DNA from: Candidatus Latescibacterota bacterium
GTDB lineage: Bacteria > Krumholzibacteriota > Krumholzibacteriia > WVZY01
NCBI GenBank assembly: GCA_020352495.1
Contig: CP070677.1
Span: 3,678,924 to 3,742,923 of the forward strand
Reading direction: 5' to 3'
Length of the DNA stretch: 64,000 nt
Shown: positions 1 through 64,000 of the stretch, piece by piece
How positions within the stretch are numbered: position 1 is the first letter of the stretch
How the letters are laid out: every line of letters begins with the position of its first letter
Program-made: the position numbers and the translations under genes
The notes under the pieces: model-generated
What the model saw: the letters and a program-made list of their open reading frames with translations, nothing else
What the model was told of the DNA's origin: nothing
The model's database searches: none

Positions 1-308
1 ATTTGTTTCATTCGTACGTTTGCGTACCGGCTCGCACACGCATGGGAGCGAAGGTCATGGCAAGATCGATGCCATGGCGGCGGGTTGGGCAGTTCGCTAA
101 CATGCTGTACAACTGCAACTTACGGGGAAGATCTTAGCGCCCACGATCGCGACGGTCCGGGCGTTCGGGTCGGTCTGCGCCAACCGGATCAGGAAAAACT
201 TGGCCCTCGTGGGTTTAACCGTTTTAGTTGGCAGACTCTTGCTGTCGAAATTCCGACGGTGCGGAGAGGAGTGACTGCAGCGTCCGGGAATAGTAGACGT
301 GACGGGTC

Positions 309-893
309 TTATCTTCGAATGAGTCCGTATTGCGTGACAAAAATCTCTCTGACCTGGCGACCGGCTATTATCGTGGGCCCCGTTCTATCGCCAACCACCC
401 ACACCTTCGCACCTCTGAATCCCAACAAGACCGTTTTGAAATCGCCCTCGACGGCCCACGCAGTCTCGGTCTCGGTAATCAACCATACGTCATCCGGTGG
501 ATACGTGGCGATTCGACCGACGATGGGACGTTCACCGGTTGGAAGCGGAAGAAGATCGTAATACTGGACGGATAGTGCCGGCGTATCACCTTTGACCTCG
601 GGGAGCACTCGTGCGGTTACGGCAAGCTCCATCCCTTCGAGGAGTTTTAGTTCTTCGGCGATCGGTGAGGAGTCGATCATGTAGTTCGTCCCGTCCTTCG
701 CCTCGAGAAGAAGGAGAGTGAACGGTGTGCTGCCCCGCAACGAGACCTTCCCCGTGACGACGATCACGTCGTCCTCTTCCACACCATTTTCTCCTTTTTT
801 ACCTTGCTTGCCCCCACAGCCAGCCACGATTGCTACCGCGAGAAACATCACGAGGAGTAATGGTAGAGTACGAATGTGGTTTGTCCTTAGCAT
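309..893 (-). CDS. hypothetical lipoprotein (signal peptide + lipobox LAVAIVAGC)
   Basis: 194-aa ORF; N-terminal hydrophobic signal ending in Cys (MLRTNHIRTLPLLLVMFLAVAIVAGCGGKQ); no recognisable catalytic motif. Confidence 0.5.
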   Translation of the reverse strand: MLRTNHIRTLPLLLVMFLAVAIVAGCGGKQGKKGENGVEEDDVIVVTGKVSLRGSTPFTLLLLEAKDGTNYMIDSSPIAEELKLLEGMELAVTARVLPEVKGDTPALSVQYYDLLPLPTGERPIVGRIATYPPDDVWLITETETAWAVEGDFKTVLLGFRGAKVWVVGDRTGPTIIAGRQVREIFVTQYGLIRR

Positions 894-944
894 AGTTACG
901 TTCGCTCCCCCGCAACCGAGAGTCGTACGATACGGCGTTGCCCG

Positions 945-2792
945 CTACTCGGTCCTGACAACAATAATCCGCACCAACGAGCCGGTCTGTGTTGCCACGC
1001 CAAATTGAAGCGCCGGGGGCTGGGCGCCGGACACGACATAATAGTCACCGGCGGCGCTTCGAACGGCGCCGGCAAACATCCCTTCCCCTGCATCGCGACC
1101 CGTCACCGTAAGGGGTCCAAAATCGTTTTGAAGATCGAACGATGAGTAGTTGTATGTCGGATCGCCGGTGATACCGCGATCACTCAAATAGAGCGTCGCC
1201 AAAAAATCGCCCATAGACGTGTGAAAACTCTCATCCGTCACGCCCTCGACAGACGCTATGCCTTTTTTCTTACTCCGAACGATGTCTCGATAGATCCCTT
1301 CGCCAAGCTGGTCACCCAGATACCGGAGGAAGAGATAAATCCCGCCCCGTTGCTCGAGCGTGTCGATATAGGGTTGAAGTTCCGCGTTTCCAAGGAGCGA
1401 GTTGTCGGAGGGCACGGCGAGGTAACGACTGGCACGTGCGATGTTTTGTGAATCCATGCCATTGAGATCCTCTGCCATGTGGGCCATTCCCTCTTCGAGC
1501 CACGTCTGCTGGATATAGCTCGGGTCGGTCCCCGTGCCAAGCACGACAAAACGATAGCCATTGCTTATCATATGCTCGAATTCATGAGCCAGTGTTCCCG
1601 GTACGACGCCCCTCACTCCTTCCATTGGAAAGACGTTCCCGTACTCGCCGTTCGGATCCGGAACCATCGAGTAAAAGATCTCCATCGCGTTCGACGTTCC
1701 CGAAGGAAAGATGCCGGGTCCCACATCGTTTAGGAGAACAAAACCGGAAATGAACCCGCTTCCCGCCTGGCCGTCCGGTGTCAGATCGTTTACCCGCGGT
1801 GTGAAAAGGATCACCACGCGACCGTTGCTGTCGATGTCCGTTGGAGTGCCAAAGTTCGCCGTATTGATTGGATAGATCTCGTTGTCGAACTGCTGCCCGA
1901 ATGCGTCGTAGTCTTGTTGTTGAAAACTTCCCGTGGGTTGATTCACATCGCTGTAGATCAGCGCGCGTGTCCCCTCGTAACGGAGATCGGCCGTCACCGG
2001 GCTGAAATTCGACGCCTGGAGAGTGCTGCAATTGTACGGGTCCGTGCAGTTGATTACGAGAAATGTAGCCGTGGGGGGTGGCGCTGCGTGGAGAGATTTT
2101 TGTTTTTGGGGTTCTTGGAAGGGGTCCTTTTTGCCACTGCCGTGTTTCCGGAGATATTCAACGGCCTCCTCGCGCGCACGGACCTCAAATTCGAGAGGCA
2201 GCGTGGGCGTTCCCCGATTCTGATGGACGGCGACCGCATCCGGTTGTGGAGAGGCCGATGAGGTACCGGGTGTCACCTGAAAGTCAAAACGCCCCCCCGT
2301 TGACGTGGCCGATTGAGCCACAACGAGGTATTTCTCGCTTCCCGTGGCAACAGGCACTTCGAATTCATAAGACGCGCCGCCACCCATTACCCAGACATCT
2401 CCGATTTCTCTCTCGATTGTCACATCGACCGTGTTGCTCTTTACACCGTTCGATCTCACATGCATCGGACCGGCATTGGCATTGGCCGGAACGACCACGT
2501 CCATCCGCACACCCGTTGCGAAAAAGGGCGTGACGATGCCAAGCGAGTTATTGAACACCGCGATGTTTTGGGAGGCCGGTGTCGCAAAGTCCTTACCCGT
2601 GATCACAAGCGTGTCACCGGGGGAGAGCGTCGAATCGCTCAGAGCAGTGATCTGTGGGACGACGACTTCAACCTCTGCGGGGTCGTCATCCGAGCACGAA
2701 GAAAGTGCAAACAAACCCACCGCCAAAAGCAGCAATCCTGTTCGGATCGGACGGCCAATAATTCCTTCCAAACGCTTATGATGTCCAGTCAT
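945..2792 (-). CDS. secreted zinc metallopeptidase lipoprotein with N-terminal IPT/TIG domain (HEXXH family unassigned)
   Basis: ORF 945..2864; likely start at internal Met (MTGHHKR, about 2792) before lipoprotein signal LLLLAVGLFALSSC; IPT/TIG-like segment (LVITGKDFATPASQNIAVFNN...VTIE); zincin motif GTLAHEFEHMISNGY. Confidence 0.7.
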   Translation of the reverse strand: MTGHHKRLEGIIGRPIRTGLLLLAVGLFALSSCSDDDPAEVEVVVPQITALSDSTLSPGDTLVITGKDFATPASQNIAVFNNSLGIVTPFFATGVRMDVVVPANANAGPMHVRSNGVKSNTVDVTIEREIGDVWVMGGGASYEFEVPVATGSEKYLVVAQSATSTGGRFDFQVTPGTSSASPQPDAVAVHQNRGTPTLPLEFEVRAREEAVEYLRKHGSGKKDPFQEPQKQKSLHAAPPPTATFLVINCTDPYNCSTLQASNFSPVTADLRYEGTRALIYSDVNQPTGSFQQQDYDAFGQQFDNEIYPINTANFGTPTDIDSNGRVVILFTPRVNDLTPDGQAGSGFISGFVLLNDVGPGIFPSGTSNAMEIFYSMVPDPNGEYGNVFPMEGVRGVVPGTLAHEFEHMISNGYRFVVLGTGTDPSYIQQTWLEEGMAHMAEDLNGMDSQNIARASRYLAVPSDNSLLGNAELQPYIDTLEQRGGIYLFLRYLGDQLGEGIYRDIVRSKKKGIASVEGVTDESFHTSMGDFLATLYLSDRGITGDPTYNYSSFDLQNDFGPLTVTGRDAGEGMFAGAVRSAAGDYYVVSGAQPPALQFGVATQTGSLVRIIVVRTE

Positions 2793-2955
2793 GTGTCCCC
2801 TACCTGTAATGAGTAGCCAGCGGTTAATCGTCCACAATCTAACGGATACCCTCTGGGCTTGCAAGAATTATCCCATATCGTCGGTTTACCCGAAACAGAC
2901 GTGATCCCGTCGCATTTGAAAACGGTTCTGGAGCGCTCGTCACGCGTGCTGAGCG

Positions 2956-2971
2956 GGGCACAGGTTTTGCT
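2956..2971 (+). promoter_or_regulatory. candidate sigma54 (-24/-12) promoter upstream of the activator gene
   Basis: gGGCAC-aggtt-TTGCt matches TGGCAC-N5-TTGC with correct 5-nt spacing; about 110 nt upstream of ATG at 3083 on the same strand. Confidence 0.4.
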
Positions 2972-3082
2972 CGATGCGGAGAGCGAAATCGCGCCCGCAC
3001 CGAGACGCGGAGCGATAAGGAAAGATAAGGATACGGCGGTTTGATCTGACCGCTGGAGGATTCACGGGATAACGAGGACACC

Positions 3083-4498
3083 ATGGAATTTGCAATCCAC
3101 ATCATTGAATCCAGCGACTTCGAGCGACAGAACATCAGGGATTTTACAAAAAAGCTCGCCCATCCCGTGAGGATCGTCGAGCCCCCGGAACTTGACAAAG
3201 GCCGGCCAACGATCGACATCGTCATACTGGGACTGTCGACCGACGAGGATGTTGAACCGGCCCGCGCACAGCTCTCCCGAATCCGCTCGCTGTGTCCCAC
3301 GGCGCAGATCGTACTCTGCACGCCGTCGGATACCGAGGCCCTGGATTCGACGATCATGAGCTTTGGGGCAAGATCCTTTTTGTTAAAACCAATCGAAGAG
3401 AAAACGTTTGTCACACTCCTCAACAAGATGCTCTCCCAGATGCACCGCAGAAAGCAGCGGGAGAAATACGTCAAGGGGTCTCGCAAGACGTCTCGCATCA
3501 GTGACGTCATAGGAAAAAGCGAAGCAATACGACACGTGCTCGCGCTGGTTGAACGCGTGGCCAAGAGCCCCAGCACGTCGGTGCTTCTCCTCGGAGAATC
3601 CGGCACGGGGAAAAGCCTTTTTGCGCAGACGGTCCACGAACAGAGCGACCGCGCGAGCGGCCCCTTTATTGAGATCAACTGTGCAGCGATGCCATCGAAT
3701 CTTCTCGAAAGCGAGCTTTTTGGCTACGAGCCCGGGGCGTTTACCGATGCCAAAGCACAAAAAATCGGTCTCATCGAGCTCGCCGACCGGGGAACACTTC
3801 TCTTGGACGAGATCACCGAGACCGACACGCAGACCCAGGCAAAGCTGTTGAAGTTTCTCGACTCCAAAAAGCTAAGACGTCTCGGTGGCGATCAGGAAAT
3901 CACCGTCGATGTGAGAATCATCGCCGCGACCAACCGCGATCTCCGCGAGGAGGTCAAGGAGAAGCGTTTCCGGGACGATCTGTTTTACCGGTTGAACGTC
4001 GTTGAAATCCGGATTCCGCCGCTTCGGGACCGAAAAGAAGACATCGATATGATCGCCACGTACTACCTGGGGTATTACAAAAAGAAGTTCAGAAAACCCT
4101 ATCTTCACTTTACTCCGGACGTTCAGGCCCTGCTTCGCGATTACCCGTGGCCGGGAAACGTCCGGGAGTTGATCAATGTGATCGAACGTGCCGTGCTTCT
4201 TGGCAAAGACGCCACGATCAAAAAGGTCGATCTGCCAATCGAGAAGAAGCCCGATCCCCACGTGATCTCGTTCTCGACACAATACGACGACTTTGTCGTA
4301 AACCTCCCTCCCGGTGGGATCAGTTTGGACATGATCGAGAAAAAGGTGATCGAAGCCACACTGGTTCAAACGGGTGGAAACGTTCTCAAAGCGTCGAGAC
4401 TGTTGGGAATGAGCCGAGGGGCTCTACGGTACAAGCTTGCCAAACACAAGATCGAGCCACAGACGTTGGTGAGGAAAAAGCTGGTGCCAGCGACCTAG
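3083..4498 (+). CDS. sigma54-dependent transcriptional activator (NtrC/Fis-family bEBP) with atypical receiver-like N-terminus
   Basis: Walker A GESGTGKS; GAFTDA motif ESELFGYEPGAFTDA; RFRDDLFYRLNVV; C-terminal Fis-type HTH (MSRGALRYKLAKHKI); N-terminal roughly 120 aa REC-like but lacks canonical DD/phospho-Asp pocket. Confidence 0.9.
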   Translation: MEFAIHIIESSDFERQNIRDFTKKLAHPVRIVEPPELDKGRPTIDIVILGLSTDEDVEPARAQLSRIRSLCPTAQIVLCTPSDTEALDSTIMSFGARSFLLKPIEEKTFVTLLNKMLSQMHRRKQREKYVKGSRKTSRISDVIGKSEAIRHVLALVERVAKSPSTSVLLLGESGTGKSLFAQTVHEQSDRASGPFIEINCAAMPSNLLESELFGYEPGAFTDAKAQKIGLIELADRGTLLLDEITETDTQTQAKLLKFLDSKKLRRLGGDQEITVDVRIIAATNRDLREEVKEKRFRDDLFYRLNVVEIRIPPLRDRKEDIDMIATYYLGYYKKKFRKPYLHFTPDVQALLRDYPWPGNVRELINVIERAVLLGKDATIKKVDLPIEKKPDPHVISFSTQYDDFVVNLPPGGISLDMIEKKVIEATLVQTGGNVLKASRLLGMSRGALRYKLAKHKIEPQTLVRKKLVPAT

Positions 4499-4547
4499 TT
4501 TTTGAATACGAGCGTCTTTCTCAGTACCGCCGCCACATCTTCGTTGT

Positions 4548-5231
4548 CTACTCGACAAAGAGCCATTTCAACCGGCCCAACGTAAAGTCCTCGGGAACCG
4601 AGAAATCGGATAGGTCATTCTCTGAGACAGACGATGATTGTATCGTGTCGTCATACAAATCGACGATCCGCCAGACCGTTTTACCCTGAGAGGATGTCGA
4701 GCGGATTACGACATCCATGGGGATAAGCAACGCTGTGTAATTCATCGAGCCCGCCTTGGCCAACAGATCGTATCGGACGTTTTTTTTGTACCATTTCTCA
4801 CCAGGAAACTGCAGCGTGTCCCGCGGAGCGATTTCGACCCACGCCGTGTCACCTGCTTGGTAATAAAACGACATGTCAATGCTGCTGATCGGGTCCACGC
4901 GGGGATGGCTATAACTCGGATCGAACATTTTGGCCGTGACGGTGATCTCGGCGGCTCGATCCCACCATTCGACACCGACGTAACCCATGTTGTAATCCCA
5001 GAGGCCGAAATGAAAGATGAAGTCATCATCGAGCAGTCTGTCGTACTCAACGACGTTCCGGTCATTGCAGGCGATTTCGAGATTGAGAAGTGTGTGGTCC
5101 TTTTGAGTGAGGTCTTTGTATCTGGATGGCCCGGGCTTGACCGAATCATCCGAATCATCACCACATCCTACCAGCCCGGCGGCAAGCAGCGCGGTTAGTA
5201 CGATAATACAGATTCTGCTGCTTATTATCAT
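4548..5231 (-). CDS. hypothetical lipoprotein, paralog 2 of tandem pair
   Basis: 227 aa; signal + lipobox (LLAAGLVGCGDD); shares YKDLT.KDH.L.NLE....N.V.YD.LLDDDFIFHF...WRI motif block with upstream paralog; start overlaps stop of 5228..5920 (ATGA). Confidence 0.7.
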   Translation of the reverse strand: MIISSRICIIVLTALLAAGLVGCGDDSDDSVKPGPSRYKDLTQKDHTLLNLEIACNDRNVVEYDRLLDDDFIFHFGLWDYNMGYVGVEWWDRAAEITVTAKMFDPSYSHPRVDPISSIDMSFYYQAGDTAWVEIAPRDTLQFPGEKWYKKNVRYDLLAKAGSMNYTALLIPMDVVIRSTSSQGKTVWRIVDLYDDTIQSSSVSENDLSDFSVPEDFTLGRLKWLFVE

Positions 5232-5920
5232 TCTCCGTAAAGCGCTTTCACACTACCCCATGTTGTTTCTTCCGTGGTGCGATCGAGAGCCCCGGGATCG
5301 GCTAGACGCGCAGCAACTTGGTACTCCGCGTCGTCGCGCCATGAGATGATTCGCCAGATCTGTTCGCCATTCACCTCGTCCATTCGCACCGTGAACGAAG
5401 CCAGGATATTTAGACCCGTGTAGTCAATAGGACCGGATGTGACGATCAGATCGTATCGTACCGTTTTCTCGTACCAGGTCTCGTTGGGATACGTTATCTG
5501 ATCCTCGGGTGTGACCTCAGTCCACCTGTCTTCACCAGCCACGTAGGTCAGTGTGAGATCGATCTTGCTCACCGGGTCGACACCCGGCTTGCTGAAATTG
5601 CGGTCAAATATGTTTTGTGCGGAAAAGATCTCGCGCGCTTTTTCCCACTGCTCGACCGGTACGCGTCCCTCCTGGTAGTCTGCCTGCGAGAAGTGAAAGA
5701 CAAAATCGGAATCCAGCAACATGTCGAACCGGACGAGGTTTCTCTCGATATAGGCCTTTTGCAAATTGAAAAGAACGTGATCCCTTTCGGTAAGGTCCTT
5801 GTATCCGGGAGGGTTTTTTATTGGCGGAATGATTGGGTCGGGCTCCCAGTGGTCGCTGCAGGAAACAACAAAGAGCCCCGCCAGGACAATGATCAGTGGG
5901 GGTACTCGTACGGCTTTCAT
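5228..5920 (-). CDS. hypothetical lipoprotein, paralog 1 of tandem pair
   Basis: 230 aa; signal + lipobox (LAGLFVVSCSD); GGGAGG RBS before ATG; clear paralogy with 4548..5231. Confidence 0.7.
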   Translation of the reverse strand: MKAVRVPPLIIVLAGLFVVSCSDHWEPDPIIPPIKNPPGYKDLTERDHVLFNLQKAYIERNLVRFDMLLDSDFVFHFSQADYQEGRVPVEQWEKAREIFSAQNIFDRNFSKPGVDPVSKIDLTLTYVAGEDRWTEVTPEDQITYPNETWYEKTVRYDLIVTSGPIDYTGLNILASFTVRMDEVNGEQIWRIISWRDDAEYQVAARLADPGALDRTTEETTWGSVKALYGE

Positions 5921-6075
5921 CTTTAAACCTCCCAGGGGGAATCGGAAGGGTTGGTTATGACCCCTGTATTATACCACAGCCGATCGGCGATTTTTGGGTG
6001 ATTTATCAAGGGACTGGATGCGGGGACGTGTCGCGCGCGATCCCTTTCTTGTTACTCTTGCCCCGCCCGACATCT

Positions 6076-9000
6076 CTATTTTAGAAGCACCATCTTCTTG
6101 GTCTTGGAAAAGCCCTTCGCCACCATCATGTAGAAATACACACCACTCGAGAACGGCTCCCCCGTGTTGTTCGTTCCGTCCCACGTCGCCTTGAATCCTT
6201 CCACACGAGTAGTCTGCTCCTCGTTGACCAGTGTCTTTACGAGCTGCCCGGCGACATTGTAGATCTTGAGCGATACATGAGTCTGGTCTTGTATCCCATA
6301 ACGGATCGTTGTCACTGGGTTGAATGGATTCGGGTAGTTGTTGTCGAGATAATTCGCCAACTTTGGCGTTTGACCGATCCCCGTTGGCTCGGGGACCGCA
6401 TTATCCATCCAGAGAAGAATGTCACGTAGGTGGTCCACCCGATCCATCGGCACCCCCGGTCGATCGTCCCCAATAAAGTGATAACTGAATCCCGAGAGAA
6501 TCACACGGGCATCTTGATCGCCTGATTGCGGATCCTCGACGACCTGCGAGATCACGGCGGCACCCAAACCGGGAGCGTATGAGAGTTCGGTCACCGCCGC
6601 CCCTGTCGGCTGTAGCACGTCAAAATCATTGATCACCGGGCAACCGCCCCGGGCGACCAACGTGTCGGGACCAGCCACTAGATCGTCGAATGCCGAACCA
6701 AGTTCCGCGACGAGCAAAGGTGAGATTGCGATACCTTGATTCGTGTGATTACCCGAAACAAGTGTGAAGTTTATATAGGTGTTTCTCATGGCAACGGCGT
6801 TGGCCCCTGCGAGATTATCCCATTCGTACGCGACATCGTCCCCCGAGATGTAGACCCCGGCGTTGCCCGTCCGTTGTTCTAAGAATTGATGCAACGCACC
6901 AAAATCATCCGACTTCTCAGGACCGCTTCCCCCGTTTGGCGGGCTCCCGTCGCCAATCGTCCCCGATGCCAGATCGCCCGAACACCAGATGATTTTCTTA
7001 TAGACGGGGTCCGGATCACCAACGAGCTGGAGCTGGACGTTTTGCACGCGGGACGCCAGGCCGTTCCCAACCACAGACGACGGACCGATCACATCAAAGA
7101 TGTCCACATTCGATGTGAACGCCGTATAGAACGGACCCTTTTGCCGTTCACCCGTGAGGTTCATTAGACCCAAGTCTCCGAACGAAAGATCGAAATAGAC
7201 CTCCGCCGGGCCGCCTCGATCATCCGTGTCGTCGACAAGGAGAATGTCACCCTCGATTTCACGACCACTATCGGGGAGGATCATAAACTCACATGGTTCG
7301 TGGCACACCTCCTCCCAACTGAGCGTCTGGTGTTTCGCACCCTGACCAATACGATATGCCCTCTTGCGGTGCCAGTATGTCGGAAGACCACTGTTTGGCA
7401 CTGCTTCGAAGAAGTAGTAGATCGTATCCCCCGGTACAAAGGCACCGGTGTTGCCGGTCTGATCTTCTACCGTATGCAGACCGTTTGCGATATCCATCAG
7501 GTCGATGCAATACCGATCCGCCACCAACCCGCCGCCGGTGCTGTACACAAAGTCCATCTGGTACTGCCAGTAGGTCCATGGACCACACGCCCGAGTCTGA
7601 CCCGTAAAGGGGTAACGTAGTGTCCCGGTCATTGGATCGCCCGGATATCGTGTGTTGTCCGGTGACTCGATGCTTGTCGGAGTATGACCCGGTGTGCAAA
7701 GGTGTGACCCGACTCGGACCCAGCAGTACACCTGGGGCGGCACGCTCGGATCCGGATCCTCCGCCGGAGGATTGAGCGGCGTGTAGACAAAGCTCGGGTC
7801 ATCGACCTCGACCACCGCCGAGTCCCCAGGAATAATCGTCGGCATGGCGTTTGGCAGCATATCGAAGGCCATATCCGCACGCGCGTGGCTCTGGCACGTG
7901 ATATCACCATCTTCGGGGAAGTTGTCTTGAAACAGATCGAAGTGTCGGACAGACCACGCTGGCCCTTGCTTATCGACACGGACGAGTCTCACATCGTCTA
8001 GCAGCGGCGCTTGACTGTGACAATAGCCATATGTTCCTATTCCGCACCAGTATTCGCACATATCCCAAGCGCCCAGTGCGATCTGAACCATCTCTGCATC
8101 GGGGTCAATAAATCCGCCCACCTGGAACGTGACACGTTTCCAGTCCTTTTGACCGCCATAGTAGACAAAATTGTAATCACGCCACGGACCCGCGCATCCA
8201 TCCACCCAGGAACGAACGTGCCATACGTAAAAGATCATATAGTCCAGTGGGAGATCCCGATAGACATCAAACTCCAGGATTGCCTCCGACGCCGAGGCCG
8301 GTATGGGACTGCCATGAACATCTGTCGACCAGTCCAGTGGGGGGGACCAGATTTCGTTTTTCAGATAGAATCCGTTGCCCGGGGGATAAGGAACTACCAA
8401 TTGTTCGGGGTGACCGCCACAACCGTAGTAGAACGGTGACCCGTTGAAAAATCCCCAGAGACAATACTTCTTGAACTTGCACGGATCCTCTTGAAGCACA
8501 TTGGCACCGTGGTACAAACCGCAGTAATCCCCAAACCCCGACGGCACCGTGGCCATCCAGGTACCATCCGCTGTCACGGTGGCACCCACCGGTTCGTCCT
8601 CAAAATCCTGGTAGTCGATGACACCTGTGGCATCGGTGAGGGTCAACGCATCTATGATCACTGCGCCATCTGTCAGATGAAGGCCATCCTCGTCGGACCA
8701 CCCGCTGTCCGATTCGAACCGAAAACGCATGTGCAGATTATCGCCGATGTCGCTCGAACTCACGACGACGGTATCGGTCAGTTCGCCAATTCCATCGTAA
8801 AAACCGACTCCCCCATTGACGAGGGAGAGCGCTAGCCACCTATCGTAGTTGGTGTCCCAATAGTCGAGATACGTGCGGTCATACCCGGCTTCCGAATCCC
8901 ATCGGATCATGTACGAGACGATCACGTCACCAACCACAGGGATCCCGACACATTCGAAAAACTGTTCCCAGTTGTTTCCGTAACCGGGTAGATCGGTCCA

Positions 9001-9405
9001 ACGACAGTACGGGGATTCGGCAGAGGGTCTTGCGCCACACCAGAGCGACTTCTCCCCCTCGAGAGGAGTAAGCCGCCCAAAGTTCCCCCCATTCAAACCG
9101 GCAAAGTCATCGACGTGGAAGAACGTATCCAGTTGAGTGGTGCGATCGACACCAAACCACCCCTGTGCGTCGCATGTCAGGTCCTCATCTTCAAACGAAT
9201 ATTCGGCGAGGACATAGGTATCCGCCGGAGACGACGTAAAGAGTCCCTCCGGGTATGTTAACAGGCGACTGTCGATATCTGAGGGTGTTTCATAGACATG
9301 TCTCTCGACAGGAGGAGATTTGCCGACGTCGCGTTCGGCGAGAACACCTGGCGTCATCACCAGACACATCGTAACAACGATCCCGCGTAGCACTACCGTC
9401 TTCAT
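6076..9405 (-). CDS. large secreted protein with T9SS type-A C-terminal sorting domain (paralog C of three)
   Basis: 1109 aa; N-terminal signal peptide (MKTVVLRGIVVTMCLVMTPGVLA); C-terminus NYPNPFNPVTTIRYGIQDQTHVSLKIYNVAGQLVKTLVNEEQ...VYFYMMVAKGFSKTKKMVLLK; shares conserved N-terminal Cys-containing jelly-roll-like module and a ThuA/GATase1-like module with the two upstream paralogs; no HEXXH. Confidence 0.85.
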   Translation of the reverse strand: MKTVVLRGIVVTMCLVMTPGVLAERDVGKSPPVERHVYETPSDIDSRLLTYPEGLFTSSPADTYVLAEYSFEDEDLTCDAQGWFGVDRTTQLDTFFHVDDFAGLNGGNFGRLTPLEGEKSLWCGARPSAESPYCRWTDLPGYGNNWEQFFECVGIPVVGDVIVSYMIRWDSEAGYDRTYLDYWDTNYDRWLALSLVNGGVGFYDGIGELTDTVVVSSSDIGDNLHMRFRFESDSGWSDEDGLHLTDGAVIIDALTLTDATGVIDYQDFEDEPVGATVTADGTWMATVPSGFGDYCGLYHGANVLQEDPCKFKKYCLWGFFNGSPFYYGCGGHPEQLVVPYPPGNGFYLKNEIWSPPLDWSTDVHGSPIPASASEAILEFDVYRDLPLDYMIFYVWHVRSWVDGCAGPWRDYNFVYYGGQKDWKRVTFQVGGFIDPDAEMVQIALGAWDMCEYWCGIGTYGYCHSQAPLLDDVRLVRVDKQGPAWSVRHFDLFQDNFPEDGDITCQSHARADMAFDMLPNAMPTIIPGDSAVVEVDDPSFVYTPLNPPAEDPDPSVPPQVYCWVRVGSHLCTPGHTPTSIESPDNTRYPGDPMTGTLRYPFTGQTRACGPWTYWQYQMDFVYSTGGGLVADRYCIDLMDIANGLHTVEDQTGNTGAFVPGDTIYYFFEAVPNSGLPTYWHRKRAYRIGQGAKHQTLSWEEVCHEPCEFMILPDSGREIEGDILLVDDTDDRGGPAEVYFDLSFGDLGLMNLTGERQKGPFYTAFTSNVDIFDVIGPSSVVGNGLASRVQNVQLQLVGDPDPVYKKIIWCSGDLASGTIGDGSPPNGGSGPEKSDDFGALHQFLEQRTGNAGVYISGDDVAYEWDNLAGANAVAMRNTYINFTLVSGNHTNQGIAISPLLVAELGSAFDDLVAGPDTLVARGGCPVINDFDVLQPTGAAVTELSYAPGLGAAVISQVVEDPQSGDQDARVILSGFSYHFIGDDRPGVPMDRVDHLRDILLWMDNAVPEPTGIGQTPKLANYLDNNYPNPFNPVTTIRYGIQDQTHVSLKIYNVAGQLVKTLVNEEQTTRVEGFKATWDGTNNTGEPFSSGVYFYMMVAKGFSKTKKMVLLK

Positions 9406-9426
9406 CTTTCTCGCCCCCTCGGTCCC

Positions 9427-12400
9427 CTATTTGAGAAGGACCATTTTCTTTGTCTGGCTGAATCCCTTCGTCGTTAGCCTGTAGAAATACACGCCGCTCG
9501 AGACCGGCTCACCCGTGTTGTTTGTGCCATCCCACGTCGGTTTGAATCCGTCTGCGCGTGGTGTCTGCTCTTCGTCGACCAATGTCTTCACCAACTGCCC
9601 GGCGACATTGTAGATTTTCAAAGTCACGTGGCCGCGCTCCTCGATGCCGTAACGGATTGTCGTTACCGGGTTGAATGGATTCGGGTAGTTGTTGTCGAGA
9701 TAGTTCGCCAACCTTGGCGTTTGACCGATCTCCGTCGGTTCGGGGATCGCGTTGTCCATCCAAAGGAGGATGCCACGGAGATGGTCGACCCTGTCTATCG
9801 GTTGGCCGGACCGATCGTCATGGATGAAGTGAAAGCTGAATCCGGAGAGAATCACATGGGCGTCGGCATCTCCCGTTTGCGGATGCGGTGTCACCTGCGA
9901 GAGCACCGCTGCCCCCGATGCGTTTGGATAATTCATCTCCGCCACAGACGCGCCGGTGGCCTGCAACACGTCGAAATCGTTGATCGTCGGGCACCCGCCA
10001 TAGACATACAAAGAGTCAGGGCCGCCTACGGGATCATCAAAGATCGACCCCGGCTCTGCAATGAGCAATGGCGAAACCGGTTCACCGAGAGTGACATGCC
10101 GTCCCCTCACGACGTTGAAATTCATGTAATCGTTCTTGAGATCTAGCGCGCTGTTGTAGGCGTAGGCCAGCCACCATTCTGCTAAATCGTCCCCCGAAAG
10201 GTATACGCCGACGTGATTCGTTCGCAGTTCGAAAAACTCATAAAGCACGGCATAGTCATTCGACTTGTCGTTAAAACCAAACCCGGCGCCCAGACCACTG
10301 TACAGGTCCCCGGTGTTCCATATGATCTTGCGATAGTACGGCACGATCTGATCGGAGACGCTCTCCACTCTGCCGCCAACACTGTTGCCAACTTGCGACG
10401 AGGCGCCTCTCACATCGTACCGGTCGGGTTTGATTCCCAGGATGTCAAACGCCGTATCAAAGTACGGCTGTGCGCCTCGCTGGTCGCAGTCATCGACATA
10501 AAGAATGTCCGTGATTCCGGCAAGCGCATTGGCGGGGAGACATGTCATTTCCATGGGAGCCGACCGGACTCCCGGTTCCGAATCCGTGACACCAGTGAGA
10601 CGGCTCCAGTAGGTCGTGTTGCCCCCCAAATCCCGCGCCGAAAAGTAGAACCAGACCGTGTCACCCGGTGTGTAGAGGGTGTCGTTCAAGTCGGCACAGA
10701 ACTGACTGGCGACGGGATCTCCCGCCGTGTCGTAGACCGTGTCGAAACGAAGGACCGTCCAGCCTTCGCCTGTGGCGACAACGGGCCAGCGGCCAAGATC
10801 CTCCGATATCACCGTGCCGGACTTTCCAGGTGAGACATCCTTGACGTGGAGGTAGACAGCGGGACCACTCGCTGGTATCCCAGTGAAGTGATCGTCGAGC
10901 CCATAATTTGGCTCCGAAACAGTAACGACCGTCGAGTCCCCGGGTCGAATGTTCGGAACTGACGATGACAAGACATCCCGGGCCATATCAACCCTGACGG
11001 TCCCGGTCACGGTCCCGTCGGAGGCAAAGTTGTCCTGAAATAGGTGGAAGTCGCTCACCGACCATGTGGGCCCGCCAAGGTCGACACGGACTAGCCTGAC
11101 GTTGTCAAACAGGGGAGGATGACGGTGCCACACGGTACCGTAGATGCCACACCAATACTCGCACATATCTTTTGCGGATAGCGCAATCTGCACTTCCATC
11201 GCACCCGGCTCGACATAGCTCCCTATCGAGAATTTTCGGCGGATCCAGTCCTTCTGTCCCCCGTAATTCAGACGATTGTCGTTTAGCCAACGCCCCAGAC
11301 AATCAGTGACATGGGAGCGGACGTTCCAGATATAGAACATAAGTCCATCGAGTGGCAGATCGCGGTACGTATCGAACTCGAGAATCAACTCGGACGCGGT
11401 TGCCGGCACCGGATTCCCGTGGATGTCTTGCGACCAATCGATCCATGGCGACCAGATCTCGTTGTCGAGATACTGACCGTATTCATTCGGCCCATACGGT
11501 GGCACGGGTTGTTCCGGGTGTCCTGGGTAGTTGAAAGTTGACCCGTTGTAAAACATCCACATACACGATGTGCTGTATCGGCAGGGATCCTCCTGGAGTA
11601 CGGCCGCCCCGTGAATCAGCCCCGAGTAATCTCCAAATCCCGACGGCACGGTCGCGGCCCAATCCCCATCGCCGGTGGTCAAAGCACCAACCGCCTCGAA
11701 CTCGAAGTCCTGGTAGTCAACGGTGCCGGTGGCATCCATGACGGTAAGGCTATCGATGATCACCGCACCATCCGTCGGCCAAAGACCATCTTCATCGGAC
11801 CAGCTCGGGTCCGACCAAAACTTGAAACGGATCTTCAACGACCCGCCGGTCATCGCGGGATCCAAGACAAAAGACTCATCGAGCCCGCCGGTCCCGTCGT
11901 ATAACCCCAAGCCTCCGTTGACAGGCAGGTCGGTCCACGACTGGTATGGGTCATCCCAGTATTCCACGACGACATAGTCATAGCCCGGCTCGATATCCCA
12001 CCGGATCTTGTACGAGAGCACCGCATTCCCCACGACGGGGAATTCGACCGACTCGAAGTACTGGTGCCAAGAGTTGCCGTACCCGGGAGGGGTCTCCCAG
12101 TTGCAGTACGGTGAGTCCATTGTGGCCCTTACACCACACCACATGGATTGTTGACCTTCGAGAGGGGTCAAGCGCCCAAAGTCCCCGCCGTTCAACCCGG
12201 TAAAGTCATCGATATGGAAGAATGTGTCGAGCTGTGCGGTCCGATCGAAACTGATCCACCCCTGCGGATCACAGTTTCCGAATCCGTCGTCGAAAGAGAA
12301 CTCGGCAAGAACGTACGTATCGACTTGTGAGGAGACAAACGAGGCAGCAACTCGGGAGAGCGGTCGGTCACTCTTGTCGATGTGATCGACGGTGACCTTT

Positions 12401-12498
12401 CTCTGTTGAGCGTTGTGCTTTCCGCCGTCGCGCGCCCACAATCCAGAGGCCGACGCAATCATCAACACCGTGAGAACAATGCCAAATGTTTTTTTCAC
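9427..12498 (-). CDS. large secreted protein with T9SS type-A C-terminal sorting domain (paralog B); GTG start
   Basis: 1023 aa; signal MKKTFGIVLTVLMIASASGLWA; CTD ...PNPFNPVTTIRYGIEERGHVTLKIYNVAGQLVKTLVDEEQ...TKKMVLLK; 21-nt spacer with GGGAGGGG RBS to upstream gene. Confidence 0.85.
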   Translation of the reverse strand: MKKTFGIVLTVLMIASASGLWARDGGKHNAQQRKVTVDHIDKSDRPLSRVAASFVSSQVDTYVLAEFSFDDGFGNCDPQGWISFDRTAQLDTFFHIDDFTGLNGGDFGRLTPLEGQQSMWCGVRATMDSPYCNWETPPGYGNSWHQYFESVEFPVVGNAVLSYKIRWDIEPGYDYVVVEYWDDPYQSWTDLPVNGGLGLYDGTGGLDESFVLDPAMTGGSLKIRFKFWSDPSWSDEDGLWPTDGAVIIDSLTVMDATGTVDYQDFEFEAVGALTTGDGDWAATVPSGFGDYSGLIHGAAVLQEDPCRYSTSCMWMFYNGSTFNYPGHPEQPVPPYGPNEYGQYLDNEIWSPWIDWSQDIHGNPVPATASELILEFDTYRDLPLDGLMFYIWNVRSHVTDCLGRWLNDNRLNYGGQKDWIRRKFSIGSYVEPGAMEVQIALSAKDMCEYWCGIYGTVWHRHPPLFDNVRLVRVDLGGPTWSVSDFHLFQDNFASDGTVTGTVRVDMARDVLSSSVPNIRPGDSTVVTVSEPNYGLDDHFTGIPASGPAVYLHVKDVSPGKSGTVISEDLGRWPVVATGEGWTVLRFDTVYDTAGDPVASQFCADLNDTLYTPGDTVWFYFSARDLGGNTTYWSRLTGVTDSEPGVRSAPMEMTCLPANALAGITDILYVDDCDQRGAQPYFDTAFDILGIKPDRYDVRGASSQVGNSVGGRVESVSDQIVPYYRKIIWNTGDLYSGLGAGFGFNDKSNDYAVLYEFFELRTNHVGVYLSGDDLAEWWLAYAYNSALDLKNDYMNFNVVRGRHVTLGEPVSPLLIAEPGSIFDDPVGGPDSLYVYGGCPTINDFDVLQATGASVAEMNYPNASGAAVLSQVTPHPQTGDADAHVILSGFSFHFIHDDRSGQPIDRVDHLRGILLWMDNAIPEPTEIGQTPRLANYLDNNYPNPFNPVTTIRYGIEERGHVTLKIYNVAGQLVKTLVDEEQTPRADGFKPTWDGTNNTGEPVSSGVYFYRLTTKGFSQTKKMVLLK

Positions 12499-12521
12499 AA
12501 CCCTGCCCCTCCCTAAGATCT

Positions 12522-15500
12522 CTATTTTAAGAGGACCATTTTCTTTGTGTGTGCGAACCCCTCCGTCGCAAGTTTATAAAAATACACACCGCTCGAGACC
12601 GGCTCACCGGCGTTGTTTGTGCCGTCCCAGGTCGCTTTGAATCCGTCTCGGCGAGGTGCTGCCTGCTCTTCGTCGACCAATGTTTTCACCAACTGACCGG
12701 CGACATTGTAGATTTTCAAAGACACATGACCGCGCTCCTCAATGCCGTAACGAATCGTCGTCACCGGATTAAAAGGATTGGGATAGTTGTCATCGAGGTA
12801 ATTCACCAGCTTTGGCGTTTGGTCGATCCCCGTCGGTTCGGGGATCGCATTATCCATCCAGAGGAGTATGTCACGGAGATGATCCACACGATCCATCGGC
12901 TGTCCGGTTCGATCGTCGCTGATATAATGATAACTGAACCCCGAGAGAATCACATGCGCATCGGCGTCCTGCAATTGCGGATGAGGTGTCAGTTGTGAGA
13001 GCACCGCGGCGCCCGATCCGTTGGGAAAATTGATTTCTGCCACAGACGCCCCGGTGACTTGCAACACATCGAAGTCGTTGATCGTCGGGCACCCGCCGTA
13101 GACATGCATCGAGTCCGGGCCGCCCACGGGATCATCAAAGATCGATCCCGGCTCGGCAACGAGCAACGGCGAGACAGGCTCACCGAGAGCGACATGCCGT
13201 CCCCATGCGACGCCGAAATTCATGTAGTCGTTTCGGAAGTCAGCCGCGCTACCGCCCGCATAAACCCAGTAATCGGAAACATCGTCACCCGACAGGTATA
13301 CGCCGACGTGATCTGTCCTCTGTTCGAAAAACTGATGGAGCATCGCAAAATCATCCGCCTTTTCGTTCTCGAACCCGCCACCTGGGGCGATGTGGAGGTT
13401 TCCCGTATTCCAGATGATCTTCCGATAATATGGAACGATCTGTTGCGAGACGTCCGAAACCCGTCCGCCGGGGCCAACGCTCAGGTCGTATGCAGGACTC
13501 CGCACATCGTAGCGGTCGGGCTTGATTCCAAGGATGTCATACGCCGTATCAAAGTACGGCTGCACACCGTGCTGGTCGCAGTCATCGACATAAAGAATGT
13601 CGGTGATCCCGGCGAGCGCATTGGCGGGAAGACACGTCATCTCCATCGGTGCCGCCCTCACCGCTGCCTCCGAGTGTGACGCGCCCGTGAAACGGCTCCA
13701 GTAGGTTGTGTTGCCTACAAAGTCCCGGGCCGAAAAGTAGAACCAGATCGTATCCCCCGGCGTGTAGAGACTGTCATTCAGATCGGCACAGAACTGATTG
13801 TCTACGGGGTCTCCCGACGTGTCGTAGACAGTGTCACAACGAAGAACCGTCCATCCGCCACCCGCGGAGGCAACAGGCCACCGCGCAACATCCCCCGAAA
13901 TCGCGGCACCGGATTTCGTCGGAGAAACGTCCTTAACATGAAGGTAGACCGCGGGACCACTTCCCGGAATCCCCGTGGAGTGGTAGTCGAGACCATAGTT
14001 CGGCTCTGAGACGGTAACAACCGTCGAGTCTCCCGGCAGAATATTGGGATTTGAATTCGACAGAACATCCAATGCCATGTCCACACGGGCGGTTCCCGTC
14101 ACCGTCCCGTCCGAGGCGAAATTGTCCTGAAAGAGATCGATATCCCGTACCGACCACACCGGGCCGCCAAAATCGACCCGGAGGAGCCGAACATTATCGA
14201 GAAGCGGGGCGTGATGATGGCAGTTGAATTCCGCGTAGACCCCACACCAGTACTCGCACATATCCCAACAGCCAATCGCGATCTGTACCTGCGACGCCCC
14301 GGGTTCGATATGACTACCGACCGACAACGTCCTCTGGTACCAATCCAATTGCCCACCGTAGTACACAAAGTTGTCGTCCCTCCAGTACCCGACACAGTCA
14401 CCGACATGTGAGCGGACGTGCCAGATATAAAACACGAGTCCATTGAGTGGCAAACCCCGATAGGTATCGAATTCGAGAACAACCTTCGATGCGGAAGCCG
14501 GCACCGGGTTGCCGTCAATATCGTGCGTAAAATCGATCCACGGTGACCAGACCTCGTTTGTGAGGTACTGAGCGTATTCGTCCGGCCCGTACGGCGGCAC
14601 GAGCTGTTCGGGGTGCGGCGTACAGAAACCCGTATCCGGCGACCCGTTGAAAAATGTCCAGAAGCACGATATGTTGTACCGACACGGGTCCTCTTGGACA
14701 ACCTCTGTGCCGTGCAAGAGCCCCGCATAATCGCCAAACCCGGGATTCACAGAGGCAGACCAATCGCCATCCGAAGTGGCCAACGCCCCAACGGATTCGG
14801 ACTCGAAGTCCTGATAGTCCACCGTCCCCGTCGCATCCATGATCGTGAGACTATCGATAATCACCGCTCCATCGGTTGGCCAGAGACCGTCTTCGTCTGA
14901 CCAACCCGAATCCGAATAGAAATGAAATCGGAGCTTGAGTGAACCTCCGGTCGCGGCGGAGTCGATGACGACAGACTCGCTTAGCTCACCGATCCCGTCG
15001 TAGTCACCCGCACCTCCGTTCACGGGGAGATCCGACCATTCCGAAGAAACCTCATCCCAGTATTCGAGATATACGAAATCGTATCCCGGTTCGGTATCCC
15101 AACGGATCTTGTACGAGCACACCGCATCACCAACAACTGCGAACTCGGTGGACTCAAAGAACTGTTGCCACTGGTTTCCATAGCCCGGGGGTGTCTCCCA
15201 GTTGCAGTACGGCGAGCCTTCCGTTCTTGCGCCGCACCACAGTGACTTCTGACCCTCGAGAGGAGTCAACCGTCCGTAGTCCCCACCATTCAAACCGGCA
15301 AAATCATCGACATGGAAAAACGTGTCGATCTGCGTAGTAGCATCGACCGTGACCCACCCCTGTGGATCGCAAAGACCGAATTCGTCGTCAAAAGAGAACT
15401 CGGCAAGAACGTACGTATCGATCTGTGCGGAAACAAACGTGGCTTCGACTCTCGATGGCGGCCGATCGCTTTGGCTACCGAGAACGGTGGGGACCCTTCT

Positions 15501-15596
15501 CGACTGGGTGGTGTGCTTGTCAGCAACACGCGCCATCAACCCCGATGCCGTCGCCAGCACAACAACGGCGACAATAACACCAGATGTTTTTTTCAT
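12522..15596 (-). CDS. large secreted protein with T9SS type-A C-terminal sorting domain (paralog A)
   Basis: ORF 12522..15728 but it overlaps the upstream gene; likely start at MKKTSGVIVAVVVLATASG (15596), leaving a 23-nt spacer; CTD ends ...FAHTKKMVLLK; about 60-70% identity by eye to neighbours over long blocks (DTYVLAEFSFDD, WSDEDGLWPTDGAVIIDSLT, CLPANALAGITDILYVDDCDQ). Confidence 0.85.
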   Translation of the reverse strand: MKKTSGVIVAVVVLATASGLMARVADKHTTQSRRVPTVLGSQSDRPPSRVEATFVSAQIDTYVLAEFSFDDEFGLCDPQGWVTVDATTQIDTFFHVDDFAGLNGGDYGRLTPLEGQKSLWCGARTEGSPYCNWETPPGYGNQWQQFFESTEFAVVGDAVCSYKIRWDTEPGYDFVYLEYWDEVSSEWSDLPVNGGAGDYDGIGELSESVVIDSAATGGSLKLRFHFYSDSGWSDEDGLWPTDGAVIIDSLTIMDATGTVDYQDFESESVGALATSDGDWSASVNPGFGDYAGLLHGTEVVQEDPCRYNISCFWTFFNGSPDTGFCTPHPEQLVPPYGPDEYAQYLTNEVWSPWIDFTHDIDGNPVPASASKVVLEFDTYRGLPLNGLVFYIWHVRSHVGDCVGYWRDDNFVYYGGQLDWYQRTLSVGSHIEPGASQVQIAIGCWDMCEYWCGVYAEFNCHHHAPLLDNVRLLRVDFGGPVWSVRDIDLFQDNFASDGTVTGTARVDMALDVLSNSNPNILPGDSTVVTVSEPNYGLDYHSTGIPGSGPAVYLHVKDVSPTKSGAAISGDVARWPVASAGGGWTVLRCDTVYDTSGDPVDNQFCADLNDSLYTPGDTIWFYFSARDFVGNTTYWSRFTGASHSEAAVRAAPMEMTCLPANALAGITDILYVDDCDQHGVQPYFDTAYDILGIKPDRYDVRSPAYDLSVGPGGRVSDVSQQIVPYYRKIIWNTGNLHIAPGGGFENEKADDFAMLHQFFEQRTDHVGVYLSGDDVSDYWVYAGGSAADFRNDYMNFGVAWGRHVALGEPVSPLLVAEPGSIFDDPVGGPDSMHVYGGCPTINDFDVLQVTGASVAEINFPNGSGAAVLSQLTPHPQLQDADAHVILSGFSYHYISDDRTGQPMDRVDHLRDILLWMDNAIPEPTGIDQTPKLVNYLDDNYPNPFNPVTTIRYGIEERGHVSLKIYNVAGQLVKTLVDEEQAAPRRDGFKATWDGTNNAGEPVSSGVYFYKLATEGFAHTKKMVLLK

Positions 15597-15619
15597 AGCC
15601 CTTGCCCCTTTTTTGGATC

Positions 15620-18600
15620 CTACTTCAAAAGGACCATTTTCTTTGTCTGCGTGAACCCCTTTGTTGTGAGCTTGTAGAAATACACGCCGCTGGCAACCGG
15701 TTCGCCGTTCGAATTCGACCCGTTCCAATGCGCTTCAAAACGTCCTGCAGGACGCGACCTATCGACGAGCACTCGGACCAGCTCTCCCCGTACGTTGTAA
15801 ACAGCGAGACGCACATGCGAACGCTCGGGAAGCTCGTATCGGATGGTCGTCACCGGGTTAAACGGATTTGGATGATTCTGATAAAGCACATACCGGTCGG
15901 GGAGCTTCGGGAACATCGCCGGCATCCCCGTCGGAATGGTTTTGAAGTCGATGATGTCCCCATTTTCCGACCAGGTGAGTACCCGACTATTCATAAAACG
16001 GTCGAAGAGAAACCTTACCTCCTCCCCTGGCTCCGGACCCTCATCCTCCGGTGTAAACGGATCGTCCCGGTACACGGGCATGATCCCAAAGCACCCTTCC
16101 TCTGTGACCACAAACTCACCACAGATCACACTGTCCTCGTCAATCGCCTGGACCAACGTTCCAACGGATATCAACGAGCCATCGATGACGACACTATCGC
16201 CCCACAAATTCACCCACTCGGTGGTTGGCGTGACCGTTACAGGACCACTGGGGACTTGAGCGTCTGACGTCGTAAACGGGGGATCGGATGGATACGCGGG
16301 GAGACCTGGGTACGTGAGTGTTCCGGCCGTGTTGACCTTGAGCCAGTACCCGTGACCCGGTGTCATCGTGATAAGCGTATTCTGCCCCGGCGGCCCCGAA
16401 GGATCAAAGGTGAGATAGTCATTTCCATCGTGTCCGAGAACGAGATCGGTCGTGGACAACACGGTCTCCAGGGCATGCGCGACCGAGTCTTCCTGGTACG
16501 GGACATAGCCAATCAGATTGTAACCGCTCGACAGGGCCACCGGACTCTGCGAGGCAATCGCATCACCGGCAAGTGAGAGCGTGTCATCCTGTGACATCTT
16601 GACCCACACCCCATCTGCGTGGTCGACATCGAAAAGCGTCTGGAACTCGGGTGCGAGAGACGGCGCAAAGGCACGCCCGCCCGTGTCGAATCCATGCGCC
16701 ACGATCACATTTTCGATTATGGGAGCGAGAATCGATGCGACCGAATCGTTGCCGACGTCGGCATTCCAGCTCAATAGATTCCACCCGGTCTCGAGCGGTA
16801 GCACGACGGTCCGCGTGAGCGCGGAGTCGACATCGAGAGTTACGGGTACCGTCACAAACCCTTGTGTGGGGACATTGCTTTGGATGCCCACATACCCTTC
16901 ATATGTGCCCGGCTCGAGTAAGGACGCATCGATTGTGACCGCCAATTCGATCGTGCTGCCTGGATCAAGCGTCCCGACGAGCGGTGACGCGGTTAGCCAG
17001 TCGATCGGAATACCCGTTGAGATCCATATTTCATCCCACCACGCCTCGGAACCCGCGGTGAAGTTGTAAAGATCCAAACGGTAGACGTCTTCCACCAGAG
17101 CGGCATTTCGGAACGGAATGCCGCTCTGGATCAAGTTGCCCCCGACATAATAATCAAACGTCTTGGCGGTGAAATCGATGTTGTTGAATTCGATGTGATA
17201 CCACGTGTCGGCGGTGTAGACAAACGACTCACTGCCGCCGACATCCACGTTGACATAAAAGGTGCTGTCTTGTTTGGCAAAGAACCAGATGACTTCCCGT
17301 CCCTGACTGTCGCGGAACACAAAGTATGCGTCGTTCGTCGTTGTCGATCCGGATCGGATCCAAAAGCTTATCGTTCGAAGCTGGACGGCTCCGAACTCGC
17401 GGTAGATCCCATCAAAATGCCCGACTCCCGAGTTGAACTCGTGATAACTCATGACGCTACCGTCGGCCGCTGTTTGATCGGTTACCTCTTTGGTGCCCGT
17501 GCCACCGCCATCGAACCATCCGTCGTAGTCCCCATCCTCGAAGTTCTCCAAGAATGCGAGGCTCGAGTCGAACGGCGATGACAAGATCGGGCGTATCCCG
17601 GAGAGCGGTCTTATGTGTCCGGCGGTTTCATACGGTTCCAACTGCGACACCGACCCCGACGATGTCAAGAATCCACCGAAGACGTCCGATCGATATCCAA
17701 CACGACCTTGCGAGCGATCGGCCATTTCCACCGTGCCAACCGGACTCGGATTACTTCCGGCAGTTCCGAAAACATAGATCCGATACTCGAGCACCGATCC
17801 CCCGGGATTGGATAGATCGAGCGGTCTCAACGACGCCTCGCCTGGTAGGAGCGTTTCATAAATCGAGTCAGGTAACACGGCCACGATCGGTGGCTCCACA
17901 CCCACACCCTCGAGGTCCACGGTAACGATATTCTCGTCCGGATCATTGCTCTCGAGTGTCAATGTTCCCGAGATCGATCCCGACACCAAAGGAGCAAAGG
18001 TCACCGTCACATCCCTCGTCCATCCCGGAGGAATATTCAGTTCGGTCGAGTCGGCGGAGAAGCTCGGGTTGTCGATGCTGATCGAACTCACGATCAGTGT
18101 CGCATTACCCTCATTCGAAACGGTGAGCGTTTGATCGTCCGAGAGACCAACAAACAACGAGTCGTAAACAAGCACGGTGTCCGAGAGCAAAATGTCCGCA
18201 GCCGGCATGACTTCGAGATGAAGTGGAACGATAGCCACCACGCTGTCCCAGGCGGTGCTTCTAATGGCGATTTCGGCGTCGAATTCATCTTCCGGCAAAT
18301 TCGTCGCGTCGAATGTGACATCGATCTGCTCGCTCTGCCCGACCGGAATGCTCCCCGAGTCCGGCAGAGCCCACACCCAGCCAATCCCCGGTGTGAGCCA
18401 TTCCATCGCTTGTTCGCCAAATCGCTGGTTATCGGCTAATAGCAGATAGTCATCCCCAAAAAGCTCCTCGGCCGTGGCGATGATCTTCCCGTCGCCCGCG
18501 ACACTCGCCGCGACCACCGGTGTGTTGTTGATATCCCCGATGAGAAGCGTTGCCGGTTCCATTACCGCAGAGAGGTGGGCATGTGGACCCGGGAGTTCAA

Positions 18601-21046
18601 TTGTGTTGACGCCAAAGGTTGTCTCGTGGGGGTAGATGTTCGATGTGGTGCCCGCAGTCGAGCCTCCCGTATCGTACACGATTCCCGCGCCGAGCTGGCC
18701 GAGGAGATCGTTGTAGCTCCCGATCCCCGGTTGCTGATCGCCAGTGAGAAACAATCCGCCGCCACCAAGGACCCAATCGGCCAAGGTGTTTCTCTCCGCG
18801 GCGGTGAACTCTGAGGTCATCTCGACCGTCCAGAAGATGTCATAGTCGGCGAGAAGCGTGGGTGTAATCGAAGACGAGCTCTCGACAAATGTCGCACCGA
18901 GATCGATAAGACCGGCGACAAAGATACTCCGGTTGCTCGAGTCGTGCTGACCGTGCGAAAGATCATAGATAATTCTCACGCCTGTGAGATCACTCGACGA
19001 AAACGGCCCAAAATCGCCGGGACCGAGGCGAATGGGGTCAGCAGAATAGAACGCGTCCTCCTCGGTCCCAGTCGGAAAAGCGTGACGGCGAGTGCCAAAC
19101 ATACTCGCAGGTGAGCCTCCGCCATCGGAACGGCGTCTGACCTTTAACGTCCAGTCAAACGCCGACTGCCCGAGATTCTCGATCGTCAAAACTTGAGTGG
19201 AGACCTCACCGGTGTAGAGACTCTCACTCAGTGAATCCGGTGTTACCGTGATATTGACCGGTTCCCTACCCTCACCTTCCAACGACACAAAGACCGAGTC
19301 CTCGTCGGGGTCATTGCTAATGATCGTCATAGTCCCGGTGATGATGCCCTCGACACTTGGCGCAAACGTCACGACAAGTGGCCAGCTTCCTCCCGGCTCG
19401 ACATCAAAGAGTGTGTCACTCGGCGTGAAATCCGGCTGGTCGACTTCAACGGCCACGTGGAGTGTGTCCGCGCCCACATTGGAAACGGTCAACGTGTCAT
19501 CGACCGAGTCCCCCACGGCAACAAGACCAAACGACATCACCGTGTCCGACACGGCAATGAGCGGCACGGCGGTAACAAACAGTCGGAGTGGAACGAGGAT
19601 CTCCGGTTCGGACGGATGATTCGTGACGACACGTGCCGTGTCTTCGTAGTTGCCTCCCAGTCCCGCCGCGTCGAACTCGATCTCGACAACCGCGCCGTAA
19701 CCCGGGTTGAACACACCCGTATCCGGATTGGCGCTCACCCACGGTTCGGTTGTGTTGACACCCCACGAAAGCGTCATGCCGCCGATATTTGTTATCGTGA
19801 GATTCTGCGACGATGTCTGACCCGTGTATAGCGAATCGATCAGCGAGTCCGGTGCCACCTCGATGTTCGGCGGTGGTGAGACAAACCACCGTGCAAACTT
19901 CAAAGACGTCTTGCCCCCCGCGAGGTCAAAATCACCCCCGGCAAACACCTCTCCCGTTGCGCTGGGAGACGCGGCAAATGTCCACCCCGACCCACTGCTA
20001 AAACCCAAACCGCTCCCAAATGTCGACCACTGCGACCCGTCCCATTTCGCAATCCGGTTCGCTGATATCCCCCCTGCCGACGTGAAGTTTCCGGCGATAT
20101 AAACATCGGTACCCAACGACACAACCGACATCACTCGTTCGTTTGCTCCGCCATCTAGATTGTCCCAACTCGACCCGTCCCACTTGGCCACGTTTGTGAC
20201 GGTCACAAAATCCTGTGTGAAATTGAAAAGCCCCCCCACATAGAGATCGGTCCCCACGAGGGCCATCGAACGCAACTCACCGTTAAAGAACGCATCCAAT
20301 GCCGACCAGTTGGTTCCATCCCAGCGGGCCAGACTTAACGCGGGCACACCCCCCGCCGCGGTGAAAAGGCCACCGACGTATAGCTGGCTAGCGTCTGCCG
20401 CCATGGCGTCCCCAAAACCGGTCGCGAAGCCAGGGTGTGTCAGTCCGCCATTGAGACTGTTCCAACCTGCCCCATCCCAACGGGCGATTCCGTTCACTGT
20501 GATGCCGTCGGCCTTCTCGAACGATCCGGACACATAGACATCTCCGTCAAAGACCTCGAGATCGTCCACAGGGGGAACGGTGTGGTAGTCACTGAGACCG
20601 GTCCCCATCGCATGCCACTGGAGTCCATCCCACATGGCGACGTGCTGGCAGGGGACACCTCCTGCGTTGACGAACGACCCGCCGATATAAACGTTGCCTT
20701 CATGGACGAGAATCGCACGAACCTCGGCCGAGGCGCCCGATACGCCGCTCCCCATTGCATACCACTGGGTCCCGTCCCATCTGGCGATGCCGTTGACCGT
20801 CAGGCCACCGGCGTGTTGGAACTGCCCGCCGACATAGACATCGGCGCCGTCGACCACGATCGCTTCGACGCGTCCGCTGAGTCCCAGCGCATTGAAGCGC
20901 GGGTCCCAGAAGACATCATCGGGATCGTTGAGGGATTCCAGGACGACTTTCTCGGAGGTTGAGGAGATGTCGGGGGGATTCTGAAAAACAACCGCGAGAC
21001 AAAAAAAGACAAAGAGGGACAGACGTAGTATCAGCCGGCGTTCCAT
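15620..21046 (-). CDS. giant secreted multi-domain protein: beta-propeller repeats + repeated Ig-like (ASH/CARDB-like) domains + ThuA/GATase1-like module + T9SS C-terminal sorting domain
   Basis: 1808 aa; signal [21 protein letters not shown]; about 7 repeats of IARWDG.xW..LG.G....V.A....G..LYVGG.F..AGG; several LTV/ITN.G...L repeats ([23 protein letters not shown]..., [23 protein letters not shown]...); CTD [41 protein letters not shown]...[22 protein letters not shown]. Confidence 0.85.
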   Translation of the reverse strand: [1808 protein letters not shown]

Positions 21047-21740
21047 GTTGCCTGCCTTTCACGGGAGAGGGAAGCTCACTTCTAAACCCGTCTATGCAGG
21101 GTGCGTTGCCACGGCTGCAGGGGTATACTACTCAATGGCAGTATATTATACCATATTTCGACGCGAATTTACAGCCCTAAAGAGAACGGTCGCACCGTCT
21201 CCAGCCACTTCGAGATCGGACTCTCTATTCCGTGACAGGATCCGTTACGACGCGTTGTTTTGAGAGATCCCTGGATCATTCACGGGCCGTCAGGCCGCCT
21301 CGAGGTCGAATCCGCACTTCCCAAAAACCAACTGGCAAAACAAAGAAACGAGCGACCGTCGCTCTCGGTGCCCTGGCTCTCGGAACCCGAATTGGCCAAT
21401 TCCAGCCAGAGCGGGGTAAGGGATTCCCTTACACGCCCCTACGGGAGTCCCTTACCCCAGCCGCCAAAAAGCCAATTGCCTGCTACCCCAAACCGCGCCC
21501 GCCTCACGACATTTGAAAGCGTTAAATTCAAGGCTGGGTCTGCCAATTCGGACCCAGAAACACACGTGGCGAGATGCTCATAAATTGTGTATTGAAAAAG
21601 AGATAAGCCATTTTTGAAACACATGCTTCCGGGGGACGCGGCATCCCCTACGGCATCTTCTCGACCGACCGGGGCCCGTGGCATCCCGATTGCCTTGCAT
21701 GTCGTCAGAGCGACAGATCAGACCTAAGAGGACCAATGAC

Positions 21741-22142
21741 ATGTCCAAAACACGCACATCAACCACATCCCTTGCCCTGGTGGCTCTTCTGGCAGCTATC
21801 GTGTTGACCGGCTGTGCCGGTTCAGACACGTTGCTCGGTCCCGACCCAAACGCCGCCGCGGTGACTGTCGACTGGGCGTGGGAAGAGTGTCCGGGGTGGG
21901 AGGAGGCATGTGACCAAGGTCGTCAAGAGATATGTTTCCAGTGTCCGCCAGATGCCGATTGGAAAAACCCGGGACAATACAATTCCTGTATAAGGAAGGC
22001 TTTGAGACAGTACCTGCAAGAACTGAGTGACTGTTTCTCGAACGAAGAATTAGACACACTCCGTGATTGTATATTGGACGAGAACTGGGAATCCATTGGA
22101 GACCAGGAGGTGAATCGAAAACAAAAGTTCCGCGATGAGTAA
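21741..22142 (+). CDS. small Cys-rich secreted lipoprotein (hypothetical)
   Basis: ORF 21678..22142; likely start MSKTRT with AAGAGGACC RBS; signal + lipobox LAAIVLTGCAGS; 8+ Cys incl. ICFQCPPDADW...YNSCI. Confidence 0.5.
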   Translation: MSKTRTSTTSLALVALLAAIVLTGCAGSDTLLGPDPNAAAVTVDWAWEECPGWEEACDQGRQEICFQCPPDADWKNPGQYNSCIRKALRQYLQELSDCFSNEELDTLRDCILDENWESIGDQEVNRKQKFRDE

Positions 22143-22167
22143 CTGCCGGAGGCAGACATTCGCAGAG

Positions 22168-22208
22168 CCGTCAGGTCTGGATCGCGGGCCCAGGCCTGAC
22201 GGTTTTTT
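22168..22208 (+). terminator. rho-independent terminator
   Basis: 13-bp stem CCGTCAGGTCTGG/CCAGGCCTGACGG (one G.U) with 8-nt loop followed by TTTTTTT; 26 nt after stop at 22142. Confidence 0.6.
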
Positions 22209-22396
22209 TGCCCGAAGTCGATGACTCCCACGGGTTGGCCGGCCGCTGACGAATTCCGCTTTGCGTTCAATGGAGATCGCGTCCAAAAAATTCCGGCGCC
22301 GTTTGCCCGCCGCAGGTATTCTGCTATATTTGAATCGTAAGGCTCTCGCCGGCCGGAAGGCCGGAGGTTGACACCAATCTGAGCAAAGTGGCGTGT

Positions 22397-22499
22397 TGTC
22401 GGGACTGGGAGTTGGTGTCGACGCGACTTCCGCAGCGCGCGCTTCTTTACCCGCGCGTGCAAGGACCAGGAGCGGAGAGACCAACTCCCAGTCCCGACA
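22397..22499 (+). repeat. structured intergenic element, copy D (candidate ncRNA/hairpin repeat family)
   Basis: perfect 20-bp outer inverted repeat TGTCGGGACTGGGAGTTGGT/ACCAACTCCCAGTCCCGACA enclosing GACTTCCGCAGCGCGCG-loop-CGCGCGTGCAAGGACCAGGAGCGG, homologous to cores of copies A-C. Confidence 0.5.
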
Positions 22500-22518
22500 T
22501 TCACAAACGTGGTATGGC

Positions 22519-22824
22519 ATGAGAACGTTAACCTCCATCTCGACCGTTCTCGCGATCCTAGCCTCGTTGCTTCTCCAAGGGTGCATTCTGGGCGACGACG
22601 AGGGGATTGTGTCGGGCATGGGAACCATAACATTCCTCGATTTCGAGGGAGGATTCTACGGGATTGAGGCCGACAACGGCGACCATTTCGATCCGGTCAA
22701 CCTCGAACCGGAGTTCCAAGTCGACGGTTTGCGTGTGAAGTTCAGGGGTAGGATCATCGAAGGCGCCAGCACCCACATGTGGGGCAGGCTGTTAGAACTG
22801 AAGATGATCAAAAGACTCGAGTAA
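22519..22824 (+). CDS. small lipoprotein (hypothetical)
   Basis: ORF 22393..22824; likely start MRTLTSISTVLAILASLLLQGC (lipobox) 20 nt after element D; about 101 aa. Confidence 0.5.
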   Translation: MRTLTSISTVLAILASLLLQGCILGDDEGIVSGMGTITFLDFEGGFYGIEADNGDHFDPVNLEPEFQVDGLRVKFRGRIIEGASTHMWGRLLELKMIKRLE

Positions 22825-22876
22825 CAGTAGTCGTCTTTGCCGCCTCGTCCTGTCCGGCAAATGGGCACGAGCTTTT

Positions 22877-23401
22877 CTAACGACGAGCAAACTGCTCTTC
22901 CACCAACGATGTCGCTTCGTCCCCGTCAATCGTCCCTCGATCGAGGAGTCTCCGCGCAAAAACAGCAACCGCCTTCTTGACGTCCTCACGCCCAAAAAAT
23001 TTCTCCAGATTCCGGCGCACGCGGTCGAAGCGTTGTTTCTTGTTTTCCGAAACGTGTGGCAGGGCACCAAGCAGAGTGCGCGCCTGCCGAAGTCGCTCGT
23101 TGTAGGCAGGTCCGCGTGGGGCGCCGGGCAGAAAGAACCGCTGCGCCAGGGGGCCGGCCATCAGGATCGCGGCCAGCCGTTCGACGAGACGCGATGATTC
23201 CACCGTCCGGACCCACGCAAAATCGACATTCCGGAGCGGATCGTCCCAGACGTTCTTCCCCACTTCCGGTCCGTTTGGAAATATCGACACGGGCATCAGC
23301 ATCACCCGATGATCCCACGCCGCCAGGGCATGCCCGGCTTCTCGATATGCGGCGGCATGGTGATCTTGGGTTCGGGTTTTTCGCCTAGTGTGGCTCACCA
23401 A
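22877..23401 (-). CDS. hypothetical protein with degenerate FtsH/M41-like motif (REAGH instead of HEAGH)
   Basis: 174 aa; AAYREAGHALAAW resembles M41 zinc-binding AYHEAGHAL but first His is Arg; 47 nt downstream of 23449..26718 on same strand. Confidence 0.45.
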   Translation of the reverse strand: MVSHTRRKTRTQDHHAAAYREAGHALAAWDHRVMLMPVSIFPNGPEVGKNVWDDPLRNVDFAWVRTVESSRLVERLAAILMAGPLAQRFFLPGAPRGPAYNERLRQARTLLGALPHVSENKKQRFDRVRRNLEKFFGREDVKKAVAVFARRLLDRGTIDGDEATSLVEEQFARR

Positions 23402-23448
23402 GGATCTCCCAAGTACTTCAGTTGAGATTGACCAAGGAAGAGTACGGG

Positions 23449-26400
23449 TTACAGATCAAACCCAAACGCGAGTGTCAGATAGTGGCTCCACCCTCTCTCC
23501 TGCCGGATGTCGAGGGGCAGCGCTCCAAATCCGGTGAGCGAGATCTTCACCGGATCGAGCGAATATGCCGCTACCCAATTGACCGCGGTGGGAAAAAGGT
23601 AAAATGAACCCAAGCTCAGACGGAGGTCGACGCCCACCGAGTTCTTGAAATTTCTAGCCGCAAAATCTCTCTGGCCCCACGCAATCGCCGTCTCATAGAA
23701 GATGCCCGCGTACAGATCTCTGAAGTAGAGATTGAGAAATTGTTTGTCGATGTTTCGCCAAACCGGGAACCGGTACGTGAGGCTCCCCAGAGCGCCTTTT
23801 TTGTCTCCAATGCTGTAGTACGTATATCCCCGAATACCATCCCGCCCGCCAAGATACGTCCAGAAAAAGTCATCGACACTACGATCGATAAAACTGCCAA
23901 AGAGCCGCAGTCTCAACGAATGCCGTAGATACGGCAGGCCAATGTACTCCCGCCAGTCGACGGTGAATCTGTGATATGGAACCTCTGAGAGCTTCGCTTT
24001 GAATCCGTACTCGAACTCACCGGTTATAAAAAGTTTGTTCCACGATTTCAGATACTCGAACATGATCTGCCGGCCGCCCCGCGGATTGATATCCGTGTCC
24101 ACCGCGGGGGCGATGCCCCTGTACGTCCATCGAAAGATGCCCTCGTTACCCTCGTAGTACTTCCAACCACCTTTGAACGATCCACGATACTCACCGTATT
24201 TGAATTCGTCACCCTCGAGGTGCACTCTGTACTCACTGGGTTGCCAGTGGGCCGAGATCTCGTGAAGCCGTGTTGGCGAGTAACGCTCCGACAACTCAAA
24301 TTTCAAGCCAAAACTCGCCTGCCAGAGGTCATACTGCGTGTCAAAAACAAACTCGCTTCCCGTCTCCTCATCAAATGTTCGATCGGAGTGGAATTCGCGG
24401 AGTCTGATGAAATCGACAAACAACGCGGGGAAAAAGAAGTCCACGTTTTCGGTAAGAAACTTTGGATAAAAGTCCCGAATCTCGTACGTGAAATACAAGT
24501 CGAACTCCTCGTCAGTTCCATACGACCCACCGGCAAAGAGCGACTGTTTGTCAAGAATCTCGTTGCTCATCATAAACAGACCAAGACGGAATTTGTTGTC
24601 CCAGACCACGATGCGAGGAAACAACTGGAATGTGGTGAAGTTCCATTTGTAGTTCGAACTCGGGAGCTCCCCATCGCCCCCCGGCGAGTCGCTGGGACGT
24701 TGTGCCGTGGACGGGGCTCCGTTGGACACCGAATCCCCAACAAAACGGCTTTCGGCTCCTTCGCCGTTTTCAGCCCGCCCGGAATCGTGCGACAGCCAAC
24801 TCGGCGATACCGCAGTCGACCCGTCTTCGACATTCGAATTGGCCGTCACTGGGTTTTTGAGAAACGCACATTCGTCATACGGCTTCACGTCGCGCGTCTT
24901 GAACGTGATCGAGTCCATCGTCTCGACCGGGCCCGCGTCACCTTCCACAAAATAGACACAATGACCATCACCGCTGTAATGACTGTAAGCGAGCGCCCCA
25001 TCACCGGGTGACTGGTCGGGCATAAACGCGCCGCCGACGACATTTGTGTGTTTTTTGATCGATCCGTCTTCGAGAGCGAGTTCGTAGATATTGAAAATAC
25101 CGGTGCGGTCACATGCAAAGATGATCCCCCGTCCGTCCCGCGTCCACCGCACATCCCGCTCGTCGTTTGGGGTTTGGAGTATGTACCGGAAGTCCGTCCC
25201 GTCGGCCAATATCATGGCAACGTCGCGAGTCCCCTCCCTGAAGATGCCAAAAAGGATCTTTTCGCCATCCGGTGAAAAGTGCGGATTGTAGAACTGTGTT
25301 CCCATCTTTCCCGAGTAGAGTTCCCGCAGGTTCTCACCATATGCATCCATGACGACAATACGATGCGTCCCGTCGTTGTTTCTGACGCCGACGATCTTCT
25401 TTCCGTCGGGTGAAAAATCGGGGTCACCAATCCGCGCACCTTTGGTGAGCCGTTTTTCCTTTTTTGTTTCGAGATCGTAGACAAAGACATCATTCACCGT
25501 GGAACCGTAGTGATCGACCTTGTGTTTGCGTGAATAGAGAAGTTTTTTTCCGTCTGCAGAGAACTGTGGAGGCGAGCTTAAGCCACCTTTTATGCGCTTT
25601 CTGTTTTTCCCAAAGCGATCGATGACATAGAGGCTCGTTACCGCGTAGTCAGTTCCCTTGTTCGAAAGAAACGCTATCTTCCTCCCATCCGGGCTAAACA
25701 CCGGGGCCACGTTCAAGTAACTCTCTTTGGAATCCCCTCCGACGAGGAGGCTTCCCTTCCGGAAACGCTCACGAACATCGGCCGTCTGAGTCTCGAATCG
25801 GCTTTTGAGGTGCGCTTTCCAGTCGTCGTAGAGCTCCTTGCCCTTCTTGCCCGTGACCTTTTTTAGCGCGCCATCCATGTTGAGCCGGTTTGGAGCACGC
25901 AGGGCGCGTGTGATCTCCGCAATAGAGTTGGGTCCGTATGTTGCCACGATGTAATTCGTCAGCCCAAAACCATGGTCGTACACCTGTTCACCCCTCATCG
26001 ACGATTTTCCAAAGAAACCCATTTCGTCGTATGTGAGCATCTGGTCCTCGAGCACAGCGCACCTGAGGATCATATCGCGGTGAGAGTCCCAACAATCGTA
26101 TTTGAGATTTGGCGTCTGATACTGCGAGACACCCTCGGCAAACCACGGCGGATACACGATCCCGGAAAACGGATAGGAAACGATGTGATCGGGATACCCC
26201 TGAAGCACATCGGGGCGTCGTTCTTTCTCGAAGTGGATCAGCTGAAAGTAGATGGCCGGCACCCGCGTTGTCATTTTCATCGCGGCCTGAATGGAGATGA
26301 TGTGAGCGTACTCGTGAGTGACGACGTTTCGAATCCACTCCGTCGTACCTCGGTACCCGAACTCCAGATTCGTCGCCCAAATCTCCACCTTGTTGTCATA

Positions 26401-26694
26401 GAAGTACGCCGCACCGTTGGCGTAGTCGTCGGTGTCCTTAATGATGAAGTGCACCGGTGTGTTGGGCTCGTATCCGTAAAGCTCGGTCAGGGGGCCGTGA
26501 ACCTCTTCGGCGACCTTCGCCACCTGTTGGGCGGTCCACTCGGCACCCTTGTGATAGTGAACCTCGAAGTGTTCGGTTTTGATCGTCTTCCAACTGAGCG
26601 ACACATTGTTGTAGGAAAAGACGCTCCCGGCGGGCCACGCGAGGAGCGCCACAAGGAGCGCAAGAAACAGGTGAGCGGTCTTGATGTTACGCAT
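23449..26694 (-). CDS. secreted peptidase-MA-like (HEXXH) / PD40 (TolB-like) beta-propeller / C-terminal Omp85-like beta-barrel protein
   Basis: ORF to 26718; signal from MRNIKTAHLFLALLVALLAWPAGSVFS; VVTHEYAHII zincin motif; PD40 repeats (FSPDGRKIAFLS, FSADGKKLLYS, FSPDGKKIVGV, FSPDGEKILFG); C-terminal about 400 aa with alternating aromatic pattern and RGY...GD...G...S..YRFP motif ending LAFGFDL. Confidence 0.75.
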   Translation of the reverse strand: MRNIKTAHLFLALLVALLAWPAGSVFSYNNVSLSWKTIKTEHFEVHYHKGAEWTAQQVAKVAEEVHGPLTELYGYEPNTPVHFIIKDTDDYANGAAYFYDNKVEIWATNLEFGYRGTTEWIRNVVTHEYAHIISIQAAMKMTTRVPAIYFQLIHFEKERRPDVLQGYPDHIVSYPFSGIVYPPWFAEGVSQYQTPNLKYDCWDSHRDMILRCAVLEDQMLTYDEMGFFGKSSMRGEQVYDHGFGLTNYIVATYGPNSIAEITRALRAPNRLNMDGALKKVTGKKGKELYDDWKAHLKSRFETQTADVRERFRKGSLLVGGDSKESYLNVAPVFSPDGRKIAFLSNKGTDYAVTSLYVIDRFGKNRKRIKGGLSSPPQFSADGKKLLYSRKHKVDHYGSTVNDVFVYDLETKKEKRLTKGARIGDPDFSPDGKKIVGVRNNDGTHRIVVMDAYGENLRELYSGKMGTQFYNPHFSPDGEKILFGIFREGTRDVAMILADGTDFRYILQTPNDERDVRWTRDGRGIIFACDRTGIFNIYELALEDGSIKKHTNVVGGAFMPDQSPGDGALAYSHYSGDGHCVYFVEGDAGPVETMDSITFKTRDVKPYDECAFLKNPVTANSNVEDGSTAVSPSWLSHDSGRAENGEGAESRFVGDSVSNGAPSTAQRPSDSPGGDGELPSSNYKWNFTTFQLFPRIVVWDNKFRLGLFMMSNEILDKQSLFAGGSYGTDEEFDLYFTYEIRDFYPKFLTENVDFFFPALFVDFIRLREFHSDRTFDEETGSEFVFDTQYDLWQASFGLKFELSERYSPTRLHEISAHWQPSEYRVHLEGDEFKYGEYRGSFKGGWKYYEGNEGIFRWTYRGIAPAVDTDINPRGGRQIMFEYLKSWNKLFITGEFEYGFKAKLSEVPYHRFTVDWREYIGLPYLRHSLRLRLFGSFIDRSVDDFFWTYLGGRDGIRGYTYYSIGDKKGALGSLTYRFPVWRNIDKQFLNLYFRDLYAGIFYETAIAWGQRDFAARNFKNSVGVDLRLSLGSFYLFPTAVNWVAAYSLDPVKISLTGFGALPLDIRQERGWSHYLTLAFGFDL

Positions 26695-26924
26695 CTGGAT
26701 CACTGAGGGGTAGACCAATAGCTGTGAAAGGCAATCGGGTCAAGATCCTTCTTTTACAGGGGTCGGGAGAATCAGGCTGGTCAATTCCTCTCCAAATCCA
26801 CTTACTTAATGATACGTCGCAACTTATGAAAAGTCAACAGGTATGCGACTTGGTCGTTTGACAAGGGCGTCGGGACCCGAGATCTAACACAGGGCACGAC
26901 GGGTATTCCGAATCGTCGCCGACA

Positions 26925-28259
26925 TCACCGGGGTTTTTCATCGACCGACGCGGCCTCACGCTCGCGGTCAGGCTCGGCGGGCTCTTCGTCGACCGACGGG
27001 GTCCCACGCTCACCGCTGGACCCGGCGAGCTGTTTGTCGGCCGGTTTTTCGTCGACCGACGCGGCCTCACGCTCGCGACTGGGTTCGGCGGGCAGTCTGG
27101 GATCAACCTCTATCTGTTGGGGCGACTCAAGCTCTTTGGAGGCGGCCCCCATTTCCTCGAAACGCCGAACCGCCGGAAGCAGTCGACCTTCCAACGAGCG
27201 CACGGCAGCATTGTATTGGTCGACGGATTTCTTCAAAGCCTGTCCGAGGTTTGTCAGGTAGTCAACAAATGTCGTGACACGTTTGTGAAGCTCTTTCCCT
27301 TCCAGGGCGATTCGCTGTGCGTTCTCCGTGACCTGGTGTTGTTGCCAGCCGTAGGCGACGGTACGAAGAAGCGCCAAAAGGTTGACCGGCGAGCTAATCA
27401 AAACACGGTTACTGATCGCGTACTCGAGAAGCTCTGCGTCGACCTCGAACGCCGCCCCAAGAGACGATTCGTTTGGGACAAACATCACGACGAAATCAGG
27501 CGCCCTGTCAAACTGATCCCAATAGGACTTGAGTCCCAGTTCACGCACCCGTGCACGCACTGCCTTCGCATGCTGTATCAGCTTGGCACTTCGCACGTCA
27601 CTGTTGGCACTCTCCATCGCATCGAGGTACGAGTCCAGCGGCACCTTGGAATCCAGCGGCAGAATACCGCCGTTTGGCAGGTGAACGACCATGTCAGGCC
27701 GGCCCGATTCCGCACCAGCCTGTTCGTCGAAGTCCACGTGACCGGACATCCCGGACATTTCGACGACACGACGAAGCTGGAGCTCACCCCACCGCCCTTT
27801 TACCGTGGGGGATCTGAGAGCTTGTGCAAGGCTCGCCGTTGTGTTCTGTAGCGCGCCATGCATCTCACCCAACTGTTTTAGTTGTTGACTCAGCGATCCG
27901 TACGCCTTCTCGCGTTTGGACTCCAATTCCCTGACGTGGCTCTCGAGGTTGGAGAGGTTTTTGTTCAGAGGACTGAGCAGACCATCGATCTGGGTCTTGG
28001 CCCTCTCGGTGATCTGCGAGGAGTTGTCCTTTAGGGCCCTGCCGGCAAGAGCTTCAAAGGCGTCTCGCATGTGTGTTTCGGCTTTCTCCGTCCAACGTAT
28101 CCTTTCCGCATCCGTTTCTCGTTCTTTTCCGAGCTCCGCGATCCGAATCCTCAAGTTCTCCGCCTCCCTCTCGGAGGCGTGTCTTTTGAACAAAAACACG
28201 ATGAGACCCACCACGACACCGGCGAAAAACGTGGCGAGTGGCAGTGACAATTCAGACAT
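26925..28259 (-). CDS. rmuC: DNA recombination protein RmuC with C-terminal 15-aa tandem repeat tail
   Basis: N-terminal TM helix then long coiled-coil, conserved RmuC C-domain (RPDMVVHLPNGGILPLDSKVPLDSYL...DFVVMFVPNES); tail EPSREREAASVDEKP x3. Confidence 0.8.
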   Translation of the reverse strand: MSELSLPLATFFAGVVVGLIVFLFKRHASEREAENLRIRIAELGKERETDAERIRWTEKAETHMRDAFEALAGRALKDNSSQITERAKTQIDGLLSPLNKNLSNLESHVRELESKREKAYGSLSQQLKQLGEMHGALQNTTASLAQALRSPTVKGRWGELQLRRVVEMSGMSGHVDFDEQAGAESGRPDMVVHLPNGGILPLDSKVPLDSYLDAMESANSDVRSAKLIQHAKAVRARVRELGLKSYWDQFDRAPDFVVMFVPNESSLGAAFEVDAELLEYAISNRVLISSPVNLLALLRTVAYGWQQHQVTENAQRIALEGKELHKRVTTFVDYLTNLGQALKKSVDQYNAAVRSLEGRLLPAVRRFEEMGAASKELESPQQIEVDPRLPAEPSREREAASVDEKPADKQLAGSSGERGTPSVDEEPAEPDREREAASVDEKPR

Positions 28260-28383
28260 GAACTCAACCTCTGTTTACAAAACCCTCGCAGGACGTTTGT
28301 GGGATGCGGATCAGCAGGGAACCGGACCGGCGCGTTTCGTGCCCTGGAGGAAGTGAGTTGTGCATAGGCTCAAACTGGGCGCG

Positions 28384-28866
28384 TTATTGGGACACCTTGC
28401 CAAAGGCATGTAGCCATTCCCTGGCTTTGTCTTCATCATCGAATTCGTCAACTTGGGACCCTCTGTTGCGCGCAACCGTTATGATAAACTGCACGTCTTT
28501 TCGGACCCGAGGATCCCTTGGCAACACAACGGCCATAATTATCGGCACCGTGGCCCCGTCTGTACCAAATGTCGATCCAAAATCGTAGGCCTCAAAGGTG
28601 GCCATCGAACTTGTAAGGTCCACCAGATCGACCAGGATTTTTATGGTCTCCTTTTCCTCGCATAGCCGAAGGGTATCCCGGCGTGCGTCTACGTGCTCCG
28701 CCACCTCAACCCGCCCAGAGAGTCGTACCGATACGATCTCTTCATCATCGATGACCCGAATCTCGTACGGCACCGCTTTGCTCCTTACACCCACCCTGAG
28801 AAAGATAGGCGCATGTTCGAGTATGGCGTGCCGTTTGGGATAAGTCAATTTGCTAATCGAACGCAA
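28384..28866 (-). CDS. hypothetical protein (possibly STAS-like)
   Basis: 160-aa ORF with good coding periodicity, no clear motif. Confidence 0.45.
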   Translation of the reverse strand: MRSISKLTYPKRHAILEHAPIFLRVGVRSKAVPYEIRVIDDEEIVSVRLSGRVEVAEHVDARRDTLRLCEEKETIKILVDLVDLTSSMATFEAYDFGSTFGTDGATVPIIMAVVLPRDPRVRKDVQFIITVARNRGSQVDEFDDEDKAREWLHAFGKVSQ

Positions 28867-29010
28867 CGGATGGGGACGTTAAACAAGGGGCTTCCCGAAA
28901 GGTCCCGTCGCGTGACCGACCTGGCCGGCAAATCGATCTCAACTTGCCTGACCCGAAACGCTTGGCGAGTCGCTCCTCCCGGATCCACGATGGTTGCCCG
29001 GCAAGGAATC

Positions 29011-29958
29011 CTATCTCTTCGACCGGCGACCCGCTCCAAGCTCACGATCCGCTCCCATTTCTCGCTGGATGAACTTGAGAAACTCCCGACGCGTTGGCGA
29101 GAGCTTTCGAGCGGTTTTGTAATAGAGCGTGATCTTCTGAACCATGTAGAGTCCCTGGACGTCGATCCGGACGAGTCGGCCATCACGTATCTCGGCTCCG
29201 ATCGCAGTCTCCGGAAGCATCGACATACCCAACCCAGCCATCACCATGTGTTTGACCGTTGCCACGTTTGACGATTCGAGCATGTACTCGATGCTGAGCG
29301 ACATCCGTCTGAAATAGGCGTCCATCATCATCCGGGTCTCCATCCCTTCCTCATACCCGATAAACGGATGATCCTCCAGGCGCCTTGGTGGCACCGGTTC
29401 TCCGGAGGCGAGAGGGTGGCCCCGCGGTGCGACGAGAAACATCTTCGTGTCCTCGAGCGGGATGCTGGTAAGCCCCGAGTATTTCCGGTTGGCCGTCACG
29501 ATGGCGATATCCGTTTTGCCGGTTTGGACCATCTCGATAACTTCCCTCGCCGACCCGGGCTCAATTTCGGCCCTGACCTCCGGATACAGGTCCTTGAACT
29601 GTTTGAGCAAGTCAGGGAGCGTGTAGATACCAAAGCTGTTGATCGTTCCTATGGAAATCGTTCCGCTGACCCGCCGCTCCATTGCCTCGAGATCATTCCA
29701 GATCCGATCGACATCGTGGAAAAACTCATCAGCATACTGGAACACAACCTGACCAGAATCTGTTAGCTCCACACCCGTTTTCAGACGATTGAACAACCTG
29801 TGCCCGAGGTTAGCTTCGAACTGTCTGATTTGCACGCTGATCGATGACTGCGATACCCGTAGCTCCCTGGCAGCTTCGGAGAAGCTTCCTTTTCTGGCGA
29901 CGATATAGAAGTAGTAGAGGTGGTTGAAATTTAGCGGAAGCACGTCCACAACCTCCAT
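29011..29958 (-). CDS. LysR-family transcriptional regulator
   Basis: ORF to 30069 but its N-terminus runs into an AT-rich non-coding stretch; likely start MEVVDV; HTH LNFNHLYYFYIVARKGSFSEAARELRVSQSSISVQIRQFE; LysR substrate-binding domain. Confidence 0.85.
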   Translation of the reverse strand: MEVVDVLPLNFNHLYYFYIVARKGSFSEAARELRVSQSSISVQIRQFEANLGHRLFNRLKTGVELTDSGQVVFQYADEFFHDVDRIWNDLEAMERRVSGTISIGTINSFGIYTLPDLLKQFKDLYPEVRAEIEPGSAREVIEMVQTGKTDIAIVTANRKYSGLTSIPLEDTKMFLVAPRGHPLASGEPVPPRRLEDHPFIGYEEGMETRMMMDAYFRRMSLSIEYMLESSNVATVKHMVMAGLGMSMLPETAIGAEIRDGRLVRIDVQGLYMVQKITLYYKTARKLSPTRREFLKFIQREMGADRELGAGRRSKR

Positions 29959-30422
29959 TTTGTGTGAAACCTGACGCTCCGGTTTGGGGTACAACCCAAT
30001 AGACGGAGGCAAGAAAAAAGATAATATACATATAATATATAGTTCAAGTTTATTTTTTATATTGTACATATGATTGAATGAGGACTAGATTAAGGGTGGA
30101 ACCGGTGCCGCGTCGAGCACATGCGGCAGCCGCCTCGAAAACCTCAGGCATCACCCAATTTTTTGAGAGCACACGGCACCGGTTTTCAAAATAACGACGA
30201 CGACACTGCAGCGAGGAGAACACAGGATAGGGGAATCGCGAAAACCACTCAACATTACGGAGTCCCCACCGGACGAAGGTAGCATGTCTCCGCCCCCGAA
30301 GATGTGCTACCTTTTGTCATTTATAAGAATCCGTGGATGTTTGCAGATGGAAATCGGTTAGGGTTGGTTCCGAAGAGTCGGCTCCCACCCGCGAGAGGCA
30401 AACCCCACATCACACCCCCGGC

Positions 30423-31481
30423 TTAATCCGCCCCATCGGGCCCGTCGCGTGCGGGCTCTTCGTCACAGATTTCCCGAATGACCCGCAGGGCGTTCCCCCC
30501 GAGTATCTTGCGGATCGAATCGACCGGAATCCCCTCCCGCAACATCCGATCGGTGAGCCTTGGCAGACAGCTTATGTCCCTCAGTTCACGTGGCATGCTG
30601 GGAACCCACCCATCATAATCGGAGCCCAACGCGATGAAATCATCCCCGACCAGTTTGAGCAGGTGCCGGATGTTTTCCATGACGCACTCGATCGACCGGT
30701 CTCGCTTCGACGTGAGGTACCCCGGATGGAAGATCACACCAAGGACTCCGTTCTTTTGGGCGACACGCTTGGCCTCGTAGTCGGAGATATTGCGCCACAT
30801 CGGTTTGACACTCTGAAAACCGGTGTGCGAGACAATGGGAGGCCGCCGGCAAAACTCCACCGCATCGAGAAAACTACGGCTGGCCACGTGCGCGAGATCG
30901 ACGATGAGCCCGACCGCTTCCATCCTCTCGATCAGTGAGTACCCTAACTTTGGCAGATGCAAATCCCGCCACTTTACCCGGCGGCTTGGGAATGCCCCAG
31001 GCGAACGGGTCAGATGCGCGAGTCCGATCGAAACCAGACCGTTTTTTTTGTATGTTTCGATCTCGTTCGAATCAGCCCGGACCCCGTGGGAGCCTTCGAG
31101 TGTCAAAAAAAACGCGGGGAGCCCTTTCTCCCTTGCCTGGAGGATGTCGTGCGCGGTTCTTGCCATCACCAACTGCGACCGGACCGTCTGCGACCACCGG
31201 TCGACCTTTCTGATCGCGCGGCCGATGGTGTCGCCGCGGCGGAGGATGTTGAGCGGCACCGCGGGCGCGGTCAGCCCAACAGCGGTAACACCTCCGTCAC
31301 GAAGCCGCGGGATATCGACATGATAGCAAAACGGACTCGATGGGAGTGGGTTGCGGTGGCGTTTCTCCATCCGGTACCCAAAGAGAAAGACGAGAAAGAG
31401 CGTGTCCGCGTGCAGGTCGATTACGACCGAATGCTCGTGGATCTGCCACGCCTCTCGTGAAATGTCCGAAAGCGGTTTCAT
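30423..31481 (-). CDS. membrane dipeptidase (peptidase M19 family)
   Basis: ORF extends to 31895 but conserved protein starts at MKPLSDISREAWQIHEHSVVIDLHADTL (M19 N-terminal HxD motif), ...GSDYDG..; the extended N-terminus is Arg/Pro/Gly-rich junk. Confidence 0.85.
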   Translation of the reverse strand: MKPLSDISREAWQIHEHSVVIDLHADTLFLVFLFGYRMEKRHRNPLPSSPFCYHVDIPRLRDGGVTAVGLTAPAVPLNILRRGDTIGRAIRKVDRWSQTVRSQLVMARTAHDILQAREKGLPAFFLTLEGSHGVRADSNEIETYKKNGLVSIGLAHLTRSPGAFPSRRVKWRDLHLPKLGYSLIERMEAVGLIVDLAHVASRSFLDAVEFCRRPPIVSHTGFQSVKPMWRNISDYEAKRVAQKNGVLGVIFHPGYLTSKRDRSIECVMENIRHLLKLVGDDFIALGSDYDGWVPSMPRELRDISCLPRLTDRMLREGIPVDSIRKILGGNALRVIREICDEEPARDGPDGAD

Positions 31482-31941
31482 GACTATAGGCGGCTCCACC
31501 CGCGAGCGAACGACACCCGCTGGCCGTGGCGTGCACCGCGGTGGTCCCCCGGGTCGACCGGTGAAACCCGACGGCGATCTTTCTGATCCGGCCGGCCTTC
31601 CTCCGCTCTGTCGCCGGGCGGGGTCCGCTCCCGGCTTCACCGGCCCGACTTGGCCGCTTCCGGATCTTCTTGATCCTACTCCTATCTCGCCTTTTGACAA
31701 GGAAGTGTTTCGATGTCCCTCACAGGTCATGGGGTTCGAACAGGTGTACCTGCAGGGACACTCCGGTGGACCGCGAGCACAGCGGCCACGTCGATTGGCC
31801 AAACGCAATCGATTATCGTTTAATGGATTACGCCATTTGTGGTACAATACAATAGATAAGGCACCCCGATTGCAGACCCGAGAGGACAAAGTCAATCGCT
31901 TCGGTGGTAACTAGCAGCCCCACGAGGACGAGAAAGGAGAC

Positions 31942-33021
31942 GTGATGAAGCGGGTACCGACATTTCTTCTCATCATTCTGGTCATCGCATCGATGTCCTG
32001 GGTCGCCGGGTGCAGTAATGATGATCCGACATCGGCGAACGACGAGTTGTACACCCGGGAACAGGTGCCCGACCTGGACGATGAGTACGGTGGATTCAAT
32101 CTGGGCGACGAGGCCCCGGCCTTCGACGATCCGGAACTGGCGGCGGAGTTTGGCGACGACGACGCGTTCGACGATCCCTTTGAGAATGATCCCGCGGTCC
32201 TCAAACATGAGCGTGACCGCAACGGGAACCTGAGGGGTCGGATTTTTCTGATGATCACCTGGGGTAACCTTCACCGGGATGAGACGATCACACATGTGAC
32301 GGACTGGACGGGATCGCTCTCGGTGGATCCCGGTGTCATTCTCTTGAGGCGGACCATCCGGTTCGAACCCCATGACCGGATCCTACCCAGAACACAACGA
32401 AATCTCCTCGAGTGGGAGTCGAAGACCATGCCGTCATTCGACGGGATTCTGGTGCGTATCGTCGCGTGTCCGGAGATAACCAACGCGGACGCGTACACAA
32501 GGATCGACTCGGCAAACACGGTGATCACGTTCAAAACCGAGCCGTTTAGCGTGTCATTCACCCTCGATCGACTTCCCGGTCTGCACCGAGTCGTCACGCT
32601 CGAAGACGGCAACGCGGTGGCGTTCACCGCGGTGCACGTTCCGCCGCAAGCTTGCCCGCGCGGGTTTCTTCGCGGTGTGTGGCGTCACTACCCCGAACGG
32701 CCCGGTGGCGAGTTCTTTGGGAAATGGGTGAGCGAGAGCGGGTTGCACATGGGATTCCTCAAGGGCTTCTACGGTGTCAACAAAGAGGGCGAAAAAGTCT
32801 TTTTCGGAAAATGGATCAGCCGATCAGGCCGGTTCCAGGGGCTGCTTCGCGGCAGGTATGGCAGTTATGAGGAGGATGGAGCGGGTTGGTTTGCCGGGGT
32901 GTGGCTCGGCCGGGATCGCCGTGTCCACGGTGAGCTCAAAGGCGAATGGAGACGGAACGACGAGTGCCACGGAGGATTCTTCCGCGGTGTGTGGGCTAAG
33001 AACTGCGACCGAATCCTCTGA
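31942..33021 (+). CDS. hypothetical lipoprotein with acidic linker and triplicated Gly/aromatic repeat
   Basis: signal+lipobox LVIASMSWVAGCSND; acidic stretch DDPELAAEFGDDDAFDDPFEND; repeats FFGKWVSESGLHMGFLKGFYG / FFGKWISRSGRFQGLLRGRYG / WFAGVWLGRDRRVHGELKGEW. Confidence 0.6.
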   Translation: MMKRVPTFLLIILVIASMSWVAGCSNDDPTSANDELYTREQVPDLDDEYGGFNLGDEAPAFDDPELAAEFGDDDAFDDPFENDPAVLKHERDRNGNLRGRIFLMITWGNLHRDETITHVTDWTGSLSVDPGVILLRRTIRFEPHDRILPRTQRNLLEWESKTMPSFDGILVRIVACPEITNADAYTRIDSANTVITFKTEPFSVSFTLDRLPGLHRVVTLEDGNAVAFTAVHVPPQACPRGFLRGVWRHYPERPGGEFFGKWVSESGLHMGFLKGFYGVNKEGEKVFFGKWISRSGRFQGLLRGRYGSYEEDGAGWFAGVWLGRDRRVHGELKGEWRRNDECHGGFFRGVWAKNCDRIL

Positions 33022-33189
33022 TATCCCCTTTGGGACATATCAACGGATGCACTCGTAAGAGGACCCCTTCGGACCACATTCCGAAGGGGTTCTCGCTTGT
33101 ATCGAATCCACAACGCGTTGGCCCGAACCTCCCCCGGGTGGACTAACCTTGATCCGTCTGACTTCGAAACGACATGACGCATGTGGTAA

Positions 33190-33307
33190 GGGGATCGTGG
33201 GGGTGCGCCGGCGAGTTCCGCAGCGCGCCACCAGACGTAGATGAAGTTCATAGCCTGCTCAGTCGGCGCGCGAGGACTGTCTGAGCCGCCGTACCCCCGC
33301 GATCCCC
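33190..33307 (+). repeat. structured intergenic element, copy A
   Basis: outer stem GGGGATCGTGGGGGT/ACCCCCGCGATCCCC; core GCGCCGGCGAGTTCCGCAGCGCGCC ...35 nt... CAGTCGGCGCGCGAGGACTGTCTGAGCCGCCGT; convergent intergenic region. Confidence 0.5.
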
Positions 33308-33368
33308 GCGCCGACACACGACCCCTTGCTACGATCTTCATGTGGCTTCGAGGTCCGACGGATCGGGG

Positions 33369-34220
33369 TTAATCCACCGTGTATTCCCGTCCTTTGGGGA
33401 AAACCTTTTGGATTTCCTCGCACATCCATTCGTGAAAAAGACCGTTCGAGGCAACGATGTGACCGTTGCGAAGCAAATCGTTTTCACCAAAAAAGTCCGT
33501 CACCCGACCACCGGCCTCCTCGATCAAAACGATTCCCGCCGCCATATCCCATGGGCTCAGCGTCAGCTCCCAAAAGGCTTCGGCGCGCCCCGCCGCCACA
33601 TACGCCAGATCGAGGGTGGCGGAGCCCGCCCGCCGGATTCCCCGCGCGTTGTTGAAGAAGAATTTGAACGTCTTGAGATAGTCATCGAGGTACTTCCGCG
33701 AACGAAATGGAAAACCGGTCAAAAACAGAGTCTTGCTTTTGTCCGATATCCCGCTGACCTCGATTCGCTCGTCGTTTAGAAACGCCCCCTCACCCCGTAT
33801 CGCGTGGAAAAGCTCGTCACGCATCGGATCGAATGTGACCCCGAGAACGATCCCTCTACCGTTTGGCTCTTCGAGACCGAGGCTGGCGGCAAAGACGGGA
33901 AAGGCGTGTATGTAGTTGGGTGTCCCGTCCAGCGGGTCGATGTACCAACGTCTGGCCCGCTTGCGGTCGATCCCCCCGTTGATCTCGGGTCTCAAATTCT
34001 CTTCGGCAATGATGAAGTCATTTGGAAAGCTCTCACGAAGGATCGAGACAATGGCATCCTGGGACTCGAGATCGACGGTGGTGACGAGGTCATTTAGCCG
34101 TTTCTCCGTCACGTCGCTTGGGCGAAGGGTCGCGTAGGATTTCCGGATGATCCTGCCTGCCTCACGTGCCGCCTCTTTTGCCTTCTCGAGTTCTTTCTGA
34201 TACCGTCTCATTCGATTCAA
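33369..34220 (-). CDS. inositol monophosphatase family protein (SuhB/IMPase-like)
   Basis: IMPase motifs WYIDPLDGTPNYIHAFPVFAASLGL, WDMAAGIVLIEEAGG. Confidence 0.85.
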   Translation of the reverse strand: MNRMRRYQKELEKAKEAAREAGRIIRKSYATLRPSDVTEKRLNDLVTTVDLESQDAIVSILRESFPNDFIIAEENLRPEINGGIDRKRARRWYIDPLDGTPNYIHAFPVFAASLGLEEPNGRGIVLGVTFDPMRDELFHAIRGEGAFLNDERIEVSGISDKSKTLFLTGFPFRSRKYLDDYLKTFKFFFNNARGIRRAGSATLDLAYVAAGRAEAFWELTLSPWDMAAGIVLIEEAGGRVTDFFGENDLLRNGHIVASNGLFHEWMCEEIQKVFPKGREYTVD

Positions 34221-34269
34221 CCTTTCGTGTATGATTGGATGCCTTTGATTATAAAAACGGTCCCCTTTG

Positions 34270-35160
34270 TCATTTGTACTTCTCGACCAGCATGCTCAAG
34301 AACGCTTTCGCCGGTGGCGACAGTGTCTCCGCGCTTTTGTACACAAGACCCAACATTCGGCTAAAACGGATCTTCCCCGTCGGGATGGCTTTTAGCGAAC
34401 CTCGGCGGATTTCGTTCGAGACGACCTCGATCGGGAGGATACTCGCACCGAGCCCGGCTTCGGTGAGCCTCTTGATCGCTTCCGGGCTCGACGTTTCCAT
34501 TGTCACTTTCAAACCGAGCCCGTTGTCGATGAAGACCTTTTCGATCAGCCGACGGGTCGTGGACTTGGCAGGATACGTGATAAGACCCGTTTCGGCAACC
34601 CTTCGGAGGAGATTCCTTCGGGATCTCGACCCGACGAGCTCATGACCGGGGGGTGCTACGAGAACCATCTTGTCCTCGAATATGGGTACGACCTCATACG
34701 CCTCACCGGGGAGCGGTAGCGTAACAATCGCCAGCTCGATCGCGCCCGTTTCGAGCGCGGCGAGAAGGCTGTCCGAATCGGCCACGAGGACCTGGATATC
34801 GATACCCGGATGTCTGCGGCGGAAGGCTTTGAACACGTCCGGTAGAACATAGACGCTCGCCGCGTCGATGTTCCCCATTTTCAAGAGCCCGCTCTCGAGC
34901 CCCTTTAGACCCTGTATCCTGTGCGTCACCGCATCCACCTTTCTCACGATCTCTTCGGCTTCTGTGGCCAGTATGCTCCCTGCCTGTGTGGGCTCGATTC
35001 GTTTCCCCCGCCGGACATAGAGCTTCTCGCCGACCTCGTCTTCGAGCTTTTTTAGCTGGATGCTTACCGCCGGTTGGGTAACAAAGTGATCCCTGGCTGC
35101 TGCCCTCAAGCTGCCGTGTCGGATGGCGGCTAGAAAATATCGTAACTGACGGATCTCCAT
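34270..35160 (-). CDS. LysR-family transcriptional regulator
   Basis: MEIRQLRYFLAAIRHGSLRAAARDHFVTQPAVSIQLKKLE HTH + substrate-binding domain. Confidence 0.85.
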   Translation of the reverse strand: MEIRQLRYFLAAIRHGSLRAAARDHFVTQPAVSIQLKKLEDEVGEKLYVRRGKRIEPTQAGSILATEAEEIVRKVDAVTHRIQGLKGLESGLLKMGNIDAASVYVLPDVFKAFRRRHPGIDIQVLVADSDSLLAALETGAIELAIVTLPLPGEAYEVVPIFEDKMVLVAPPGHELVGSRSRRNLLRRVAETGLITYPAKSTTRRLIEKVFIDNGLGLKVTMETSSPEAIKRLTEAGLGASILPIEVVSNEIRRGSLKAIPTGKIRFSRMLGLVYKSAETLSPPAKAFLSMLVEKYK

Positions 35161-35348
35161 GGTACGGCAAACCCATTAGCAGGAGTTATCGACAACATAA
35201 ATATAATAAATTTTGCTTATCATACGATCAGTGCTACGTTTTGTCAAGATCGGTGGCCGAAAAATCCGACGCCGGGGATCCCCCCGCCAGTAAGAGTGGT
35301 ACGGAATTCGTCGAGTGAATCGGCAAACCCTCAGGGGGTGCAGCGGTA

Positions 35349-35783
35349 ATGAAACGAATATCACTTGTCCTGGTGTTTGTTTTGGTGTTGTTTGCCTTCC
35401 GCCCCTCTTTTGCAGACTCATATGCGGTCAGCTATTCCCCGTGGGTGTACGTGTACGCCGGGGCTTTGATCGTCAACAGCGGGACTGCTCTTGGCAACGG
35501 GATCTCGGTGGCGACCGGCAATGCCGATCGACGTAACGGACAGTTTGGATTCGTGATTGGTGCGGCGTCCACCGTTTTAGCCGGGGTGATGTATGGCGTG
35601 GATCACGAGAGCGAATATTCAGAGGAGGCGGCGCTGATGCTTGGGGGCACTGGGTTGGTCGCGGCCGTGGCGGGCGCGCTTGCCATAAGAACAGCAAACA
35701 GACAAGAGACGGCTTCCCGATTTTCACCGACGGTGTGGCCCCGGAGGCGCGGGGTATCGGTTGGATTGACGATTCAATTTTGA
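35349..35783 (+). CDS. small secreted/membrane hypothetical protein
   Basis: signal MKRISLVLVFVLVLFAFRPSFA; Gly/Ala-rich hydrophobic segments; ends in Phe. Confidence 0.45.
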   Translation: MKRISLVLVFVLVLFAFRPSFADSYAVSYSPWVYVYAGALIVNSGTALGNGISVATGNADRRNGQFGFVIGAASTVLAGVMYGVDHESEYSEEAALMLGGTGLVAAVAGALAIRTANRQETASRFSPTVWPRRRGVSVGLTIQF

Positions 35784-35942
35784 AAAGTGGTGCACGCGTC
35801 GTAGCCAACTGTCTTTTGTCCTGCAAGACATACGTCACAGATTCCAGTGAGATCCGGGCGATGCAACAGAAACGTGTTGCGCCGGTCTTCCCTCAAAAAG
35901 TCCAAGACCGCAAAATGGCGAAAACCGTGAAGGAGTTGTTAG

Positions 35943-37259
35943 ATGGCAAAACCGATCGTTGATATCAAGGAACCCAAGGGGAAACTCGGTGTGCTGCTTC
36001 CCGGGATGGGGGCGGTGGCGACGACTTTTGTCGCAGGCGTGGAATCGATCCGCCGCGATCTCGCCAAGCCCTTTGGTTCGCTGACTCAAATGGGTACGAT
36101 CCGCCTCGGTAAGCGAACCGACAATCGTTCACCATTGATCAAGGACTTCGTCCCCCTCGCCGATCTTGCGGATCTCGAGTTCGGCGGGTGGGACATCTAC
36201 GAGGACAACTGTTATGACGCGGCGGTAAACGCTGGCGTGCTCCGCAAAGAGAACCTCGATCCAATCAAAGATTTCCTGGGAACGATTCGTCCGATGAGCG
36301 CCGTCTTTGACACGCGTTATGTAAAAAAGCTCGACGGCCCCAACAAAAAGAAGGGCTCGAATTGGTACGAGCTCGCCGAACAGGTCAAGTCCGACATGGA
36401 AAGCTTCAAGAGAGACAATGACATCGACAGGTTGGTGATGATCTGGTGTGGCAGCACCGAGGTGTACACCACGCCAAAGCCGGTGCACGAAACGATCAAG
36501 GCCTTCGAAGAGGGATTGAAGAAAAACGATCCTTCGATCGCACCGAGCATGGTCTACGCGTACGCGGCGATTTCGTCGGGGATTCCATATGCGAACGGCG
36601 CACCCAACCTCACGGCGGATATTCCCGCTCTTGTCGAGCTCGCCCGCGAGATGCACGTGCCGATTTGTGGGAAGGATTTCAAAACCGGTCAGACCCTGAT
36701 GAAGACGATTATCTCCCCCGGCTTGAAGGCGCGGCTTCTCGGTCTCAACGGATGGTTTTCGACAAACATCCTCGGCAACCGCGACGGAGAAGTCCTGGAT
36801 GACCCGGAGTCGTTCAAGACCAAAGAGATGAGCAAGCTTTCCGTGCTCGATACGATCCTTCAGCCACAGCTCTATCCGGACCTTTACGGGGATTTTTATC
36901 ACAAGGTTCGGATCAATTATTATCCGCCCCGCGGTGACAACAAGGAGGGTTGGGACAACATCGATATCTTCGGGTGGTTGGGATACCCCATGCAGATCAA
37001 GATCGACTTCCTCTGCCGGGACAGCATTCTCGCTGCGCCGATCGTACTGGATTTGGCGTTGTTCCTCGACTTCGCGAAGCGCGCGGATCTATCGGGGATC
37101 CAGGAGTGGCTGTCGTTTTACTTCAAAAGCCCACAATGCGCGCCCGAGCTCTACCCGGAGCACGATCTGTTCATCCAGCTCATGAAGCTCAAAAATTATC
37201 TCCGTCACATCATGGGTGAAGAGCTGATCACACACCTCGGGTACGAGTACTACGAGTAG
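35943..37259 (+). CDS. myo-inositol-1-phosphate synthase family protein
   Basis: 438 aa; overall similarity to bacterial/archaeal MIPS (GVLLPGMGAVATTFVAG..., ...NGAPN...); adjacent to IMPase gene. Confidence 0.65.
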   Translation: MAKPIVDIKEPKGKLGVLLPGMGAVATTFVAGVESIRRDLAKPFGSLTQMGTIRLGKRTDNRSPLIKDFVPLADLADLEFGGWDIYEDNCYDAAVNAGVLRKENLDPIKDFLGTIRPMSAVFDTRYVKKLDGPNKKKGSNWYELAEQVKSDMESFKRDNDIDRLVMIWCGSTEVYTTPKPVHETIKAFEEGLKKNDPSIAPSMVYAYAAISSGIPYANGAPNLTADIPALVELAREMHVPICGKDFKTGQTLMKTIISPGLKARLLGLNGWFSTNILGNRDGEVLDDPESFKTKEMSKLSVLDTILQPQLYPDLYGDFYHKVRINYYPPRGDNKEGWDNIDIFGWLGYPMQIKIDFLCRDSILAAPIVLDLALFLDFAKRADLSGIQEWLSFYFKSPQCAPELYPEHDLFIQLMKLKNYLRHIMGEELITHLGYEYYE

Positions 37260-37411
37260 GTTGTCGGTTACGGAGAACTGCCAGAGCAGAGGCCAGGCGG
37301 CGGGTCCATCACGGGTCCGCCGCTTGTGTATTGATTGCGATCGATTGGCAGCCGTCGATCGTCCCAGACTCGATGCGTGGGGGTTGCGAGGTCGATAGTG
37401 TGTGTAGAGCG

Positions 37412-37536
37412 CAGGTGTAGTGGGGGTGCGCCGGCGAGTTCCGCAGCGCGCCGATGCCGCGAATGTTGTGCGAATCCTCGAGACGTTCAGTCGGCGCGCG
37501 AGGACTGTATGAGCCGCCGTACCCCCACTACGCCTG
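37412..37536 (+). repeat. structured intergenic element, copy B
   Basis: outer stem CAGGTGTAGTGGGGGT/ACCCCCACTACGCCTG; same conserved cores as copy A with one substitution (CTGTATGAG); different central loop. Confidence 0.5.
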
Positions 37537-37582
37537 AGCCACCAGTGTCACTTCCTCCCCCGGTTCGACGCATCAAGGTTGG

Positions 37583-38452
37583 CTAAGGCAGGTCGATCAC
37601 ACCCACGGCGTTTCGTGCTCTTTCTCCGATGTCCTCGCCCGCGTCAATGCTCCCCAATACGCGGCGGTGTACACGGATTGTTCCGATCTCCCAATCGCCG
37701 TTCGTGTGTTTGTGTCCGTTGATACAGTGGGTCACTTTCGAGTTGGCCCGAAGTGTATTCCCCAGAGTCTCGCTTCCCGTATAGGCATCGAGATAATACG
37801 GTGGGTCGGATCTCGGAAACGTCTCGACAAACGGGAGCGTATGGATCACCGCCACGATGCGATCGACCTTGTCCTCGATCCCCTCGAGATCAGTCTTGAG
37901 GCAGTCGCAAAGCTCGGCACAGAGGTCCTGGTCCCGCATCCGTTTTTTGTCCGGTGTCGTCCGCGTCGCGCGAGGCGGGGGCCAGAATGTCATCTCCTTG
38001 TCCCACCAGATCTCGTCTTCGTACTGTCCCCGCCAGTAGTCGTCTGCCGTGAGGCCGAGCCGCGGGTCGGCAAACGAGTAGTCGTACCAGCCGAGAGACC
38101 CCACAAACCCCGTATCACCGATTATCACGGGTTCCTGACCGAGGTCGTGAAACCCGTATTCGCGACATGCCTCGGGAATGTGTTTCTCATATTTCGTCCG
38201 GCTGTCCAATGACGTACCGTTACGACGCTCGATCCAAACGTCGTGATTGCCAGGGACAAAGAGCTTGGCAACAGCGAGCTCGGAGAAAAGCGCCAGCGTT
38301 TTCTCGAGGTCACCGATCGTGTTGCCAACATCTCCCGCCAGTACGATCACCTCCGGTTCGAGACCACCCATGGCGGCTGCCATCGCTTTCGCCGCCTCTC
38401 GATTCCGTGGCGATGTGTCGATGTGGATGTCCGATGTGTGCGCGATTCTCAT
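37583..38452 (-). CDS. metallophosphoesterase (calcineurin-like)
   Basis: MRIAHTSDIHID, VLAGDVGN, GNHD motifs. Confidence 0.8.
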   Translation of the reverse strand: MRIAHTSDIHIDTSPRNREAAKAMAAAMGGLEPEVIVLAGDVGNTIGDLEKTLALFSELAVAKLFVPGNHDVWIERRNGTSLDSRTKYEKHIPEACREYGFHDLGQEPVIIGDTGFVGSLGWYDYSFADPRLGLTADDYWRGQYEDEIWWDKEMTFWPPPRATRTTPDKKRMRDQDLCAELCDCLKTDLEGIEDKVDRIVAVIHTLPFVETFPRSDPPYYLDAYTGSETLGNTLRANSKVTHCINGHKHTNGDWEIGTIRVHRRVLGSIDAGEDIGERARNAVGVIDLP

Positions 38453-38779
38453 TGATGTCGCTCCCCCCTTGTCCCGATCCTCTCATACTCCCGGTTATGC
38501 AACGTGTGTGTGATCCACGTTGGCGCCACTTCCCTTACTGGCCCACGGCCCTCACCCGAGTCCCTCGCGCCTCACGGCGGATTTCACTCACTGCTCGGGA
38601 CCGTCTCGGGCCGGCCAGGACCTATCTGCGACTACGATTTATACCCGGCCCTGTACCGACTTGTCAAACAACCGTTGGTGGGCCATGGTGAATTGCGCTT
38701 GCTCCAACGTGCCCCCGTTATTACCATTCAACTGCGTTATCCACAACTAGAATTATCGAACCGGAGGAGGTATTCGATT

Positions 38780-39622
38780 ATGAACGCGCTCAAGACGACG
38801 TTTCTCATGGCGTTGATGACCGTGCTTTTGGTGATCATCGGTCAACTGATCGGTGGTCGAGGCGGCGCGGTGATCGCCCTTGTTGTCGCCGCAGTGATGA
38901 ACTTTGTCGCCTACTGGTCGAGTGACAAAATCGCGCTCGCCAGATACCGGGCTCAGGAGGTCACCCGCGAACAGGCACCTCGCCTTTATTCGATCGTCGA
39001 ACGCCTCGTTGCAAACGCCGGATTACCGATGCCCCGTGTATACATTATCCCCTCGCAAACACCCAACGCATTCGCAACGGGGCGCGATCCCCAACATGCC
39101 GCCGTCGCGATCACAGAGGGCGCGCTCAGTCTTCTCGACGAGAATGAGGTCGCCGGCGTGATCGGGCACGAACTCGCCCACATCAAGAATCGCGACATAC
39201 TGATCTCTTCGATAGCGGCCACACTTGCCGGTGCCATCACGATGCTCGCCATGTGGGCGCGCTTCGCCGCGATTTTTGGCGGGGGCCAGGGTGGCGAGCG
39301 GAGGGGCGGTGGTCTCGAGCTTTTGGTCATGGCGATCGTTGCACCCATCGCCGCAATGCTCATCCAGATGGGGATATCGCGTTCCCGCGAGTACATGGCC
39401 GACGCCGGTGGGGCAAAATTCGCCAACGACCCGCGAGGACTTGCCAACGCGCTGCTGAAGCTCGATGACTATGCGAAACGCCGTCCGATGAATGCATCGC
39501 CCACCACGGCACACATGTTCATCGTCAACCCGCTTCGAGGTGGCGGAATCGCGGGTTTGTTCAGCACGCACCCGCCGACGGAAGAACGGGTGAGGCGTCT
39601 TCGCGAGGCCAGGCTGGGATAA
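38780..39622 (+). CDS. htpX: protease HtpX (M48 family membrane zinc metalloprotease)
   Basis: start MNALK preceded by GGAGGAGG RBS; two N-terminal TM helices; [10 protein letters not shown]; C-terminal [14 protein letters not shown]. Confidence 0.85.
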
Positions 39623-39728
39623 TCGAACGGAGTATGTGGCGCGGGGACGGTGTGGGCACGCCGCGTCGTGTGAGGATGGTGAGGATGTGATGCGCGGCGG
39701 GGGATGGTGTGAACGTAACGCGCGGCGG

Positions 39729-39849
39729 GGGATGGTGAGGGTACGCCGGCGAGTTCCGCAGCGCGCCGATGCTCCGATTGCTGCCGGAATTCTCAAAACG
39801 CTCGGTCGACGCGCGAGGACTGTCTGAGCCGCCGTGCCCTCACCATCCC
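39729..39849 (+). repeat. structured intergenic element, copy C (plus adjacent direct repeats)
   Basis: outer stem GGGATGGTGAGGGTAC/GTGCCCTCACCATCCC; cores as A/B with CGGCGCG->CGACGCG; preceded by 2-3 direct repeats GCGCGGCGGGGGATGGTG (39690-39745). Confidence 0.5.
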
Positions 39850-39976
39850 TAAGCAAAAACCTTCTGTCTCGACCACGGAGAAACAACGGACAAACAAAAC
39901 GCCCCCCGGTGTTCCGCTTTCGGGGGGCGCATCCATGCAGCGTGTTGCGCATGGGCCTTGTACCACAGCCCTTGGG

Positions 39977-41170
39977 TTAGGGTGAACCCATTTCCAACTG
40001 GCTTGCCATCATCTGTTCGCGCTTTTTCAGCTGGGCCTGCCGTGTGATCTGTTTCTGTGCATAGTCGCTCCACGGATCCTCATGGAGCTCGACCGCTTTG
40101 ACGAATTTCGAAATCGCCCCGTCGTAGTTTTTGGACTGCTCGAGGATCTTCCCCCACACACAATAGAGCCAGGCCTTTTGTACGTCCTTCGCAATCCCTT
40201 CTTTGACAATGGAAATCGCTTCGCTTCCCATCCCCGACGTGTGATAACAATCCGCCAGCGGGCCGTAAAGGTCGTCCATATCGCCGCCCAGCTGTCTCAC
40301 CTTCGCAAACTCCTCCCGCGCGTTCTTCTTGTCACCAAGGTGGTAGTAGGCAACGCCAAGATTGCGGCGAGCTTTTGTGTTCTCCGGTTCGAGTACGACG
40401 AGCTTTCTCAGAGGATCGAGGGCCGCCTGATAGTTTTTCTCTTTAATATGAATCACTCCAAGTTTTCCGAGCAGCGCGGGGTTGTCCGGCTCGAGCTCCA
40501 GCGCTTTTTCGATGAGCGCCCTCACGCTGCCGTTGCCACCCTGCTTGGCTTCTATCTTGGCCAATGCGACGATCACGTCCGTGTTTTTTGGGTCGAGCTC
40601 CATCGCTCGCCGATAATAATGAGACGCGGCGTTTAGATTTCCGAGCTTTCCCTCGAGAAACGCGATTTGCTTAAGAGCCTCAAAATCCTCTCCCTTGGTC
40701 TCGAGGATCAACCTGTAGCACGCTTTGGCGTCGTCGAACTGCGCCAACCGAATATGGTTATACGCTTTTCTCGAGTAGACCGCCTCGGGAGCGACGCCGA
40801 GCGAAAGCGCTTTCTCGTAGGCTTCGTTGGACCCCGCAAAATCATCTATCATGGACCGGCAGTAACCGAGCAACATCCATCCCTGCACGTACTGAGGATA
40901 GTATTCCGTGAGCTCGAGTGCAGCCTTGGACGCGGCCTCGAAGTTCTTCGATTGCATGTGGCTTTCTATGGTCGAGACCATCCCGTCCGCTTTGGTAGCA
41001 AAGGCGGGCTCGCCACCCATCGTGGGTTGGCTGCTGTAACCTTCGCCGGCGGCACTGGAGACGGGATTGGCAAGGGAGGCGGGAGCCCAGAGAGATCCAA
41101 CACCGGTCGCGAGACCGGCCACGAGGAGGGCGTAAATTAACCCCATATACACGGTCGATGTCTTACGCAT
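39977..41170 (-). CDS. secreted tetratricopeptide (TPR) repeat protein
   Basis: signal MRKTSTVYMGLIYALLVAGLATGVGSLWA; multiple TPR units (AYYHLGDKKNAREEFAKV..., ALLGKLGVIHIKEKNYQAA...). Confidence 0.8.
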   Translation of the reverse strand: MRKTSTVYMGLIYALLVAGLATGVGSLWAPASLANPVSSAAGEGYSSQPTMGGEPAFATKADGMVSTIESHMQSKNFEAASKAALELTEYYPQYVQGWMLLGYCRSMIDDFAGSNEAYEKALSLGVAPEAVYSRKAYNHIRLAQFDDAKACYRLILETKGEDFEALKQIAFLEGKLGNLNAASHYYRRAMELDPKNTDVIVALAKIEAKQGGNGSVRALIEKALELEPDNPALLGKLGVIHIKEKNYQAALDPLRKLVVLEPENTKARRNLGVAYYHLGDKKNAREEFAKVRQLGGDMDDLYGPLADCYHTSGMGSEAISIVKEGIAKDVQKAWLYCVWGKILEQSKNYDGAISKFVKAVELHEDPWSDYAQKQITRQAQLKKREQMMASQLEMGSP

Positions 41171-41623
41171 ACCCTTCGCTCCGATGTCTAAACAATTCCC
41201 GTGCCAAAAAGCCTTTTATTTTTGCAGACTTAGGGGAATGCCTGTGTGAGCTTCCAGAGCTCGAGGTGGGGTCAATTTTAACTAAATGAAACCCATGGGT
41301 TTTGTCAAGAAGTTCCCACGATACCGGCCAGAACCTGTCGTCGGAAGAGTCTTACGGAGCGGCCACTCCCGACCCGGGGCGCTACCGGTGTGACAACTAT
41401 GTCGACGCCAAATCGCAACCGGTGTCCACCACATTGACAACCCGCGAGTTACACACGTGAATCGTTCAAATCGGAGACTGTGTCTGCCTGCAAAGAGGCA
41501 TTTCCACCCCGGCGCGACCTGCGCGAAGCAACCCAGGTGCTGCGGGTCTTGACTTGACACCGTAAGACTCCTTTAATGGTTCTTTGGTCAGACTCGCACC
41601 ACCGGAACATCGGGGGTCTAAGG

Positions 41624-42226
41624 ATGAGATTTTTTTTGAGACCCTCGAAATACGTTGAGCCGAAAATGACGATCTCAATTTCGAAATGGATCATCACTAG
41701 ACCGGCGGTCTTCTGTCTATCGATGATCGCTTGCTTGAGCTGCACCTCCAAACAACCGACCTGGTATCAGCCTTCTTACCGTGGAGCAAAACTCGTCTAT
41801 CTGACTGACATCGAATTTGACGATGGCGACACATTTAACATCAAGGGCAAACCGATTAGAGTGCTCGGGGTCGACACCCCCGAAATTGCCCATCCCGACC
41901 TGGACATTTTCGAGAATCAGCCATACGGAGTCGCCGCCTCGGAATCGACACGCGCGTGGCTCACGCGTGCCAAGATTATCGAGGTCGTCCGAGGAGGAAA
42001 GGATCGATACGACCGGCGGCTTGCTCACGTTTTTATAGATGGTGAGCTGCTCTCCTGCCGGTTGATCCGTCACGGTCTCGCCTATGAAACGGTGAGTCAC
42101 TACGGCGACAGCGGTTTCCCCGATCTGGCCCAGGAGATTCTGGACATCTGGAGAACCTCAGAGAGACCCAAATTCGAGCCACCGTACAGATGGAAGAACA
42201 GGCAGCGCAAAAAGCGTCAACGTTAG
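41624..42226 (+). CDS. thermonuclease (SNase-like) family nuclease, probable lipoprotein
   Basis: ORF from 41576; GDTFNIKGKPIRVLGVDTPE...YDRRLAHVFIDG..GLAYE SNase motifs; possible lipobox MIACLSC. Confidence 0.75.
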   Translation: MRFFLRPSKYVEPKMTISISKWIITRPAVFCLSMIACLSCTSKQPTWYQPSYRGAKLVYLTDIEFDDGDTFNIKGKPIRVLGVDTPEIAHPDLDIFENQPYGVAASESTRAWLTRAKIIEVVRGGKDRYDRRLAHVFIDGELLSCRLIRHGLAYETVSHYGDSGFPDLAQEILDIWRTSERPKFEPPYRWKNRQRKKRQR

Positions 42227-42427
42227 AAGGATCGTGTACCAATCGGGGGGGGACCAGCGACAACGGCGATCTCAGTGGTGTGGGGAGTGGGTTCGGTGCG
42301 CCGAACATGCGATTTGCTTGAAAATTGTGACTCTATCTGATAGAATCAGCGTCGTGCAGCAAACTCCACATTTTTAGAACCTACTACGTCCAGAGTTCTC
42401 GTCCGCAGTCAATCGAAAGGATGGGAA

Positions 42428-43198
42428 ATGCTATTTGAGGACGTTCGAACCTGTGTTTTTTCCAAGATACTGACCCTCGTCACGATCCTTGCCTTCGCCG
42501 TCGTAATCGTGCTTCCCTCCCCTCTGCCGAGCCAAACCGCGGCTGACGAACAGAAGGAAGAGGTCTACAAGAAGTTCGAAGAGATCGTCACGTTGAGGGC
42601 CGACGGCGAGTACGATCGTGCCATCGAAAAGCTGACCGAGATCACAGAAGAATATACCGCATCCGATGTGGTGCTCAGACAGGCCTACCACCATCTCGTT
42701 CAAACATACCACCAAAAAGGCGACGATCTGGGGGCGAGAACCAGTGCCAGGAGCGCATTGGAGAGATTCCCCGATCTCAAAGCCGATGAGGTTTTGTTCC
42801 CGTCCTATGTGAACGACTACTACGACCAACTACGCAGGGAGATGTTTGGCTCGTTGATGATCGAGGAACCCGAAGGGTGCCGGGTCTACTTGAACGATAA
42901 ACATGTCGGGGAAACACCGCTAACACTCGAACTGGTTCGTGTCGGTGAATACAACCTCACAGTCACAAAATCCGGTTATGTAGACTATACCGACACCATT
43001 CAGATCAAACCGGAGAGGATGTTGCAGACAGAACCGCCGTTGAAACGCGAACGCGGCTGGAAATGGTGGGCCTACAGGGTCGGAGCCGGTGTTGTGGCCG
43101 TCGGCCTCCTCGCTCTGGGACTGGCTGGTCTCGGCGATGAGCAGCCACCTCCGGAGAGCGAGCCGTTGCCTGAGCCTCCGGACCCTCCGGCGAACTAA
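42428..43198 (+). CDS. PEGA domain-containing membrane protein
   Basis: N-terminal TM/signal; PEGA-like PEGCRVYLNDKHVGETPLTLELVRVGEYNLTVTKSGY; C-terminal TM helix + Pro/Glu-rich tail. Confidence 0.6.
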   Translation: MLFEDVRTCVFSKILTLVTILAFAVVIVLPSPLPSQTAADEQKEEVYKKFEEIVTLRADGEYDRAIEKLTEITEEYTASDVVLRQAYHHLVQTYHQKGDDLGARTSARSALERFPDLKADEVLFPSYVNDYYDQLRREMFGSLMIEEPEGCRVYLNDKHVGETPLTLELVRVGEYNLTVTKSGYVDYTDTIQIKPERMLQTEPPLKRERGWKWWAYRVGAGVVAVGLLALGLAGLGDEQPPPESEPLPEPPDPPAN

Positions 43199-43280
43199 AG
43201 ATGTGATCCAAGACTCCGCTAAAGATCCCAATTGCGACGACCCGATCACCCCACCCAACCTCGCCGAGCACGTCTACCGG

Positions 43281-44093
43281 TCAATCGAGCGATTCGAGGA
43301 AACGTCCCAAACCGTCGGTGTAGAGCCTCCCTGACTCGATGAACCCTGCGTTGTGATCCCCTCTTATCTCTAGAAATTCCTTTGGCTCTGAGGCGAGTTC
43401 GAACAGTCGTTGCCCGAGGTCGAACGGAACGATCTCGTCGTTTCGGCTGTGGACGATGAGCTTTGGACAGGCAAGTCCGACAATACGCTCCGTTGAATCA
43501 TATCGGATTCGCAGCAGCTGCCGAACGGGCAAGAAACGATACGCACGCTGCCCGACGTCGGCAAGGGTGGGGAAGCACGACTCGAGAATCACGGCCCGTG
43601 GTTTGTGATGCGTGGCAAGTTCCACGGCGACCGACCCGCCGAGCGACCGGCCAAAAAACACGATGTCCGTGGGATCGACCCCCTCTTCTTCTATTATATG
43701 TCGGTAGGCGGCACGGGCATCGAGATAGGTACCCGCCTCACTCACCCGTCCCCCACTTCGCCCGTACCCGCGGTAGTCGAATATAAAAACCGAAAGCCCA
43801 AGGTTACGAAATATCTGAATCGACTCGAGCCGATGGGAGATATTTCCCGCATTCCCGTGAAAAAAGAGAACGGTTCGGCGGGCTTCTGGCGCGGGCACCA
43901 ACCAACCGTGAAGCCTCACGCCGTCCTCGGTATCGAAAAAGACGTCACGGTATGTCATCCCCGCTTGGATCGGCGTGCCAAACATCCCGCGATCGGGGAA
44001 AAACACCATGTGTTTTTGAAACACAAATGCCAGTGCACAAACGAGAACGTAAGCTCCGGTAACAGCTACGAGTATCATCATCGGATGGCGCAT
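43281..44093 (-). CDS. alpha/beta hydrolase
   Basis: FFHGNAGN, nucleophile elbow GRSLGG, N-terminal TM. Confidence 0.8.
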   Translation of the reverse strand: MRHPMMILVAVTGAYVLVCALAFVFQKHMVFFPDRGMFGTPIQAGMTYRDVFFDTEDGVRLHGWLVPAPEARRTVLFFHGNAGNISHRLESIQIFRNLGLSVFIFDYRGYGRSGGRVSEAGTYLDARAAYRHIIEEEGVDPTDIVFFGRSLGGSVAVELATHHKPRAVILESCFPTLADVGQRAYRFLPVRQLLRIRYDSTERIVGLACPKLIVHSRNDEIVPFDLGQRLFELASEPKEFLEIRGDHNAGFIESGRLYTDGLGRFLESLD

Positions 44094-44225
44094 TACCCCT
44101 GTGTGTGATATGATCTACCGTTGATGACCAAACTCGGGAACATCCGGGCCCGAGTGCCCCAAATATCACCGAACAGACAACACGTGTCAAACCCGGTTCA
44201 GAACAACAGAAAAAGGAGTGGGCCC

Positions 44226-45380
44226 ATGGCCGACGAATACAGACGTATCGAAACCAAGCTTGTTCATTCCGGCGAGTATCCCCGCTACGAAGGCGCGGTC
44301 ACGACGCCGATCTTCCAGTCGGCCATGTTCGAAACCTACGGTGGCGAAGGGTATCATGATATCAAATACATCCGTTTGAACAACACCCCAAACCACGATG
44401 TGCTCCACAAAAAACTCGCCGATGTGGAGAACGCGGAGCGCGCCCTCGTCGCCTCGAGCGGTATGGCGGCGATTACCAGCACACTACTCACATTGCTCCA
44501 CGCGGGGGATCACCTGCTCATCCAGAGCACGCTTTACGGCGGCACCGACAGTTTCATCACCGATGACATCCCGGGTTTTGGGATCGAGTTCGACTTCATC
44601 GACCCGGATGACCCCGGGTCCTGGGCCTCCAAGATCAAATCAAATACAAAGGTGATCTATGTCGAGACGATTTCGAACCCGCTGATCGAGGTCGGCGACC
44701 TCAAGGCGGTCGTTGAATTCGCCAAAGCCAATGGTCTCGTCTCGATGATCGACAACACGTTTGCCAGCCCCATCAACTATCGTCCCATCGAACACGGTTT
44801 TGATCTCTCACTCCACAGCTGCACGAAGTATCTCAACGGACACTCGGATATTGTGGGAGGGGCAGTCATCGGCGGCGCTGATTTGATCGCTAGAATCAAG
44901 CACAAGATGGATCATCTTGGTTGTACGCTGGACCCGCACGCGTGTTTTCTTCTGCAACGGGGTCTGAAGACACTCGCGCTCCGTGTGAGATGGCAAAACG
45001 AGAGCGCTCTTCGGATAGCAAAGTTCCTCGAAGTACACCGGTCGGTTGGGAAAGTCAACTACCCCGGGCTCGAGTCGAACCTGTACTATGAACGCGCGCG
45101 CGAGCTTTTCGAGGGTTGCGGGGGAATGCTGAGTTTTGAGATCGCCGGTGATCTCGGCGCGGTTGACCGGTTTATGCGTAAGGCAAAGATCCCGCTCATC
45201 GCACCGAGTCTCGGTGGGACCGAGTCGCTTCTAACCCGACCCGCCGTGACGTCGCACGCGGGAATGTCTCCCGCGGACCGCGAGAAAAAAGGAATCTCGG
45301 ACACGCTCATCCGTATGTCGGTTGGCGTAGAATCGACCGACGAGCTGATCGAGGATCTCGATCAGGCGCTCGGGGGATGA
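44226..45380 (+). CDS. PLP-dependent trans-sulfuration enzyme (cystathionine gamma-synthase/beta-lyase / methionine gamma-lyase family)
   Basis: ORF from 44121; start MADEYRR; Cys/Met-metabolism PLP fold: IDNTFASP, SCTKYLNGHSDIVGG (Lys). Confidence 0.85.
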   Translation: MADEYRRIETKLVHSGEYPRYEGAVTTPIFQSAMFETYGGEGYHDIKYIRLNNTPNHDVLHKKLADVENAERALVASSGMAAITSTLLTLLHAGDHLLIQSTLYGGTDSFITDDIPGFGIEFDFIDPDDPGSWASKIKSNTKVIYVETISNPLIEVGDLKAVVEFAKANGLVSMIDNTFASPINYRPIEHGFDLSLHSCTKYLNGHSDIVGGAVIGGADLIARIKHKMDHLGCTLDPHACFLLQRGLKTLALRVRWQNESALRIAKFLEVHRSVGKVNYPGLESNLYYERARELFEGCGGMLSFEIAGDLGAVDRFMRKAKIPLIAPSLGGTESLLTRPAVTSHAGMSPADREKKGISDTLIRMSVGVESTDELIEDLDQALGG

Positions 45381-45471
45381 GCGCCATGAGAACGAGCCAG
45401 ACTCTTGTGTCTCATTCGAGGCTCACGGGCCACACTCGAACCGTTGTCCCGTGAGCTGAAATTCACGACCT

Positions 45472-46617
45472 GTGAAGATCCTGATCATAGAGCCATTCCT
45501 CACGGGGTCTCACGCCGCCTGGGCGAAGGGGTACGCCAGTCACAGCCGGCACACCGTCGAGATCCTCAGTCTAAGCGGCGCCCATTGGAAATGGCGAATG
45601 CACGGGGGCGCGATCACCCTCGCCCGCAAGTTTGTCGAAGAAGACCGCCGTCCCGACCTGCTTCTTGCGACCGACATGCTCGATGTGACCACGTTTCTTT
45701 CACTCACCAGGGCACACACCAGCGGTATCCCCGTGGCAGTCTATTTTCACGAAAACCAAATCACCTACCCCTGGTCGCCAAAAGACCGCGACAAGGCACG
45801 AGAGCGGGACAGACACTACGGATTTATCAATTATGTATCGGCGCTCACCTGTGATCGAGTCTATTTCAACTCGCAGTACCACATGGATTCGTTTCTCGAT
45901 GAACTCCCCGAGTTTCTTGCCCACTTTCCCGACCACCAGGAACAGAGTCAGGTGGAGCACATACGAGAAAAAAGCGAGGTGCTCCCGTTGGGCTTCGATT
46001 TTTCGAGCTTCCGGCCGCTGACCTTTGTCGCGGCAAACGACGGCGATCAACGCGAAGACCATCGAGACACCATACGCCCGCCGCTCATTCTTTGGAACCA
46101 CCGGTGGGAATACGACAAAAACCCCGAGGAGTTCTTCGAGGCGTTACAGTTCCTGGCGTCGTGCGGATACCCATTCGAGGTGGCGCTTCTTGGGGAGAGC
46201 TTCGATGTCATACCGGAGGCGTTTGTCGAGGCCGAACAAGAGCTGGGGGAACGGATCGTTCAGTATGGGTATGTCGAGGACCGGGCCGAGTACACACGAT
46301 GGCTGAGACGCTCCGACCTGCTCCCCGTCACGTCGAATCAAGACTTTTTTGGAAGCAGTGTGATCGAGGCTGTCTACTGTGATTGCTTTCCGCTGCTTCC
46401 CAAGCGTCTCGCCTTTCCCGAACTCTTTCCCGCAGAGATTCACTCGTCGTGTTTTTACACCGATTTCAACGATCTCGTCAACCGGCTCCAGAACGCGATC
46501 GGCCAGATCGAACGAATGCGGAAGATCAGCTTCCGACCCATTGCGGAACAATACGACTGGCAACGGGTGGCGCCCCTTTATGACGAGGCGTTCGAAAATG
46601 TTGCCGCCCGATCGTGA
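45472..46617 (+). CDS. DUF3524-type glycosyltransferase-like protein (GT4-like fold)
   Basis: MKILIIEPFLTGSHAAWAKGY... resembles DUF3524 N-domain plus GT-B C-domain. Confidence 0.55.
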   Translation: MKILIIEPFLTGSHAAWAKGYASHSRHTVEILSLSGAHWKWRMHGGAITLARKFVEEDRRPDLLLATDMLDVTTFLSLTRAHTSGIPVAVYFHENQITYPWSPKDRDKARERDRHYGFINYVSALTCDRVYFNSQYHMDSFLDELPEFLAHFPDHQEQSQVEHIREKSEVLPLGFDFSSFRPLTFVAANDGDQREDHRDTIRPPLILWNHRWEYDKNPEEFFEALQFLASCGYPFEVALLGESFDVIPEAFVEAEQELGERIVQYGYVEDRAEYTRWLRRSDLLPVTSNQDFFGSSVIEAVYCDCFPLLPKRLAFPELFPAEIHSSCFYTDFNDLVNRLQNAIGQIERMRKISFRPIAEQYDWQRVAPLYDEAFENVAARS

Positions 46618-46819
46618 AAGACCGGTGTTCGAAGGGGCAATCGGCGCCCGAAGGGTGTTTGCTCAGACAAACAGTCACCGCGCAACGGGTGTCCCGCATT
46701 CGGTTGAGTGACCACCGGCAGGCGAGCAACCGGAAATCTCCCCTGTCCCGAGCGAGTGATTGACAACCGTTTGAAAAAGCGTCAAGATTGGGGTCCCCTC
46801 AAACCGGGGACAACCGCGT

Positions 46820-47764
46820 ATGTCAAACAAAACGGAAAAAACACAAGAAGCTGAAAAACTTCTTCGCCCGTGTGTCAAGGCTCTCGATGAGATTCTTGGC
46901 AAGACGTTCGAGGTTTTTGACGATGGATTCATCAGGGTCGTCGACTACATGGGGTCGGATGAGGCGATCGTGCAAGCGGCCCGCGTCTCCTATGGCAAGG
47001 GCACCAAAAAGGTGAGCGAAGATCGTGGATTGATCCGTTACCTCCTCCGGCACCGGCACACCACGCCATTCGAAATGTGCGAGATCAAGCTCCATGTGCG
47101 CGTGCCCATGGACTGTTGGCGACAGTGGATCCGTCACCGAACGGCAAACGTCAACGAGTACTCGACACGCTATTCCATCGCGATCGACGCGGCGCAAAGG
47201 ACCCCGCCGACGCGTTGGCGAAAACAGGCGCCGGGTAACAAACAGGGCAGCAAAGGCTTCCTCGATGAGAATACGGGCCGGATGCTTTCGGAGAAAGAAC
47301 GAGAGATTCAGGATCTCAGCCGCCAGGTCTACCAAGATCGACTGGACGTTGGCGTATCGCGCGAACAGGCGAGAAAGGATCTTCCCCTTGCGACGTACAC
47401 GGAAGCCTATTGGAAGATCGATCTGCACAACTTGCTTCGCTTTCTCTCGCTTCGGATGGATGACCGCGCCCAGGTGGAAATCCGTGAATACGCACGAATC
47501 ATCGGTTACGAGATCGTGAGCCGATGGTGTCCGATCGTGTGGGAAGCGTTTCTCGATTACGAGATGGAGAGGATGAACCTGTCGCGTCTCGAGATCGAGG
47601 TCATCGGTGCCCTCGGACACGGAGACAAGGAACGGGCAACCGAGCTGGCCAAACAAAACGGCTGGCTCGAGCACGGCGAGAAAGGACTCAAACGAAACCG
47701 CGAGCGAAAAGAGCTCGAGGAGAAGCTCGAGCGGCTAAATCTGCCGATTCCCTGGAAGGAATAG
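46820..47764 (+). CDS. thyX: FAD-dependent thymidylate synthase ThyX
   Basis: ThyX signature RHRTANVNEYSTRYS; FRVVDYMGSDEAIVQAARVSYG. Confidence 0.9.
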   Translation: MSNKTEKTQEAEKLLRPCVKALDEILGKTFEVFDDGFIRVVDYMGSDEAIVQAARVSYGKGTKKVSEDRGLIRYLLRHRHTTPFEMCEIKLHVRVPMDCWRQWIRHRTANVNEYSTRYSIAIDAAQRTPPTRWRKQAPGNKQGSKGFLDENTGRMLSEKEREIQDLSRQVYQDRLDVGVSREQARKDLPLATYTEAYWKIDLHNLLRFLSLRMDDRAQVEIREYARIIGYEIVSRWCPIVWEAFLDYEMERMNLSRLEIEVIGALGHGDKERATELAKQNGWLEHGEKGLKRNRERKELEEKLERLNLPIPWKE

Positions 47765-47788
47765 CCGCGCAACTCCGCGCCACCACCC

Positions 47789-47813
47789 AGCCGGAGTATC
47801 CGGCTTTCTTTAT
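47789..47813 (+). terminator. possible rho-independent terminator after thyX
   Basis: AGCCGGA-gta-TCCGGCT followed by TTCTTTAT. Confidence 0.4.
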
Positions 47814-47850
47814 CGCGCGACCAGTAGTCTGAAACCAAAGAAGATTCGAC

Positions 47851-48981
47851 GTGTTCGGAAGACGATTCGAACTTTTCACCCTTTTCGGATTCAAGGTCCG
47901 AATCGACACCAGCTGGATCTTTCTTGCGATCCTCGTCACCTGGACGATCGGGACCGGTCTCTTTCCCGCGTGGTATCCCGATTTATCGCCGGTGACGCAC
48001 TGGATCATGGGGGCGGCGGGCGCGATCGGATTGTTTGCGTCGATCGTTCTTCACGAACTCGCCCACTCGATCATCGCCCGCCAACACGGCGTGATGATGC
48101 GCGGAATAACACTGTTCATTTTTGGCGGTGTCGCCGAAATGACCGATGAGCCACCGAGTCCCAAGGCGGAGTTTCAGGTGGCGATTGCCGGTCCCGTTGC
48201 CAGCCTTCTCGTCGCACTGACTTGCCTCACGTTGGGCGCGGCAGGAACCATTGTCCGTTGGCCGGATGCCATCGGAGGCGTCGTCAAATATCTTGCCGTG
48301 ATCAACGGCATCCTCGTGGTTTTCAATTTGGTTCCTGCGTTCCCGTTGGACGGCGGCCGAGTGCTCCGTTCGATACTGTGGAACTGGAAGAACAACCTCT
48401 CCTGGGCTACCTATGTCACGTCGCGGATCGGGGTGGGATTTTCGTTCTTGCTCATCGGTCTCGGCGTGCTCAACGCCGTCACCGGAAACCTTGTGGGAGG
48501 AATCTGGTATTTTCTCATCGGTATGTTTCTGCGGGGCGCCGCGAACATGTCATACCAACAGCTCCTCGTACGCCGTTCGCTCGAGGGTGAGACTGTCCGC
48601 CGGTTCATGCACGTAAATCCAATCACTGTTACACCGGACATTCCGATCAGCACGCTGGTAGAGGAGTATGTCTACAAATACCATTTCAAGATGTTCCCCG
48701 TTGTCGACGGGGAGAGGCTCATCGGGTGCGTGCGGACCCGTGAGATCAAGGATCTCTCGAGAGAAACCTGGATGCAAAAGACCGTCCGCGATCTGACGAT
48801 CGAGTGCTCGGACGAGAACTCGATACATCCCGACACCGACGCCATCGCAGCGCTTTCCAAAATGAACCAGTCCGGAACATCCAGACTCATGGTCGTCGAG
48901 AACGGGAGGCTGGTCGGAGTGATCACGCTCAAGGACCTGCTCCGGTTCCTCTCGCTCAGGGTCGAGCTCGAACAACCGTAA
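47851..48981 (+). CDS. site-2-protease family (M50) zinc metalloprotease with tandem CBS domains
   Basis: HELAHSIIARQHG (HEXXH), FPLDGGRVL (LDG motif), multiple TM; C-terminal CBS pair. Confidence 0.85.
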   Translation: MFGRRFELFTLFGFKVRIDTSWIFLAILVTWTIGTGLFPAWYPDLSPVTHWIMGAAGAIGLFASIVLHELAHSIIARQHGVMMRGITLFIFGGVAEMTDEPPSPKAEFQVAIAGPVASLLVALTCLTLGAAGTIVRWPDAIGGVVKYLAVINGILVVFNLVPAFPLDGGRVLRSILWNWKNNLSWATYVTSRIGVGFSFLLIGLGVLNAVTGNLVGGIWYFLIGMFLRGAANMSYQQLLVRRSLEGETVRRFMHVNPITVTPDIPISTLVEEYVYKYHFKMFPVVDGERLIGCVRTREIKDLSRETWMQKTVRDLTIECSDENSIHPDTDAIAALSKMNQSGTSRLMVVENGRLVGVITLKDLLRFLSLRVELEQP

Positions 48982-48985
48982 CACC

Positions 48986-50212
48986 ATGCAATCAACGAAG
49001 TATCTATTGATCGGCGGCGGACTCTCCTCGAGCCAAGCCGGCAAGATCATCCGTATGAAAGACCCGGACGGCGGCATCACAATGGTATCCAAAGAGCGAC
49101 ACGTTCCGTACGACCGCCCACCGCTCTCCAAAGAAATCCTCCGGGGAGAAAAAACCATCGACGAGCTATTCTTCGATCCCACGACGTTTTTCGAGGAGAA
49201 ACGTATCGAGCTCATTCTCGATAACCCCGTCCAACAGCTTGACACGGTTGCGAAAAAGGTTCTTTTGAAAAACGGTGATGCGGTCGAATTCGAAAAAGCG
49301 CTCATTGCGACAGGCGGCGATCCGGTAAAACTCAAGGTTCCGGGAAGCGAGCTCTACGGTGTCCATTATCTTCGAACGATCGATGACGCGTCTGCTATTG
49401 ACGGCGAGGCCGCGCCCGGAAAGCGCGTGGTGATCATTGGCGCCGGATTCATTGGTATGGAGGTGGCATCATCGCTCACGCAACGCGGCATTCGCGTCAC
49501 GGTCATCGAAGCGCTTCCCCGTATTTGGGCACGGTTTCTCGACGAAAACACCGCCGCCTACTTCAAGAACTACTGTGAGCAGAAGGGGATCACGTTTGTC
49601 ACAAACGAAAAGGTCGGCGAGATCCGCGGTCGAACGAAGGCGGAGACGGTGATGACCGAGTCCGGACAAGAGATCGAGTGTGATTTCGTGTGTGTTGGAA
49701 TCGGCATACGCCCTTCGGTTGAGATCGCGCGGGACGCCGGACTCGATGTGAGTGATGGAATCGTCGTGAACGAGTTTCTGCAAACCTCGCATCCCGACAT
49801 CTATGCCGCCGGTGACGTGGCGAGCTACCCCGATCCCGTATTTGGCAAACGGCGGAGGGTCGAGCACTGGGGGCATGCCGAGTACTCCGGTCAGGTTGCC
49901 GGTCTCAACATGACGGGCGCCGGACAGAAATACGATCTTCTGAGCTATGTGTGGTCGGACATTTTTGACCTTCATATCGAGTTTGCCGGTGACGAATCGG
50001 AGCATGACCGTGTGCTCCTTCGGGGCAACCTCGATAAAAGGTCCTTCGTTGTACTCTATCTCAAAAGTGACGTGTTGGTCGCCTATTTGGCCGTCAACAC
50101 CAGCTCACGTGAGTATCCAAAATTGCAGCGTCTTATCCGTCGAAAAACTCTCGTCGAGGGAAAAGACGTCCAGCTCGAGGACCCGGAGTTCGATCTCAAA
50201 ACGCTTCTGTAG
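48986..50212 (+). CDS. FAD/NAD(P)-dependent pyridine nucleotide-disulfide oxidoreductase (ferredoxin/rubredoxin reductase-like)
   Basis: Two Rossmann dinucleotide motifs (KYLLIGGGLSS; KRVVIIGAGFIGMEVAS); AAGDVAS motif. Confidence 0.8.
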   Translation: MQSTKYLLIGGGLSSSQAGKIIRMKDPDGGITMVSKERHVPYDRPPLSKEILRGEKTIDELFFDPTTFFEEKRIELILDNPVQQLDTVAKKVLLKNGDAVEFEKALIATGGDPVKLKVPGSELYGVHYLRTIDDASAIDGEAAPGKRVVIIGAGFIGMEVASSLTQRGIRVTVIEALPRIWARFLDENTAAYFKNYCEQKGITFVTNEKVGEIRGRTKAETVMTESGQEIECDFVCVGIGIRPSVEIARDAGLDVSDGIVVNEFLQTSHPDIYAAGDVASYPDPVFGKRRRVEHWGHAEYSGQVAGLNMTGAGQKYDLLSYVWSDIFDLHIEFAGDESEHDRVLLRGNLDKRSFVVLYLKSDVLVAYLAVNTSSREYPKLQRLIRRKTLVEGKDVQLEDPEFDLKTLL

Positions 50213-50242
50213 CCAACCCGGCACGCCCGGAGCGCGGAGCAG

Positions 50243-51007
50243 ATGAAAGAAAAGCCTCTCCCCCTCATCGGCACATCGGGATGGATCTATCCCCATTGGA
50301 AAGGTACGTTTTACCCAAATGGCATGGCAGCGGGTCGGTTTTTCGAGCATTACGCGTCGCAGTTCGAGACCGTCGAAATCAACAATTCGTTTTACAAACT
50401 TCCCGAGACACACACCATCGAGAACTGGAGGGCCATGGCGCCCAAAGGGTTCACCTATGCCGTCAAGGCGAGCCGTTACATCACACATATGAAGAAGCTA
50501 AAGGACCCCAAGACGAGCACGGCGAAGTTTTTTGAGCGTGTTGGTCTTTTCGAAGACGCATTGGGGCCGATTCTCTTCCAGCTCCCACCACGGTGGAGAT
50601 TCGACGCCGAGCGGCTTCGGTCGTTTCTCGTTTCGCTTCCGCAGGACTTCAGATACACCTTTGAGTTCCGGGATCCAAGCTGGCTCAACCCGACGACCTA
50701 TGACTTCTTGCACACACACGGCGCGGCGCTTTGTGTTTCACATTTCGATGAGATGATGTCCCCCAAGCTGGTGACAACCGACTTTGTCTATGTGCGGCTT
50801 CACGGACCCGCGGGCCCGTACCAGGGAAGCTACGATACAAAAACCCTAAAAGGATGGGCCTCTTTTATAGCGCGATGGGTCGAGGAGGGCAAACGAGTGT
50901 ACTGTTATTTCGATAATGATGAAGATGGGCATGCGCCAAACGACGCGCTTCGGTTGATCAAACTGATCCGGGCGCGACGCATCAGGCGCCCGACGCCGAA
51001 AGAATAA
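50243..51007 (+). CDS. DUF72 (UPF0759) family protein
   Basis: IGTSGWIYPHWKGTFYP...FETVEINNSFYKLP characteristic of DUF72. Confidence 0.8.
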   Translation: MKEKPLPLIGTSGWIYPHWKGTFYPNGMAAGRFFEHYASQFETVEINNSFYKLPETHTIENWRAMAPKGFTYAVKASRYITHMKKLKDPKTSTAKFFERVGLFEDALGPILFQLPPRWRFDAERLRSFLVSLPQDFRYTFEFRDPSWLNPTTYDFLHTHGAALCVSHFDEMMSPKLVTTDFVYVRLHGPAGPYQGSYDTKTLKGWASFIARWVEEGKRVYCYFDNDEDGHAPNDALRLIKLIRARRIRRPTPKE

Positions 51008-51032
51008 GACACAAGCCAACCAAGGAGAGACC

Positions 51033-51545
51033 ATGCCAACATACAAATCGATCCTGGAAGAAACGCTCGAAGCATGGGAAGACGTACGCTTCGGCATCAT
51101 AGAAGAAGTGCGAAACATTCCTGGTGGCCGCTTCGACTATCGCCCCACGCCCGATGTCATGAGCGTCCATGATCTCGTCGCCCACATTCTCGAAATATCG
51201 ATGATGATGACCGAAGAGCTCACCGCGCCCGATGCCAATTTTCACCGTATGTCCTTTGGAAGGCTCATCAAGAAACACGCCGCGCCCGTCCGTGCCGCCA
51301 CAACCAAAGGCGATCTCGTCAAACTGTTACGATCTCAGTTCAGAGACGCGGAGAGAAAATTTCGTTCGGCGGGCGAGCTCCATCTGTTACAGTTCATAAC
51401 GCGGTTCGATGGCGAGAAAGGGACACGACTTGCGTGGCTCCACCACGGAATCGCCCAGGAAATGTATCACAGGGGTCAACTGACCGTGTACGAGCGTCTC
51501 ATGGGAATCGTACCGGCGCTGACCAAGCGAATCCGTGGTGGTTAG
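51033..51545 (+). CDS. DinB/YfiT-like (DinB_2) family protein
   Basis: HDLVAHILE...HHGIAQEMYHRGQLTVY His triad typical of DinB-fold. Confidence 0.65.
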   Translation: MPTYKSILEETLEAWEDVRFGIIEEVRNIPGGRFDYRPTPDVMSVHDLVAHILEISMMMTEELTAPDANFHRMSFGRLIKKHAAPVRAATTKGDLVKLLRSQFRDAERKFRSAGELHLLQFITRFDGEKGTRLAWLHHGIAQEMYHRGQLTVYERLMGIVPALTKRIRGG

Positions 51546-51605
51546 ACGAGCCCGCCCACGGGCAGAGTCCTGACCGGCGGACACGACGACATCGGGAGCA
51601 CTGGC

Positions 51606-52808
51606 ATGGCGGAAAACATGAAATTCGTATCTGCCATTTCGACGGAGACGAGCGCCTCGGCGGCCATTCGTGAGGCGGCGCTTCGGGTCAAAAATGAATT
51701 TGAGGAAGACACGATAGATCTCGCGCTCGTATTTGTATCGCCGCATTTTGTCGATGACGCTGGAGTGGTAGTAAAAACCATCCAGGAGGAACTCGGTCCG
51801 AGAGTGCTCGCCGGTTGCAGTGGCGAAGGGGTGATCGGCCCGGAACAAGAGATCGAACAAAAACCCGCCGTGTCGCTTACCGCGGCAAGACTCCCCGGTG
51901 TTGACATCTTCGCGCACGGTCTCCGCGCATCCGACCTTCACAAGGCGGTGGGGGGAGGTGTCGTATTTCCTCGCGAGGTCAATGTTCCCAAATCACCCAC
52001 GCTATTCCTGATGATGGCCGACCCATTCTCGACGGCGATGGACCACGTGCTGAGGGTATTCAACGCACTGTATGCGCCCACACCGATCATCGGCGGAATG
52101 GCCAGCGCCTCGCGGACCCCCGGTGGCAATGCGCTTTTCATCAATAAAGATTTTCAGAACGATGGTGCCGTCGTCATCGCTTTCTCCGGTGAGATCGATA
52201 TCGACATCGTCGTCTCTCAAGGATGCCGCCCGATCGGGCCCACATTCGGCGTCACCAGCGCGAGGGACAACGCCATACTGGATCTCGAAGGCACTCCCCC
52301 CCTCCAGCAGCTCGAGAAGATCGTTGGTGGACTTTCCGAAGAGGAACGGAACCTCCTTCGAAATGGTCTGTTTATCGGACGGGCTGTCGACCCCGGCAAG
52401 GACATGCTCGGCCGGGGTGATTTTCTCATCCGGGGTGTCATAGGCGTCGAACCCGAGAACGGTACGATCACGATTGGTGATTTTGTCGACAACGGAGACG
52501 TCGTTCAGTTTCACCTTCGCGACGCCGCGACGGCCACGGAGGATCTCGAAATGATGCTCACACCGCACGGACTCTTTGGACCGCCGAGCGGCGCCTTTCT
52601 CTTTTCCTGTAATGGGCGAGGAACACGGCTCTACGACCATCCAAACGGGGATGTGTCGGTGATTCAGCGGTTTTTCCCCGGATTGAGCGTTGCCGGATTT
52701 TTCTGTGCGGGTGAGATCGGTCCGATTGGTGGCAAGAACTTTCTTCACGGTCACACGGCCAGTCTTGTCTTGTTTCGCCCGCGGGCAAAGCGGGGCGCCG
52801 GTACCTGA
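51606..52808 (+). CDS. FIST domain sensory protein
   Basis: FIST-N (LALVFVSPHF..AGCSGEGVIG) and FIST-C (FLFSCNGRGTRLY...GFFCAGEIGPIGGKNFLHGHTASLVLF). Confidence 0.75.
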   Translation: MAENMKFVSAISTETSASAAIREAALRVKNEFEEDTIDLALVFVSPHFVDDAGVVVKTIQEELGPRVLAGCSGEGVIGPEQEIEQKPAVSLTAARLPGVDIFAHGLRASDLHKAVGGGVVFPREVNVPKSPTLFLMMADPFSTAMDHVLRVFNALYAPTPIIGGMASASRTPGGNALFINKDFQNDGAVVIAFSGEIDIDIVVSQGCRPIGPTFGVTSARDNAILDLEGTPPLQQLEKIVGGLSEEERNLLRNGLFIGRAVDPGKDMLGRGDFLIRGVIGVEPENGTITIGDFVDNGDVVQFHLRDAATATEDLEMMLTPHGLFGPPSGAFLFSCNGRGTRLYDHPNGDVSVIQRFFPGLSVAGFFCAGEIGPIGGKNFLHGHTASLVLFRPRAKRGAGT

Positions 52809-52862
52809 CAACCAAGAAGCCCGTGATCCCGAACCTCATGATTTGAAGACGGAGCGAATCGC

Positions 52863-54521
52863 ATGAAAGCATCCGACTTGTTTGTCAAGGCGCTCGAGGC
52901 GGAAGGTGTCGAGTACGTTTTTGGTATTCCCGGTGAGGAGAACCTCGATCTTCTCGACTCGTTGAGAAAATCCAAGATCAAACTGATACTCACCAGGCAC
53001 GAACAAGCCGCCGGGTTTATGGCCGCGACCTACGGACGCCTGACGGGAAAAGCGGGTGTGTGTCTCTCGACCCTCGGTCCCGGCGCGACCAACCTCGTCA
53101 CCGCCGCCGCATTCGCCCAACTCGGCGCGATGCCGATGTTGATGATCACCGGGCAGAAACCGATCAAGAGCAGCAAACAGGGACAGTTTCAGATCGTGGA
53201 TGTCGTGGATATGATGCGGCCGTTGACCAAGTTCACGCACCAAATGGTCTCCGGTGACAACGTTCCCTCGCGGGTGCGTGAGGTGTTTCGGCGGATCGAA
53301 GATGAGAGACCGGGAGCGGGGCACCTGGATTTTCCTGAAGACATCGCCAAAGAGAAATCAAACGAAAAGGTGATCCCGAGAAGCCGAGTCCGGAGACCGA
53401 TCGCGGAAGAAAAATCGATCCGCCACGCCGTCGAGATGATCAAAGGAGCACGGCACCCGCTTCTCTTGATCGGCGCCGGGGCCAACCGGAAGCTCACGTC
53501 CAAGATGCTCCGCCGTTTCATCGACAAAACCGGAATCCCATTTATCAGCACACAGATGGGCAAAGGAGTCGTCGACGAACGCGATCCGCTCTTTCTCGGA
53601 AACGCGGCGTTGTCCTCCGATGACTTTGTCCATCGCGCGATCGCCAAGGCGGATGTGATTATAAATGTCGGTCACGATATCGTTGAAAAGCCGCCGTTTT
53701 TTATGGAAGGCGGTGGTGTCAGCGTCATCCACATAAATTTCCTGTCGGCCATCGTGGATCCCGTTTATTTTCCGCAGGTCGAGGTCGTCGGCGACATCGC
53801 CAACAGTCTCTGGCAGATCTGTGAGCGACTCGAGAGACAATCGTCTTGGGACTTCTCGTACTTTTTGAGAGTCCGCAAACTCGTCGAAGAGCACATCACC
53901 GAGTGCGCCGACGATCCGCGCTTTCCCCTGTCTCCGCCGCGTATCGTCTCCGACGTGCAGGGGGTGATGCCCTCGGACGGCATCATTGCGCTGGATAATG
54001 GAATGTACAAGATCTGGTTTGCCCGAAACTACAAGGCCCACCAGCCAAACACGGTCATTTTGGACAACGCGTTGGCGTCGATGGGCGCGGGGTTACCATC
54101 GGCAATGGCGGCGCACCTCGTGTTTCCCAAACGAAGAGTGATGGCAATCTGTGGAGACGGTGGGTTTTTGATGAACTCGCAGGAGCTAGAGACCGCCGTC
54201 AGACTCGACATGAATCTCGTGATCCTCATCATGAGGGACGACGCCTACGGGATGATCAAGTGGAAACAAGACGCCATGAAGTTCACACCTTTTGGCCTCG
54301 ATTTTGGGAATCCCGATTTCGTCACGTACGCAAAGAGTTACGGAGCACATGGTCACCGTGTCAAACGTGCCGACGATCTGCGCCGGCTCCTAAAAAAATG
54401 TCAAGCGCACAGGGGTGTTCACGTCATTGACGTACCCGTGGATTATTCGGAGAACGACAGACTCTTGGGCAGCGAGATCAAGGCCAGATGCCGACGTCTC
54501 GATCGAAGAGCGCGTAAATGA
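52863..54521 (+). CDS. thiamine-pyrophosphate enzyme, acetolactate synthase large-subunit-like
   Basis: N-terminal TPP-Pyr domain (GVEYVFGIPGEENLDLLDSL...GPGATNLVTAAAFAQLGAMPM), C-terminal TPP-binding GDGGFLMNSQELETA. Confidence 0.8.
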   Translation: MKASDLFVKALEAEGVEYVFGIPGEENLDLLDSLRKSKIKLILTRHEQAAGFMAATYGRLTGKAGVCLSTLGPGATNLVTAAAFAQLGAMPMLMITGQKPIKSSKQGQFQIVDVVDMMRPLTKFTHQMVSGDNVPSRVREVFRRIEDERPGAGHLDFPEDIAKEKSNEKVIPRSRVRRPIAEEKSIRHAVEMIKGARHPLLLIGAGANRKLTSKMLRRFIDKTGIPFISTQMGKGVVDERDPLFLGNAALSSDDFVHRAIAKADVIINVGHDIVEKPPFFMEGGGVSVIHINFLSAIVDPVYFPQVEVVGDIANSLWQICERLERQSSWDFSYFLRVRKLVEEHITECADDPRFPLSPPRIVSDVQGVMPSDGIIALDNGMYKIWFARNYKAHQPNTVILDNALASMGAGLPSAMAAHLVFPKRRVMAICGDGGFLMNSQELETAVRLDMNLVILIMRDDAYGMIKWKQDAMKFTPFGLDFGNPDFVTYAKSYGAHGHRVKRADDLRRLLKKCQAHRGVHVIDVPVDYSENDRLLGSEIKARCRRLDRRARK

Positions 54522-55225
54522 GAATTCTCTACATCTATCCCCATCCCGATGACGAGTCGTTTGGCCCGGCGCCCGCGATCTCGAAGCAACGTCGCCAAGG
54601 TCACGGCGTGTATCTTCTCACCTTGACCAAAGGCGGTGCCACACGTCAGCGTCACAAATATGGGCACTCGATCGAAGAAATGGGTGCTGTCCGGTACAGG
54701 GAGATGAAAGACGTCGCCAGAGTGCTCGATTTGTCCGGGATGACGGTACTGGATCTTCCCGATGGCGGGCTAAAAGAGATGGATCCCCGGAAGATCGAAG
54801 CGGCGATCTATGATGAGATCGAGCGCGTCGAGCCAAACGTCGTGGTCACATACCCGGTTCATGGTATCAGCGGATTCCACGATCATCTCGTCACCCACGC
54901 CGCCGTCAAACGTGTGTTTCTCGACAGGAAGCCATCGGCTACATATCTCCGCCGTCTCGCGTTTCTGACGATCACGGAAGAACAGGCCGGTGATGCAGAA
55001 GTCTTTCATTTGAACGGGACCAAACTGGATGAGATCGACTGTGTCTTCCGCGTCGATGACGTCGATATTAAGAACGCCCACAAGGCGCTCGACTGCTATG
55101 TCACGTTTCAGGAAACGATCGAGAAGACGGGGATCAAAAGGTTTCTCACAAACGAGGTGTACTACGAGATCTTTCAGGAACACCACGACCCGCCGCTGAC
55201 GGACATCTTTTGCGGAATCGATTGA
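54518..55225 (+). CDS. PIG-L/LmbE-family N-acetylglucosaminyl deacetylase
   Basis: MRILYIYPHPDDESFG ... HGISGFHDHLVTH; start overlaps ALS-like stop (ATGA). Confidence 0.8.
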   Translation: MRILYIYPHPDDESFGPAPAISKQRRQGHGVYLLTLTKGGATRQRHKYGHSIEEMGAVRYREMKDVARVLDLSGMTVLDLPDGGLKEMDPRKIEAAIYDEIERVEPNVVVTYPVHGISGFHDHLVTHAAVKRVFLDRKPSATYLRRLAFLTITEEQAGDAEVFHLNGTKLDEIDCVFRVDDVDIKNAHKALDCYVTFQETIEKTGIKRFLTNEVYYEIFQEHHDPPLTDIFCGID

Positions 55226-57382
55226 CTACTTCCCGCCGAGCATCTTGAGCTGCCGCAGGACACCCTCATTCCCCGGTTGGATCTCGAGACACTTCTCCCA
55301 GTGCCGTTTAGCCTTATCGTGCTCTCCGATTCGGTAGTAGGCACCGGCGATATTGTTGTTGAGCACAAAATGGTCGGGCTGGTGTTTGAGTCCTTTCTTG
55401 AAACGCGCGATCGCCTTTTTGTACTCGCCGCGATCGTAGTAGATGGCGCCAAGCTGACTGTGCCCCCCAGGGTGATGGGGATCCTCTCTGAGAACTCGTT
55501 CGTAGTGCTCCCTGGCCTCGAGGTGTTTTCCCGCTTTCGTCAATTCGACACCGACTTCAAAGGGTGTCTTGGGAAGTATCTTTGAATCGATTTTGTCACC
55601 GGTTTCCGCCAGAGACACCTTGCACGCCTCGAGGGCCTTCCCCGCATAGGGGTGGTTGGGTTTCAAGGCAACGGCCGCTTCGAGTTCCTTGATCGCTCCC
55701 GAGTAGTGACCGATACGTTGGTACGTAATGCCAAGGTTGTAGTGTGCGTCCACGAAGAGGGGGCGGAGTTCCAGCGATTTCTTCAAATGCACGATGGCCC
55801 TTGCGATGTGATCGGGCCCCTTCTCCGGTTCCTTGGTAGCGAGATTCGAGTACGCCGTCCCCATGACCACGTGGCTAAATCCAAAATCGTAGTCGACGAC
55901 CGACCACCACACAATAACGCCGGCAAGGGCACCGGTGACGACGGCTGCCGCGAGCCGTTTGAACGACCGACGTCTGAGGAGATCAACAAGACCGAACACT
56001 CCGATCGATGCAAAAACGACGAGAAACGGGACGACGGGAAGACGGTATCGAGCCGTGACAAAAAACGGGATCAAGGACCCCATGTAAGCCAAGATGAACC
56101 CGAGATAGAGTCGCCAAACCCTCCCTGGCCCGTTCGTTCGATGGGAGACCAAAATACCCACGATCGCGAGCGGCGCGATCAGCCAAAAACCCACAATGAG
56201 GTATCCGAGGAGAGGCGCATAGTTAAGGCCAATGAAATACCTATTGTGATGGTTTGGAATCTCGTAGTGATTCCAAAAGAGAACAAACTTTCGCAGGAGA
56301 AGTCTCGACGCGTCACCGGGACGCCCGCTTACAAACCGCAACGCTTCCGATGCCCAATACCGCGACACCTCGGAAGGTTTTAGACCCTCTTTCCCGGTTG
56401 CCTTCTCCGCCGCGTCTCTCGAACTCAAATAGAGTCTTGTGTTGTCTAGACCCGACTCGGGCGGCAAATAAAAGATGCCACTTGCCTCGTCGTTGTTTCC
56501 GATAAAGAGGTTCACACCGGCGTTGCTCGAGACCAGCACGAAATCCCGGGACACGACATAGTTACGGGCGGTGATCGGAAGAACGGCAACCACGGCGCCC
56601 ACGGCGAACCAGAGACCGGCCTTCCACCGCGCCGGCAGAAATCTTCTCTCGAACCCGGTGAGGATCCACAAAAGACCAAACGGCGCAAAGAGTAGCACGT
56701 TTGGTTTTCCCAGACCGGCAAGACCCAACAATACCCCCGCAAAGAGAAAGTAAACCCCTCCGCGCCGTCCGGAGACACTTTCCGTCTCGCTTCTCTTTGA
56801 CACACACTGTGCGCGCTCGTCTCCAGCGATGAGGAGTAGGATCGAACTCGACGTGAAGAAAAGCACCAAGGTGATCATCAACAGATCACCGTCAAAAAAA
56901 ACAAGTGTCCCATAAAACGCCGCAAACAACGCGGCCAGCACCGGTGGTCCCCTGCGCTCTCCCGAGACCCGCATCGTAAGACGATAGACCAACAGACAGT
57001 TCGCACATCCGATCAAACACTGGATCAAACGGACCAGGGTAAGATGCACGCCAAATAGGCGGTAGATCACGGCAAGAAAGTAGGGGTAGAAAGGGCTGCT
57101 GTGAAAATACGCACCGCGTCCGATCAGATCACCCGCCGCGATTTCCACCGCCCTCTCGTGGTAGATCTTGGAGTCGCCAACCGGGTCATGAAAGAAGGGC
57201 GCGTCGCGGAGTTGCGCGATGTAGACCAATCGCACCGCCAACGCGACGATCACGATCAGCCAAAGCAAGTGAGCATCCGTGATACGGCCAACCAGCGCCC
57301 GAGACGCGTTCCGCCGTTTTCGCCCGGAAACGTCGGCGGGTTTTCCCGCTCTCCGATTGGCGGTCTTTTTCTGTTTCTTCAC
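55226..57382 (-). CDS. integral-membrane glycosyltransferase family 39/83-like (PMT/ArnT-like) protein with C-terminal TPR repeats
   Basis: about 11 predicted TM helices in N-terminal 500 aa; C-terminal TPR units (AHYNLGITYQRIGHYSGAIKELEAAVALKPNH..., YYDRGEYKKAIARFKKGLKHQPDH...). Confidence 0.7.
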   Translation of the reverse strand: MKKQKKTANRRAGKPADVSGRKRRNASRALVGRITDAHLLWLIVIVALAVRLVYIAQLRDAPFFHDPVGDSKIYHERAVEIAAGDLIGRGAYFHSSPFYPYFLAVIYRLFGVHLTLVRLIQCLIGCANCLLVYRLTMRVSGERRGPPVLAALFAAFYGTLVFFDGDLLMITLVLFFTSSSILLLIAGDERAQCVSKRSETESVSGRRGGVYFLFAGVLLGLAGLGKPNVLLFAPFGLLWILTGFERRFLPARWKAGLWFAVGAVVAVLPITARNYVVSRDFVLVSSNAGVNLFIGNNDEASGIFYLPPESGLDNTRLYLSSRDAAEKATGKEGLKPSEVSRYWASEALRFVSGRPGDASRLLLRKFVLFWNHYEIPNHHNRYFIGLNYAPLLGYLIVGFWLIAPLAIVGILVSHRTNGPGRVWRLYLGFILAYMGSLIPFFVTARYRLPVVPFLVVFASIGVFGLVDLLRRRSFKRLAAAVVTGALAGVIVWWSVVDYDFGFSHVVMGTAYSNLATKEPEKGPDHIARAIVHLKKSLELRPLFVDAHYNLGITYQRIGHYSGAIKELEAAVALKPNHPYAGKALEACKVSLAETGDKIDSKILPKTPFEVGVELTKAGKHLEAREHYERVLREDPHHPGGHSQLGAIYYDRGEYKKAIARFKKGLKHQPDHFVLNNNIAGAYYRIGEHDKAKRHWEKCLEIQPGNEGVLRQLKMLGGK

Positions 57383-57997
57383 CGAAACTGCTCCCCTAGG
57401 CGACGGCCCACGGCGCCTAATCTCGGCCCTCGAGGGTCATACCCATGTACCGCCGGTTCGGCGGCTGACGGATGAGATTTCGACACCCTCGCCGGGCCGG
57501 GCAACCCGTTGAGGATACCGCGATTCGGCACTATCCGGAAACCACCGGCTCTCGATGGCAGATTTTGATGCTGCACAATTGGCGCTAATTGATAAATGTC
57601 AATATTTTTATTGACGATTGTCGTATTACATCCTACAATACCTTCGCGACCTTCCCCTTCTGTGCAAACGGCCGCAGGACGCCTGAGGCTCAGACCTCCC
57701 AACCGACTCAGGCGGCTCGCTGGGGGAGGGACGGAGGGCCCGAGAGTCTGCCGCGAGGCTCGAGCCCACACGACTCTCCCCCGCACCTCCCCTCAAGACT
57801 CCATGTGATAAACCGGCATAGCAATCGTTATCGCACCGTCGAACACCCGCGTGTCTGCTTGGCATTGTTATGACTCGACTTGGGTGCTGTTTTGCCATAT
57901 CCTAGGTCATTATCCCTTTGCGGATAGACTTCACTCAATCCTGTTTTCTATCCTACCCATCCCACAAATCGGACGGCGAATGAGGAGGCTACTACTT

Positions 57998-59701
57998 ATG
58001 GCGAGGAAAAAGGCTAAAAAGAAAACGACGACAAAAACCAAAAAGCAACCCGCTCGGGCAGCCACGTTGTATTCGGTCAGCCCCAAGGGTGAGAAGTTCC
58101 CTATTCCCCGCGACGAAGATTATGCCCCGGAATTCCGACGCGTTAAAAAGCTGGCGGACAAAGCCCGCAAGAACGGGAATGAAATCGTCGTGGTCATGGG
58201 GGTTGGATTCGTTGGGGCGGTAATGGCGGCGATCATTGCCGACACGGAGGATCAAAGAGGTCGACCAAGCAAGTTTGTAATCGGATGCCAACGTCCGAGC
58301 ACGCGAAGCTACTGGAAGATCCCGCTTCTAAACCGGGGGCTGTCGCCCGTCAAAGCCGAAGACCCCGAAGTCGATGAAATGATCGAACGCTGTGTGAACG
58401 AAAAGAAATCCTTGATCGCCACCTTCAACGCGGACTGCCTCAAGCTCGCCGACTGTGTGGTCGTGGACGTCCAATGCGACTACACCAAACACGATCTGGG
58501 TGAAATGCGAACCGGTGAGGCGGATATGGCCGCGCTCGAGGCCACGATGCGAACCATCGGGGAGAAGATCCCGCCCAAGTGTTTGACGCTCATCGAAACC
58601 ACTGTCGCTCCGGGTACGACGGAATTCGTGGCATGGCCAATCCTGAAAAAAGCTTTTGCCGAACGGGGCATAAAATCCACACCGCTTCTTGCCCACAGTT
58701 TTGAGCGTGTGATGCCCGGCAGGGAGTACGTAGCGAGTATCCGCGATTTCTGGCGAGTGTGCGCTGGCTGCACGCCCGAGGCGAGGAGGCGGGTCGAGAA
58801 GTTTCTCCATCAGGTTCTAAACACAACCGACTACCCGCTTACCGTGATGGACCGACCGATCGAATCCGAGACGACAAAAATCGTGGAGAACTCGTACCGC
58901 GCGACGACACTGGCCTTTCTCAACGAGTGGAGTCTGTTTGCGGAACGAAACGGCGTGGACCTCATCAAGGTTATCAAAGCAATCCGGATGCGACCCACAC
59001 ACAGCAACATGATCTTCCCCGGACCGGGTATAGGTGGCTATTGTCTCCCAAAAGATGGAGGTTTGGGTTACTGGGCGTACCGGCACATCCTCGGATTCGA
59101 GGACGGCGACGACATATTCAAAATCACACCGACTGCCATCGACATCAACGATACACGTGGGCTCCACGTTGCCGAGCTTGCCCGCGATGCGCTCCGAAAC
59201 ATGGGACGCTACATTGCAGGGGCCGATGTCCTGATCTGTGGCGCGAGTTACCGGCAGGACGTCGGTGACACCCGCTACAGCGGTAGCGAGATGGTCGTCA
59301 GAAAGCTCACCGAGATGGGTGCGGAAATGCGAGTGCACGACCCTTATGTCGCGCACTGGTATGAACTGGAAATTCAAGACGTCTATCCAGCACCCGGTTT
59401 GTCCTGGAGCCGGTTCTTCAGAAATCAGGAGGGACTAAAAAACGCCCGCGTCCAAAAAGATCTCAGGAAGGCGCTCAAGGGCGCGGAGTGCGTAGTCTTT
59501 GCCGTTCCGCACGAGCCGTACCATCATCTCAACCAGCGCGACGTCGTCAAATGGGCGGGCGGCCCATTGGCAGTGATCGACTGTTTTGGCATCCTCACCG
59601 ACGACGAAATACGCAAATATTTTGAGTTGGGTTGCGAGGTCAAAGCCCTTGGACGTGGACACATCCAACGGATCAAGGAAGCGGCAAGGAAGAAAAGGTA
59701 A
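57998..59701 (+). CDS. nucleotide-sugar dehydrogenase (UDP-glucose/GDP-mannose dehydrogenase family) with Lys-rich N-terminal extension
   Basis: ORF from 57851; start MARKKAKKKTTTKTKKQ preceded by GAGGAGG; NAD-binding VVVMGVGFVGAVMAAI; catalytic Cys region GPGIGGYCLPKD. Confidence 0.85.
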   Translation: MARKKAKKKTTTKTKKQPARAATLYSVSPKGEKFPIPRDEDYAPEFRRVKKLADKARKNGNEIVVVMGVGFVGAVMAAIIADTEDQRGRPSKFVIGCQRPSTRSYWKIPLLNRGLSPVKAEDPEVDEMIERCVNEKKSLIATFNADCLKLADCVVVDVQCDYTKHDLGEMRTGEADMAALEATMRTIGEKIPPKCLTLIETTVAPGTTEFVAWPILKKAFAERGIKSTPLLAHSFERVMPGREYVASIRDFWRVCAGCTPEARRRVEKFLHQVLNTTDYPLTVMDRPIESETTKIVENSYRATTLAFLNEWSLFAERNGVDLIKVIKAIRMRPTHSNMIFPGPGIGGYCLPKDGGLGYWAYRHILGFEDGDDIFKITPTAIDINDTRGLHVAELARDALRNMGRYIAGADVLICGASYRQDVGDTRYSGSEMVVRKLTEMGAEMRVHDPYVAHWYELEIQDVYPAPGLSWSRFFRNQEGLKNARVQKDLRKALKGAECVVFAVPHEPYHHLNQRDVVKWAGGPLAVIDCFGILTDDEIRKYFELGCEVKALGRGHIQRIKEAARKKR

Positions 59702-59731
59702 GAGACGGAAGACCAACGGCGCCGACGGATT

Positions 59732-59768
59732 GGGCCCGGCGTGAACACGCGCCGGGCCCGTCTTTGTA
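59732..59768 (+). terminator. rho-independent terminator after dehydrogenase gene
   Basis: GGGCCCGGCG-tgaacacg-CGCCGGGCCC perfect 10-bp GC stem followed by GTCTTTGT. Confidence 0.55.
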
Positions 59769-59873
59769 CCAAGACTGGTCGACCGGCGGTGTACGTTTAG
59801 AAGGGCTTTCGTGCGGAACGATTATGCGCTATACTATGTGTGCCCAACACGTGAACCAAGGGTCAAAGAAGTC

Positions 59874-60422
59874 ATGAAAAAAGTAGCATTGTTGACCTTT
59901 GTCGGGCTCTTGTGCGCGACCACCGTCTATGGACAGGCGGGAGTCATTGTGCTCGCCGGTGACGCGCAGGGTCTCGACTGTAATCTCAGTGACAAATCAC
60001 CGGGCGTTTGCTCGTTTTATGCCGTTCACATCTTGACACCCGGTGCCATGGCTTGTTCGTTTTCCGCACCGGCTCCGTCGTGTTTTACGGGAAGCTGGCT
60101 TTCCGATGCGCACGTATTTCCGGTTACCCTCGGAGATTCGCAGAATGGCGTCGCCATTGGCTATGGTGAATGTCGTCCCGGACCCATTCACGTTCTGACA
60201 CTCAATTTCTTCTGCCAGGGTCTGTCACAAAACTGTTGTTACTACAGCGTAAAGCCCCACCCGGATGTGACCTCGGGTGAGGTCGAGGTTGTCGATTGCA
60301 ACGAAAACCCCCTCTATGCCAGAGGGGGATTCGGAATCGTCAATTCCACCACCGACTGCGAGTGCGGTCCCCCCACCAGAGACTCGACATGGGGCAAAGT
60401 AAAATCCACTTTTGGTGACTAG
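59874..60422 (+). CDS. secreted Cys-rich hypothetical protein
   Basis: ORF from 59811; signal MKKVALLTFVGLLCATTVYGQA; about 14 Cys. Confidence 0.5.
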   Translation: MKKVALLTFVGLLCATTVYGQAGVIVLAGDAQGLDCNLSDKSPGVCSFYAVHILTPGAMACSFSAPAPSCFTGSWLSDAHVFPVTLGDSQNGVAIGYGECRPGPIHVLTLNFFCQGLSQNCCYYSVKPHPDVTSGEVEVVDCNENPLYARGGFGIVNSTTDCECGPPTRDSTWGKVKSTFGD

Positions 60423-60543
60423 CCCTGACCCGCATAACTGAAAACAAAATGAGTTTATGGCGGGCGTGGAATGACCACGACAAAATGTTGTCCACCGCAT
60501 GCAACAACCCACTCTGCCACCGACGACTCGGGAGGCCGCCAAC

Positions 60544-60939
60544 ATGAAAGAACACGTCACGATTCTGGGCGCACTGTATATCGCTTTTAGCGCCCAAGGG
60601 CTTTTGGCAGCGACCATCGTCTTGGTTGCAGTCGCAGGCGGGGGGCTCCTGTCGGGAGACCCCGATGCAATTGCCATCACGAGCACCGTCGGTGTGGCTA
60701 TTTCGTCGTTGCTGTTTGTGCTCTCCGTTCCGGGTCTCATCGGGGGGATCGGCCTCTTGAAACGAATTTCTTGGTCCAGATATCTGGTTCTCATCGTCGG
60801 CTGTTTCAATCTCATGGCGATCCCCTTTGGGACGGCCTTGGGAATTTACACGATATGGGTTTTGGTAAAGCCGGAGACTGTCGCACTGTTTGAAACCCCA
60901 AAACCGACCACTTCACCATCCTCGGATCCCCCCCGGTAA
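60544..60939 (+). CDS. hypothetical membrane protein (3-4 TM helices)
   Basis: ORF from 60499; start MKEHVTILGALYIAF...; hydrophobic helices; Pro/Ser-rich tail. Confidence 0.5.
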   Translation: MKEHVTILGALYIAFSAQGLLAATIVLVAVAGGGLLSGDPDAIAITSTVGVAISSLLFVLSVPGLIGGIGLLKRISWSRYLVLIVGCFNLMAIPFGTALGIYTIWVLVKPETVALFETPKPTTSPSSDPPR

Positions 60940-61179
60940 AACACCTAGGTTCAGAAAAGGGTGTGGTTGCCGGTCCTTGTGCGCGGAGCGAGCGAGGATC
61001 ACGCGCCGTCAGGCGTGAACCCGAGCGAAGCGGGCGCAGGACCGGCAACGACACGCTTTTGGAGCCACACGACCGTATTGCCCCGTTTCACTTTCCCCGG
61101 ATCGCCACGCCTGATATATTCAATGAGGCCACCGAATCTCATTTTCTCAGCCCATTCGGATCACTACGATCCAAGGAAC

Positions 61180-62421
61180 ATGACACACAACTCCGGCATC
61201 AATGAGCTCTACAGGGGATCGATCATCTCGCAGGTGAAGGCATTCCGGGAGGCAAACGACCCCCGAAAACGAGACCTTTCGCCTAGCGTGCTCGATTTCG
61301 GTCCGGTGCGGTTTCTTCTCGCCAGGCATTTTGGGTTCTGTTTTGGAGTCGAGAACGCAGTAAGAATCGCCTACGAAACGCTCGAATCCAACCCCGACCA
61401 ACGTATCTTTTTTCTGAGCGAGATGATCCATAACCCAAAGGTGAACTGCGACCTCCGCGCTCGGGGTGTCCGGTTTGCCTTCACACCATCCGGCGAACAG
61501 CTCGTACCCTGGGAGGATCTCACGCCCGACGATATCGTCGTCGTTCCAGCCTTTGGAACAACGCTCGAGATGCAAGAACAACTTGCTGCGCGTGGAATCG
61601 ACGCGTACACCTACAACACAACGTGCCCGTTTGTGGAGAAAGTCTGGAAGCGGAGCGGGCGACTGGGAGAGCAGAATTACACCGTCGTCGTACATGGAAA
61701 AGCGGCGCACGAGGAGACCCGCGCGACGTTCTCCCACAGTGTTCGAAGCGCGCCGACGGTGATAGTACTCGATCTGAACGAGGCCCGCATCCTGGCAGAT
61801 ATCATACGCGGGACCCTGGACCGTGATGCGTTCGATCAACATTTCCGTCACAAGTGCTCCGATGGCTTTGATCCAGCGCGACACCTCGAACGGATCGGGG
61901 TCGTCAACCAAACGACGATGTTGGCTACCGAGACTCGAGAGATTGCCGATGTCCTCCAGACGGCCATGATCGACCGTTATGGTAAAGAGAACCTACAGCA
62001 TCATTTCGCAGACACATCGGATACGCTCTGCTATGCAACGAACGAAAACCAGAACGCAACCCGCACGCTCATCGAACGAGGGGGGGATCTTGCGTTGGTC
62101 GTCGGAGGTTACAACTCGTCCAACACGTCGCACATCGTCGAATTGTGCCAAGAGGCGATAGCGACATATTTCATCCAGAATGCCGACGAGATTGTTTCCG
62201 TCACGCGGATTCGTCATTTTTCCCTCGATACCCGGGCGGTGGAAACGACCGACGATTGGTTGCCAACAAAACGCCCTCTCGATGTCGTGCTGACCTGCGG
62301 TGCTTCGTGTCCCGATGCGGTGCTCGACGAGGTGTTGTCACGCGTGCTTTCGTTTTTCAACAATACACACCCGTTGGACAGAGTTCTCCGGACATTTACG
62401 ACACCCAAGTCAAACGGTTAA
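61180..62421 (+). CDS. ispH: 4-hydroxy-3-methylbut-2-enyl diphosphate reductase IspH (LytB), long form
   Basis: ORF from 60961; FGFCFGVENAV (Cys1), TTCPFVEKVWK (Cys2), ...SNTSHIVELC; N-terminal extension of roughly 50-70 aa. Confidence 0.85.
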   Translation: MTHNSGINELYRGSIISQVKAFREANDPRKRDLSPSVLDFGPVRFLLARHFGFCFGVENAVRIAYETLESNPDQRIFFLSEMIHNPKVNCDLRARGVRFAFTPSGEQLVPWEDLTPDDIVVVPAFGTTLEMQEQLAARGIDAYTYNTTCPFVEKVWKRSGRLGEQNYTVVVHGKAAHEETRATFSHSVRSAPTVIVLDLNEARILADIIRGTLDRDAFDQHFRHKCSDGFDPARHLERIGVVNQTTMLATETREIADVLQTAMIDRYGKENLQHHFADTSDTLCYATNENQNATRTLIERGGDLALVVGGYNSSNTSHIVELCQEAIATYFIQNADEIVSVTRIRHFSLDTRAVETTDDWLPTKRPLDVVLTCGASCPDAVLDEVLSRVLSFFNNTHPLDRVLRTFTTPKSNG

Positions 62422-62864
62422 AACCTCCCCGATCAGTTCGAATCCGCCCGCGCGTCCCACTCGGATCCCAACGGTAAAAGTCTTCACATATGGCAGTTTG
62501 GGATCGCACGGAAAACCGTCGAGAAACACCTTGATTTTGGCTGCCCTCACCCACCTGCGACATTTCACGAGAACGGATGCGTGGGACAACGTGTCTTGGC
62601 CTGCCATTGCCTGCTGGATAACTAATTTATTATCAACAAGTTGCCTTAAGCCATCACCCAAGTGTCAATCGTCGTTGTCACATCCGTGTCAGCAGAATCC
62701 GAAAACCGATGTCTTGGCAACAGCTTGGAAGCGTGGCGGTTCGGTGGCGCTGGCACGCAAGTTGCGTCCGGCCAGCCACGGAAGTACCCCTCTGCCCAAC
62801 AACAGATTGTTTCCCTGGGAGCCTCCCGGACATTTCGGAGAAGCAGGGAGTGAGAGGTTTGAGC

Positions 62865-63833
62865 ATGAAACACACTCTGGGCGTAGGTCGTCGACAGACG
62901 GAGAGTTTTGACGAGATTTCTCGATCGGTCAGAACCGGGCTCAACCGTCAGTCGTATCTCAACTGGTCTCTCCTCGTGATAGCGACCCTGATAATAGCCC
63001 TTGGGCTCATTACGGTCCTACCCCCCATTTTGAGTGAGCGGCTTGCTGCCATGTGGCCGTGGCCCAAACCGCAGCTGATTCTGATCGTGGTGCTCTCGCT
63101 GGCTTTACTTGCGCTATCAGGGCTGGCCCATCAACAGCGCTATATCGCCGCTCTCCGGAAGCAATTCGAACAGACACAGGCCGAGGAGATAGCTCGGGCG
63201 AAAAAACACACGAATCGTATCTATGCGCTTCTCAACGTGACTCGCATGTTGGGGACCACATCTGATCTCCAAAGCGTCTTCGACGCCGTAACAAACATGT
63301 GCGTGGAAGGTTTCAACTGTCACGTGGCTTCGCTGATGCTGTTCGACAAAGACGGCGGAGAACTCATCGTTCGGTCGGCCAGCGGCGCCCCCGTGCCTCC
63401 CACAATGCTTGGCACCCGGCTCAAGCTGGGCGAGGGGGTTGCCGGGTGGGCGGCACAACAGCGTGAAGCGCTGCTAATCGGGCGGGATTTCGACCCCAAA
63501 CAGTACCCCGATCTGACCCTCAAGAACGCCGCGCTGACCTCCGCGATGGTCGTCCCCATCATCCTGAGGGACGAACTCGTTGGTGTTCTCAACGTAAGCT
63601 CTCGTTCGCGCAAAATCGATTACGATAAAGACGACCTCCGGGCGTTACAGGTTTTTGGCGAAAACGTCGGGTCGTGTATCCGTCACGCGGAACACGCGAC
63701 TTGGATGAGACAAACCGTCCAGAGACTGCAGAGGAGCGTAAAGCTGAAAACCCAACACAACAACAGTGAGGACCGCGATCCCAAGACCGGAGAGTTCGTC
63801 ATTCCCGCAGAAAGCCCCGAGGCGCGCGAGTAG
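62865..63833 (+). CDS. GAF domain-containing membrane protein
   Basis: ORF from 62709; start MKHTLG after AGGGAG RBS; two TM helices then GAF-like (VFDAVTNMCVEGFNCHVASLMLFDKDGGELIV...LGEGVAGWAAQQREALLIGRD...MVVPIILRDELVGVLNV). Confidence 0.7.
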   Translation: MKHTLGVGRRQTESFDEISRSVRTGLNRQSYLNWSLLVIATLIIALGLITVLPPILSERLAAMWPWPKPQLILIVVLSLALLALSGLAHQQRYIAALRKQFEQTQAEEIARAKKHTNRIYALLNVTRMLGTTSDLQSVFDAVTNMCVEGFNCHVASLMLFDKDGGELIVRSASGAPVPPTMLGTRLKLGEGVAGWAAQQREALLIGRDFDPKQYPDLTLKNAALTSAMVVPIILRDELVGVLNVSSRSRKIDYDKDDLRALQVFGENVGSCIRHAEHATWMRQTVQRLQRSVKLKTQHNNSEDRDPKTGEFVIPAESPEARE

Positions 63834-63842
63834 CGGTGCGTG

Positions 63843-64000
63843 CTACATACCCAACCCGTTGACTTTTGCCAAAGACGTTCTCGTCCACTCGAGAACATCT
63901 TCGACACCGGGCACGACACCGGAGGGGCCAAATCCCAGCCAGAGGACGGCAAGAAGGGATATCAGGAGGACAATCCGAATTCCGAGATCGGCGTCGACCG
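63843..64000 (-). CDS. 3' end of a minus-strand membrane protein gene (partial, continues beyond window)
   Basis: reverse frame reads ...VDADLGIRIVLLISLLAVLWLGFGPSGVVPGVEDVLEWTRTSLAKVNGLGM* with stop at about 63843. Confidence 0.35.
   Translation of the reverse strand, partial: VDADLGIRIVLLISLLAVLWLGFGPSGVVPGVEDVLEWTRTSLAKVNGLGM

Follow-up and report, generated by a model that had tools for sequence, protein, structure and literature searches.

A 64,000-nucleotide stretch of contig CP070677.1 from a Candidatus Latescibacterota metagenome-assembled genome, here called the window (64 kb), contains four very large minus-strand genes in close succession, and raises the question of whether their products act together as an undescribed extracellular machine, as the original prediction proposed, or belong to a more familiar kind of locus. 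Neither Latescibacterota nor Krumholzibacteria, two phyla of sediments and soils, have been cultured; both are thought to subsist on complex polymers, and their surface proteomes are essentially unannotated. We find an ordinary type of locus with an unstudied protein family, and neither a new machine nor a new type of system. With moderate confidence we read it as a probably co-transcribed cluster of Sec/T9SS cargo genes, encoding non-catalytic surface binding or scaffold proteins that are built from reusable modules. The genes, named A to D from upstream to downstream, are arranged as follows.

21145..21153, minus strand: candidate extended -10 box TGGTATAAT, read from the sequence, ∼100 nt before gene A begins
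15620..21046, minus strand: gene A, ORF of 1808 aa, mosaic T9SS cargo protein
15597..15619, minus strand: A-B spacer, 23 nt, with the SD-like run AAGGGGCAAGGG
12522..15596, minus strand: gene B, ORF of 1024 aa, B/C/D-family member
12499..12521, minus strand: B-C spacer, 23 nt, with the SD-like run TAGGGAGGGGCAGGG
9427..12498, minus strand: gene C, ORF of 1023 aa, GTG start, B/C/D-family member
9406..9426, minus strand: C-D spacer, 21 nt, with the SD-like run GAGGGGGCGAGAAAG
6076..9405, minus strand: gene D, ORF of 1109 aa, divergent B/C/D-family member with several short insertions

The tightly packed, operon-like arrangement originally described is confirmed, with all four genes on one strand and spacers of 23, 23 and 21 nt. 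The sizes of 1808, 1023 and 1109 aa given for A, C and D also hold, although the 1068 aa given for gene B is an over-extension, obtained when the longest ORF is read from a TTG at 15728 and so runs into gene A. The true start is the ATG at 15596 (MKKTSG...), since this is the sole start that fits the 23-nt spacer and it yields 1024 aa, identical in length to the deposited protein P0002. Each spacer had been credited with a GGGAGG-type ribosome binding site; all three do carry a purine-rich SD-like run, although the literal GGGAGG is present only between B and C, the other two spacers reading AAGGGGCAAGGG and GAGGGGGCGAG instead. A consensus scan within the cluster revealed neither promoter nor terminator separating one gene from the next, and their spacing suggests that A-D are probably co-transcribed.

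Judged by its letters, TGGTATAAT upstream of gene A is a possible extended -10 box. It is situated inside an intergenic region of ∼690 nt bounded by a divergent plus-strand lipoprotein gene, and the same element is also seen upstream of the gene at 5228..5920. The presence of a sigma-54 activator gene at 3083..4498 had prompted the idea of a sigma-54 promoter for gene A; this was rejected, as the sole upstream match is 8/11 and 30 equal matches occur across the window. An intrinsic terminator after gene D was likewise rejected, its fold being no better than that of shuffled sequence (z = +1.0), and so was the idea that the two lipoprotein genes lying downstream are conserved partners, since they are missing from the other loci examined (87 loci).

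Genes B, C and D encode proteins with a common domain order, in which a signal peptide is followed by a pair of MAM/CBM-like jelly rolls, a pair of Ig-like domains, a GATase1-like domain and a C-terminal sorting domain (CTD). The boundaries are given for gene C, whose AF2 model has a mean pLDDT of 84.2 and a pTM of 0.68, together with the CTDs of B and D.

11074..12327, minus strand: gene C, two MAM/CBM-like jelly rolls, aa 58-475
10534..11073, minus strand: gene C, two all-beta Ig-like sandwich domains, aa 476-655, from the secondary structure of the model
9754..10521, minus strand: gene C, GATase1-like alpha/beta domain, aa 660-915
9430..9693, minus strand: gene C, T9SS type-A CTD (TIGR04183 40.6 bits, PF18962 29.9 bits)
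12525..12785, minus strand: gene B, CTD
6079..6336, minus strand: gene D, CTD

The jelly rolls constitute a distal 'head' and the GATase1-like domain a CTD-proximal 'base'. The Cys-containing N-terminal module noted earlier is real and corresponds to the MAM/CBM-like jelly roll, albeit with a Pfam MAM match below threshold (16.9 bits vs 26.9). In gene C this region includes the conserved residues C121, C132, C306, C400, C446 and C450 and a C/H-rich motif, DMCxxWCG...CHSH. Divergence of D from B and C is greatest in the Ig-like region (39-48% identity).

That B, C and D are paralogs is evident from their amino acid identities (74% for B-C and 53% for B/C-D), as had been proposed. Their 3' ends had also been described as very similar and attributed to recent duplication or gene conversion. 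These ends are indeed modestly closer than the remainder (best windows of 74-83% nucleotide identity vs 61-76% elsewhere), but no tract exceeds 83% and dS among the three genes ranges from 0.68 to saturated, which argues against a recent event of either kind. The dN/dS values of 0.06-0.29 rule out decaying duplicates. By these sequence measures the three genes are tandem paralogs of long standing that evolve under purifying selection. Another paralog, P0003, is present in the same genome.

The wider family is sizeable. The non-CTD part matches 882 representative clusters (50% identity), and where taxa are named they are Latescibacterota and Krumholzibacteria only. There are at least 120 homologs, and all 120 matches listed align over 92-100% of the query with 43-74% identity. 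B, C and D belong to this family by homology over ∼900 non-CTD residues, including conserved Cys, His and Asp positions; these ∼900 aa have no Pfam or NCBIfam model, and none of the 48 members tested gives a significant Pfam match besides the CTD families. Conservation is even and fairly high over all domains (mean column identity 43%), and to judge from the alignment this uniformity, together with the many invariant polar residues of the GATase1-like domain, is a pattern more expected of an enzyme or of an assembly under constraint than of an adhesin undergoing diversification. Some relatives carry the database name 'FlgD immunoglobulin-like domain containing protein'.

Copies elsewhere are mostly singletons in unrelated neighbourhoods, or form arrays of paralogs only, with gaps of roughly 90-270 nt or a 4-nt overlap, and we found no conserved partner gene of the family. 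In one locus (L001) a family member is flanked by beta-helix/BACON cargo genes. The parts of the architecture are also found separately: the MAM head is fused to right-handed beta-helix/NosD bodies, and the N2-Ig-Ig-GATase1-like base follows either an intact matrixin-type peptidase (HEIGHFLGLDH) or beta-propellers. These two cassettes are most likely reusable accessory modules and do not represent a dedicated four-subunit machine.

The base had been described as a ThuA/class I glutamine amidotransferase-like module, a description that stands for the fold and fails for the sequence. None of B, C and D matches PF06283, PF14258 or PF07090 significantly, no GATase family match was seen among 48 family members, and PDB sequence searches with whole-family and C-module profiles returned just CTD/FlgD matches or noise. 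Only the fold is common to the module and catalytic class I glutamine amidotransferases, and the Cys-His-Glu triad is missing. In gene C the nucleophile-elbow position reads S-G-D (G769, D770), with no Cys nucleophile, while H890, which occupies the place of the triad His, shows just 80% conservation. The invariant or near-invariant polar residues of the domain, in gene C numbering, include D669, D692, D695, Q717, Y722, D770, H801, C836, D843, D894, R903 and H906. No HExxH is present in any of A-D, and the proposed lack of this or any other known catalytic motif is borne out by a motif scan, Pfam and the 48 relatives.

Gene A is a different kind of protein, and its features are listed below.

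19877..20914, minus strand: beta-propeller (Rax2/DUF5122-type repeats), aa ∼45-390 (PF12768 52 bits, and PF17164)
19271..19579, minus strand: choice-of-anchor D / HYDIN-type Ig domain, aa 490-592 (NF012200, PF22544)
18407..18979, minus strand: GATase1-like (DUF4350/ThuA/GIFT-type) module, aa ∼690-880
17900..18193, minus strand: second choice-of-anchor D Ig copy, aa 952-1049
16874..17374, minus strand: ConA-like/LamG plus BACON-type Ig domain, aa 1225-1391 (PF13385, weak; PF19190 46 bits)
15623..15871, minus strand: T9SS type-A CTD (TIGR04183 35.1 bits vs cut-off 23)

Its product is a 100% match to the deposited P0265, a 'choice-of-anchor D domain-containing protein', and that assignment is well founded (NF012200 109.8 bits vs cut-off 45 over two stretches; PF22544 131 bits). 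It has no full-length homolog; matches besides P0265 cover only 15-30% of the protein, and the beta-propeller is the only segment with many homologs. Residues 866-1387 show 35% identity to a pair of beta-helix T9SS cargo genes lying ahead of the family member in L001, and gene A-like segments accompany a B/C/D-family member in only 2 of ∼18 long loci. Gene A is a one-off mosaic of propeller, choice-of-anchor D Ig, GATase1-like, LamG and BACON domains that is unrelated to B/C/D. Beyond the CTD, no homology between A and B/C/D was detected by BLAST or hhalign, with non-significant hhalign E values of 0.08-0.6 when B/C/D domain profiles were compared with gene A and the C-module profile with the A-module pair; the best match of the C-module profile, also not significant, landed on the DUF4350 region of gene A. 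The related module previously noted in gene A therefore survives as a fold-level resemblance, although not as detectable sequence homology. The lack of a full-length homolog of A, and the occurrence of the B/C/D relatives mostly as singletons or paralog-only arrays, count against the undescribed extracellular machine.

The proposal that all four proteins carry an N-terminal signal peptide and a type-A T9SS CTD is well supported. By inspection, a basic n-region and a hydrophobic core can be recognised at each N-terminus, together with an A-x-A-like site, and the gene C model has a helix at residues 2-23 followed by a disordered linker. All four proteins terminate in TKKMVLLK and score 35.1-40.6 bits with TIGR04183 (trusted cut-off 23); with PF18962 they score 26.4-29.9 bits (cut-off 27), B, C and D passing and A falling slightly under. 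The window contains four CTDs in total, all on A-D. By analogy with the Bacteroidota T9SS, Sec would take A-D across the inner membrane and they would fold in the periplasm; the CTD would hand them to the T9SS translocon, and a PorU-type sortase would cut it off, after which the proteins would be released or fixed on the outside of the outer membrane.

It could instead be that these tails are FlgD-Ig-like folds unused by a T9SS, with A-D periplasmic or exported otherwise. PF13860 (FlgD_ig) scores level with PF18962 on the A-D tails, and the FlgD names of some relatives point the same way. No T9SS core gene (SprA/Sov, PorV, PorU, GldK/L/M/N or PorK/L/M/N) lies within the 64-kb window, and our literature search found no paper on T9SS, or on B/C/D-type proteins, in Latescibacterota. 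However, TIGR04183 scores clear their cut-off, and the tail invariably forms the very end of the protein and is better conserved than any other domain among ∼50 aligned homologs. The same NYPNPFNP...KMVLLK tail type occurs on numerous proteins across FCB phyla; a scan of genome contigs with the full-length B/C/D alignment profile was dominated by the CTD motif NxPNPFNPxT on generic CTD proteins from many of these phyla, with only L003 a true relative (26% identity). Latescibacterota are themselves members of the FCB group, to which a statement in PMC12398890 describes T9SS as specific. We consider it very doubtful that the tails go unused by a T9SS in this organism.

A catalytic role for B, C and D deserves more weight, although we think it rather unlikely that the family is a new class of secreted enzyme with a repurposed site in a divergent GATase1-like domain. 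Such a site might comprise the Asp770 elbow with His801, Cys836 and His906, or else the Cys/His-rich motif of the second jelly roll, with the MAM/CBM-like domains directing the enzyme to a polymer substrate. The abundance of invariant polar residues in the C-terminal module, with a Cys and near-invariant His residues among them, would fit this, as would the strong and uniform purifying selection and the order CBM-like, Ig-like, alpha/beta, which resembles that of carbohydrate-active enzymes. However, the canonical triad is missing, with Gly-Asp at the elbow and H890 conserved to only 80%; Pfam, NCBIfam and PDB sequence searches yielded no enzyme family; and in the relative P0152 a bona fide matrixin-type metallopeptidase domain precedes part of the cassette, behaviour typical of accessory modules. 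To our knowledge the nearest folds (ThuA-like, GATase1_like, the GIFT domain and GH42 domain B) are mostly non-catalytic. The narrower proposal, of an unrecognised T9SS-secreted enzyme class in which an Asp/His/Cys site replaces the Cys nucleophile and MAM/CBM domains guide the protein to extracellular polymers, we judge unlikely; if it were true, the family's expansion into tandem arrays would mirror a diversification of substrates within Latescibacterota and Krumholzibacteria. It is quite improbable that A-D jointly form a single extracellular structure, be it a coat, an S-layer-like lattice or a hetero-oligomer. The tight operon would favour stoichiometric co-expression, and all four proteins have a GATase1-like module and a CTD anchor; these modules would act in oligomerisation, as does the GATase1-like domain B that mediates trimerisation in GH42 beta-galactosidases, and the Tannerella forsythia S-layer offers a precedent. 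Such an assembly is nonetheless hard to reconcile with a gene A that has no full-length counterpart and whose segments rarely accompany relatives, with the usual occurrence of those relatives as lone genes without a constant partner, and with arrays that elsewhere contain paralogs only and are spaced differently. A-D are most likely non-catalytic, surface-displayed binding or scaffold proteins of a lectin- or adhesin-like kind, as predicted from their domains, and their ligands would probably be polysaccharides or other polymers.

What is new here is an architecture for the B/C/D family and the reuse of its two cassettes with peptidase, beta-helix and propeller domains. With ∼880 clusters, often several copies per genome, and ∼900 residues invisible to Pfam and NCBIfam, the family makes up a sizeable set of secreted 'dark' proteins in Latescibacterota and Krumholzibacteria, for whose annotation the architecture is an entry point. 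It also guides the choice of targets for expression and for binding or activity screens.

Several known systems resemble parts of this locus. The model NF052323, 'T9SS-dependent M6-like inactivated metalloprotease' (∼1043 aa), has a similar length, a type-A CTD and an M6/MAM flavour; A-D are not members, because only the CTD aligns (profile positions 960-1032) with 23-29 bits where at least 600 are required. At the fold level only, the MAM-like domain recurs in immune inhibitor A (peptidase M6; PDB 4yu5/4yu6), meprins and receptor tyrosine phosphatases, although B/C/D have neither the zincin catalytic domain nor the HExxH of peptidase M6 and so fall outside that family. Relatives of the GATase1-like domain by fold include PF07090-type proteins (PDB 2gk3, 3rht), ThuA-like proteins (4jqs, 1t0b, 4e5v), DUF4350, the GIFT domain of IFT52/OST48/GldG and GH42 domain B. 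In contrast to these, the B/C/D module would be extracellular, sits next to a T9SS CTD and has its own invariant set (SGD elbow, H801, C836, H906), with no sequence-level match. The Bacteroides PUL glycan-binding protein SGBP-B (PDB 7kwb; Foldseek E 1e-5) is likewise a non-catalytic beta-sandwich surface protein, although SGBPs are lipoproteins of SusC/D loci and not T9SS cargo, and no SusC/D genes are present at the A-D locus. The S-layer proteins TfsA and TfsB of T. forsythia are two large co-transcribed T9SS cargo proteins, and A-D resemble them, by description only, as large beta-rich surface cargo from adjacent genes. A parallel in general design is the type-A cargo of Bacteroidota, such as the gingipains RgpB/Kgp/HagA of Porphyromonas gingivalis. 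A-D differ in having no peptidase or other catalytic domain and in their Latescibacterota host, where we infer export, and the B/C/D order of two MAM, two Ig and one GATase1-like domain fits no Pfam or NCBIfam model. What A-D have in common with this cargo is a signal peptide, a beta-rich multi-domain body and a C-terminal beta-sandwich sorting domain of ∼80 aa (TIGR04183/PF18962).

The cluster comprises four minus-strand genes, A to D:

Gene A, 15620..21046, minus strand, long ORF of 1808 aa, ATG start
Gene B, 12522..15596, minus strand, long ORF of 1024 aa, ATG start
Gene C, 9427..12498, minus strand, long ORF of 1023 aa, GTG start
Gene D, 6076..9405, minus strand, long ORF of 1109 aa, ATG start

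The 1068 aa reported for gene B in the original prediction correspond to the longest possible ORF, read from a TTG at 15728 and overlapping the CTD-coding end of gene A. The start is the ATG at 15596 (MKKTSG...), which parallels the MKKTFG start of gene C, matches the deposited 1024-aa protein (P0002), and yields the predicted 23-nt spacer. The spacers are indeed short (23, 23 and 21 nt) and a Shine-Dalgarno-like purine-rich run is present in each; a literal GGGAGG occurs only between B and C. Upstream of gene A, ∼690 nt of non-coding DNA extend to a divergent plus-strand lipoprotein gene and contain an extended -10-like box, TGGTATAAT, at 21145-21153. Gene D is followed by a 155-nt gap, without a convincing terminator, and then two paralogous lipoprotein genes. 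Given the short spacers, and with neither promoter nor terminator detected inside the cluster by a consensus scan, co-transcription of the four genes is likely.

The lipoprotein pair downstream of D (4548..5231 and 5228..5920, minus strand; ∼230 aa, 39–41% identity, 4-nt overlap) has a TGGTATAAT box directly upstream. As no clear terminator intervenes, it might be co-transcribed with D. It has no family match and was not found in the other loci searched (87 loci). Two small plus-strand lipoprotein genes (21738..22142 and 22513..22824; LTGC and LQGC lipoboxes) diverge from the cluster, and a 236-aa minus-strand ORF overlapping both (21923..22633) is probably spurious. The gene at 3083..4498 (plus strand), convergent with the cluster, encodes a sigma-54-dependent activator (AAA+, Fis-type HTH); neither gene A nor the lipoprotein genes have a convincing sigma-54 promoter upstream. 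A 639-aa lipoprotein-like ORF (945..2864, minus strand; LSSC lipobox, IPT/TIG-like N-terminus, HEFEH zincin motif) has no Pfam or NCBIfam match and may be an unmodelled secreted metallopeptidase. The 1089-aa product of 23449..26718 (minus strand) combines Peptidase_MA_2 (HEYAH) and TolB-like PD40 beta-propeller repeats with a long C-terminal region resembling an outer-membrane barrel. Myo-inositol-1-phosphate synthase and inositol monophosphatase, with a LysR regulator in between (33369..37259), form a possible inositol or inositol-lipid/solute pathway.

All four proteins are predicted T9SS cargo. Each has a signal-peptide-like N-terminus, ends in TKKMVLLK as predicted, and matches the type-A CTD model TIGR04183 at 35–41 bits (cut-off 23); PF18962 matches at 26.4–29.9 bits (cut-off 27), with B, C and D above and A just below. 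These are the only CTDs in the 64-kb window, which contains no T9SS core genes. The proteins show 100% identity to deposited entries of a Candidatus Latescibacterota MAG whose contig spans 4.31 Mb; Latescibacterota is a phylum within the FCB group. CTDs of the NYPNPFNP...KMVLLK type, with 44–57% identity to that of gene C, occur at loci L004-L082 in MAGs of Zixibacteria, Cloacimonadota, Gemmatimonadota, Ignavibacteria, Marinimicrobia, KSB1, Calditrichia, Fibrobacteres and Bacteroidota.

B, C and D are paralogs, as proposed (74% identity for B and C, ∼53% for D to either). In a simple NJ tree they group together to the exclusion of homologs from other loci, and so are products of tandem duplication at this locus. 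That event is old, and the suggestion of recent duplication or gene conversion does not hold: dS ranges from 0.68 to saturated, and no nucleotide tract exceeds 83% identity. Synonymous divergence is somewhat lower where the CTD-coding end of C is compared with those of the adjoining genes (0.68 and 1.06). Ancient conversion or constraint on the sequence could explain this, but it is not recent. Decaying duplicates are excluded by dN/dS values of 0.06–0.29.

At least 420 full-length homologs of B/C/D, each ∼1000–1050 aa, were found; the named ones among these matches are all from Latescibacterota or Krumholzibacteria. The non-CTD part matched 882 representative clusters (50% identity). Among 48 family members only the three CTD families were significant in Pfam, and PDB sequence searches matched only the CTD. 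For gene C, AlphaFold2 with 50 homologs as input gave a confident model (mean pLDDT 84.2, pTM 0.68). It shows a head of two MAM/CBM-like jelly rolls, N1 and N2 (residues 58-475), and a GATase1-like domain (660-915), together with the following features.

Signal peptide, residues 1-23 (sequence and model)
Disordered linker, residues 24-57 (model)
Two Ig-like sandwiches, residues 476-655 (model secondary structure)
Flexible linker, residues 916-935 (pLDDT low at 923-929)
T9SS CTD, residues 936-1023 (Pfam and NCBIfam matches)

The GATase1-like domain is without the canonical amidotransferase triad, its nucleophile elbow being S-G769-D770. Many of its polar residues are nonetheless invariant, among them H801, C836, D843, D894, R903 and H906.

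Parts of this body recur in other contexts. The MAM head alone is joined to right-handed beta-helix/NosD bodies in other CTD proteins (P0223, P0228, P0236, P0250, P0233 and P0248). Ahead of the N2-Ig-Ig-GATase1-like base come LVIVD propellers in P0128 and P0155, and in P0152 an intact matrixin-type peptidase (HEIGHFLGLDH) plus GEVED. In P0127 an SBBP propeller precedes the entire family body, and in P0123 a Kelch propeller comes after it. From these architectures, head and base appear to behave as accessory modules. In P0152 (1254 aa, from a metagenome) the peptidase and GEVED stand in for the greater part of the first jelly roll, with the first N1 strands (LLAEYTF..CD..GW) retained, which suggests that N1 is inserted into the second jelly roll or swaps strands with it.

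Gene A is an unrelated mosaic of a Rax2/DUF5122-type beta-propeller, choice-of-anchor D Ig domains (NF012200, 110 bits), LamG, BACON and CTD, with a sub-threshold DUF4350 match (28.2 bits versus 30.4). It has no full-length homolog; other proteins share the propeller only (15–30% of A). Profile comparisons with the B/C/D module gave no significant match, so the related module originally noted in A holds only as a fold.

The candidate extracellular machine does not correspond to a conserved unit. Across about 18 loci with sufficient flanking sequence, most family members are lone genes in unrelated neighbourhoods, some adjoining ECF sigma/anti-sigma or AraC regulators. Tandem paralogs, two to five or more, occur at about five loci; those of L083 and L084 are positional orthologs, with gaps of roughly 90–270 nt or a 4-nt overlap. 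A-like segments accompany a family member at only two loci. In one, the related metagenome contig L001, a three-gene T9SS cargo island comprises one family member and two beta-helix/BACON proteins with 35% identity to A residues 866-1387. The island sits between Pyr_redox_2 and DUF72 in a backbone (Thy1, M50/CBS, Pyr_redox_2, DUF72, FIST; L001 1..15207) syntenic with window positions 46820..52808, where there is no insertion, and such cargo clusters are thus variable islands.

We give an even chance to the reading that A–D are exported by a T9SS and displayed at the surface as non-catalytic binders or scaffolds, whose ligands are probably polymers or glycans. CTD processing would leave the attachment point at the C-terminal end, with the GATase1-like base adjacent to the membrane and the head outward, and tandem paralogs would supply variety. 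It is unlikely, but still credible in view of the many invariant polar residues and the uniform conservation, that the GATase1-like scaffold carries a new and cryptic enzyme. A structural coat or hetero-complex is quite improbable, given the lack of conserved partners, and it would be very surprising if the CTD-like tails were not used by a T9SS.

A T9SS cargo gene cluster in an FCB bacterium, as we favor for A–D, is a well-known kind of locus, and both the CTD and the choice-of-anchor D domain are already labelled in the deposited entries. What is new is a description, at the level of folds, of a large unmodelled family, together with the evidence for the modularity of its cassettes.

What the first reader, a model, noticed from the sequence alone, without database searches (positions are those of the whole stretch)
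15620..21046. 1808-aa protein architecture: about 7-bladed propeller (IARWDGxxW repeats) + multiple Ig-like domains + ThuA-like module + CTD
The N-terminal 400 aa contain 6-7 repeats of (I/V)A(R/K/M)WDG.xW..LG.G....V.A....G..LYVGG.F..AGG, resembling delta-60/Kelch-like beta-propeller blades. These are followed by at least four Ig-like domains with the (T/I)LT(V/I)xNxG pattern (ASH/CARDB/choice-of-anchor-D style), then a ThuA/GATase1-like insert, then further beta-rich domains before the T9SS CTD. The combination is not one I recognise from characterised T9SS substrates (gingipains, SprB, chitinases).
Basis: partly seen in the sequence, partly recalled or inferred. Interest (0 to 1): 0.6.

Follow-up and report, generated by a model that had tools for sequence, protein, structure and literature searches.

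The report
Giant modular T9SS surface-binding protein
This is a real 1808-residue gene for a large secreted cell-surface protein of an uncultured Latescibacterota bacterium, built from a propeller, five antibody-like domains and two probable ligand-binding modules with no recognisable enzyme site, so it is most likely a binding or adhesion protein rather than a new enzyme.

Summary
The ORF (window 15620-21046, minus strand, 1808 aa) is real. It is identical to an NCBI MAG protein from Candidatus Latescibacterota. A 1958-aa orthologue is 45-47% identical along the aligned regions, with the domains in the same order.

Domain order:
- signal-like N-terminus
- 7-repeat Rax2/DUF5122 propeller
- five Ig-like domains: three BACON/ASH-like alternating with two choice-of-anchor-D
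- a three-domain pre-CTD cassette (X1-X2-Y) with no family model
- type-A T9SS CTD

The "ThuA-like insert" matches DUF4350/GIFT (GldG/IFT52-type), not ThuA. It is nested inside the third Ig domain. A conserved LamG/ConA-like domain is nested at the same loop of the fifth Ig domain.

Residues 134-1641 contain no cysteine, so a Cys-His-Glu triad is excluded.

The X1-X2-Y cassette matches at least 5,521 protein cluster representatives. It nearly always ends about 92 aa before the C-terminus of otherwise unrelated T9SS cargo.

The gene heads a tight four-gene cluster with three paralogous ~1,020-aa T9SS proteins of unknown fold. That linkage recurs in two other genomes.

Best reading: a non-catalytic, surface-displayed ligand-binding protein. 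It is a new domain combination within a known kind, of moderate interest.

The parts
15620..21046 (-). Whole gene, 1808 aa plus stop codon
   Evidence: ORF list and translation. 100% identical to P0001, 'choice-of-anchor D domain-containing protein [Candidatus Latescibacterota bacterium]'.
20981..21046 (-). Signal-peptide-like N-terminus (residues 1 to ~22, MERRLILRLSLFVFFCLAVVFQ)
   Evidence: Read directly from the sequence. The orthologue P0274 starts with a comparable hydrophobic leader. No signal-peptide predictor was available.
19868..20914 (-). Beta-propeller of seven repeats (residues 45-393) plus the closing FARWF strand
   Evidence: Pfam Rax2, 52.4 bits against 28.8; DUF5122 below threshold. 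Repeat alignment and pairwise E-values.
19574..19867 (-). Ig1, intact BACON/ASH/MSP-like Ig domain (residues 394-491)
   Evidence: Motile_Sperm and Cep192_D6 hits. Serves as the template that the split Ig3 and Ig5 align to end to end.
19259..19573 (-). Ig2, choice-of-anchor-D / HYDIN-VesB Ig domain (residues 492-596)
   Evidence: HYDIN_VesB_CFA65-like_Ig best stretch 495-591; NF012200 choice_anch_D 109.8 bits.
19136..19258 (-). Ig3 N-terminal half (residues 597-637)
   Evidence: Joined to residues 889-947, it aligns over 99 aa with Ig1 in a single HSP (37% identity, E 1.6e-19). pLDDT 77-91 in the AF2 model.
19001..19135 (-). Low-complexity linker (residues 638-682)
   Evidence: pLDDT 21-41. 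Absent from orthologue P0274, where the alignment has a gap.
18383..19000 (-). GIFT/DUF4350-type alpha/beta module (residues 683-888), with no cysteine
   Evidence: DUF4350 33.0 bits against 30.4; weak IFT52_GIFT, ABC_transp_aux and DUF7408. IFT52 5fms is the best PDB match by sequence and by fold. Invariant across 12 modules: D770, H807, N873 among others.
18206..18382 (-). Ig3 C-terminal half (residues 889-947)
   Evidence: HYDIN Ig profile positions 52-86. Junction-spanning alignment to Ig1. The same nesting is seen in P0121, P0123, P0127 and P0274.
17894..18205 (-). Ig4, second choice-of-anchor-D Ig domain (residues 948-1051)
   Evidence: Cep192_D4, DUF1573 and Ig_CFAP65_4th hits at 952-1049. 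49% identical to Ig2.
17765..17893 (-). Ig5 N-terminal half (residues 1052-1094)
   Evidence: Joined to residues 1344-1405, it aligns with Ig1 over 105 aa (30% identity, E 5.6e-15).
17018..17569 (-). LamG/ConA-like jelly-roll domain (residues 1160-1343) nested in Ig5. The linker 1095-1159 lies at window 17570-17764.
   Evidence: Laminin_G_3 at 22.5 bits (below the 27.6 cut-off) and Sialidase-like_CBM. It is the most conserved part of the family: 45-65% identity in 18 genome loci spanning several lineages.
16832..17017 (-). Ig5 C-terminal half (residues 1344-1405)
   Evidence: BACON_2 best stretch 1349-1391. Alignment.
16301..16831 (-). X1 and X2 (residues 1406-1582), an internally duplicated pair of ~85-aa beta-rich domains with motifs GWNLLSW / GYNLIGY and GVWVK / GYWLK
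   Evidence: X1 against X2: 29% identity, E 8e-8. AF2 pLDDT 79-94. No Pfam or NCBIfam model. Widespread.
15899..16231 (-). Y domain (residues ~1606-1716), a beta-sandwich with the motif CG...FG.MPVYRDDP.T..DEG
   Evidence: AF2 pLDDT 74-88. Also occurs alone, in up to six tandem copies or near N-termini, in other proteins.
15623..15898 (-). Type-A T9SS C-terminal sorting domain (residues 1717-1808)
   Evidence: TIGR04183 35.1 bits against 23; FlgD_ig and Por_Secre_tail. 57-64% identical to the CTDs of the three downstream genes.
12522..15596 (-). Paralogue C (1024 aa), starting 23 nt after the target's stop codon
9427..12498 (-). Paralogue B (1023 aa)
   Evidence: 74% identical to C. Weak InhA-like MAM hit, E 0.0046.
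6076..9405 (-). Paralogue A (1109 aa)
   Evidence: 53% identical to B and C. The three-paralogue arrangement recurs after the orthologue in L001.

Best explanation
[quoted passage not shown] It most likely acts as a non-enzymatic, surface-displayed binding (adhesin-like or capture) protein.

Proposed mechanism:
1. Inferred: the N-terminal leader takes the protein across the inner membrane.
2. Shown: a type-A CTD is present. Inferred from characterised T9SS cargo: the CTD directs export, is cleaved off, and the mature C-terminus is attached to the cell surface.
3. Inferred: the Ig domains and the X1-X2-Y cassette form a long stalk.
4. The stalk displays three candidate ligand-binding heads:
   - a 7-bladed Rax2/DUF5122 propeller
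   - a GIFT/DUF4350 module, the fold of GldG, IFT52 and OST48/Wbp1, for which sugar binding has been proposed
   - a highly conserved LamG/ConA-like jelly roll
   The last two are each grafted into the same loop of a BACON/ASH-like Ig domain.
5. The gene is probably co-transcribed with three paralogous ~1,020-aa T9SS proteins and may act with them at the cell surface. The ligand (glycan, protein or partner) is not identified.
For: - The ORF is intact and has an orthologue with the same domain order.
- The type-A CTD scores above its curated cut-off.
- All family hits are binding or structural modules: Rax2 propeller, HYDIN/ASH, choice-of-anchor D, BACON_2, DUF4350, Laminin_G_3. No catalytic family appears.
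- The GIFT assignment rests on DUF4350 at 33 bits, IFT52 as the best PDB match by sequence (E 0.025, two co-linear stretches) and IFT52 as the best match by fold (E 2e-5, probability 1.0).
- DUF4350 has been linked to GldG and to the flavodoxin-fold beta-galactosidase trimerisation domain (PMC5898192). GIFT domains are proposed sugar binders (PMC7226087).
- There is no cysteine in residues 134-1641.
- Nesting is shown by junction-spanning alignments and is conserved in homologues.
- GIFT and LamG recur together in several other proteins.
- The LamG-like domain is 45-65% identical across distant lineages, which points to a conserved function.
- The X1-X2-Y cassette sits at a fixed distance from the C-terminus under many unrelated passenger domains. 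This fits a generic stalk or anchor role.
- Intergenic gaps of 21-23 nt and repeated linkage with the A/B/C family occur in L001 and L002.
Against: - No ligand or activity was tested, and the binding role is inferred from family membership alone.
- The second half of the GIFT module was modelled poorly (pLDDT below 45). The fold match is therefore only moderate (TM 0.49 normalised to the target).
- Invariant D770, H807 and N873 could form a catalytic site rather than a binding site.
- Laminin_G_3 and IFT52_GIFT both score below their curated cut-offs.
- The presence of T9SS machinery in this genome was not checked, because only 64 kb was available.
- In 23 metagenome loci, A/B/C-family arrays occur without a GIFT-LamG gene, so the partnership is not obligatory.
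Confidence: 0.55

Rival explanations
1. It is a surface-anchored enzyme. The GIFT/DUF4350 module, or the LamG-like domain, would be catalytic, using a non-cysteine site such as Asp770/His807. Possible activities include glycoside hydrolase, esterase or amidase. The remaining domains would target the enzyme to its substrate.
For: D770, H807 and N873 are invariant across 12 modules that are only 35-50% identical. The AF2 model of this segment has an alternating strand/helix pattern. As I recall, the wider class-I-GATase-like superfamily contains enzymes such as DJ-1/PfpI and ThuA. Many proteins carrying the same pre-CTD cassette are enzymes: S8, M6 and C11 peptidases and a beta-lactamase fold.
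Against: There is no Cys nucleophile. The closest families (DUF4350, GldG-type ABC_transp_aux, IFT52 GIFT) have no known catalytic activity. No catalytic family hit appears anywhere in the 1808 aa. The few invariant polar residues are equally compatible with a binding site.
Confidence: 0.15
2. It is a scaffold or organiser. Its heads would bind partner proteins rather than environmental ligands. Candidates are the co-encoded A/B/C paralogues or secreted peptidases. The result would be a cellulosome-like surface complex for polymer or protein degradation.
For: The four-gene cluster is tightly packed, and the linkage recurs in L001 and L002. The GIFT domain is known from IFT52, a subunit of the multi-protein IFT-B complex. 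One homologue, P0123, carries what look like dockerin repeats after the GIFT-in-Ig unit (by eye only). A/B/C arrays lie beside T9SS papain-like C1 peptidases in L020 and L025. Peptidase and peptide-transporter genes flank L001.
Against: There is no direct evidence of interaction. A/B/C arrays mostly occur without the GIFT-LamG gene. The dockerin assignment was not tested against a family model.
Confidence: 0.15
3. It is a motility adhesin or surface-coat protein, analogous to SprB/RemA or an S-layer protein, with a GldG-like module tied to gliding.
For: It is a very large repetitive T9SS cargo. It contains the GIFT module named after the gliding protein GldG. Fold matches of the C-terminal domains include S-layer and adhesin stalks.
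Against: The CTD is type A (TIGR04183), whereas SprB-class adhesins, as I recall, use a type-B CTD. No SprB repeat family hit appears. No gld genes were seen among the window ORFs scanned. The fold matches are generic tandem beta-sandwiches with TM below 0.2.
Confidence: 0.05
4. It is an assembly chimera, a fused gene or a pseudogene, and the architecture is not real.
For: It comes from a metagenome-assembled genome. Two short homologues, P0122 and P0124, have tails that look frameshifted.
Against: The reading frame is uninterrupted for 5.4 kb. The same protein is deposited from a 4.3-Mb contig. Independent orthologues share the domain order: P0274 in JGI, P0127 in Chitinivibrionia and a 1794-aa protein in L002.
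Confidence: 0.02

Closest known systems
GIFT domain proteins (GldG of Flavobacterium johnsoniae, IFT52, OST48/Wbp1) and Pfam DUF4350 (PF14258)
   Same: The residue 683-888 module matches DUF4350 above its cut-off. It weakly matches IFT52_GIFT and GldG-type ABC_transp_aux. Its best solved-structure match is the IFT52 GIFT domain. It has no catalytic cysteine. Sugar or partner binding is proposed for the family.
   Different: Here the module is grafted into a loop of an Ig domain of a secreted T9SS protein. It has no transmembrane segments and no ABC-transporter partners. Similarity to IFT52 and GldG is remote (12.6 and 11.1 bits).
ThuA (PF06283) and catalytic class-I glutamine amidotransferases
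   Same: At most a shared flavodoxin-like / GATase1-like fold. Clan membership is recalled from memory. One search supports the flavodoxin-fold link through the beta-galactosidase trimerisation domain.
   Different: No ThuA hit at E<=10. No cysteine in the module, so no Cys-His-Glu triad.
Characterised type-A T9SS cargo (for example P. gingivalis RgpB and HBP35, and P. intermedia cargo)
   Same: A C-terminal type-A CTD, which in characterised cargo is cleaved and glycan-linked. As I recall, a beta-sandwich domain commonly precedes the CTD in those cargo too.
   Different: No protease or glycosidase domain. The CTD is preceded by the ~310-aa X1-X2-Y cassette, which is absent from Pfam and NCBIfam. 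The organism is Latescibacterota, not Bacteroidota.
Choice-of-anchor-D / HYDIN-ASH / PapD-like and BACON Ig-domain surface proteins
   Same: Five such Ig domains form the backbone.
   Different: Two of the three BACON/ASH-like domains are split by 250-aa nested domains at the same loop. The orthologue P0274 has all three split.
Rax2 C-terminal beta-propeller / DUF5122 propeller proteins
   Same: Seven WDG-type repeats with a Rax2 hit at 52 bits. Hundreds of bacterial surface proteins share this propeller at 35-44% identity.
   Different: Those proteins share only the propeller, sometimes with Ig domains, covering 15-30% of the query. The propeller is dispensable in the family, because the L002 orthologue lacks it.

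Membership tests
T9SS type-A cargo | C-terminal sorting domain matching TIGR04183 or PF18962 | tested here: met
   TIGR04183 35.1 bits against a cut-off of 23. FlgD_ig 34.3 against 27. Por_Secre_tail 26.4 in the full-length scan and 28.5 when the C-terminal 403 aa were scanned alone.
T9SS type-A cargo | N-terminal Sec signal peptide | tested here: inconclusive
   A charged N-region followed by a hydrophobic stretch was seen by inspection. The orthologue has a clearer leader ending in TQA. No predictor was available.
T9SS type-A cargo | T9SS machinery encoded in the same genome, and experimentally shown secretion | not testable with these tools
   Only the 64-kb window is available. No por/gld/sov genes were seen among the window ORFs scanned.
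Catalytic class-I glutamine amidotransferase / peptidase C26-like | Cys-His-Glu triad with the Cys in a nucleophile elbow | tested here: not met
   Cysteines occur only at residues 16, 133, 1642 and 1652. None lies in residues 683-888.
ThuA (PF06283) | Match to the family profile | tested here: not met
   No ThuA hit for the isolated module at E<=10, nor in orthologue P0274.
DUF4350 (PF14258) | Score at or above the gathering cut-off of 30.4 bits | tested here: met
   33.0 bits for the isolated module; 28.2 bits within the full-length scan. Orthologues score 32.5 (P0127) and 32.8 (L002 protein).
GIFT domain (IFT52_GIFT PF23355 / GldG ABC_transp_aux PF09822) | Profile match, or clear structural superposition on a solved GIFT domain | tested here: inconclusive
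   The profile scores of 12.6 and 11.1 bits are far below the cut-offs. IFT52 5fms is the top PDB hit by sequence (E 0.025) and by Foldseek (E 2e-5, probability 1.0, TM 0.49 normalised to the target). The model has a mean pLDDT of only 55.
Rax2-type beta-propeller (PF12768) | Profile match above cut-off and a repeated blade motif | tested here: met
   52.4 bits against 28.8. Seven repeats, 30-60% identical over their aligned stretches.
Kelch / delta-60 repeat propeller | Match to Kelch Pfam models or to the delta-60 repeat model (TIGR02608, accession recalled from memory) | tested here: not met
   Neither appears among the hits returned for the full-length protein (best 25 of 28 Pfam families at E<=1; all 12 NCBIfam families). 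DUF5122 scores only 20.4 bits against 27.
Choice-of-anchor D domain (NF012200) | Profile match above 45 bits | tested here: met
   109.8 bits in two stretches.
Laminin_G_3 / ConA-like lectin (PF13385) | Profile match above 27.6 bits | tested here: inconclusive
   22.5 bits, E 1.4e-4.

The most novel reading that the evidence does not exclude
The X1-X2-Y cassette could be an undescribed functional module tied to T9SS export or surface attachment in FCB-group phyla, rather than a passive spacer. It is widespread and sits at a fixed position before the CTD. For example, it might anchor cargo to the outer membrane or LPS, or be needed for recognition of very large cargo. In the same reading, the GIFT-in-Ig plus LamG-in-Ig pair would be a new extracellular recognition unit that works with the uncharacterised ~1,000-aa A/B/C protein family.
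Probability: 0.2. Interest if true: 0.6.

Novelty: new variant of a known kind. Interest (0 to 1): 0.35.

Why it matters
T9SS cargo of uncultured FCB-group phyla are numerous and almost entirely uncharacterised. This case yields three concrete, testable items:
- An extracellular GIFT/DUF4350 domain, which could finally allow a ligand to be assigned to a fold shared by GldG, IFT52 and OST48.
- A recurrent insertion point in one loop of BACON/ASH-like Ig domains, which accepts either GIFT or LamG modules.
- A ~310-aa pre-CTD cassette present in thousands of protein clusters but missing from Pfam and NCBIfam. Defining it would improve annotation of many large secreted proteins.

The protein itself is probably one more modular surface binder and is not a surprise to specialists.

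Tried and rejected
- **Word-index searches with the GIFT module** found only four close homologues, so its breadth could not be measured that way.
- **A/B/C paralogues containing a GIFT-like domain.** I suspected this from strand patterns. hhalign gave probability 0.1, so the idea was rejected.
- **A/B/C as M6/InhA-like metalloproteases.** Only a weak MAM hit was found (16.9 bits). There is no HExxH motif and no PDB sequence hit outside the CTD. This is unsupported.
- **Obligatory operon partnership.** Scanning metagenome contigs with the A/B/C profile gave 23 loci. None had GIFT, LamG, propeller or cassette hits in its flanks. The linkage is therefore restricted to a narrow clade.
- **Upstream region.** Rfam on the 2.4 kb upstream of the gene found nothing. 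The promoter and terminator scan found no more promoter-like sites than shuffled controls and no site at a useful position.
- **Structure submission.** It was repeated successfully.
- **Assembly-artefact reading.** Rejected on the orthologue evidence.
Full report
**1. Observation**

The window holds one uninterrupted ORF at 15620..21046 on the minus strand, with an ATG start and 1808 aa. The word-index protein search returned an identical sequence, P0001. NCBI names it 'MAG: choice-of-anchor D domain-containing protein [Candidatus Latescibacterota bacterium]', on a 4.3-Mb contig.

The propeller repeat motif [IVLF][AG][RKM]W[DF] occurs at residues 87, 136, 187, 239, 286, 332 and 384 and nowhere else in the protein. 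Residues 45-383 divide into seven units of 42-52 aa. These are 30-60% identical over their aligned stretches (E 7e-4 to 2e-13). A truncated eighth strand, FARWF, follows and probably closes the ring; that closure is inferred.

**2. Domain anatomy**

Pfam and NCBIfam give the following:
- Rax2 beta-propeller: 52.4 bits against a cut-off of 28.8. DUF5122 is below threshold.
- HYDIN/VesB/ASH Ig: 131 bits.
- Choice-of-anchor D: 109.8 bits, two copies.
- BACON_2: 46 bits.
- DUF4350, Laminin_G_3 (below threshold) and a type-A T9SS CTD (TIGR04183, 35.1 bits against 23).

There are five Ig-like domains in an alternating pattern:

| Domain | Residues | Type |
|---|---|---|
| Ig1 | 394-491 | BACON/ASH/MSP-like, intact |
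| Ig2 | 492-596 | choice-of-anchor D |
| Ig3 | 597-637 + 889-947 | BACON/ASH-like, split |
| Ig4 | 948-1051 | choice-of-anchor D |
| Ig5 | 1052-1094 + 1344-1405 | BACON/ASH-like, split |

Ig3 and Ig5 are each split by a nested domain. When their two halves are joined, they align end to end with the intact Ig1 in a single segment that crosses the junction. Ig3 gives 37% identity over 99 aa (E 1.6e-19). Ig5 gives 30% over 105 aa (E 5.6e-15). In the AF2 model of residues 596-947, both Ig3 halves are confident (pLDDT 77-91 and 67-84), while the linker at 638-682 is disordered.

**3. The 'ThuA-like' module (residues 683-888)**

Scanned on its own, the module matches:
- DUF4350 at 33.0 bits (cut-off 30.4)
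- DUF7408, weakly
- IFT52_GIFT at 12.6 bits
- GldG-type ABC_transp_aux at 11.1 bits

ThuA does not appear even at E<=10.

A profile of the module and its two closest homologues finds the IFT52 N-terminal domain (5fms_A) as the best PDB sequence match. The E-value is 0.025, with two co-linear stretches. Foldseek with the moderate-quality AF2 model also ranks the IFT52 GIFT domains (5fms, 5fmr) first, at E 2e-5, probability 1.0 and TM 0.49 normalised to the target.

The literature agrees with this placement. Members of the DUF4350 family (arCOG01314) were linked by HHpred to GldG, and to the flavodoxin-fold trimerisation domain of beta-galactosidase (PMC5898192). GIFT domains (GldG, IFT52, Wbp1/OST48) are proposed sugar binders (PMC7226087, citing Beatson and Ponting 2004).

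The protein has cysteines only at residues 16, 133, 1642 and 1652.

Across 12 modules from homologues that are 35-50% identical, the invariant residues are G717, L732, W739, W758, G763, D770, G788, H807, L825, L835, N873 and W883. D770, H807 and N873 are the only invariant polar residues. They could mark a binding site or a non-canonical catalytic site, and I cannot tell which.

**4. The C-terminal 400 aa**

Residues 1406-1716 have no Pfam or NCBIfam hit. The exhaustive HMMER search nevertheless found:
- 5,521 cluster representatives at E<=1e-3
- 1,678 at E<=1e-10
- 360 at E<=1e-30

In 123 of the 149 best hits the whole segment is present. In those, it ends 82-102 aa (median 92, with one outlier at 27 aa) before the C-terminus. 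Of these, 111 carry the xPNPFN motif of the CTD. All 24 sampled members have Por_Secre_tail, and none has any Pfam or NCBIfam model over the cassette.

AF2 with a 24-sequence alignment gave a confident model (mean pLDDT 81). It shows four beta-rich domains: X1, X2, Y and the CTD. X1 and X2 are an internal duplication (29% identity, E 8e-8). Y also occurs alone, near N-termini or in up to six tandem copies, in other proteins. Foldseek against the PDB gives only generic tandem Ig/Fn3 stalks such as C5a peptidase, SdrD, Bap, an S-layer protein and PorZ, all with TM below 0.2.

The passenger domains upstream of the cassette are very diverse:
- S8, M6 and C11 peptidases
- a beta-lactamase-fold hydrolase
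- beta-helix proteins
- cadherin, Big_9, PKD and FG-GAP arrays

The named sources include Latescibacterota, Krumholzibacteria, Marinimicrobia, Bacteroidota and Chitinivibrionia. A Zixibacteria locus also carries the cassette.

The cassette is thus a generic, unannotated pre-CTD module. Its role as a stalk or anchor is an inference.

**5. Relatives of the whole protein**

The full-length word-index search is dominated by proteins sharing only the propeller, sometimes with Ig domains. These cover 15-30% of the query. True orthologues do exist:
- **P0274** (1958 aa, JGI metagenome, 104-kb contig) is 47% identical over the propeller and 45% over residues 436-1808, with the same domain order. It has an additional GIFT module nested in the first BACON-like Ig, so all three such Ig domains carry an insert.
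- **P0127** (Chitinivibrionia, N-terminally truncated by the contig end) runs GIFT, Ig, LamG-in-Ig, X1X2Y, CTD.
- **P0121** (Eisenbacteria, partial) and **P0123** show the same nesting.

A scan of GTDB species genomes found 18 loci:
- L002 (Latescibacterota) encodes a 1794-aa protein with GIFT-GIFT-LamG-X1X2Y-CTD and no propeller.
- Compact GIFT+LamG+CTD proteins occur in L004 and L017.
- The LamG-like domain alone, at 45-65% identity, occurs in WOR-3, Acidobacteriota, Bacteroidota, Calditrichaceae, Zixibacteria and Krumholzibacteriia.

GIFT plus LamG is therefore a recurring pair. The propeller and the cassette are optional additions.

**6. Genomic context**

Three paralogous genes follow the target on the same strand with gaps of 21-23 nt:
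- C at 12522-15596
- B at 9427-12498
- A at 6076-9405

They are 53-74% identical to one another. Each has a signal-like N-terminus, about 930 aa with no family hit, and a CTD 57-64% identical to the target's.

The same arrangement follows the orthologue in L001: one intact copy and two split copies, 44-52% identical to A/B/C. In L002 an A/B/C homologue lies 49 nt upstream of the GIFT-LamG gene.

A metagenome scan with the A/B/C profile returned 23 loci. Many hold tandem arrays of 2-5 copies. None has GIFT, LamG, propeller or cassette hits in its flanks. In L020 and L025 the arrays adjoin T9SS papain-like C1 peptidases. The linkage is real but confined to a narrow clade.

The A/B/C family remains unassigned. 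It gave only a weak InhA-like MAM hit, no HExxH motif, no PDB sequence match and no relation to GIFT by hhalign.

Upstream of the target lies a 630-nt gap, followed by divergent small lipoprotein-like ORFs. Rfam found nothing there. The promoter and terminator scan was uninformative.

**7. Mechanism**

What is shown:
- an intact gene
- a type-A CTD
- an all-binding-module architecture
- two nested domains
- no Cys nucleophile
- a conserved family
- a tight gene cluster

What is inferred:
- Sec export and T9SS translocation, followed by CTD removal and surface attachment, as in characterised cargo (background in PMC11969387)
- Ig domains and X1-X2-Y acting as a stalk
- the propeller, GIFT and LamG domains acting as ligand-binding heads
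- possible cooperation with A/B/C

I rate this reading at about 0.55. The rivals are:
- a non-cysteine enzyme (0.15)
- a scaffold for partner proteins (0.15)
- a motility or coat protein (0.05)
- an artefact (0.02)

**8. Comparison and novelty**

Most domains belong to a known superfamily; X1, X2 and Y match no family model. Giant modular T9SS cargo are common in FCB-group MAGs, so the protein is not categorically new. Four features are new or unannotated:
- an extracellular GIFT/DUF4350 domain nested in an Ig domain of a T9SS cargo
- the recurrent insertion loop
- the GIFT+LamG pairing
- the widespread X1-X2-Y pre-CTD cassette

I classify it as a new variant of a known kind, with interest of about 0.35.

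Noticed in passing
window 6076-15596 (-): Three tandem paralogues (A, B, C) of ~1,020-1,110 aa, 53-74% identical. Each has a T9SS CTD but ~930 aa with no Pfam, NCBIfam or PDB sequence match apart from a weak InhA-like MAM hit in B. In metagenomes the family forms arrays of 2-5 copies.
   Followed up: partly
window 15899-16831 (-), and P0125-P0273: The X1-X2-Y pre-CTD cassette matches at least 5,521 protein cluster representatives, yet Pfam and NCBIfam have no model for it. The Y domain also occurs alone, in up to six tandem copies (P0125) or near N-termini (P0130, P0140).
   Followed up: partly
L020 7745-10267 and L025 12866-16357: T9SS-secreted papain-family (Peptidase_C1) proteins lie directly beside arrays of the A/B/C family. 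This hints that the A/B/C family is linked to extracellular proteolysis.
   Followed up: partly
L013 8743-15697 (Latescibacterota bin977 chromosome CP070631): A fragment resembling the A/B/C family (residues 411-750, 40% identity) lies immediately upstream of LamG, LamG, GIFT and CTD hits. This may be a different fusion of the same modules.
   Followed up: no
P0123 (JGI fragment, 346 aa): A GIFT module and the C-terminal Ig half are followed by two repeats that look like dockerin repeats (GDVNGD...ADLTYLVDFLF). This was judged by eye only.
   Followed up: no
window 23449-26718 (-): A 1089-aa protein upstream of the target combines Peptidase_MA_2 with PD40/TolB-like and DPPIV_N beta-propeller repeats. 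It is probably a large secreted or periplasmic peptidase.
   Followed up: no
window 21678-22142 (+) and 22393-22824 (+): Two small ORFs divergent from the target have lipoprotein-like leaders (…LTGC…, …LQGC…). The one scanned against Pfam (21678-22142) had no hit; the other was not scanned. The 236-aa ORF at 21923-22633 (-) looks spurious.
   Followed up: partly
window 3083-4498 (+): A sigma-54-dependent transcriptional activator (Sigma54_activat plus HTH_8) lies just beyond the cluster. Two family-less ~230-aa ORFs (4548-5920, -) lie between it and paralogue A.
   Followed up: no
P0122 and P0124: Two short homologues of the GIFT module have C-terminal tails that read like out-of-frame translation. 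These are probably frameshifts in the source contigs.
   Followed up: no

Follow-up and report, generated by a model that had tools for sequence, protein, structure and literature searches.

Location and extent of the four hairpins

Four long hairpins are found on the + strand of the window, by which is meant the whole 64 kb stretch of DNA that was analyzed, at positions 22397–22499 (copy 1), 33190–33307 (copy 2), 37412–37536 (copy 3) and 39729–39849 (copy 4). These positions agree with a preliminary description of the same DNA, as do the placement of three copies in convergent gene gaps and of copy 1 just ahead of a start codon, its hairpin ending 19 nt upstream of the initiating ATG in a lipoprotein-like ORF (MRTLTSISTVLAILASLLLQGC...). 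That description labelled the arms A to D out of coordinate order, with the copy at 22397 as "D". Each copy folds as one long hairpin with a z-score of −6 to −10 relative to dinucleotide shuffles, and all four fold better on the + strand than on the − strand. The motif TTCCGCAGCGCGC-N20-50-AGGAC-N3-5-GAGC has four matches in the window versus none expected. The covariance model R1, a type of check that had been proposed for these elements, recovered exactly the four copies from the 64 kb with scores of 64, 99, 92 and 96 bits, respectively; the next-best matches scored 19 bits or less and were either the reverse strands of the four copies or plain hairpins.

Copy 1 belongs to a short-loop class and has an outer stem of 20 bp, a loop of 10 nt and the core GCGAC-TTCC-GCA-GCGCGCGC / GCGCGTGC-AA-GGA-CCAG-GAGC. 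A weaker imperfect palindrome surrounds it to about 22366–22536 and runs into the beginning of the lipoprotein ORF. Neither terminal inverted repeats (TIRs) nor a target site duplication (TSD) were recognized for this copy.

The elements had been described as ending with the hairpins, which is too short for copies 2 and 3. The copy 2 hairpin is the central module of a 222-bp palindromic, MITE-like element on the + strand (33147–33368) with a left TIR CCTTGATCCGTCTGAC (33147–33162) and a right TIR GTCCGACGGATCGGGG (33353–33368). The region 33135–33380 folds as a single hairpin (−140 kcal/mol, z −8.7). The element is flanked by the TSD-like tetramers CTAA (33143–33146) and TTAA (33369–33372), an imperfect pair identical at three of four positions. 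The right tetramer contains the stop codon of an inositol monophosphatase gene (33369–34220, − strand). Orthologues without the element conserve the same C-terminus (..EYTVD*). Copy 3 is likewise the centre of a probable full unit of about 210 bp on the + strand (37369–37578), with a decayed left end CTCGATGCGT (37369–37378), a right end ACGCATCAAGG (37568–37578) and no recognizable TSD. This unit stops 4 nt short of the stop codon of a metallophosphoesterase gene (37583–38452, − strand).

The core of copy 4 is perfect and its TIRs are not recognizable. Partial direct repeats of its left arm were read directly at 39670–39728 on the + strand, comprising two occurrences of GCGCGGCGGGGGATGGTG and one sequence resembling GGATGGTGAGG. 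Similar partial tandem copies are present in loci L079 and L105.

Conserved core and strand-specific fold

The core is an asymmetric sequence of about 50 nt and is near-invariant across at least five phylum-level lineages; the conservation first noted among the four copies holds across phyla. From outside to inside, it is composed of a C-G pair, a tandem G.A, a 3–6-nt bulge, UCC/GGA, G(C)A over RA, and a GCGCGC stem. Among copies 2–4, identity is 24/24 and 25–26/27 in the core and 58–75% in the loop and arms. These copies have 60–75% of their arm positions in common and the inner 11 nt or so are almost identical. The preliminary description held that the outer arms differ completely and yet stay complementary. 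The complementarity is indeed maintained through compensatory change; however, only copy 1 is really different in sequence.

Sequence drift is about as fast in the arms as in the loop, yet pairing within the arms is kept. Compensatory change was observed in 14 of 14 outer pairs, and 94.7% of cells are paired as compared to 72% in shuffles and 35–46% in slid controls, which upholds the proposal that the fold is under selection. When the top strand is defined by the core, arm mismatches are G.T in 84 cases versus A.C in 25, and G.T exceeds A.C in 11 of 11 lineage groups, with the proviso that many of the counts derive from related copies rather than from independent events. The tolerance of G.T but not A.C on the top strand indicates that this single strand folds under selection. 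Helix P2 covaries (GGC/GCC, CGC/GCG, GUGC/GCAC), and helices P3 and P4 are invariant and show no covariation. The core has a YGAR context on both strands, and in DNA such a context favors tandem sheared G.A pairs.

No Rfam family explains the elements. A search over the window gave no matches at the gathering threshold, riboswitches and all known self-cleaving ribozyme classes included, and at E ≤ 10 it returned generic miRNA-hairpin models alone, with at most 21 bits against cut-offs of 74–168.

Terminal repeats and target sites

Long-form members are 195–250 bp in length, end in 14–16-bp inverted repeats beginning 5'-CCTYGATYC.., and carry the hairpin at their centre. In an alignment of Eisenbacteria copies, the homology boundary falls at TAACCTCGATTCTTCAAAG ... 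CTTGCAAGATCGAGGTTA. The TIR is present at both ends of window copy 2 and of long-form copies from Eisenbacteria and Latescibacterota CS4-C107; a copy in a Gemmatimonadetes MAG has it at the one end that was readable. Of about 14 evaluable units, 8 have the same 4-mer on both flanks, with the 4-mer varying from copy to copy (TTAG three times; CTAA, TCAA, TTAA, CTAG and CCGG once each), and three more units match at three of the four positions. The preliminary description had set the family apart from MITEs. The shared TIRs and 4-bp TSDs contradict this, as does the absence of copies from orthologous gaps in relatives described below. For genome scans, this serves as a caution that a palindromic mobile element can give rise to perfect stem "covariation" around a conserved loop.

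The left inverted repeat of ISEcp1 (CCTAGATTCTAC), verified as adjoining an annotated IS1380-family transposase, is identical to the Eisenbacteria TIR at 10 of 12 positions. Elements of the piggyBac superfamily have TIRs beginning CCCTT or CCCTC and duplicate TTAA or the variants TTAG, CTAA and TCAA, and IS1380 transposases served as the prokaryotic outgroup in a study of piggyBac (PMC10813416). Judged from sequence, the CCTYGATYC TIRs and varying 4-bp TSDs are hallmarks of an IS1380/piggyBac-type MITE. We infer that the long form would be inserted by a cut-and-paste DDE transposase of this kind, encoded elsewhere in the genome and supplied in trans, at YTAR-type targets (TTAA, TTAG, CTAA, CTAG, TCAA) with duplication of 4 bp. 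No transposase or autonomous element with these ends was identified among the 48 ORFs of the window with Pfam, and a tblastn search of 1.65 Mb of collected loci with the ISEcp1 transposase gave no match.

The YTAR tetramers are seven-fold depleted in this genome. There are 148 in the 64 kb, at a density of 4.6/kb in intergenic DNA versus 1.8/kb in coding DNA, and 11 coincide at least in part with stop codons. Since the sites are depleted overall and enriched between genes and at stop codons, copies would land at gene ends; copy 2 lies precisely on a TAA stop. In GC-rich genomes, insertion at TTAA-like sites would thus explain the accumulation of copies at stop codons and within convergent gaps.

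Not all members can be explained in this way. Neither TIR nor TSD is present in copies 1 and 4 or in at least 12 of the bare hairpins from CS4-C107, and TIR-dependent transposition therefore cannot account for all copies. Moreover, DDE cut-and-paste acts on double-stranded DNA, which leaves the strand-specific G.T tolerance and the asymmetry of the core unexplained. Such a core and strand-specific fold are not expected for a simple MITE.

Distribution and mobility

Many copies of the core are present per genome in Latescibacterota, Eisenbacteria, Krumholzibacteriota, Gemmatimonadetes and further MAGs. Of 108 genome matches, about 62 were recognized as true members, as were about 37 more of 120 metagenome matches. 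While the metagenome set was anchored on the 5' core alone with the 3' half unforced, the 3' halves of its members nonetheless keep GCGAGGA..GAGC. The covariance model matched 68 sequences in 61 sources, with up to three copies per 8 kb.

At the syntenic loci of the closest relatives (L109–L114), whose inositol-3-phosphate synthase is 83–86% identical, no copy is present at three of three orthologous gaps. In a more distant Latescibacterota MAG, copies are present at different positions. The four hairpins probably belong to a family of palindromic, non-autonomous mobile repeats, MITE- or REP-like in character, that is built around a conserved central module. It is a new repeat family and not a set of gene-linked regulatory RNAs. 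A widespread family, with a putative link to IS1380/piggyBac-type insertion at TTAA-like sites, is thereby added to candidate phyla known almost exclusively from MAGs, namely Latescibacterota, Eisenbacteria and Krumholzibacteriota.

The module is not confined to the long form. It is also found bare, nested in another copy, in mosaics or clusters with other palindromes (L093, L048) and in other palindromic carriers, from which it follows that the hairpin module is the unit that persists. The core is retained where TIRs are lost, as in copy 4. It has at least three kinds of flanking context and always occupies the centre of a larger palindrome. In locus L038 (3735–3995), one copy lies inverted within the apical stem of another. 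Plain hairpins occur in the equivalent gaps of the relatives. The inner arms and core might be considered a module that inserts preferentially into the apical loops of existing palindromes (terminators, other MITEs or further copies of itself, for example), with the distal outer stems derived from the carrier and paired without compensatory evolution. The nested copy, the central position of the core in palindromes of differing kinds and the plain hairpins of the relatives are all consistent with such targeting. Arm homology between copies, however, extends well past the core, and the subfamilies of the window, CS4-C107 and the Ga03159xx contigs diverge gradually. Furthermore, no empty carrier was found, L085 (1–140) being a diverged full member, and the sole nested case might be nothing more than ordinary insertion. 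Loop targeting is thus very unlikely. The insertion sequences that do target palindromes (IS1397 and ISKpn1 in BIME loops, IS110-family members in REPs) resemble the repeat family in the one nested apical copy and in the central core, but they are autonomous with transposase genes, whereas the present unit is non-coding and its targeting putative.

Gene context

An intrinsic terminator consists of a GC-rich hairpin followed by a T/U tract at the 3' end of a gene. The four hairpins have no T-tract following on either strand, and were ruled out as intrinsic terminators. The terminator scan reported nothing at the elements but did detect the terminator of the inositol-3-phosphate synthase gene at 37294–37326 (+ strand), ahead of copy 3 and outside the element. 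Ahead of copy 2, the upstream gene (31942–33021) has its own hairpin terminator at 33058–33094 (+ strand), also outside the element. Such canonical terminators adjoin the elements and are present at the orthologous sites of relatives as well.

The orientation of 60 copies relative to flanking genes, as called by a crude ORF caller, was convergent in 20 cases, tandem-sense in 13, tandem-antisense in 15 and divergent in 12. The sign of GC skew also showed no bias with respect to element orientation (28 vs 36), and no recurrent protein is encoded next to the copies. With their stability and with convergent gaps as the largest class, the hairpins could be imagined as bidirectional terminators or insulators kept by the host. 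It is highly improbable that they are, given the missing T-tracts, the terminators already in place, the 12 copies in divergent gaps and the fact that termination needs no conserved asymmetric core. The terminator, 3'-UTR and 5'-UTR roles suggested in the preliminary description do not fit, as the hairpins lack T-tracts, the upstream genes are terminated first and the copies are randomly oriented.

A structured RNA family, the view originally put forward, would make each copy a functional RNA, either a kink-turn-like protein-binding hairpin or a new ribozyme, located in 3' or 5' UTRs or expressed as a small RNA, with mobility as a mere vehicle. The invariance of the core across lineages and its survival in copies lacking TIRs, the G.U-type wobbles on one strand only and the covariation of P2 would suit such a family, as would a sequence layout that fits a kink-turn (C helix GGAC/GUCC, bulge, G.A/A.G, NC helix GCC/GGC). 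Against these stand the random orientation to neighboring genes and the position of copies beyond terminators. No promoter-like site is common to the copies, and bare copies of 95 nt are too short for an internal promoter. The three empty orthologous gaps, the invariant P3 and P4 helices and the lack of any Rfam match argue in the same direction. The bulge is 3–6 nt, and the short-loop class is without the −1b/−1n pair of a canonical kink-turn. A structured RNA family is therefore quite unlikely.

Integron attC sites carry R''/R' core sites at their ends and lie in a cassette array beside an integrase. The ends of the elements do not match R''/R' (RYYYAAC / GTTRRRY), the window encodes no integrase, and the genes between copies are housekeeping genes that are syntenic in relatives without the elements.

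Comparison with known systems

The repeat family shares with IS1380/piggyBac MITEs a small, non-coding, multi-copy unit that is in its entirety an inverted repeat, presence or absence at orthologous sites, TIRs that start CC(T/C) and a 4-bp TTAA-type TSD. It differs in that the centre and not the ends is most conserved, in that this centre occurs without TIRs and in other carriers, in the constraint of its fold on one strand, and in its presence in several candidate phyla.

REPs are imperfect palindromes of 20–40 nt with a conserved 5' tetranucleotide, and a REPIN consists of two inverted REPs. The RAYT enzyme (Y1/HUH) is encoded by a single-copy gene in the same genome and is usually flanked by REPs. 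Like REPs, REPINs and BIMEs, the present elements are high-copy intergenic palindromes that form long hairpins with compensatory arm evolution, cluster with other palindromes, and persist as copies that appear immobile. The bare hairpin could be the true mobile unit, moved as a top-strand ssDNA hairpin by a trans-acting HUH/Y1 enzyme that recognizes the asymmetric core, and the units with TIRs would be MITEs that carry it by chance. This would account for the strand-specific G.T tolerance in every lineage, the core that outlasts decaying TIRs, the many bare copies without a TSD, the BIME-like mosaics, the multiple flanking contexts and the YGAR context on both core strands. On the other hand, the ORFs of the 64-kb window, itself part of a 4.3-Mb contig, gave no Y1_Tnp/RAYT match, and no Y1/HUH gene recurs beside copies. 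The bare copies have no conserved 5' tetranucleotide, such as a GTAG-type motif, or fixed target, and the orientation bias with GC skew seen in IS200/IS605-type elements is absent. At 95–250 nt, the element is far longer than a REP, or than a REPIN of two 25-nt REPs around a variable spacer. Its conserved part is the 50-nt asymmetric centre between variable arms and not the termini, and the long form has TSDs. An origin of this kind is unlikely.

Within the mobile repeat family, the core is proposed to be a recognition site that is read as a folded single strand of RNA or ssDNA, and would serve the propagation or retention of the element and not the regulation of adjacent host genes. A kink-turn consists of a C helix, a 3-nt bulge, tandem trans sugar-Hoogsteen G.A pairs and an NC helix. 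As a sequence pattern alone, the core presents the same order of helix, bulge, tandem G.A/A.G and helix with "GA" read 5' to 3' on both strands. For the long-loop class the pattern is GGAC-[UGUCU]-GA-GCC over GGC-GA-G(U)UCC, and a C-G pair flanks the bulge. Tandem sheared G.A pairs would give the core its kink-turn-like character. It differs in a bulge of 3–6 nt where a kink-turn has 3, in the absence of the flanking pair from the short-loop class, and in a second G(C)A/RA loop 3 bp away, and the fold is equally possible as ssDNA. It is conceivable, though doubtful, that the core is a new functional single-stranded motif in which tandem sheared G.A pairs surround 3-bp G-C helices and a GCGCGC stem closes the structure. 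Such a motif could act as a kink-turn-like RNA that binds protein, as a new catalytic RNA or as a hairpin recognized in ssDNA, and would have been brought to at least five phylum-level lineages by differing palindromic mobile carriers and kept by selection once these decay. A centre that is conserved across phyla, read as a single strand and outlives the transposon ends could mark an undescribed protein-nucleic acid recognition system.

Correia (CREE) and ERIC/IRU elements are also imperfect palindromes of 100–250 bp near genes, with TIRs and short TSDs, and form long hairpins when co-transcribed. Their sequences are unrelated and they are confined to a genus or family, whereas the present core spans phylum-level lineages and has conserved asymmetric internal loops.

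Four hairpins in the window

The four elements at 22397-22499, 33190-33307, 37412-37536 and 39729-39849 of the forward strand (copies 1 to 4) belong to a new repeat family that is palindromic, mobile and non-autonomous. In its long form the family behaves as a MITE of the IS1380/piggyBac type; the central hairpin behaves as a module that persists, and its core is strand-specific and deeply conserved. The positions, which a preliminary description had read from the sequence, were confirmed. Folding returned each copy as a single long hairpin (z = -6 to -10) and favoured the + strand over the - strand. A gapped core pattern was matched four times in the window with no match expected, and a covariance model run over the 64 kb scored the four copies at 64-99 bits; leaving aside plain hairpins and the reverse strands of the copies themselves, no other match in the 64 kb exceeded 19 bits. 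No Rfam family was identified, as a search of the window at the gathering thresholds and a permissive search with one copy returned generic hairpin models only.

Among copies 2-4, the 5' core is identical at 24/24 positions and the 3' core at 25-26/27, while the loop is 58-70% identical. The arms of the outer stem, which had been described as differing completely, are 60-75% identical in these copies with their pairing kept. The structure first noticed is real and non-trivial; its boundary and class were wrong. The real units extend past the hairpins, and the letters A-D assigned to the copies did not follow coordinate order.

Directly upstream of copy 4, three partial direct repeats of its left arm are found at 39670-39728. 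Similar half-copies follow the element at 19-135 of the collected locus L079 and precede that at 1284-1375 of L105, which suggests slippage or abortive insertion at the hairpins.

Distribution and architecture of the family

A core scan of one genome per species yielded at least 108 stretches, with about 62 true members among the matches listed; the others had matched by chance within coding DNA of high GC content. Members were recognised by their motif context, a classifier based on MFE being unreliable in GC-rich DNA. Members occur in MAGs of Latescibacterota, Eisenbacteria, Krumholzibacteriota and Gemmatimonadetes, in MAGs labelled Myxococcales and Gammaproteobacteria, and in unclassified MAGs. 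Copy numbers per genome are high: Eisenbacteria 1.985, for instance, has at least 11 loci and the Latescibacterota MAG CS4-C107 at least 17. When metagenomes were scanned with only the 5' core as anchor, about 37 additional members were obtained, the unforced 3' halves of which keep GCGAGGA(C)-N2-6-GAGC.

The loop is 35-40 nt long in a long-loop class (window copies 2-4), about 13 nt in a short-loop class (window copy 1 and most CS4-C107 copies) and 4-8 nt in a mini-loop class. From the outside inward, the hairpin is composed of a variable outer stem, a P2 stem (GGC/GCC) whose outer positions covary, a tandem G.A pair accompanied by a bulge of 3-6 nt in the 3' strand, UCC/GGA followed by G(C)A over RA, and a GCGCGC stem that closes the variable loop.

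The exact core patterns used for collection do not cover the whole family, since the locus L085 (1-140, - strand) has the shared terminal inverted repeat (TIR; TTAGCCTTGATCTTTCATAAA) around a diverged centre (GCGGCAGCGCGC ... GCGAGCACTGTCGCAG). A reading of L085 as an empty carrier was rejected; it is a full, diverged member. The mid-stems of the Ga03159xx contigs were considered as hypervariable de novo sequence and are instead those of gradually diverging subfamilies. Four metagenome contigs (L119, L187, L195 and L212) share a 5'-core-like string, CCAAGGCGAATTCCGCAGCGCGCAGCGCG, in one conserved context that lacks the 3' core. Its flanks are identical in L187 and L212, with ..CCCATGACC.. just downstream; L195 has ..CTCATGAGC.. 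and L119 is different. The string probably represents a conserved leader or the start of a coding region, with no relation to the family.

Absence from orthologous loci

In the closest relatives, with inositol-3-phosphate synthases 83-86% identical, the genes around copies 2-4 are arranged in the same order (peptidase M19, hypothetical protein, inositol monophosphatase, LysR, inositol-3-phosphate synthase, metallophosphoesterase, M48 peptidase, TPR protein). The covariance model, run with filters off, identified no copies in these syntenic loci. Intrinsic terminators of the ordinary kind, or long hairpins unrelated to the family, occupy the orthologous gaps, and in a more distant Latescibacterota genome copies lie elsewhere within the same neighbourhood. 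The elements are mobile and untied to genes.

The relatives' long hairpins occupy the same convergent gaps, span 100-190 nt and have perfect outer stems of up to 30 bp, without the core or the CCTYGAT ends. Examples are L112 11318-11513 and L113 7134-7346 (orthologous to the window gap 37260-37582), L111 15876-16060 and L007 4960-5065. The relatives' genomes seem to carry several palindromic repeat families that are unrelated to one another.

Transposon ends and target-site duplications

When the Eisenbacteria copies were aligned with their flanks, homology continued well past the hairpin and ended at 5'-TAACCTCGATTCTTCAAAG ... CTTGCAAGATCGAGGTTA-3', a unit of about 217 bp. The same ends (TAACCTTGATCCGTC...) frame 195-bp units in CS4-C107 and, at 33147-33368, window copy 2. 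Copy 3 has kept its right end while the left has decayed, and a Gemmatimonadetes copy shows one such end, the collected sequence stopping before the other. In eight of about 14 evaluable units, the tetramers directly outside the ends are identical on both sides and vary between copies: TTAG in L010, L020 and L041, CTAA in L018, TCAA in L100, TTAA in L022, CTAG in L085 and CCGG in L097. Three more units have flanking tetramers that agree at 3/4 positions. The non-palindromic tetramers (TTAG, CTAA, TCAA) have the same orientation on both sides and are not reverse complements; therefore, they are direct repeats, that is, target-site duplications (TSDs) outside the inverted repeat. The earlier view that the elements are not a MITE is contradicted by the TIRs shared among long-form copies, by the TSD tetramers and by the absence of copies from orthologous gaps.

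Beyond the TSD-like tetramers of copy 2 (33137-33146 versus 33369-33378), GGTGGA on the left is the reverse complement of TCCACC on the right. Native coding sequence (..V D stop), conserved in orthologues, makes up the right flank, and GGTGGA is not present on the other side of the relatives' empty sites. The match could have arisen by chance (about 1 in 4,000), by insertion at a target that was itself palindromic, or by copying of the flank in inverted form.

Probable affinity to IS1380 and piggyBac

The left inverted repeat of ISEcp1, a member of the IS1380 family, begins CCTAGATTCTACGT: the 36-mer is present in 3,651 plasmids and, in pIP843, lies 150 nt upstream of the annotated IS1380-like ISEcp1 transposase. 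It is identical to the Eisenbacteria end at 10/12 positions. In a survey of animal piggyBac elements, insertion occurs at TTAA and the variants TTAG, CTAA and TCAA, the TIRs begin CCCTT/CCCTC, and prokaryotic IS1380 transposases form the outgroup (PMC10813416). From end and target sequences we infer, since the transposase itself was not found, that the long form is best read as an IS1380/piggyBac-type MITE. The ISEcp1 transposase had no tblastn match in the 1.65 Mb of collected loci, a 233-bp unit had no BLAST match in plasmids, and the window encodes no transposase, HUH enzyme or reverse transcriptase. No split cores 0.8-4 kb apart, as expected of an autonomous parent, were found. A gene between two inverted copies in L076 was considered as a transposase and rejected; it encodes an alkaline-phosphatase-like enzyme.

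Gene context

TTAA-type target tetramers (YTAR) are rare in the window (148 in 64 kb), 2.5 times as dense in intergenic as in coding DNA, and overlap stop codons in 11 cases. The inositol monophosphatase gene has copy 2 on its TAA stop codon, with a C-terminus that is the same as in element-free orthologues, and the end of copy 3 is 4 nt away from the stop codon of the gene that follows. Because the targets are rare, enriched between genes and overlapping stops, copies at gene ends do not require a regulatory role.

The positions of the copies had suggested a terminator or UTR function, which is not supported. No T-tract follows any of the four hairpins, and copies 2 and 3 are each preceded by a terminator hairpin that belongs to the gene upstream. 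Orientation is random: no bias was found relative to gene direction or to local GC skew (sign split 28 to 36). Gap classes among 68 scanned copies, rough counts from our own ORF caller, were 20 convergent, 13 tandem-sense, 15 tandem-antisense and 12 divergent. No recurrent neighbour proteins beyond common paralogues were found around about 83 copies, and the window genes have ordinary chromosomal functions.

A sigma-70-like match (TTGCCC-16-TATATT with an upstream TG) lies at 22303-22330, about 70 nt before copy 1, in a scan that gave 9 matches versus 8.1 expected by chance. If this promoter is real, the 5' leader of the lipoprotein mRNA would include copy 1.

The hairpin as a module

Bare copies, varied contexts, uneven conservation, covariation and strand asymmetry are unexplained by a plain MITE. 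The hairpin is bare, without these ends, in copies 1 and 4 of the window and in at least 12 copies of CS4-C107, and no conserved target or TSD was found beside such copies. In one set of soil contigs the hairpin lies within a different 230-nt palindromic unit, and in L093 (5500-5840, - strand) it is flanked on both sides by direct copies of another palindrome, 77 nt long (GCGCGGGTCCTGTCATCGATCACCCCGCG...CGCGGGGGCCCCATCGATGCCACCCGCGC), in a BIME-like mosaic. REP-like mobilisation of the hairpin as single-stranded DNA is considered unlikely.

A search for split cores uncovered a nested pair at L038 3735-3995, in which an inner copy, inverted, occupies the apical stem of an outer copy that has GUGCACC/GGUGCGC instead of the GCGCGC stem. 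The whole folds at -129 kcal/mol with DNA parameters (z -15). That the module inserts into hairpin loops, as this pair might be read, seems improbable.

Across 68 copies, compensatory change was found in 14/14 outer pairs, and 94.7% of cells were paired versus 72% when shuffled and 35-46% when slid. Arm mismatches on the core-defined top strand comprised 84 G.T and 25 A.C, with G.T exceeding A.C in 11/11 lineage groups. Since symmetric mutation of double-stranded DNA yields no such asymmetry, one strand must fold under selection. Because the copies are oriented at random relative to host transcription and replication, the simplest view is that the folded strand is an intermediate in, or a product of, the life of the element itself; alternatively, it could be RNA from only some copies. 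A non-coding RNA family riding on mobile carriers appears unlikely. The REP-like, RNA and loop-insertion readings partly overlap with that of a mobile repeat carrying a conserved hairpin.

On both strands the core has the YGAR context, in which tandem G.A pairs tend to take the sheared form, in RNA and DNA alike. At the sequence level, a kink-turn-like arrangement would fit the core.

Other features of the window

Plain GC-rich hairpins are located at 21411-21465 and 39896-39930. The latter (AACGCCCCCCGG..CGGGGGGCG) is also conserved in the relatives' loci L111 and L112 and probably terminates transcription in both directions between the genes for the M48 peptidase and the TPR protein. On the - strand, 9427-12498 and 15620-21046 encode two very large secreted proteins with type IX secretion C-terminal sorting domains (Por_Secre_tail), consistent with an organism of the FCB group.
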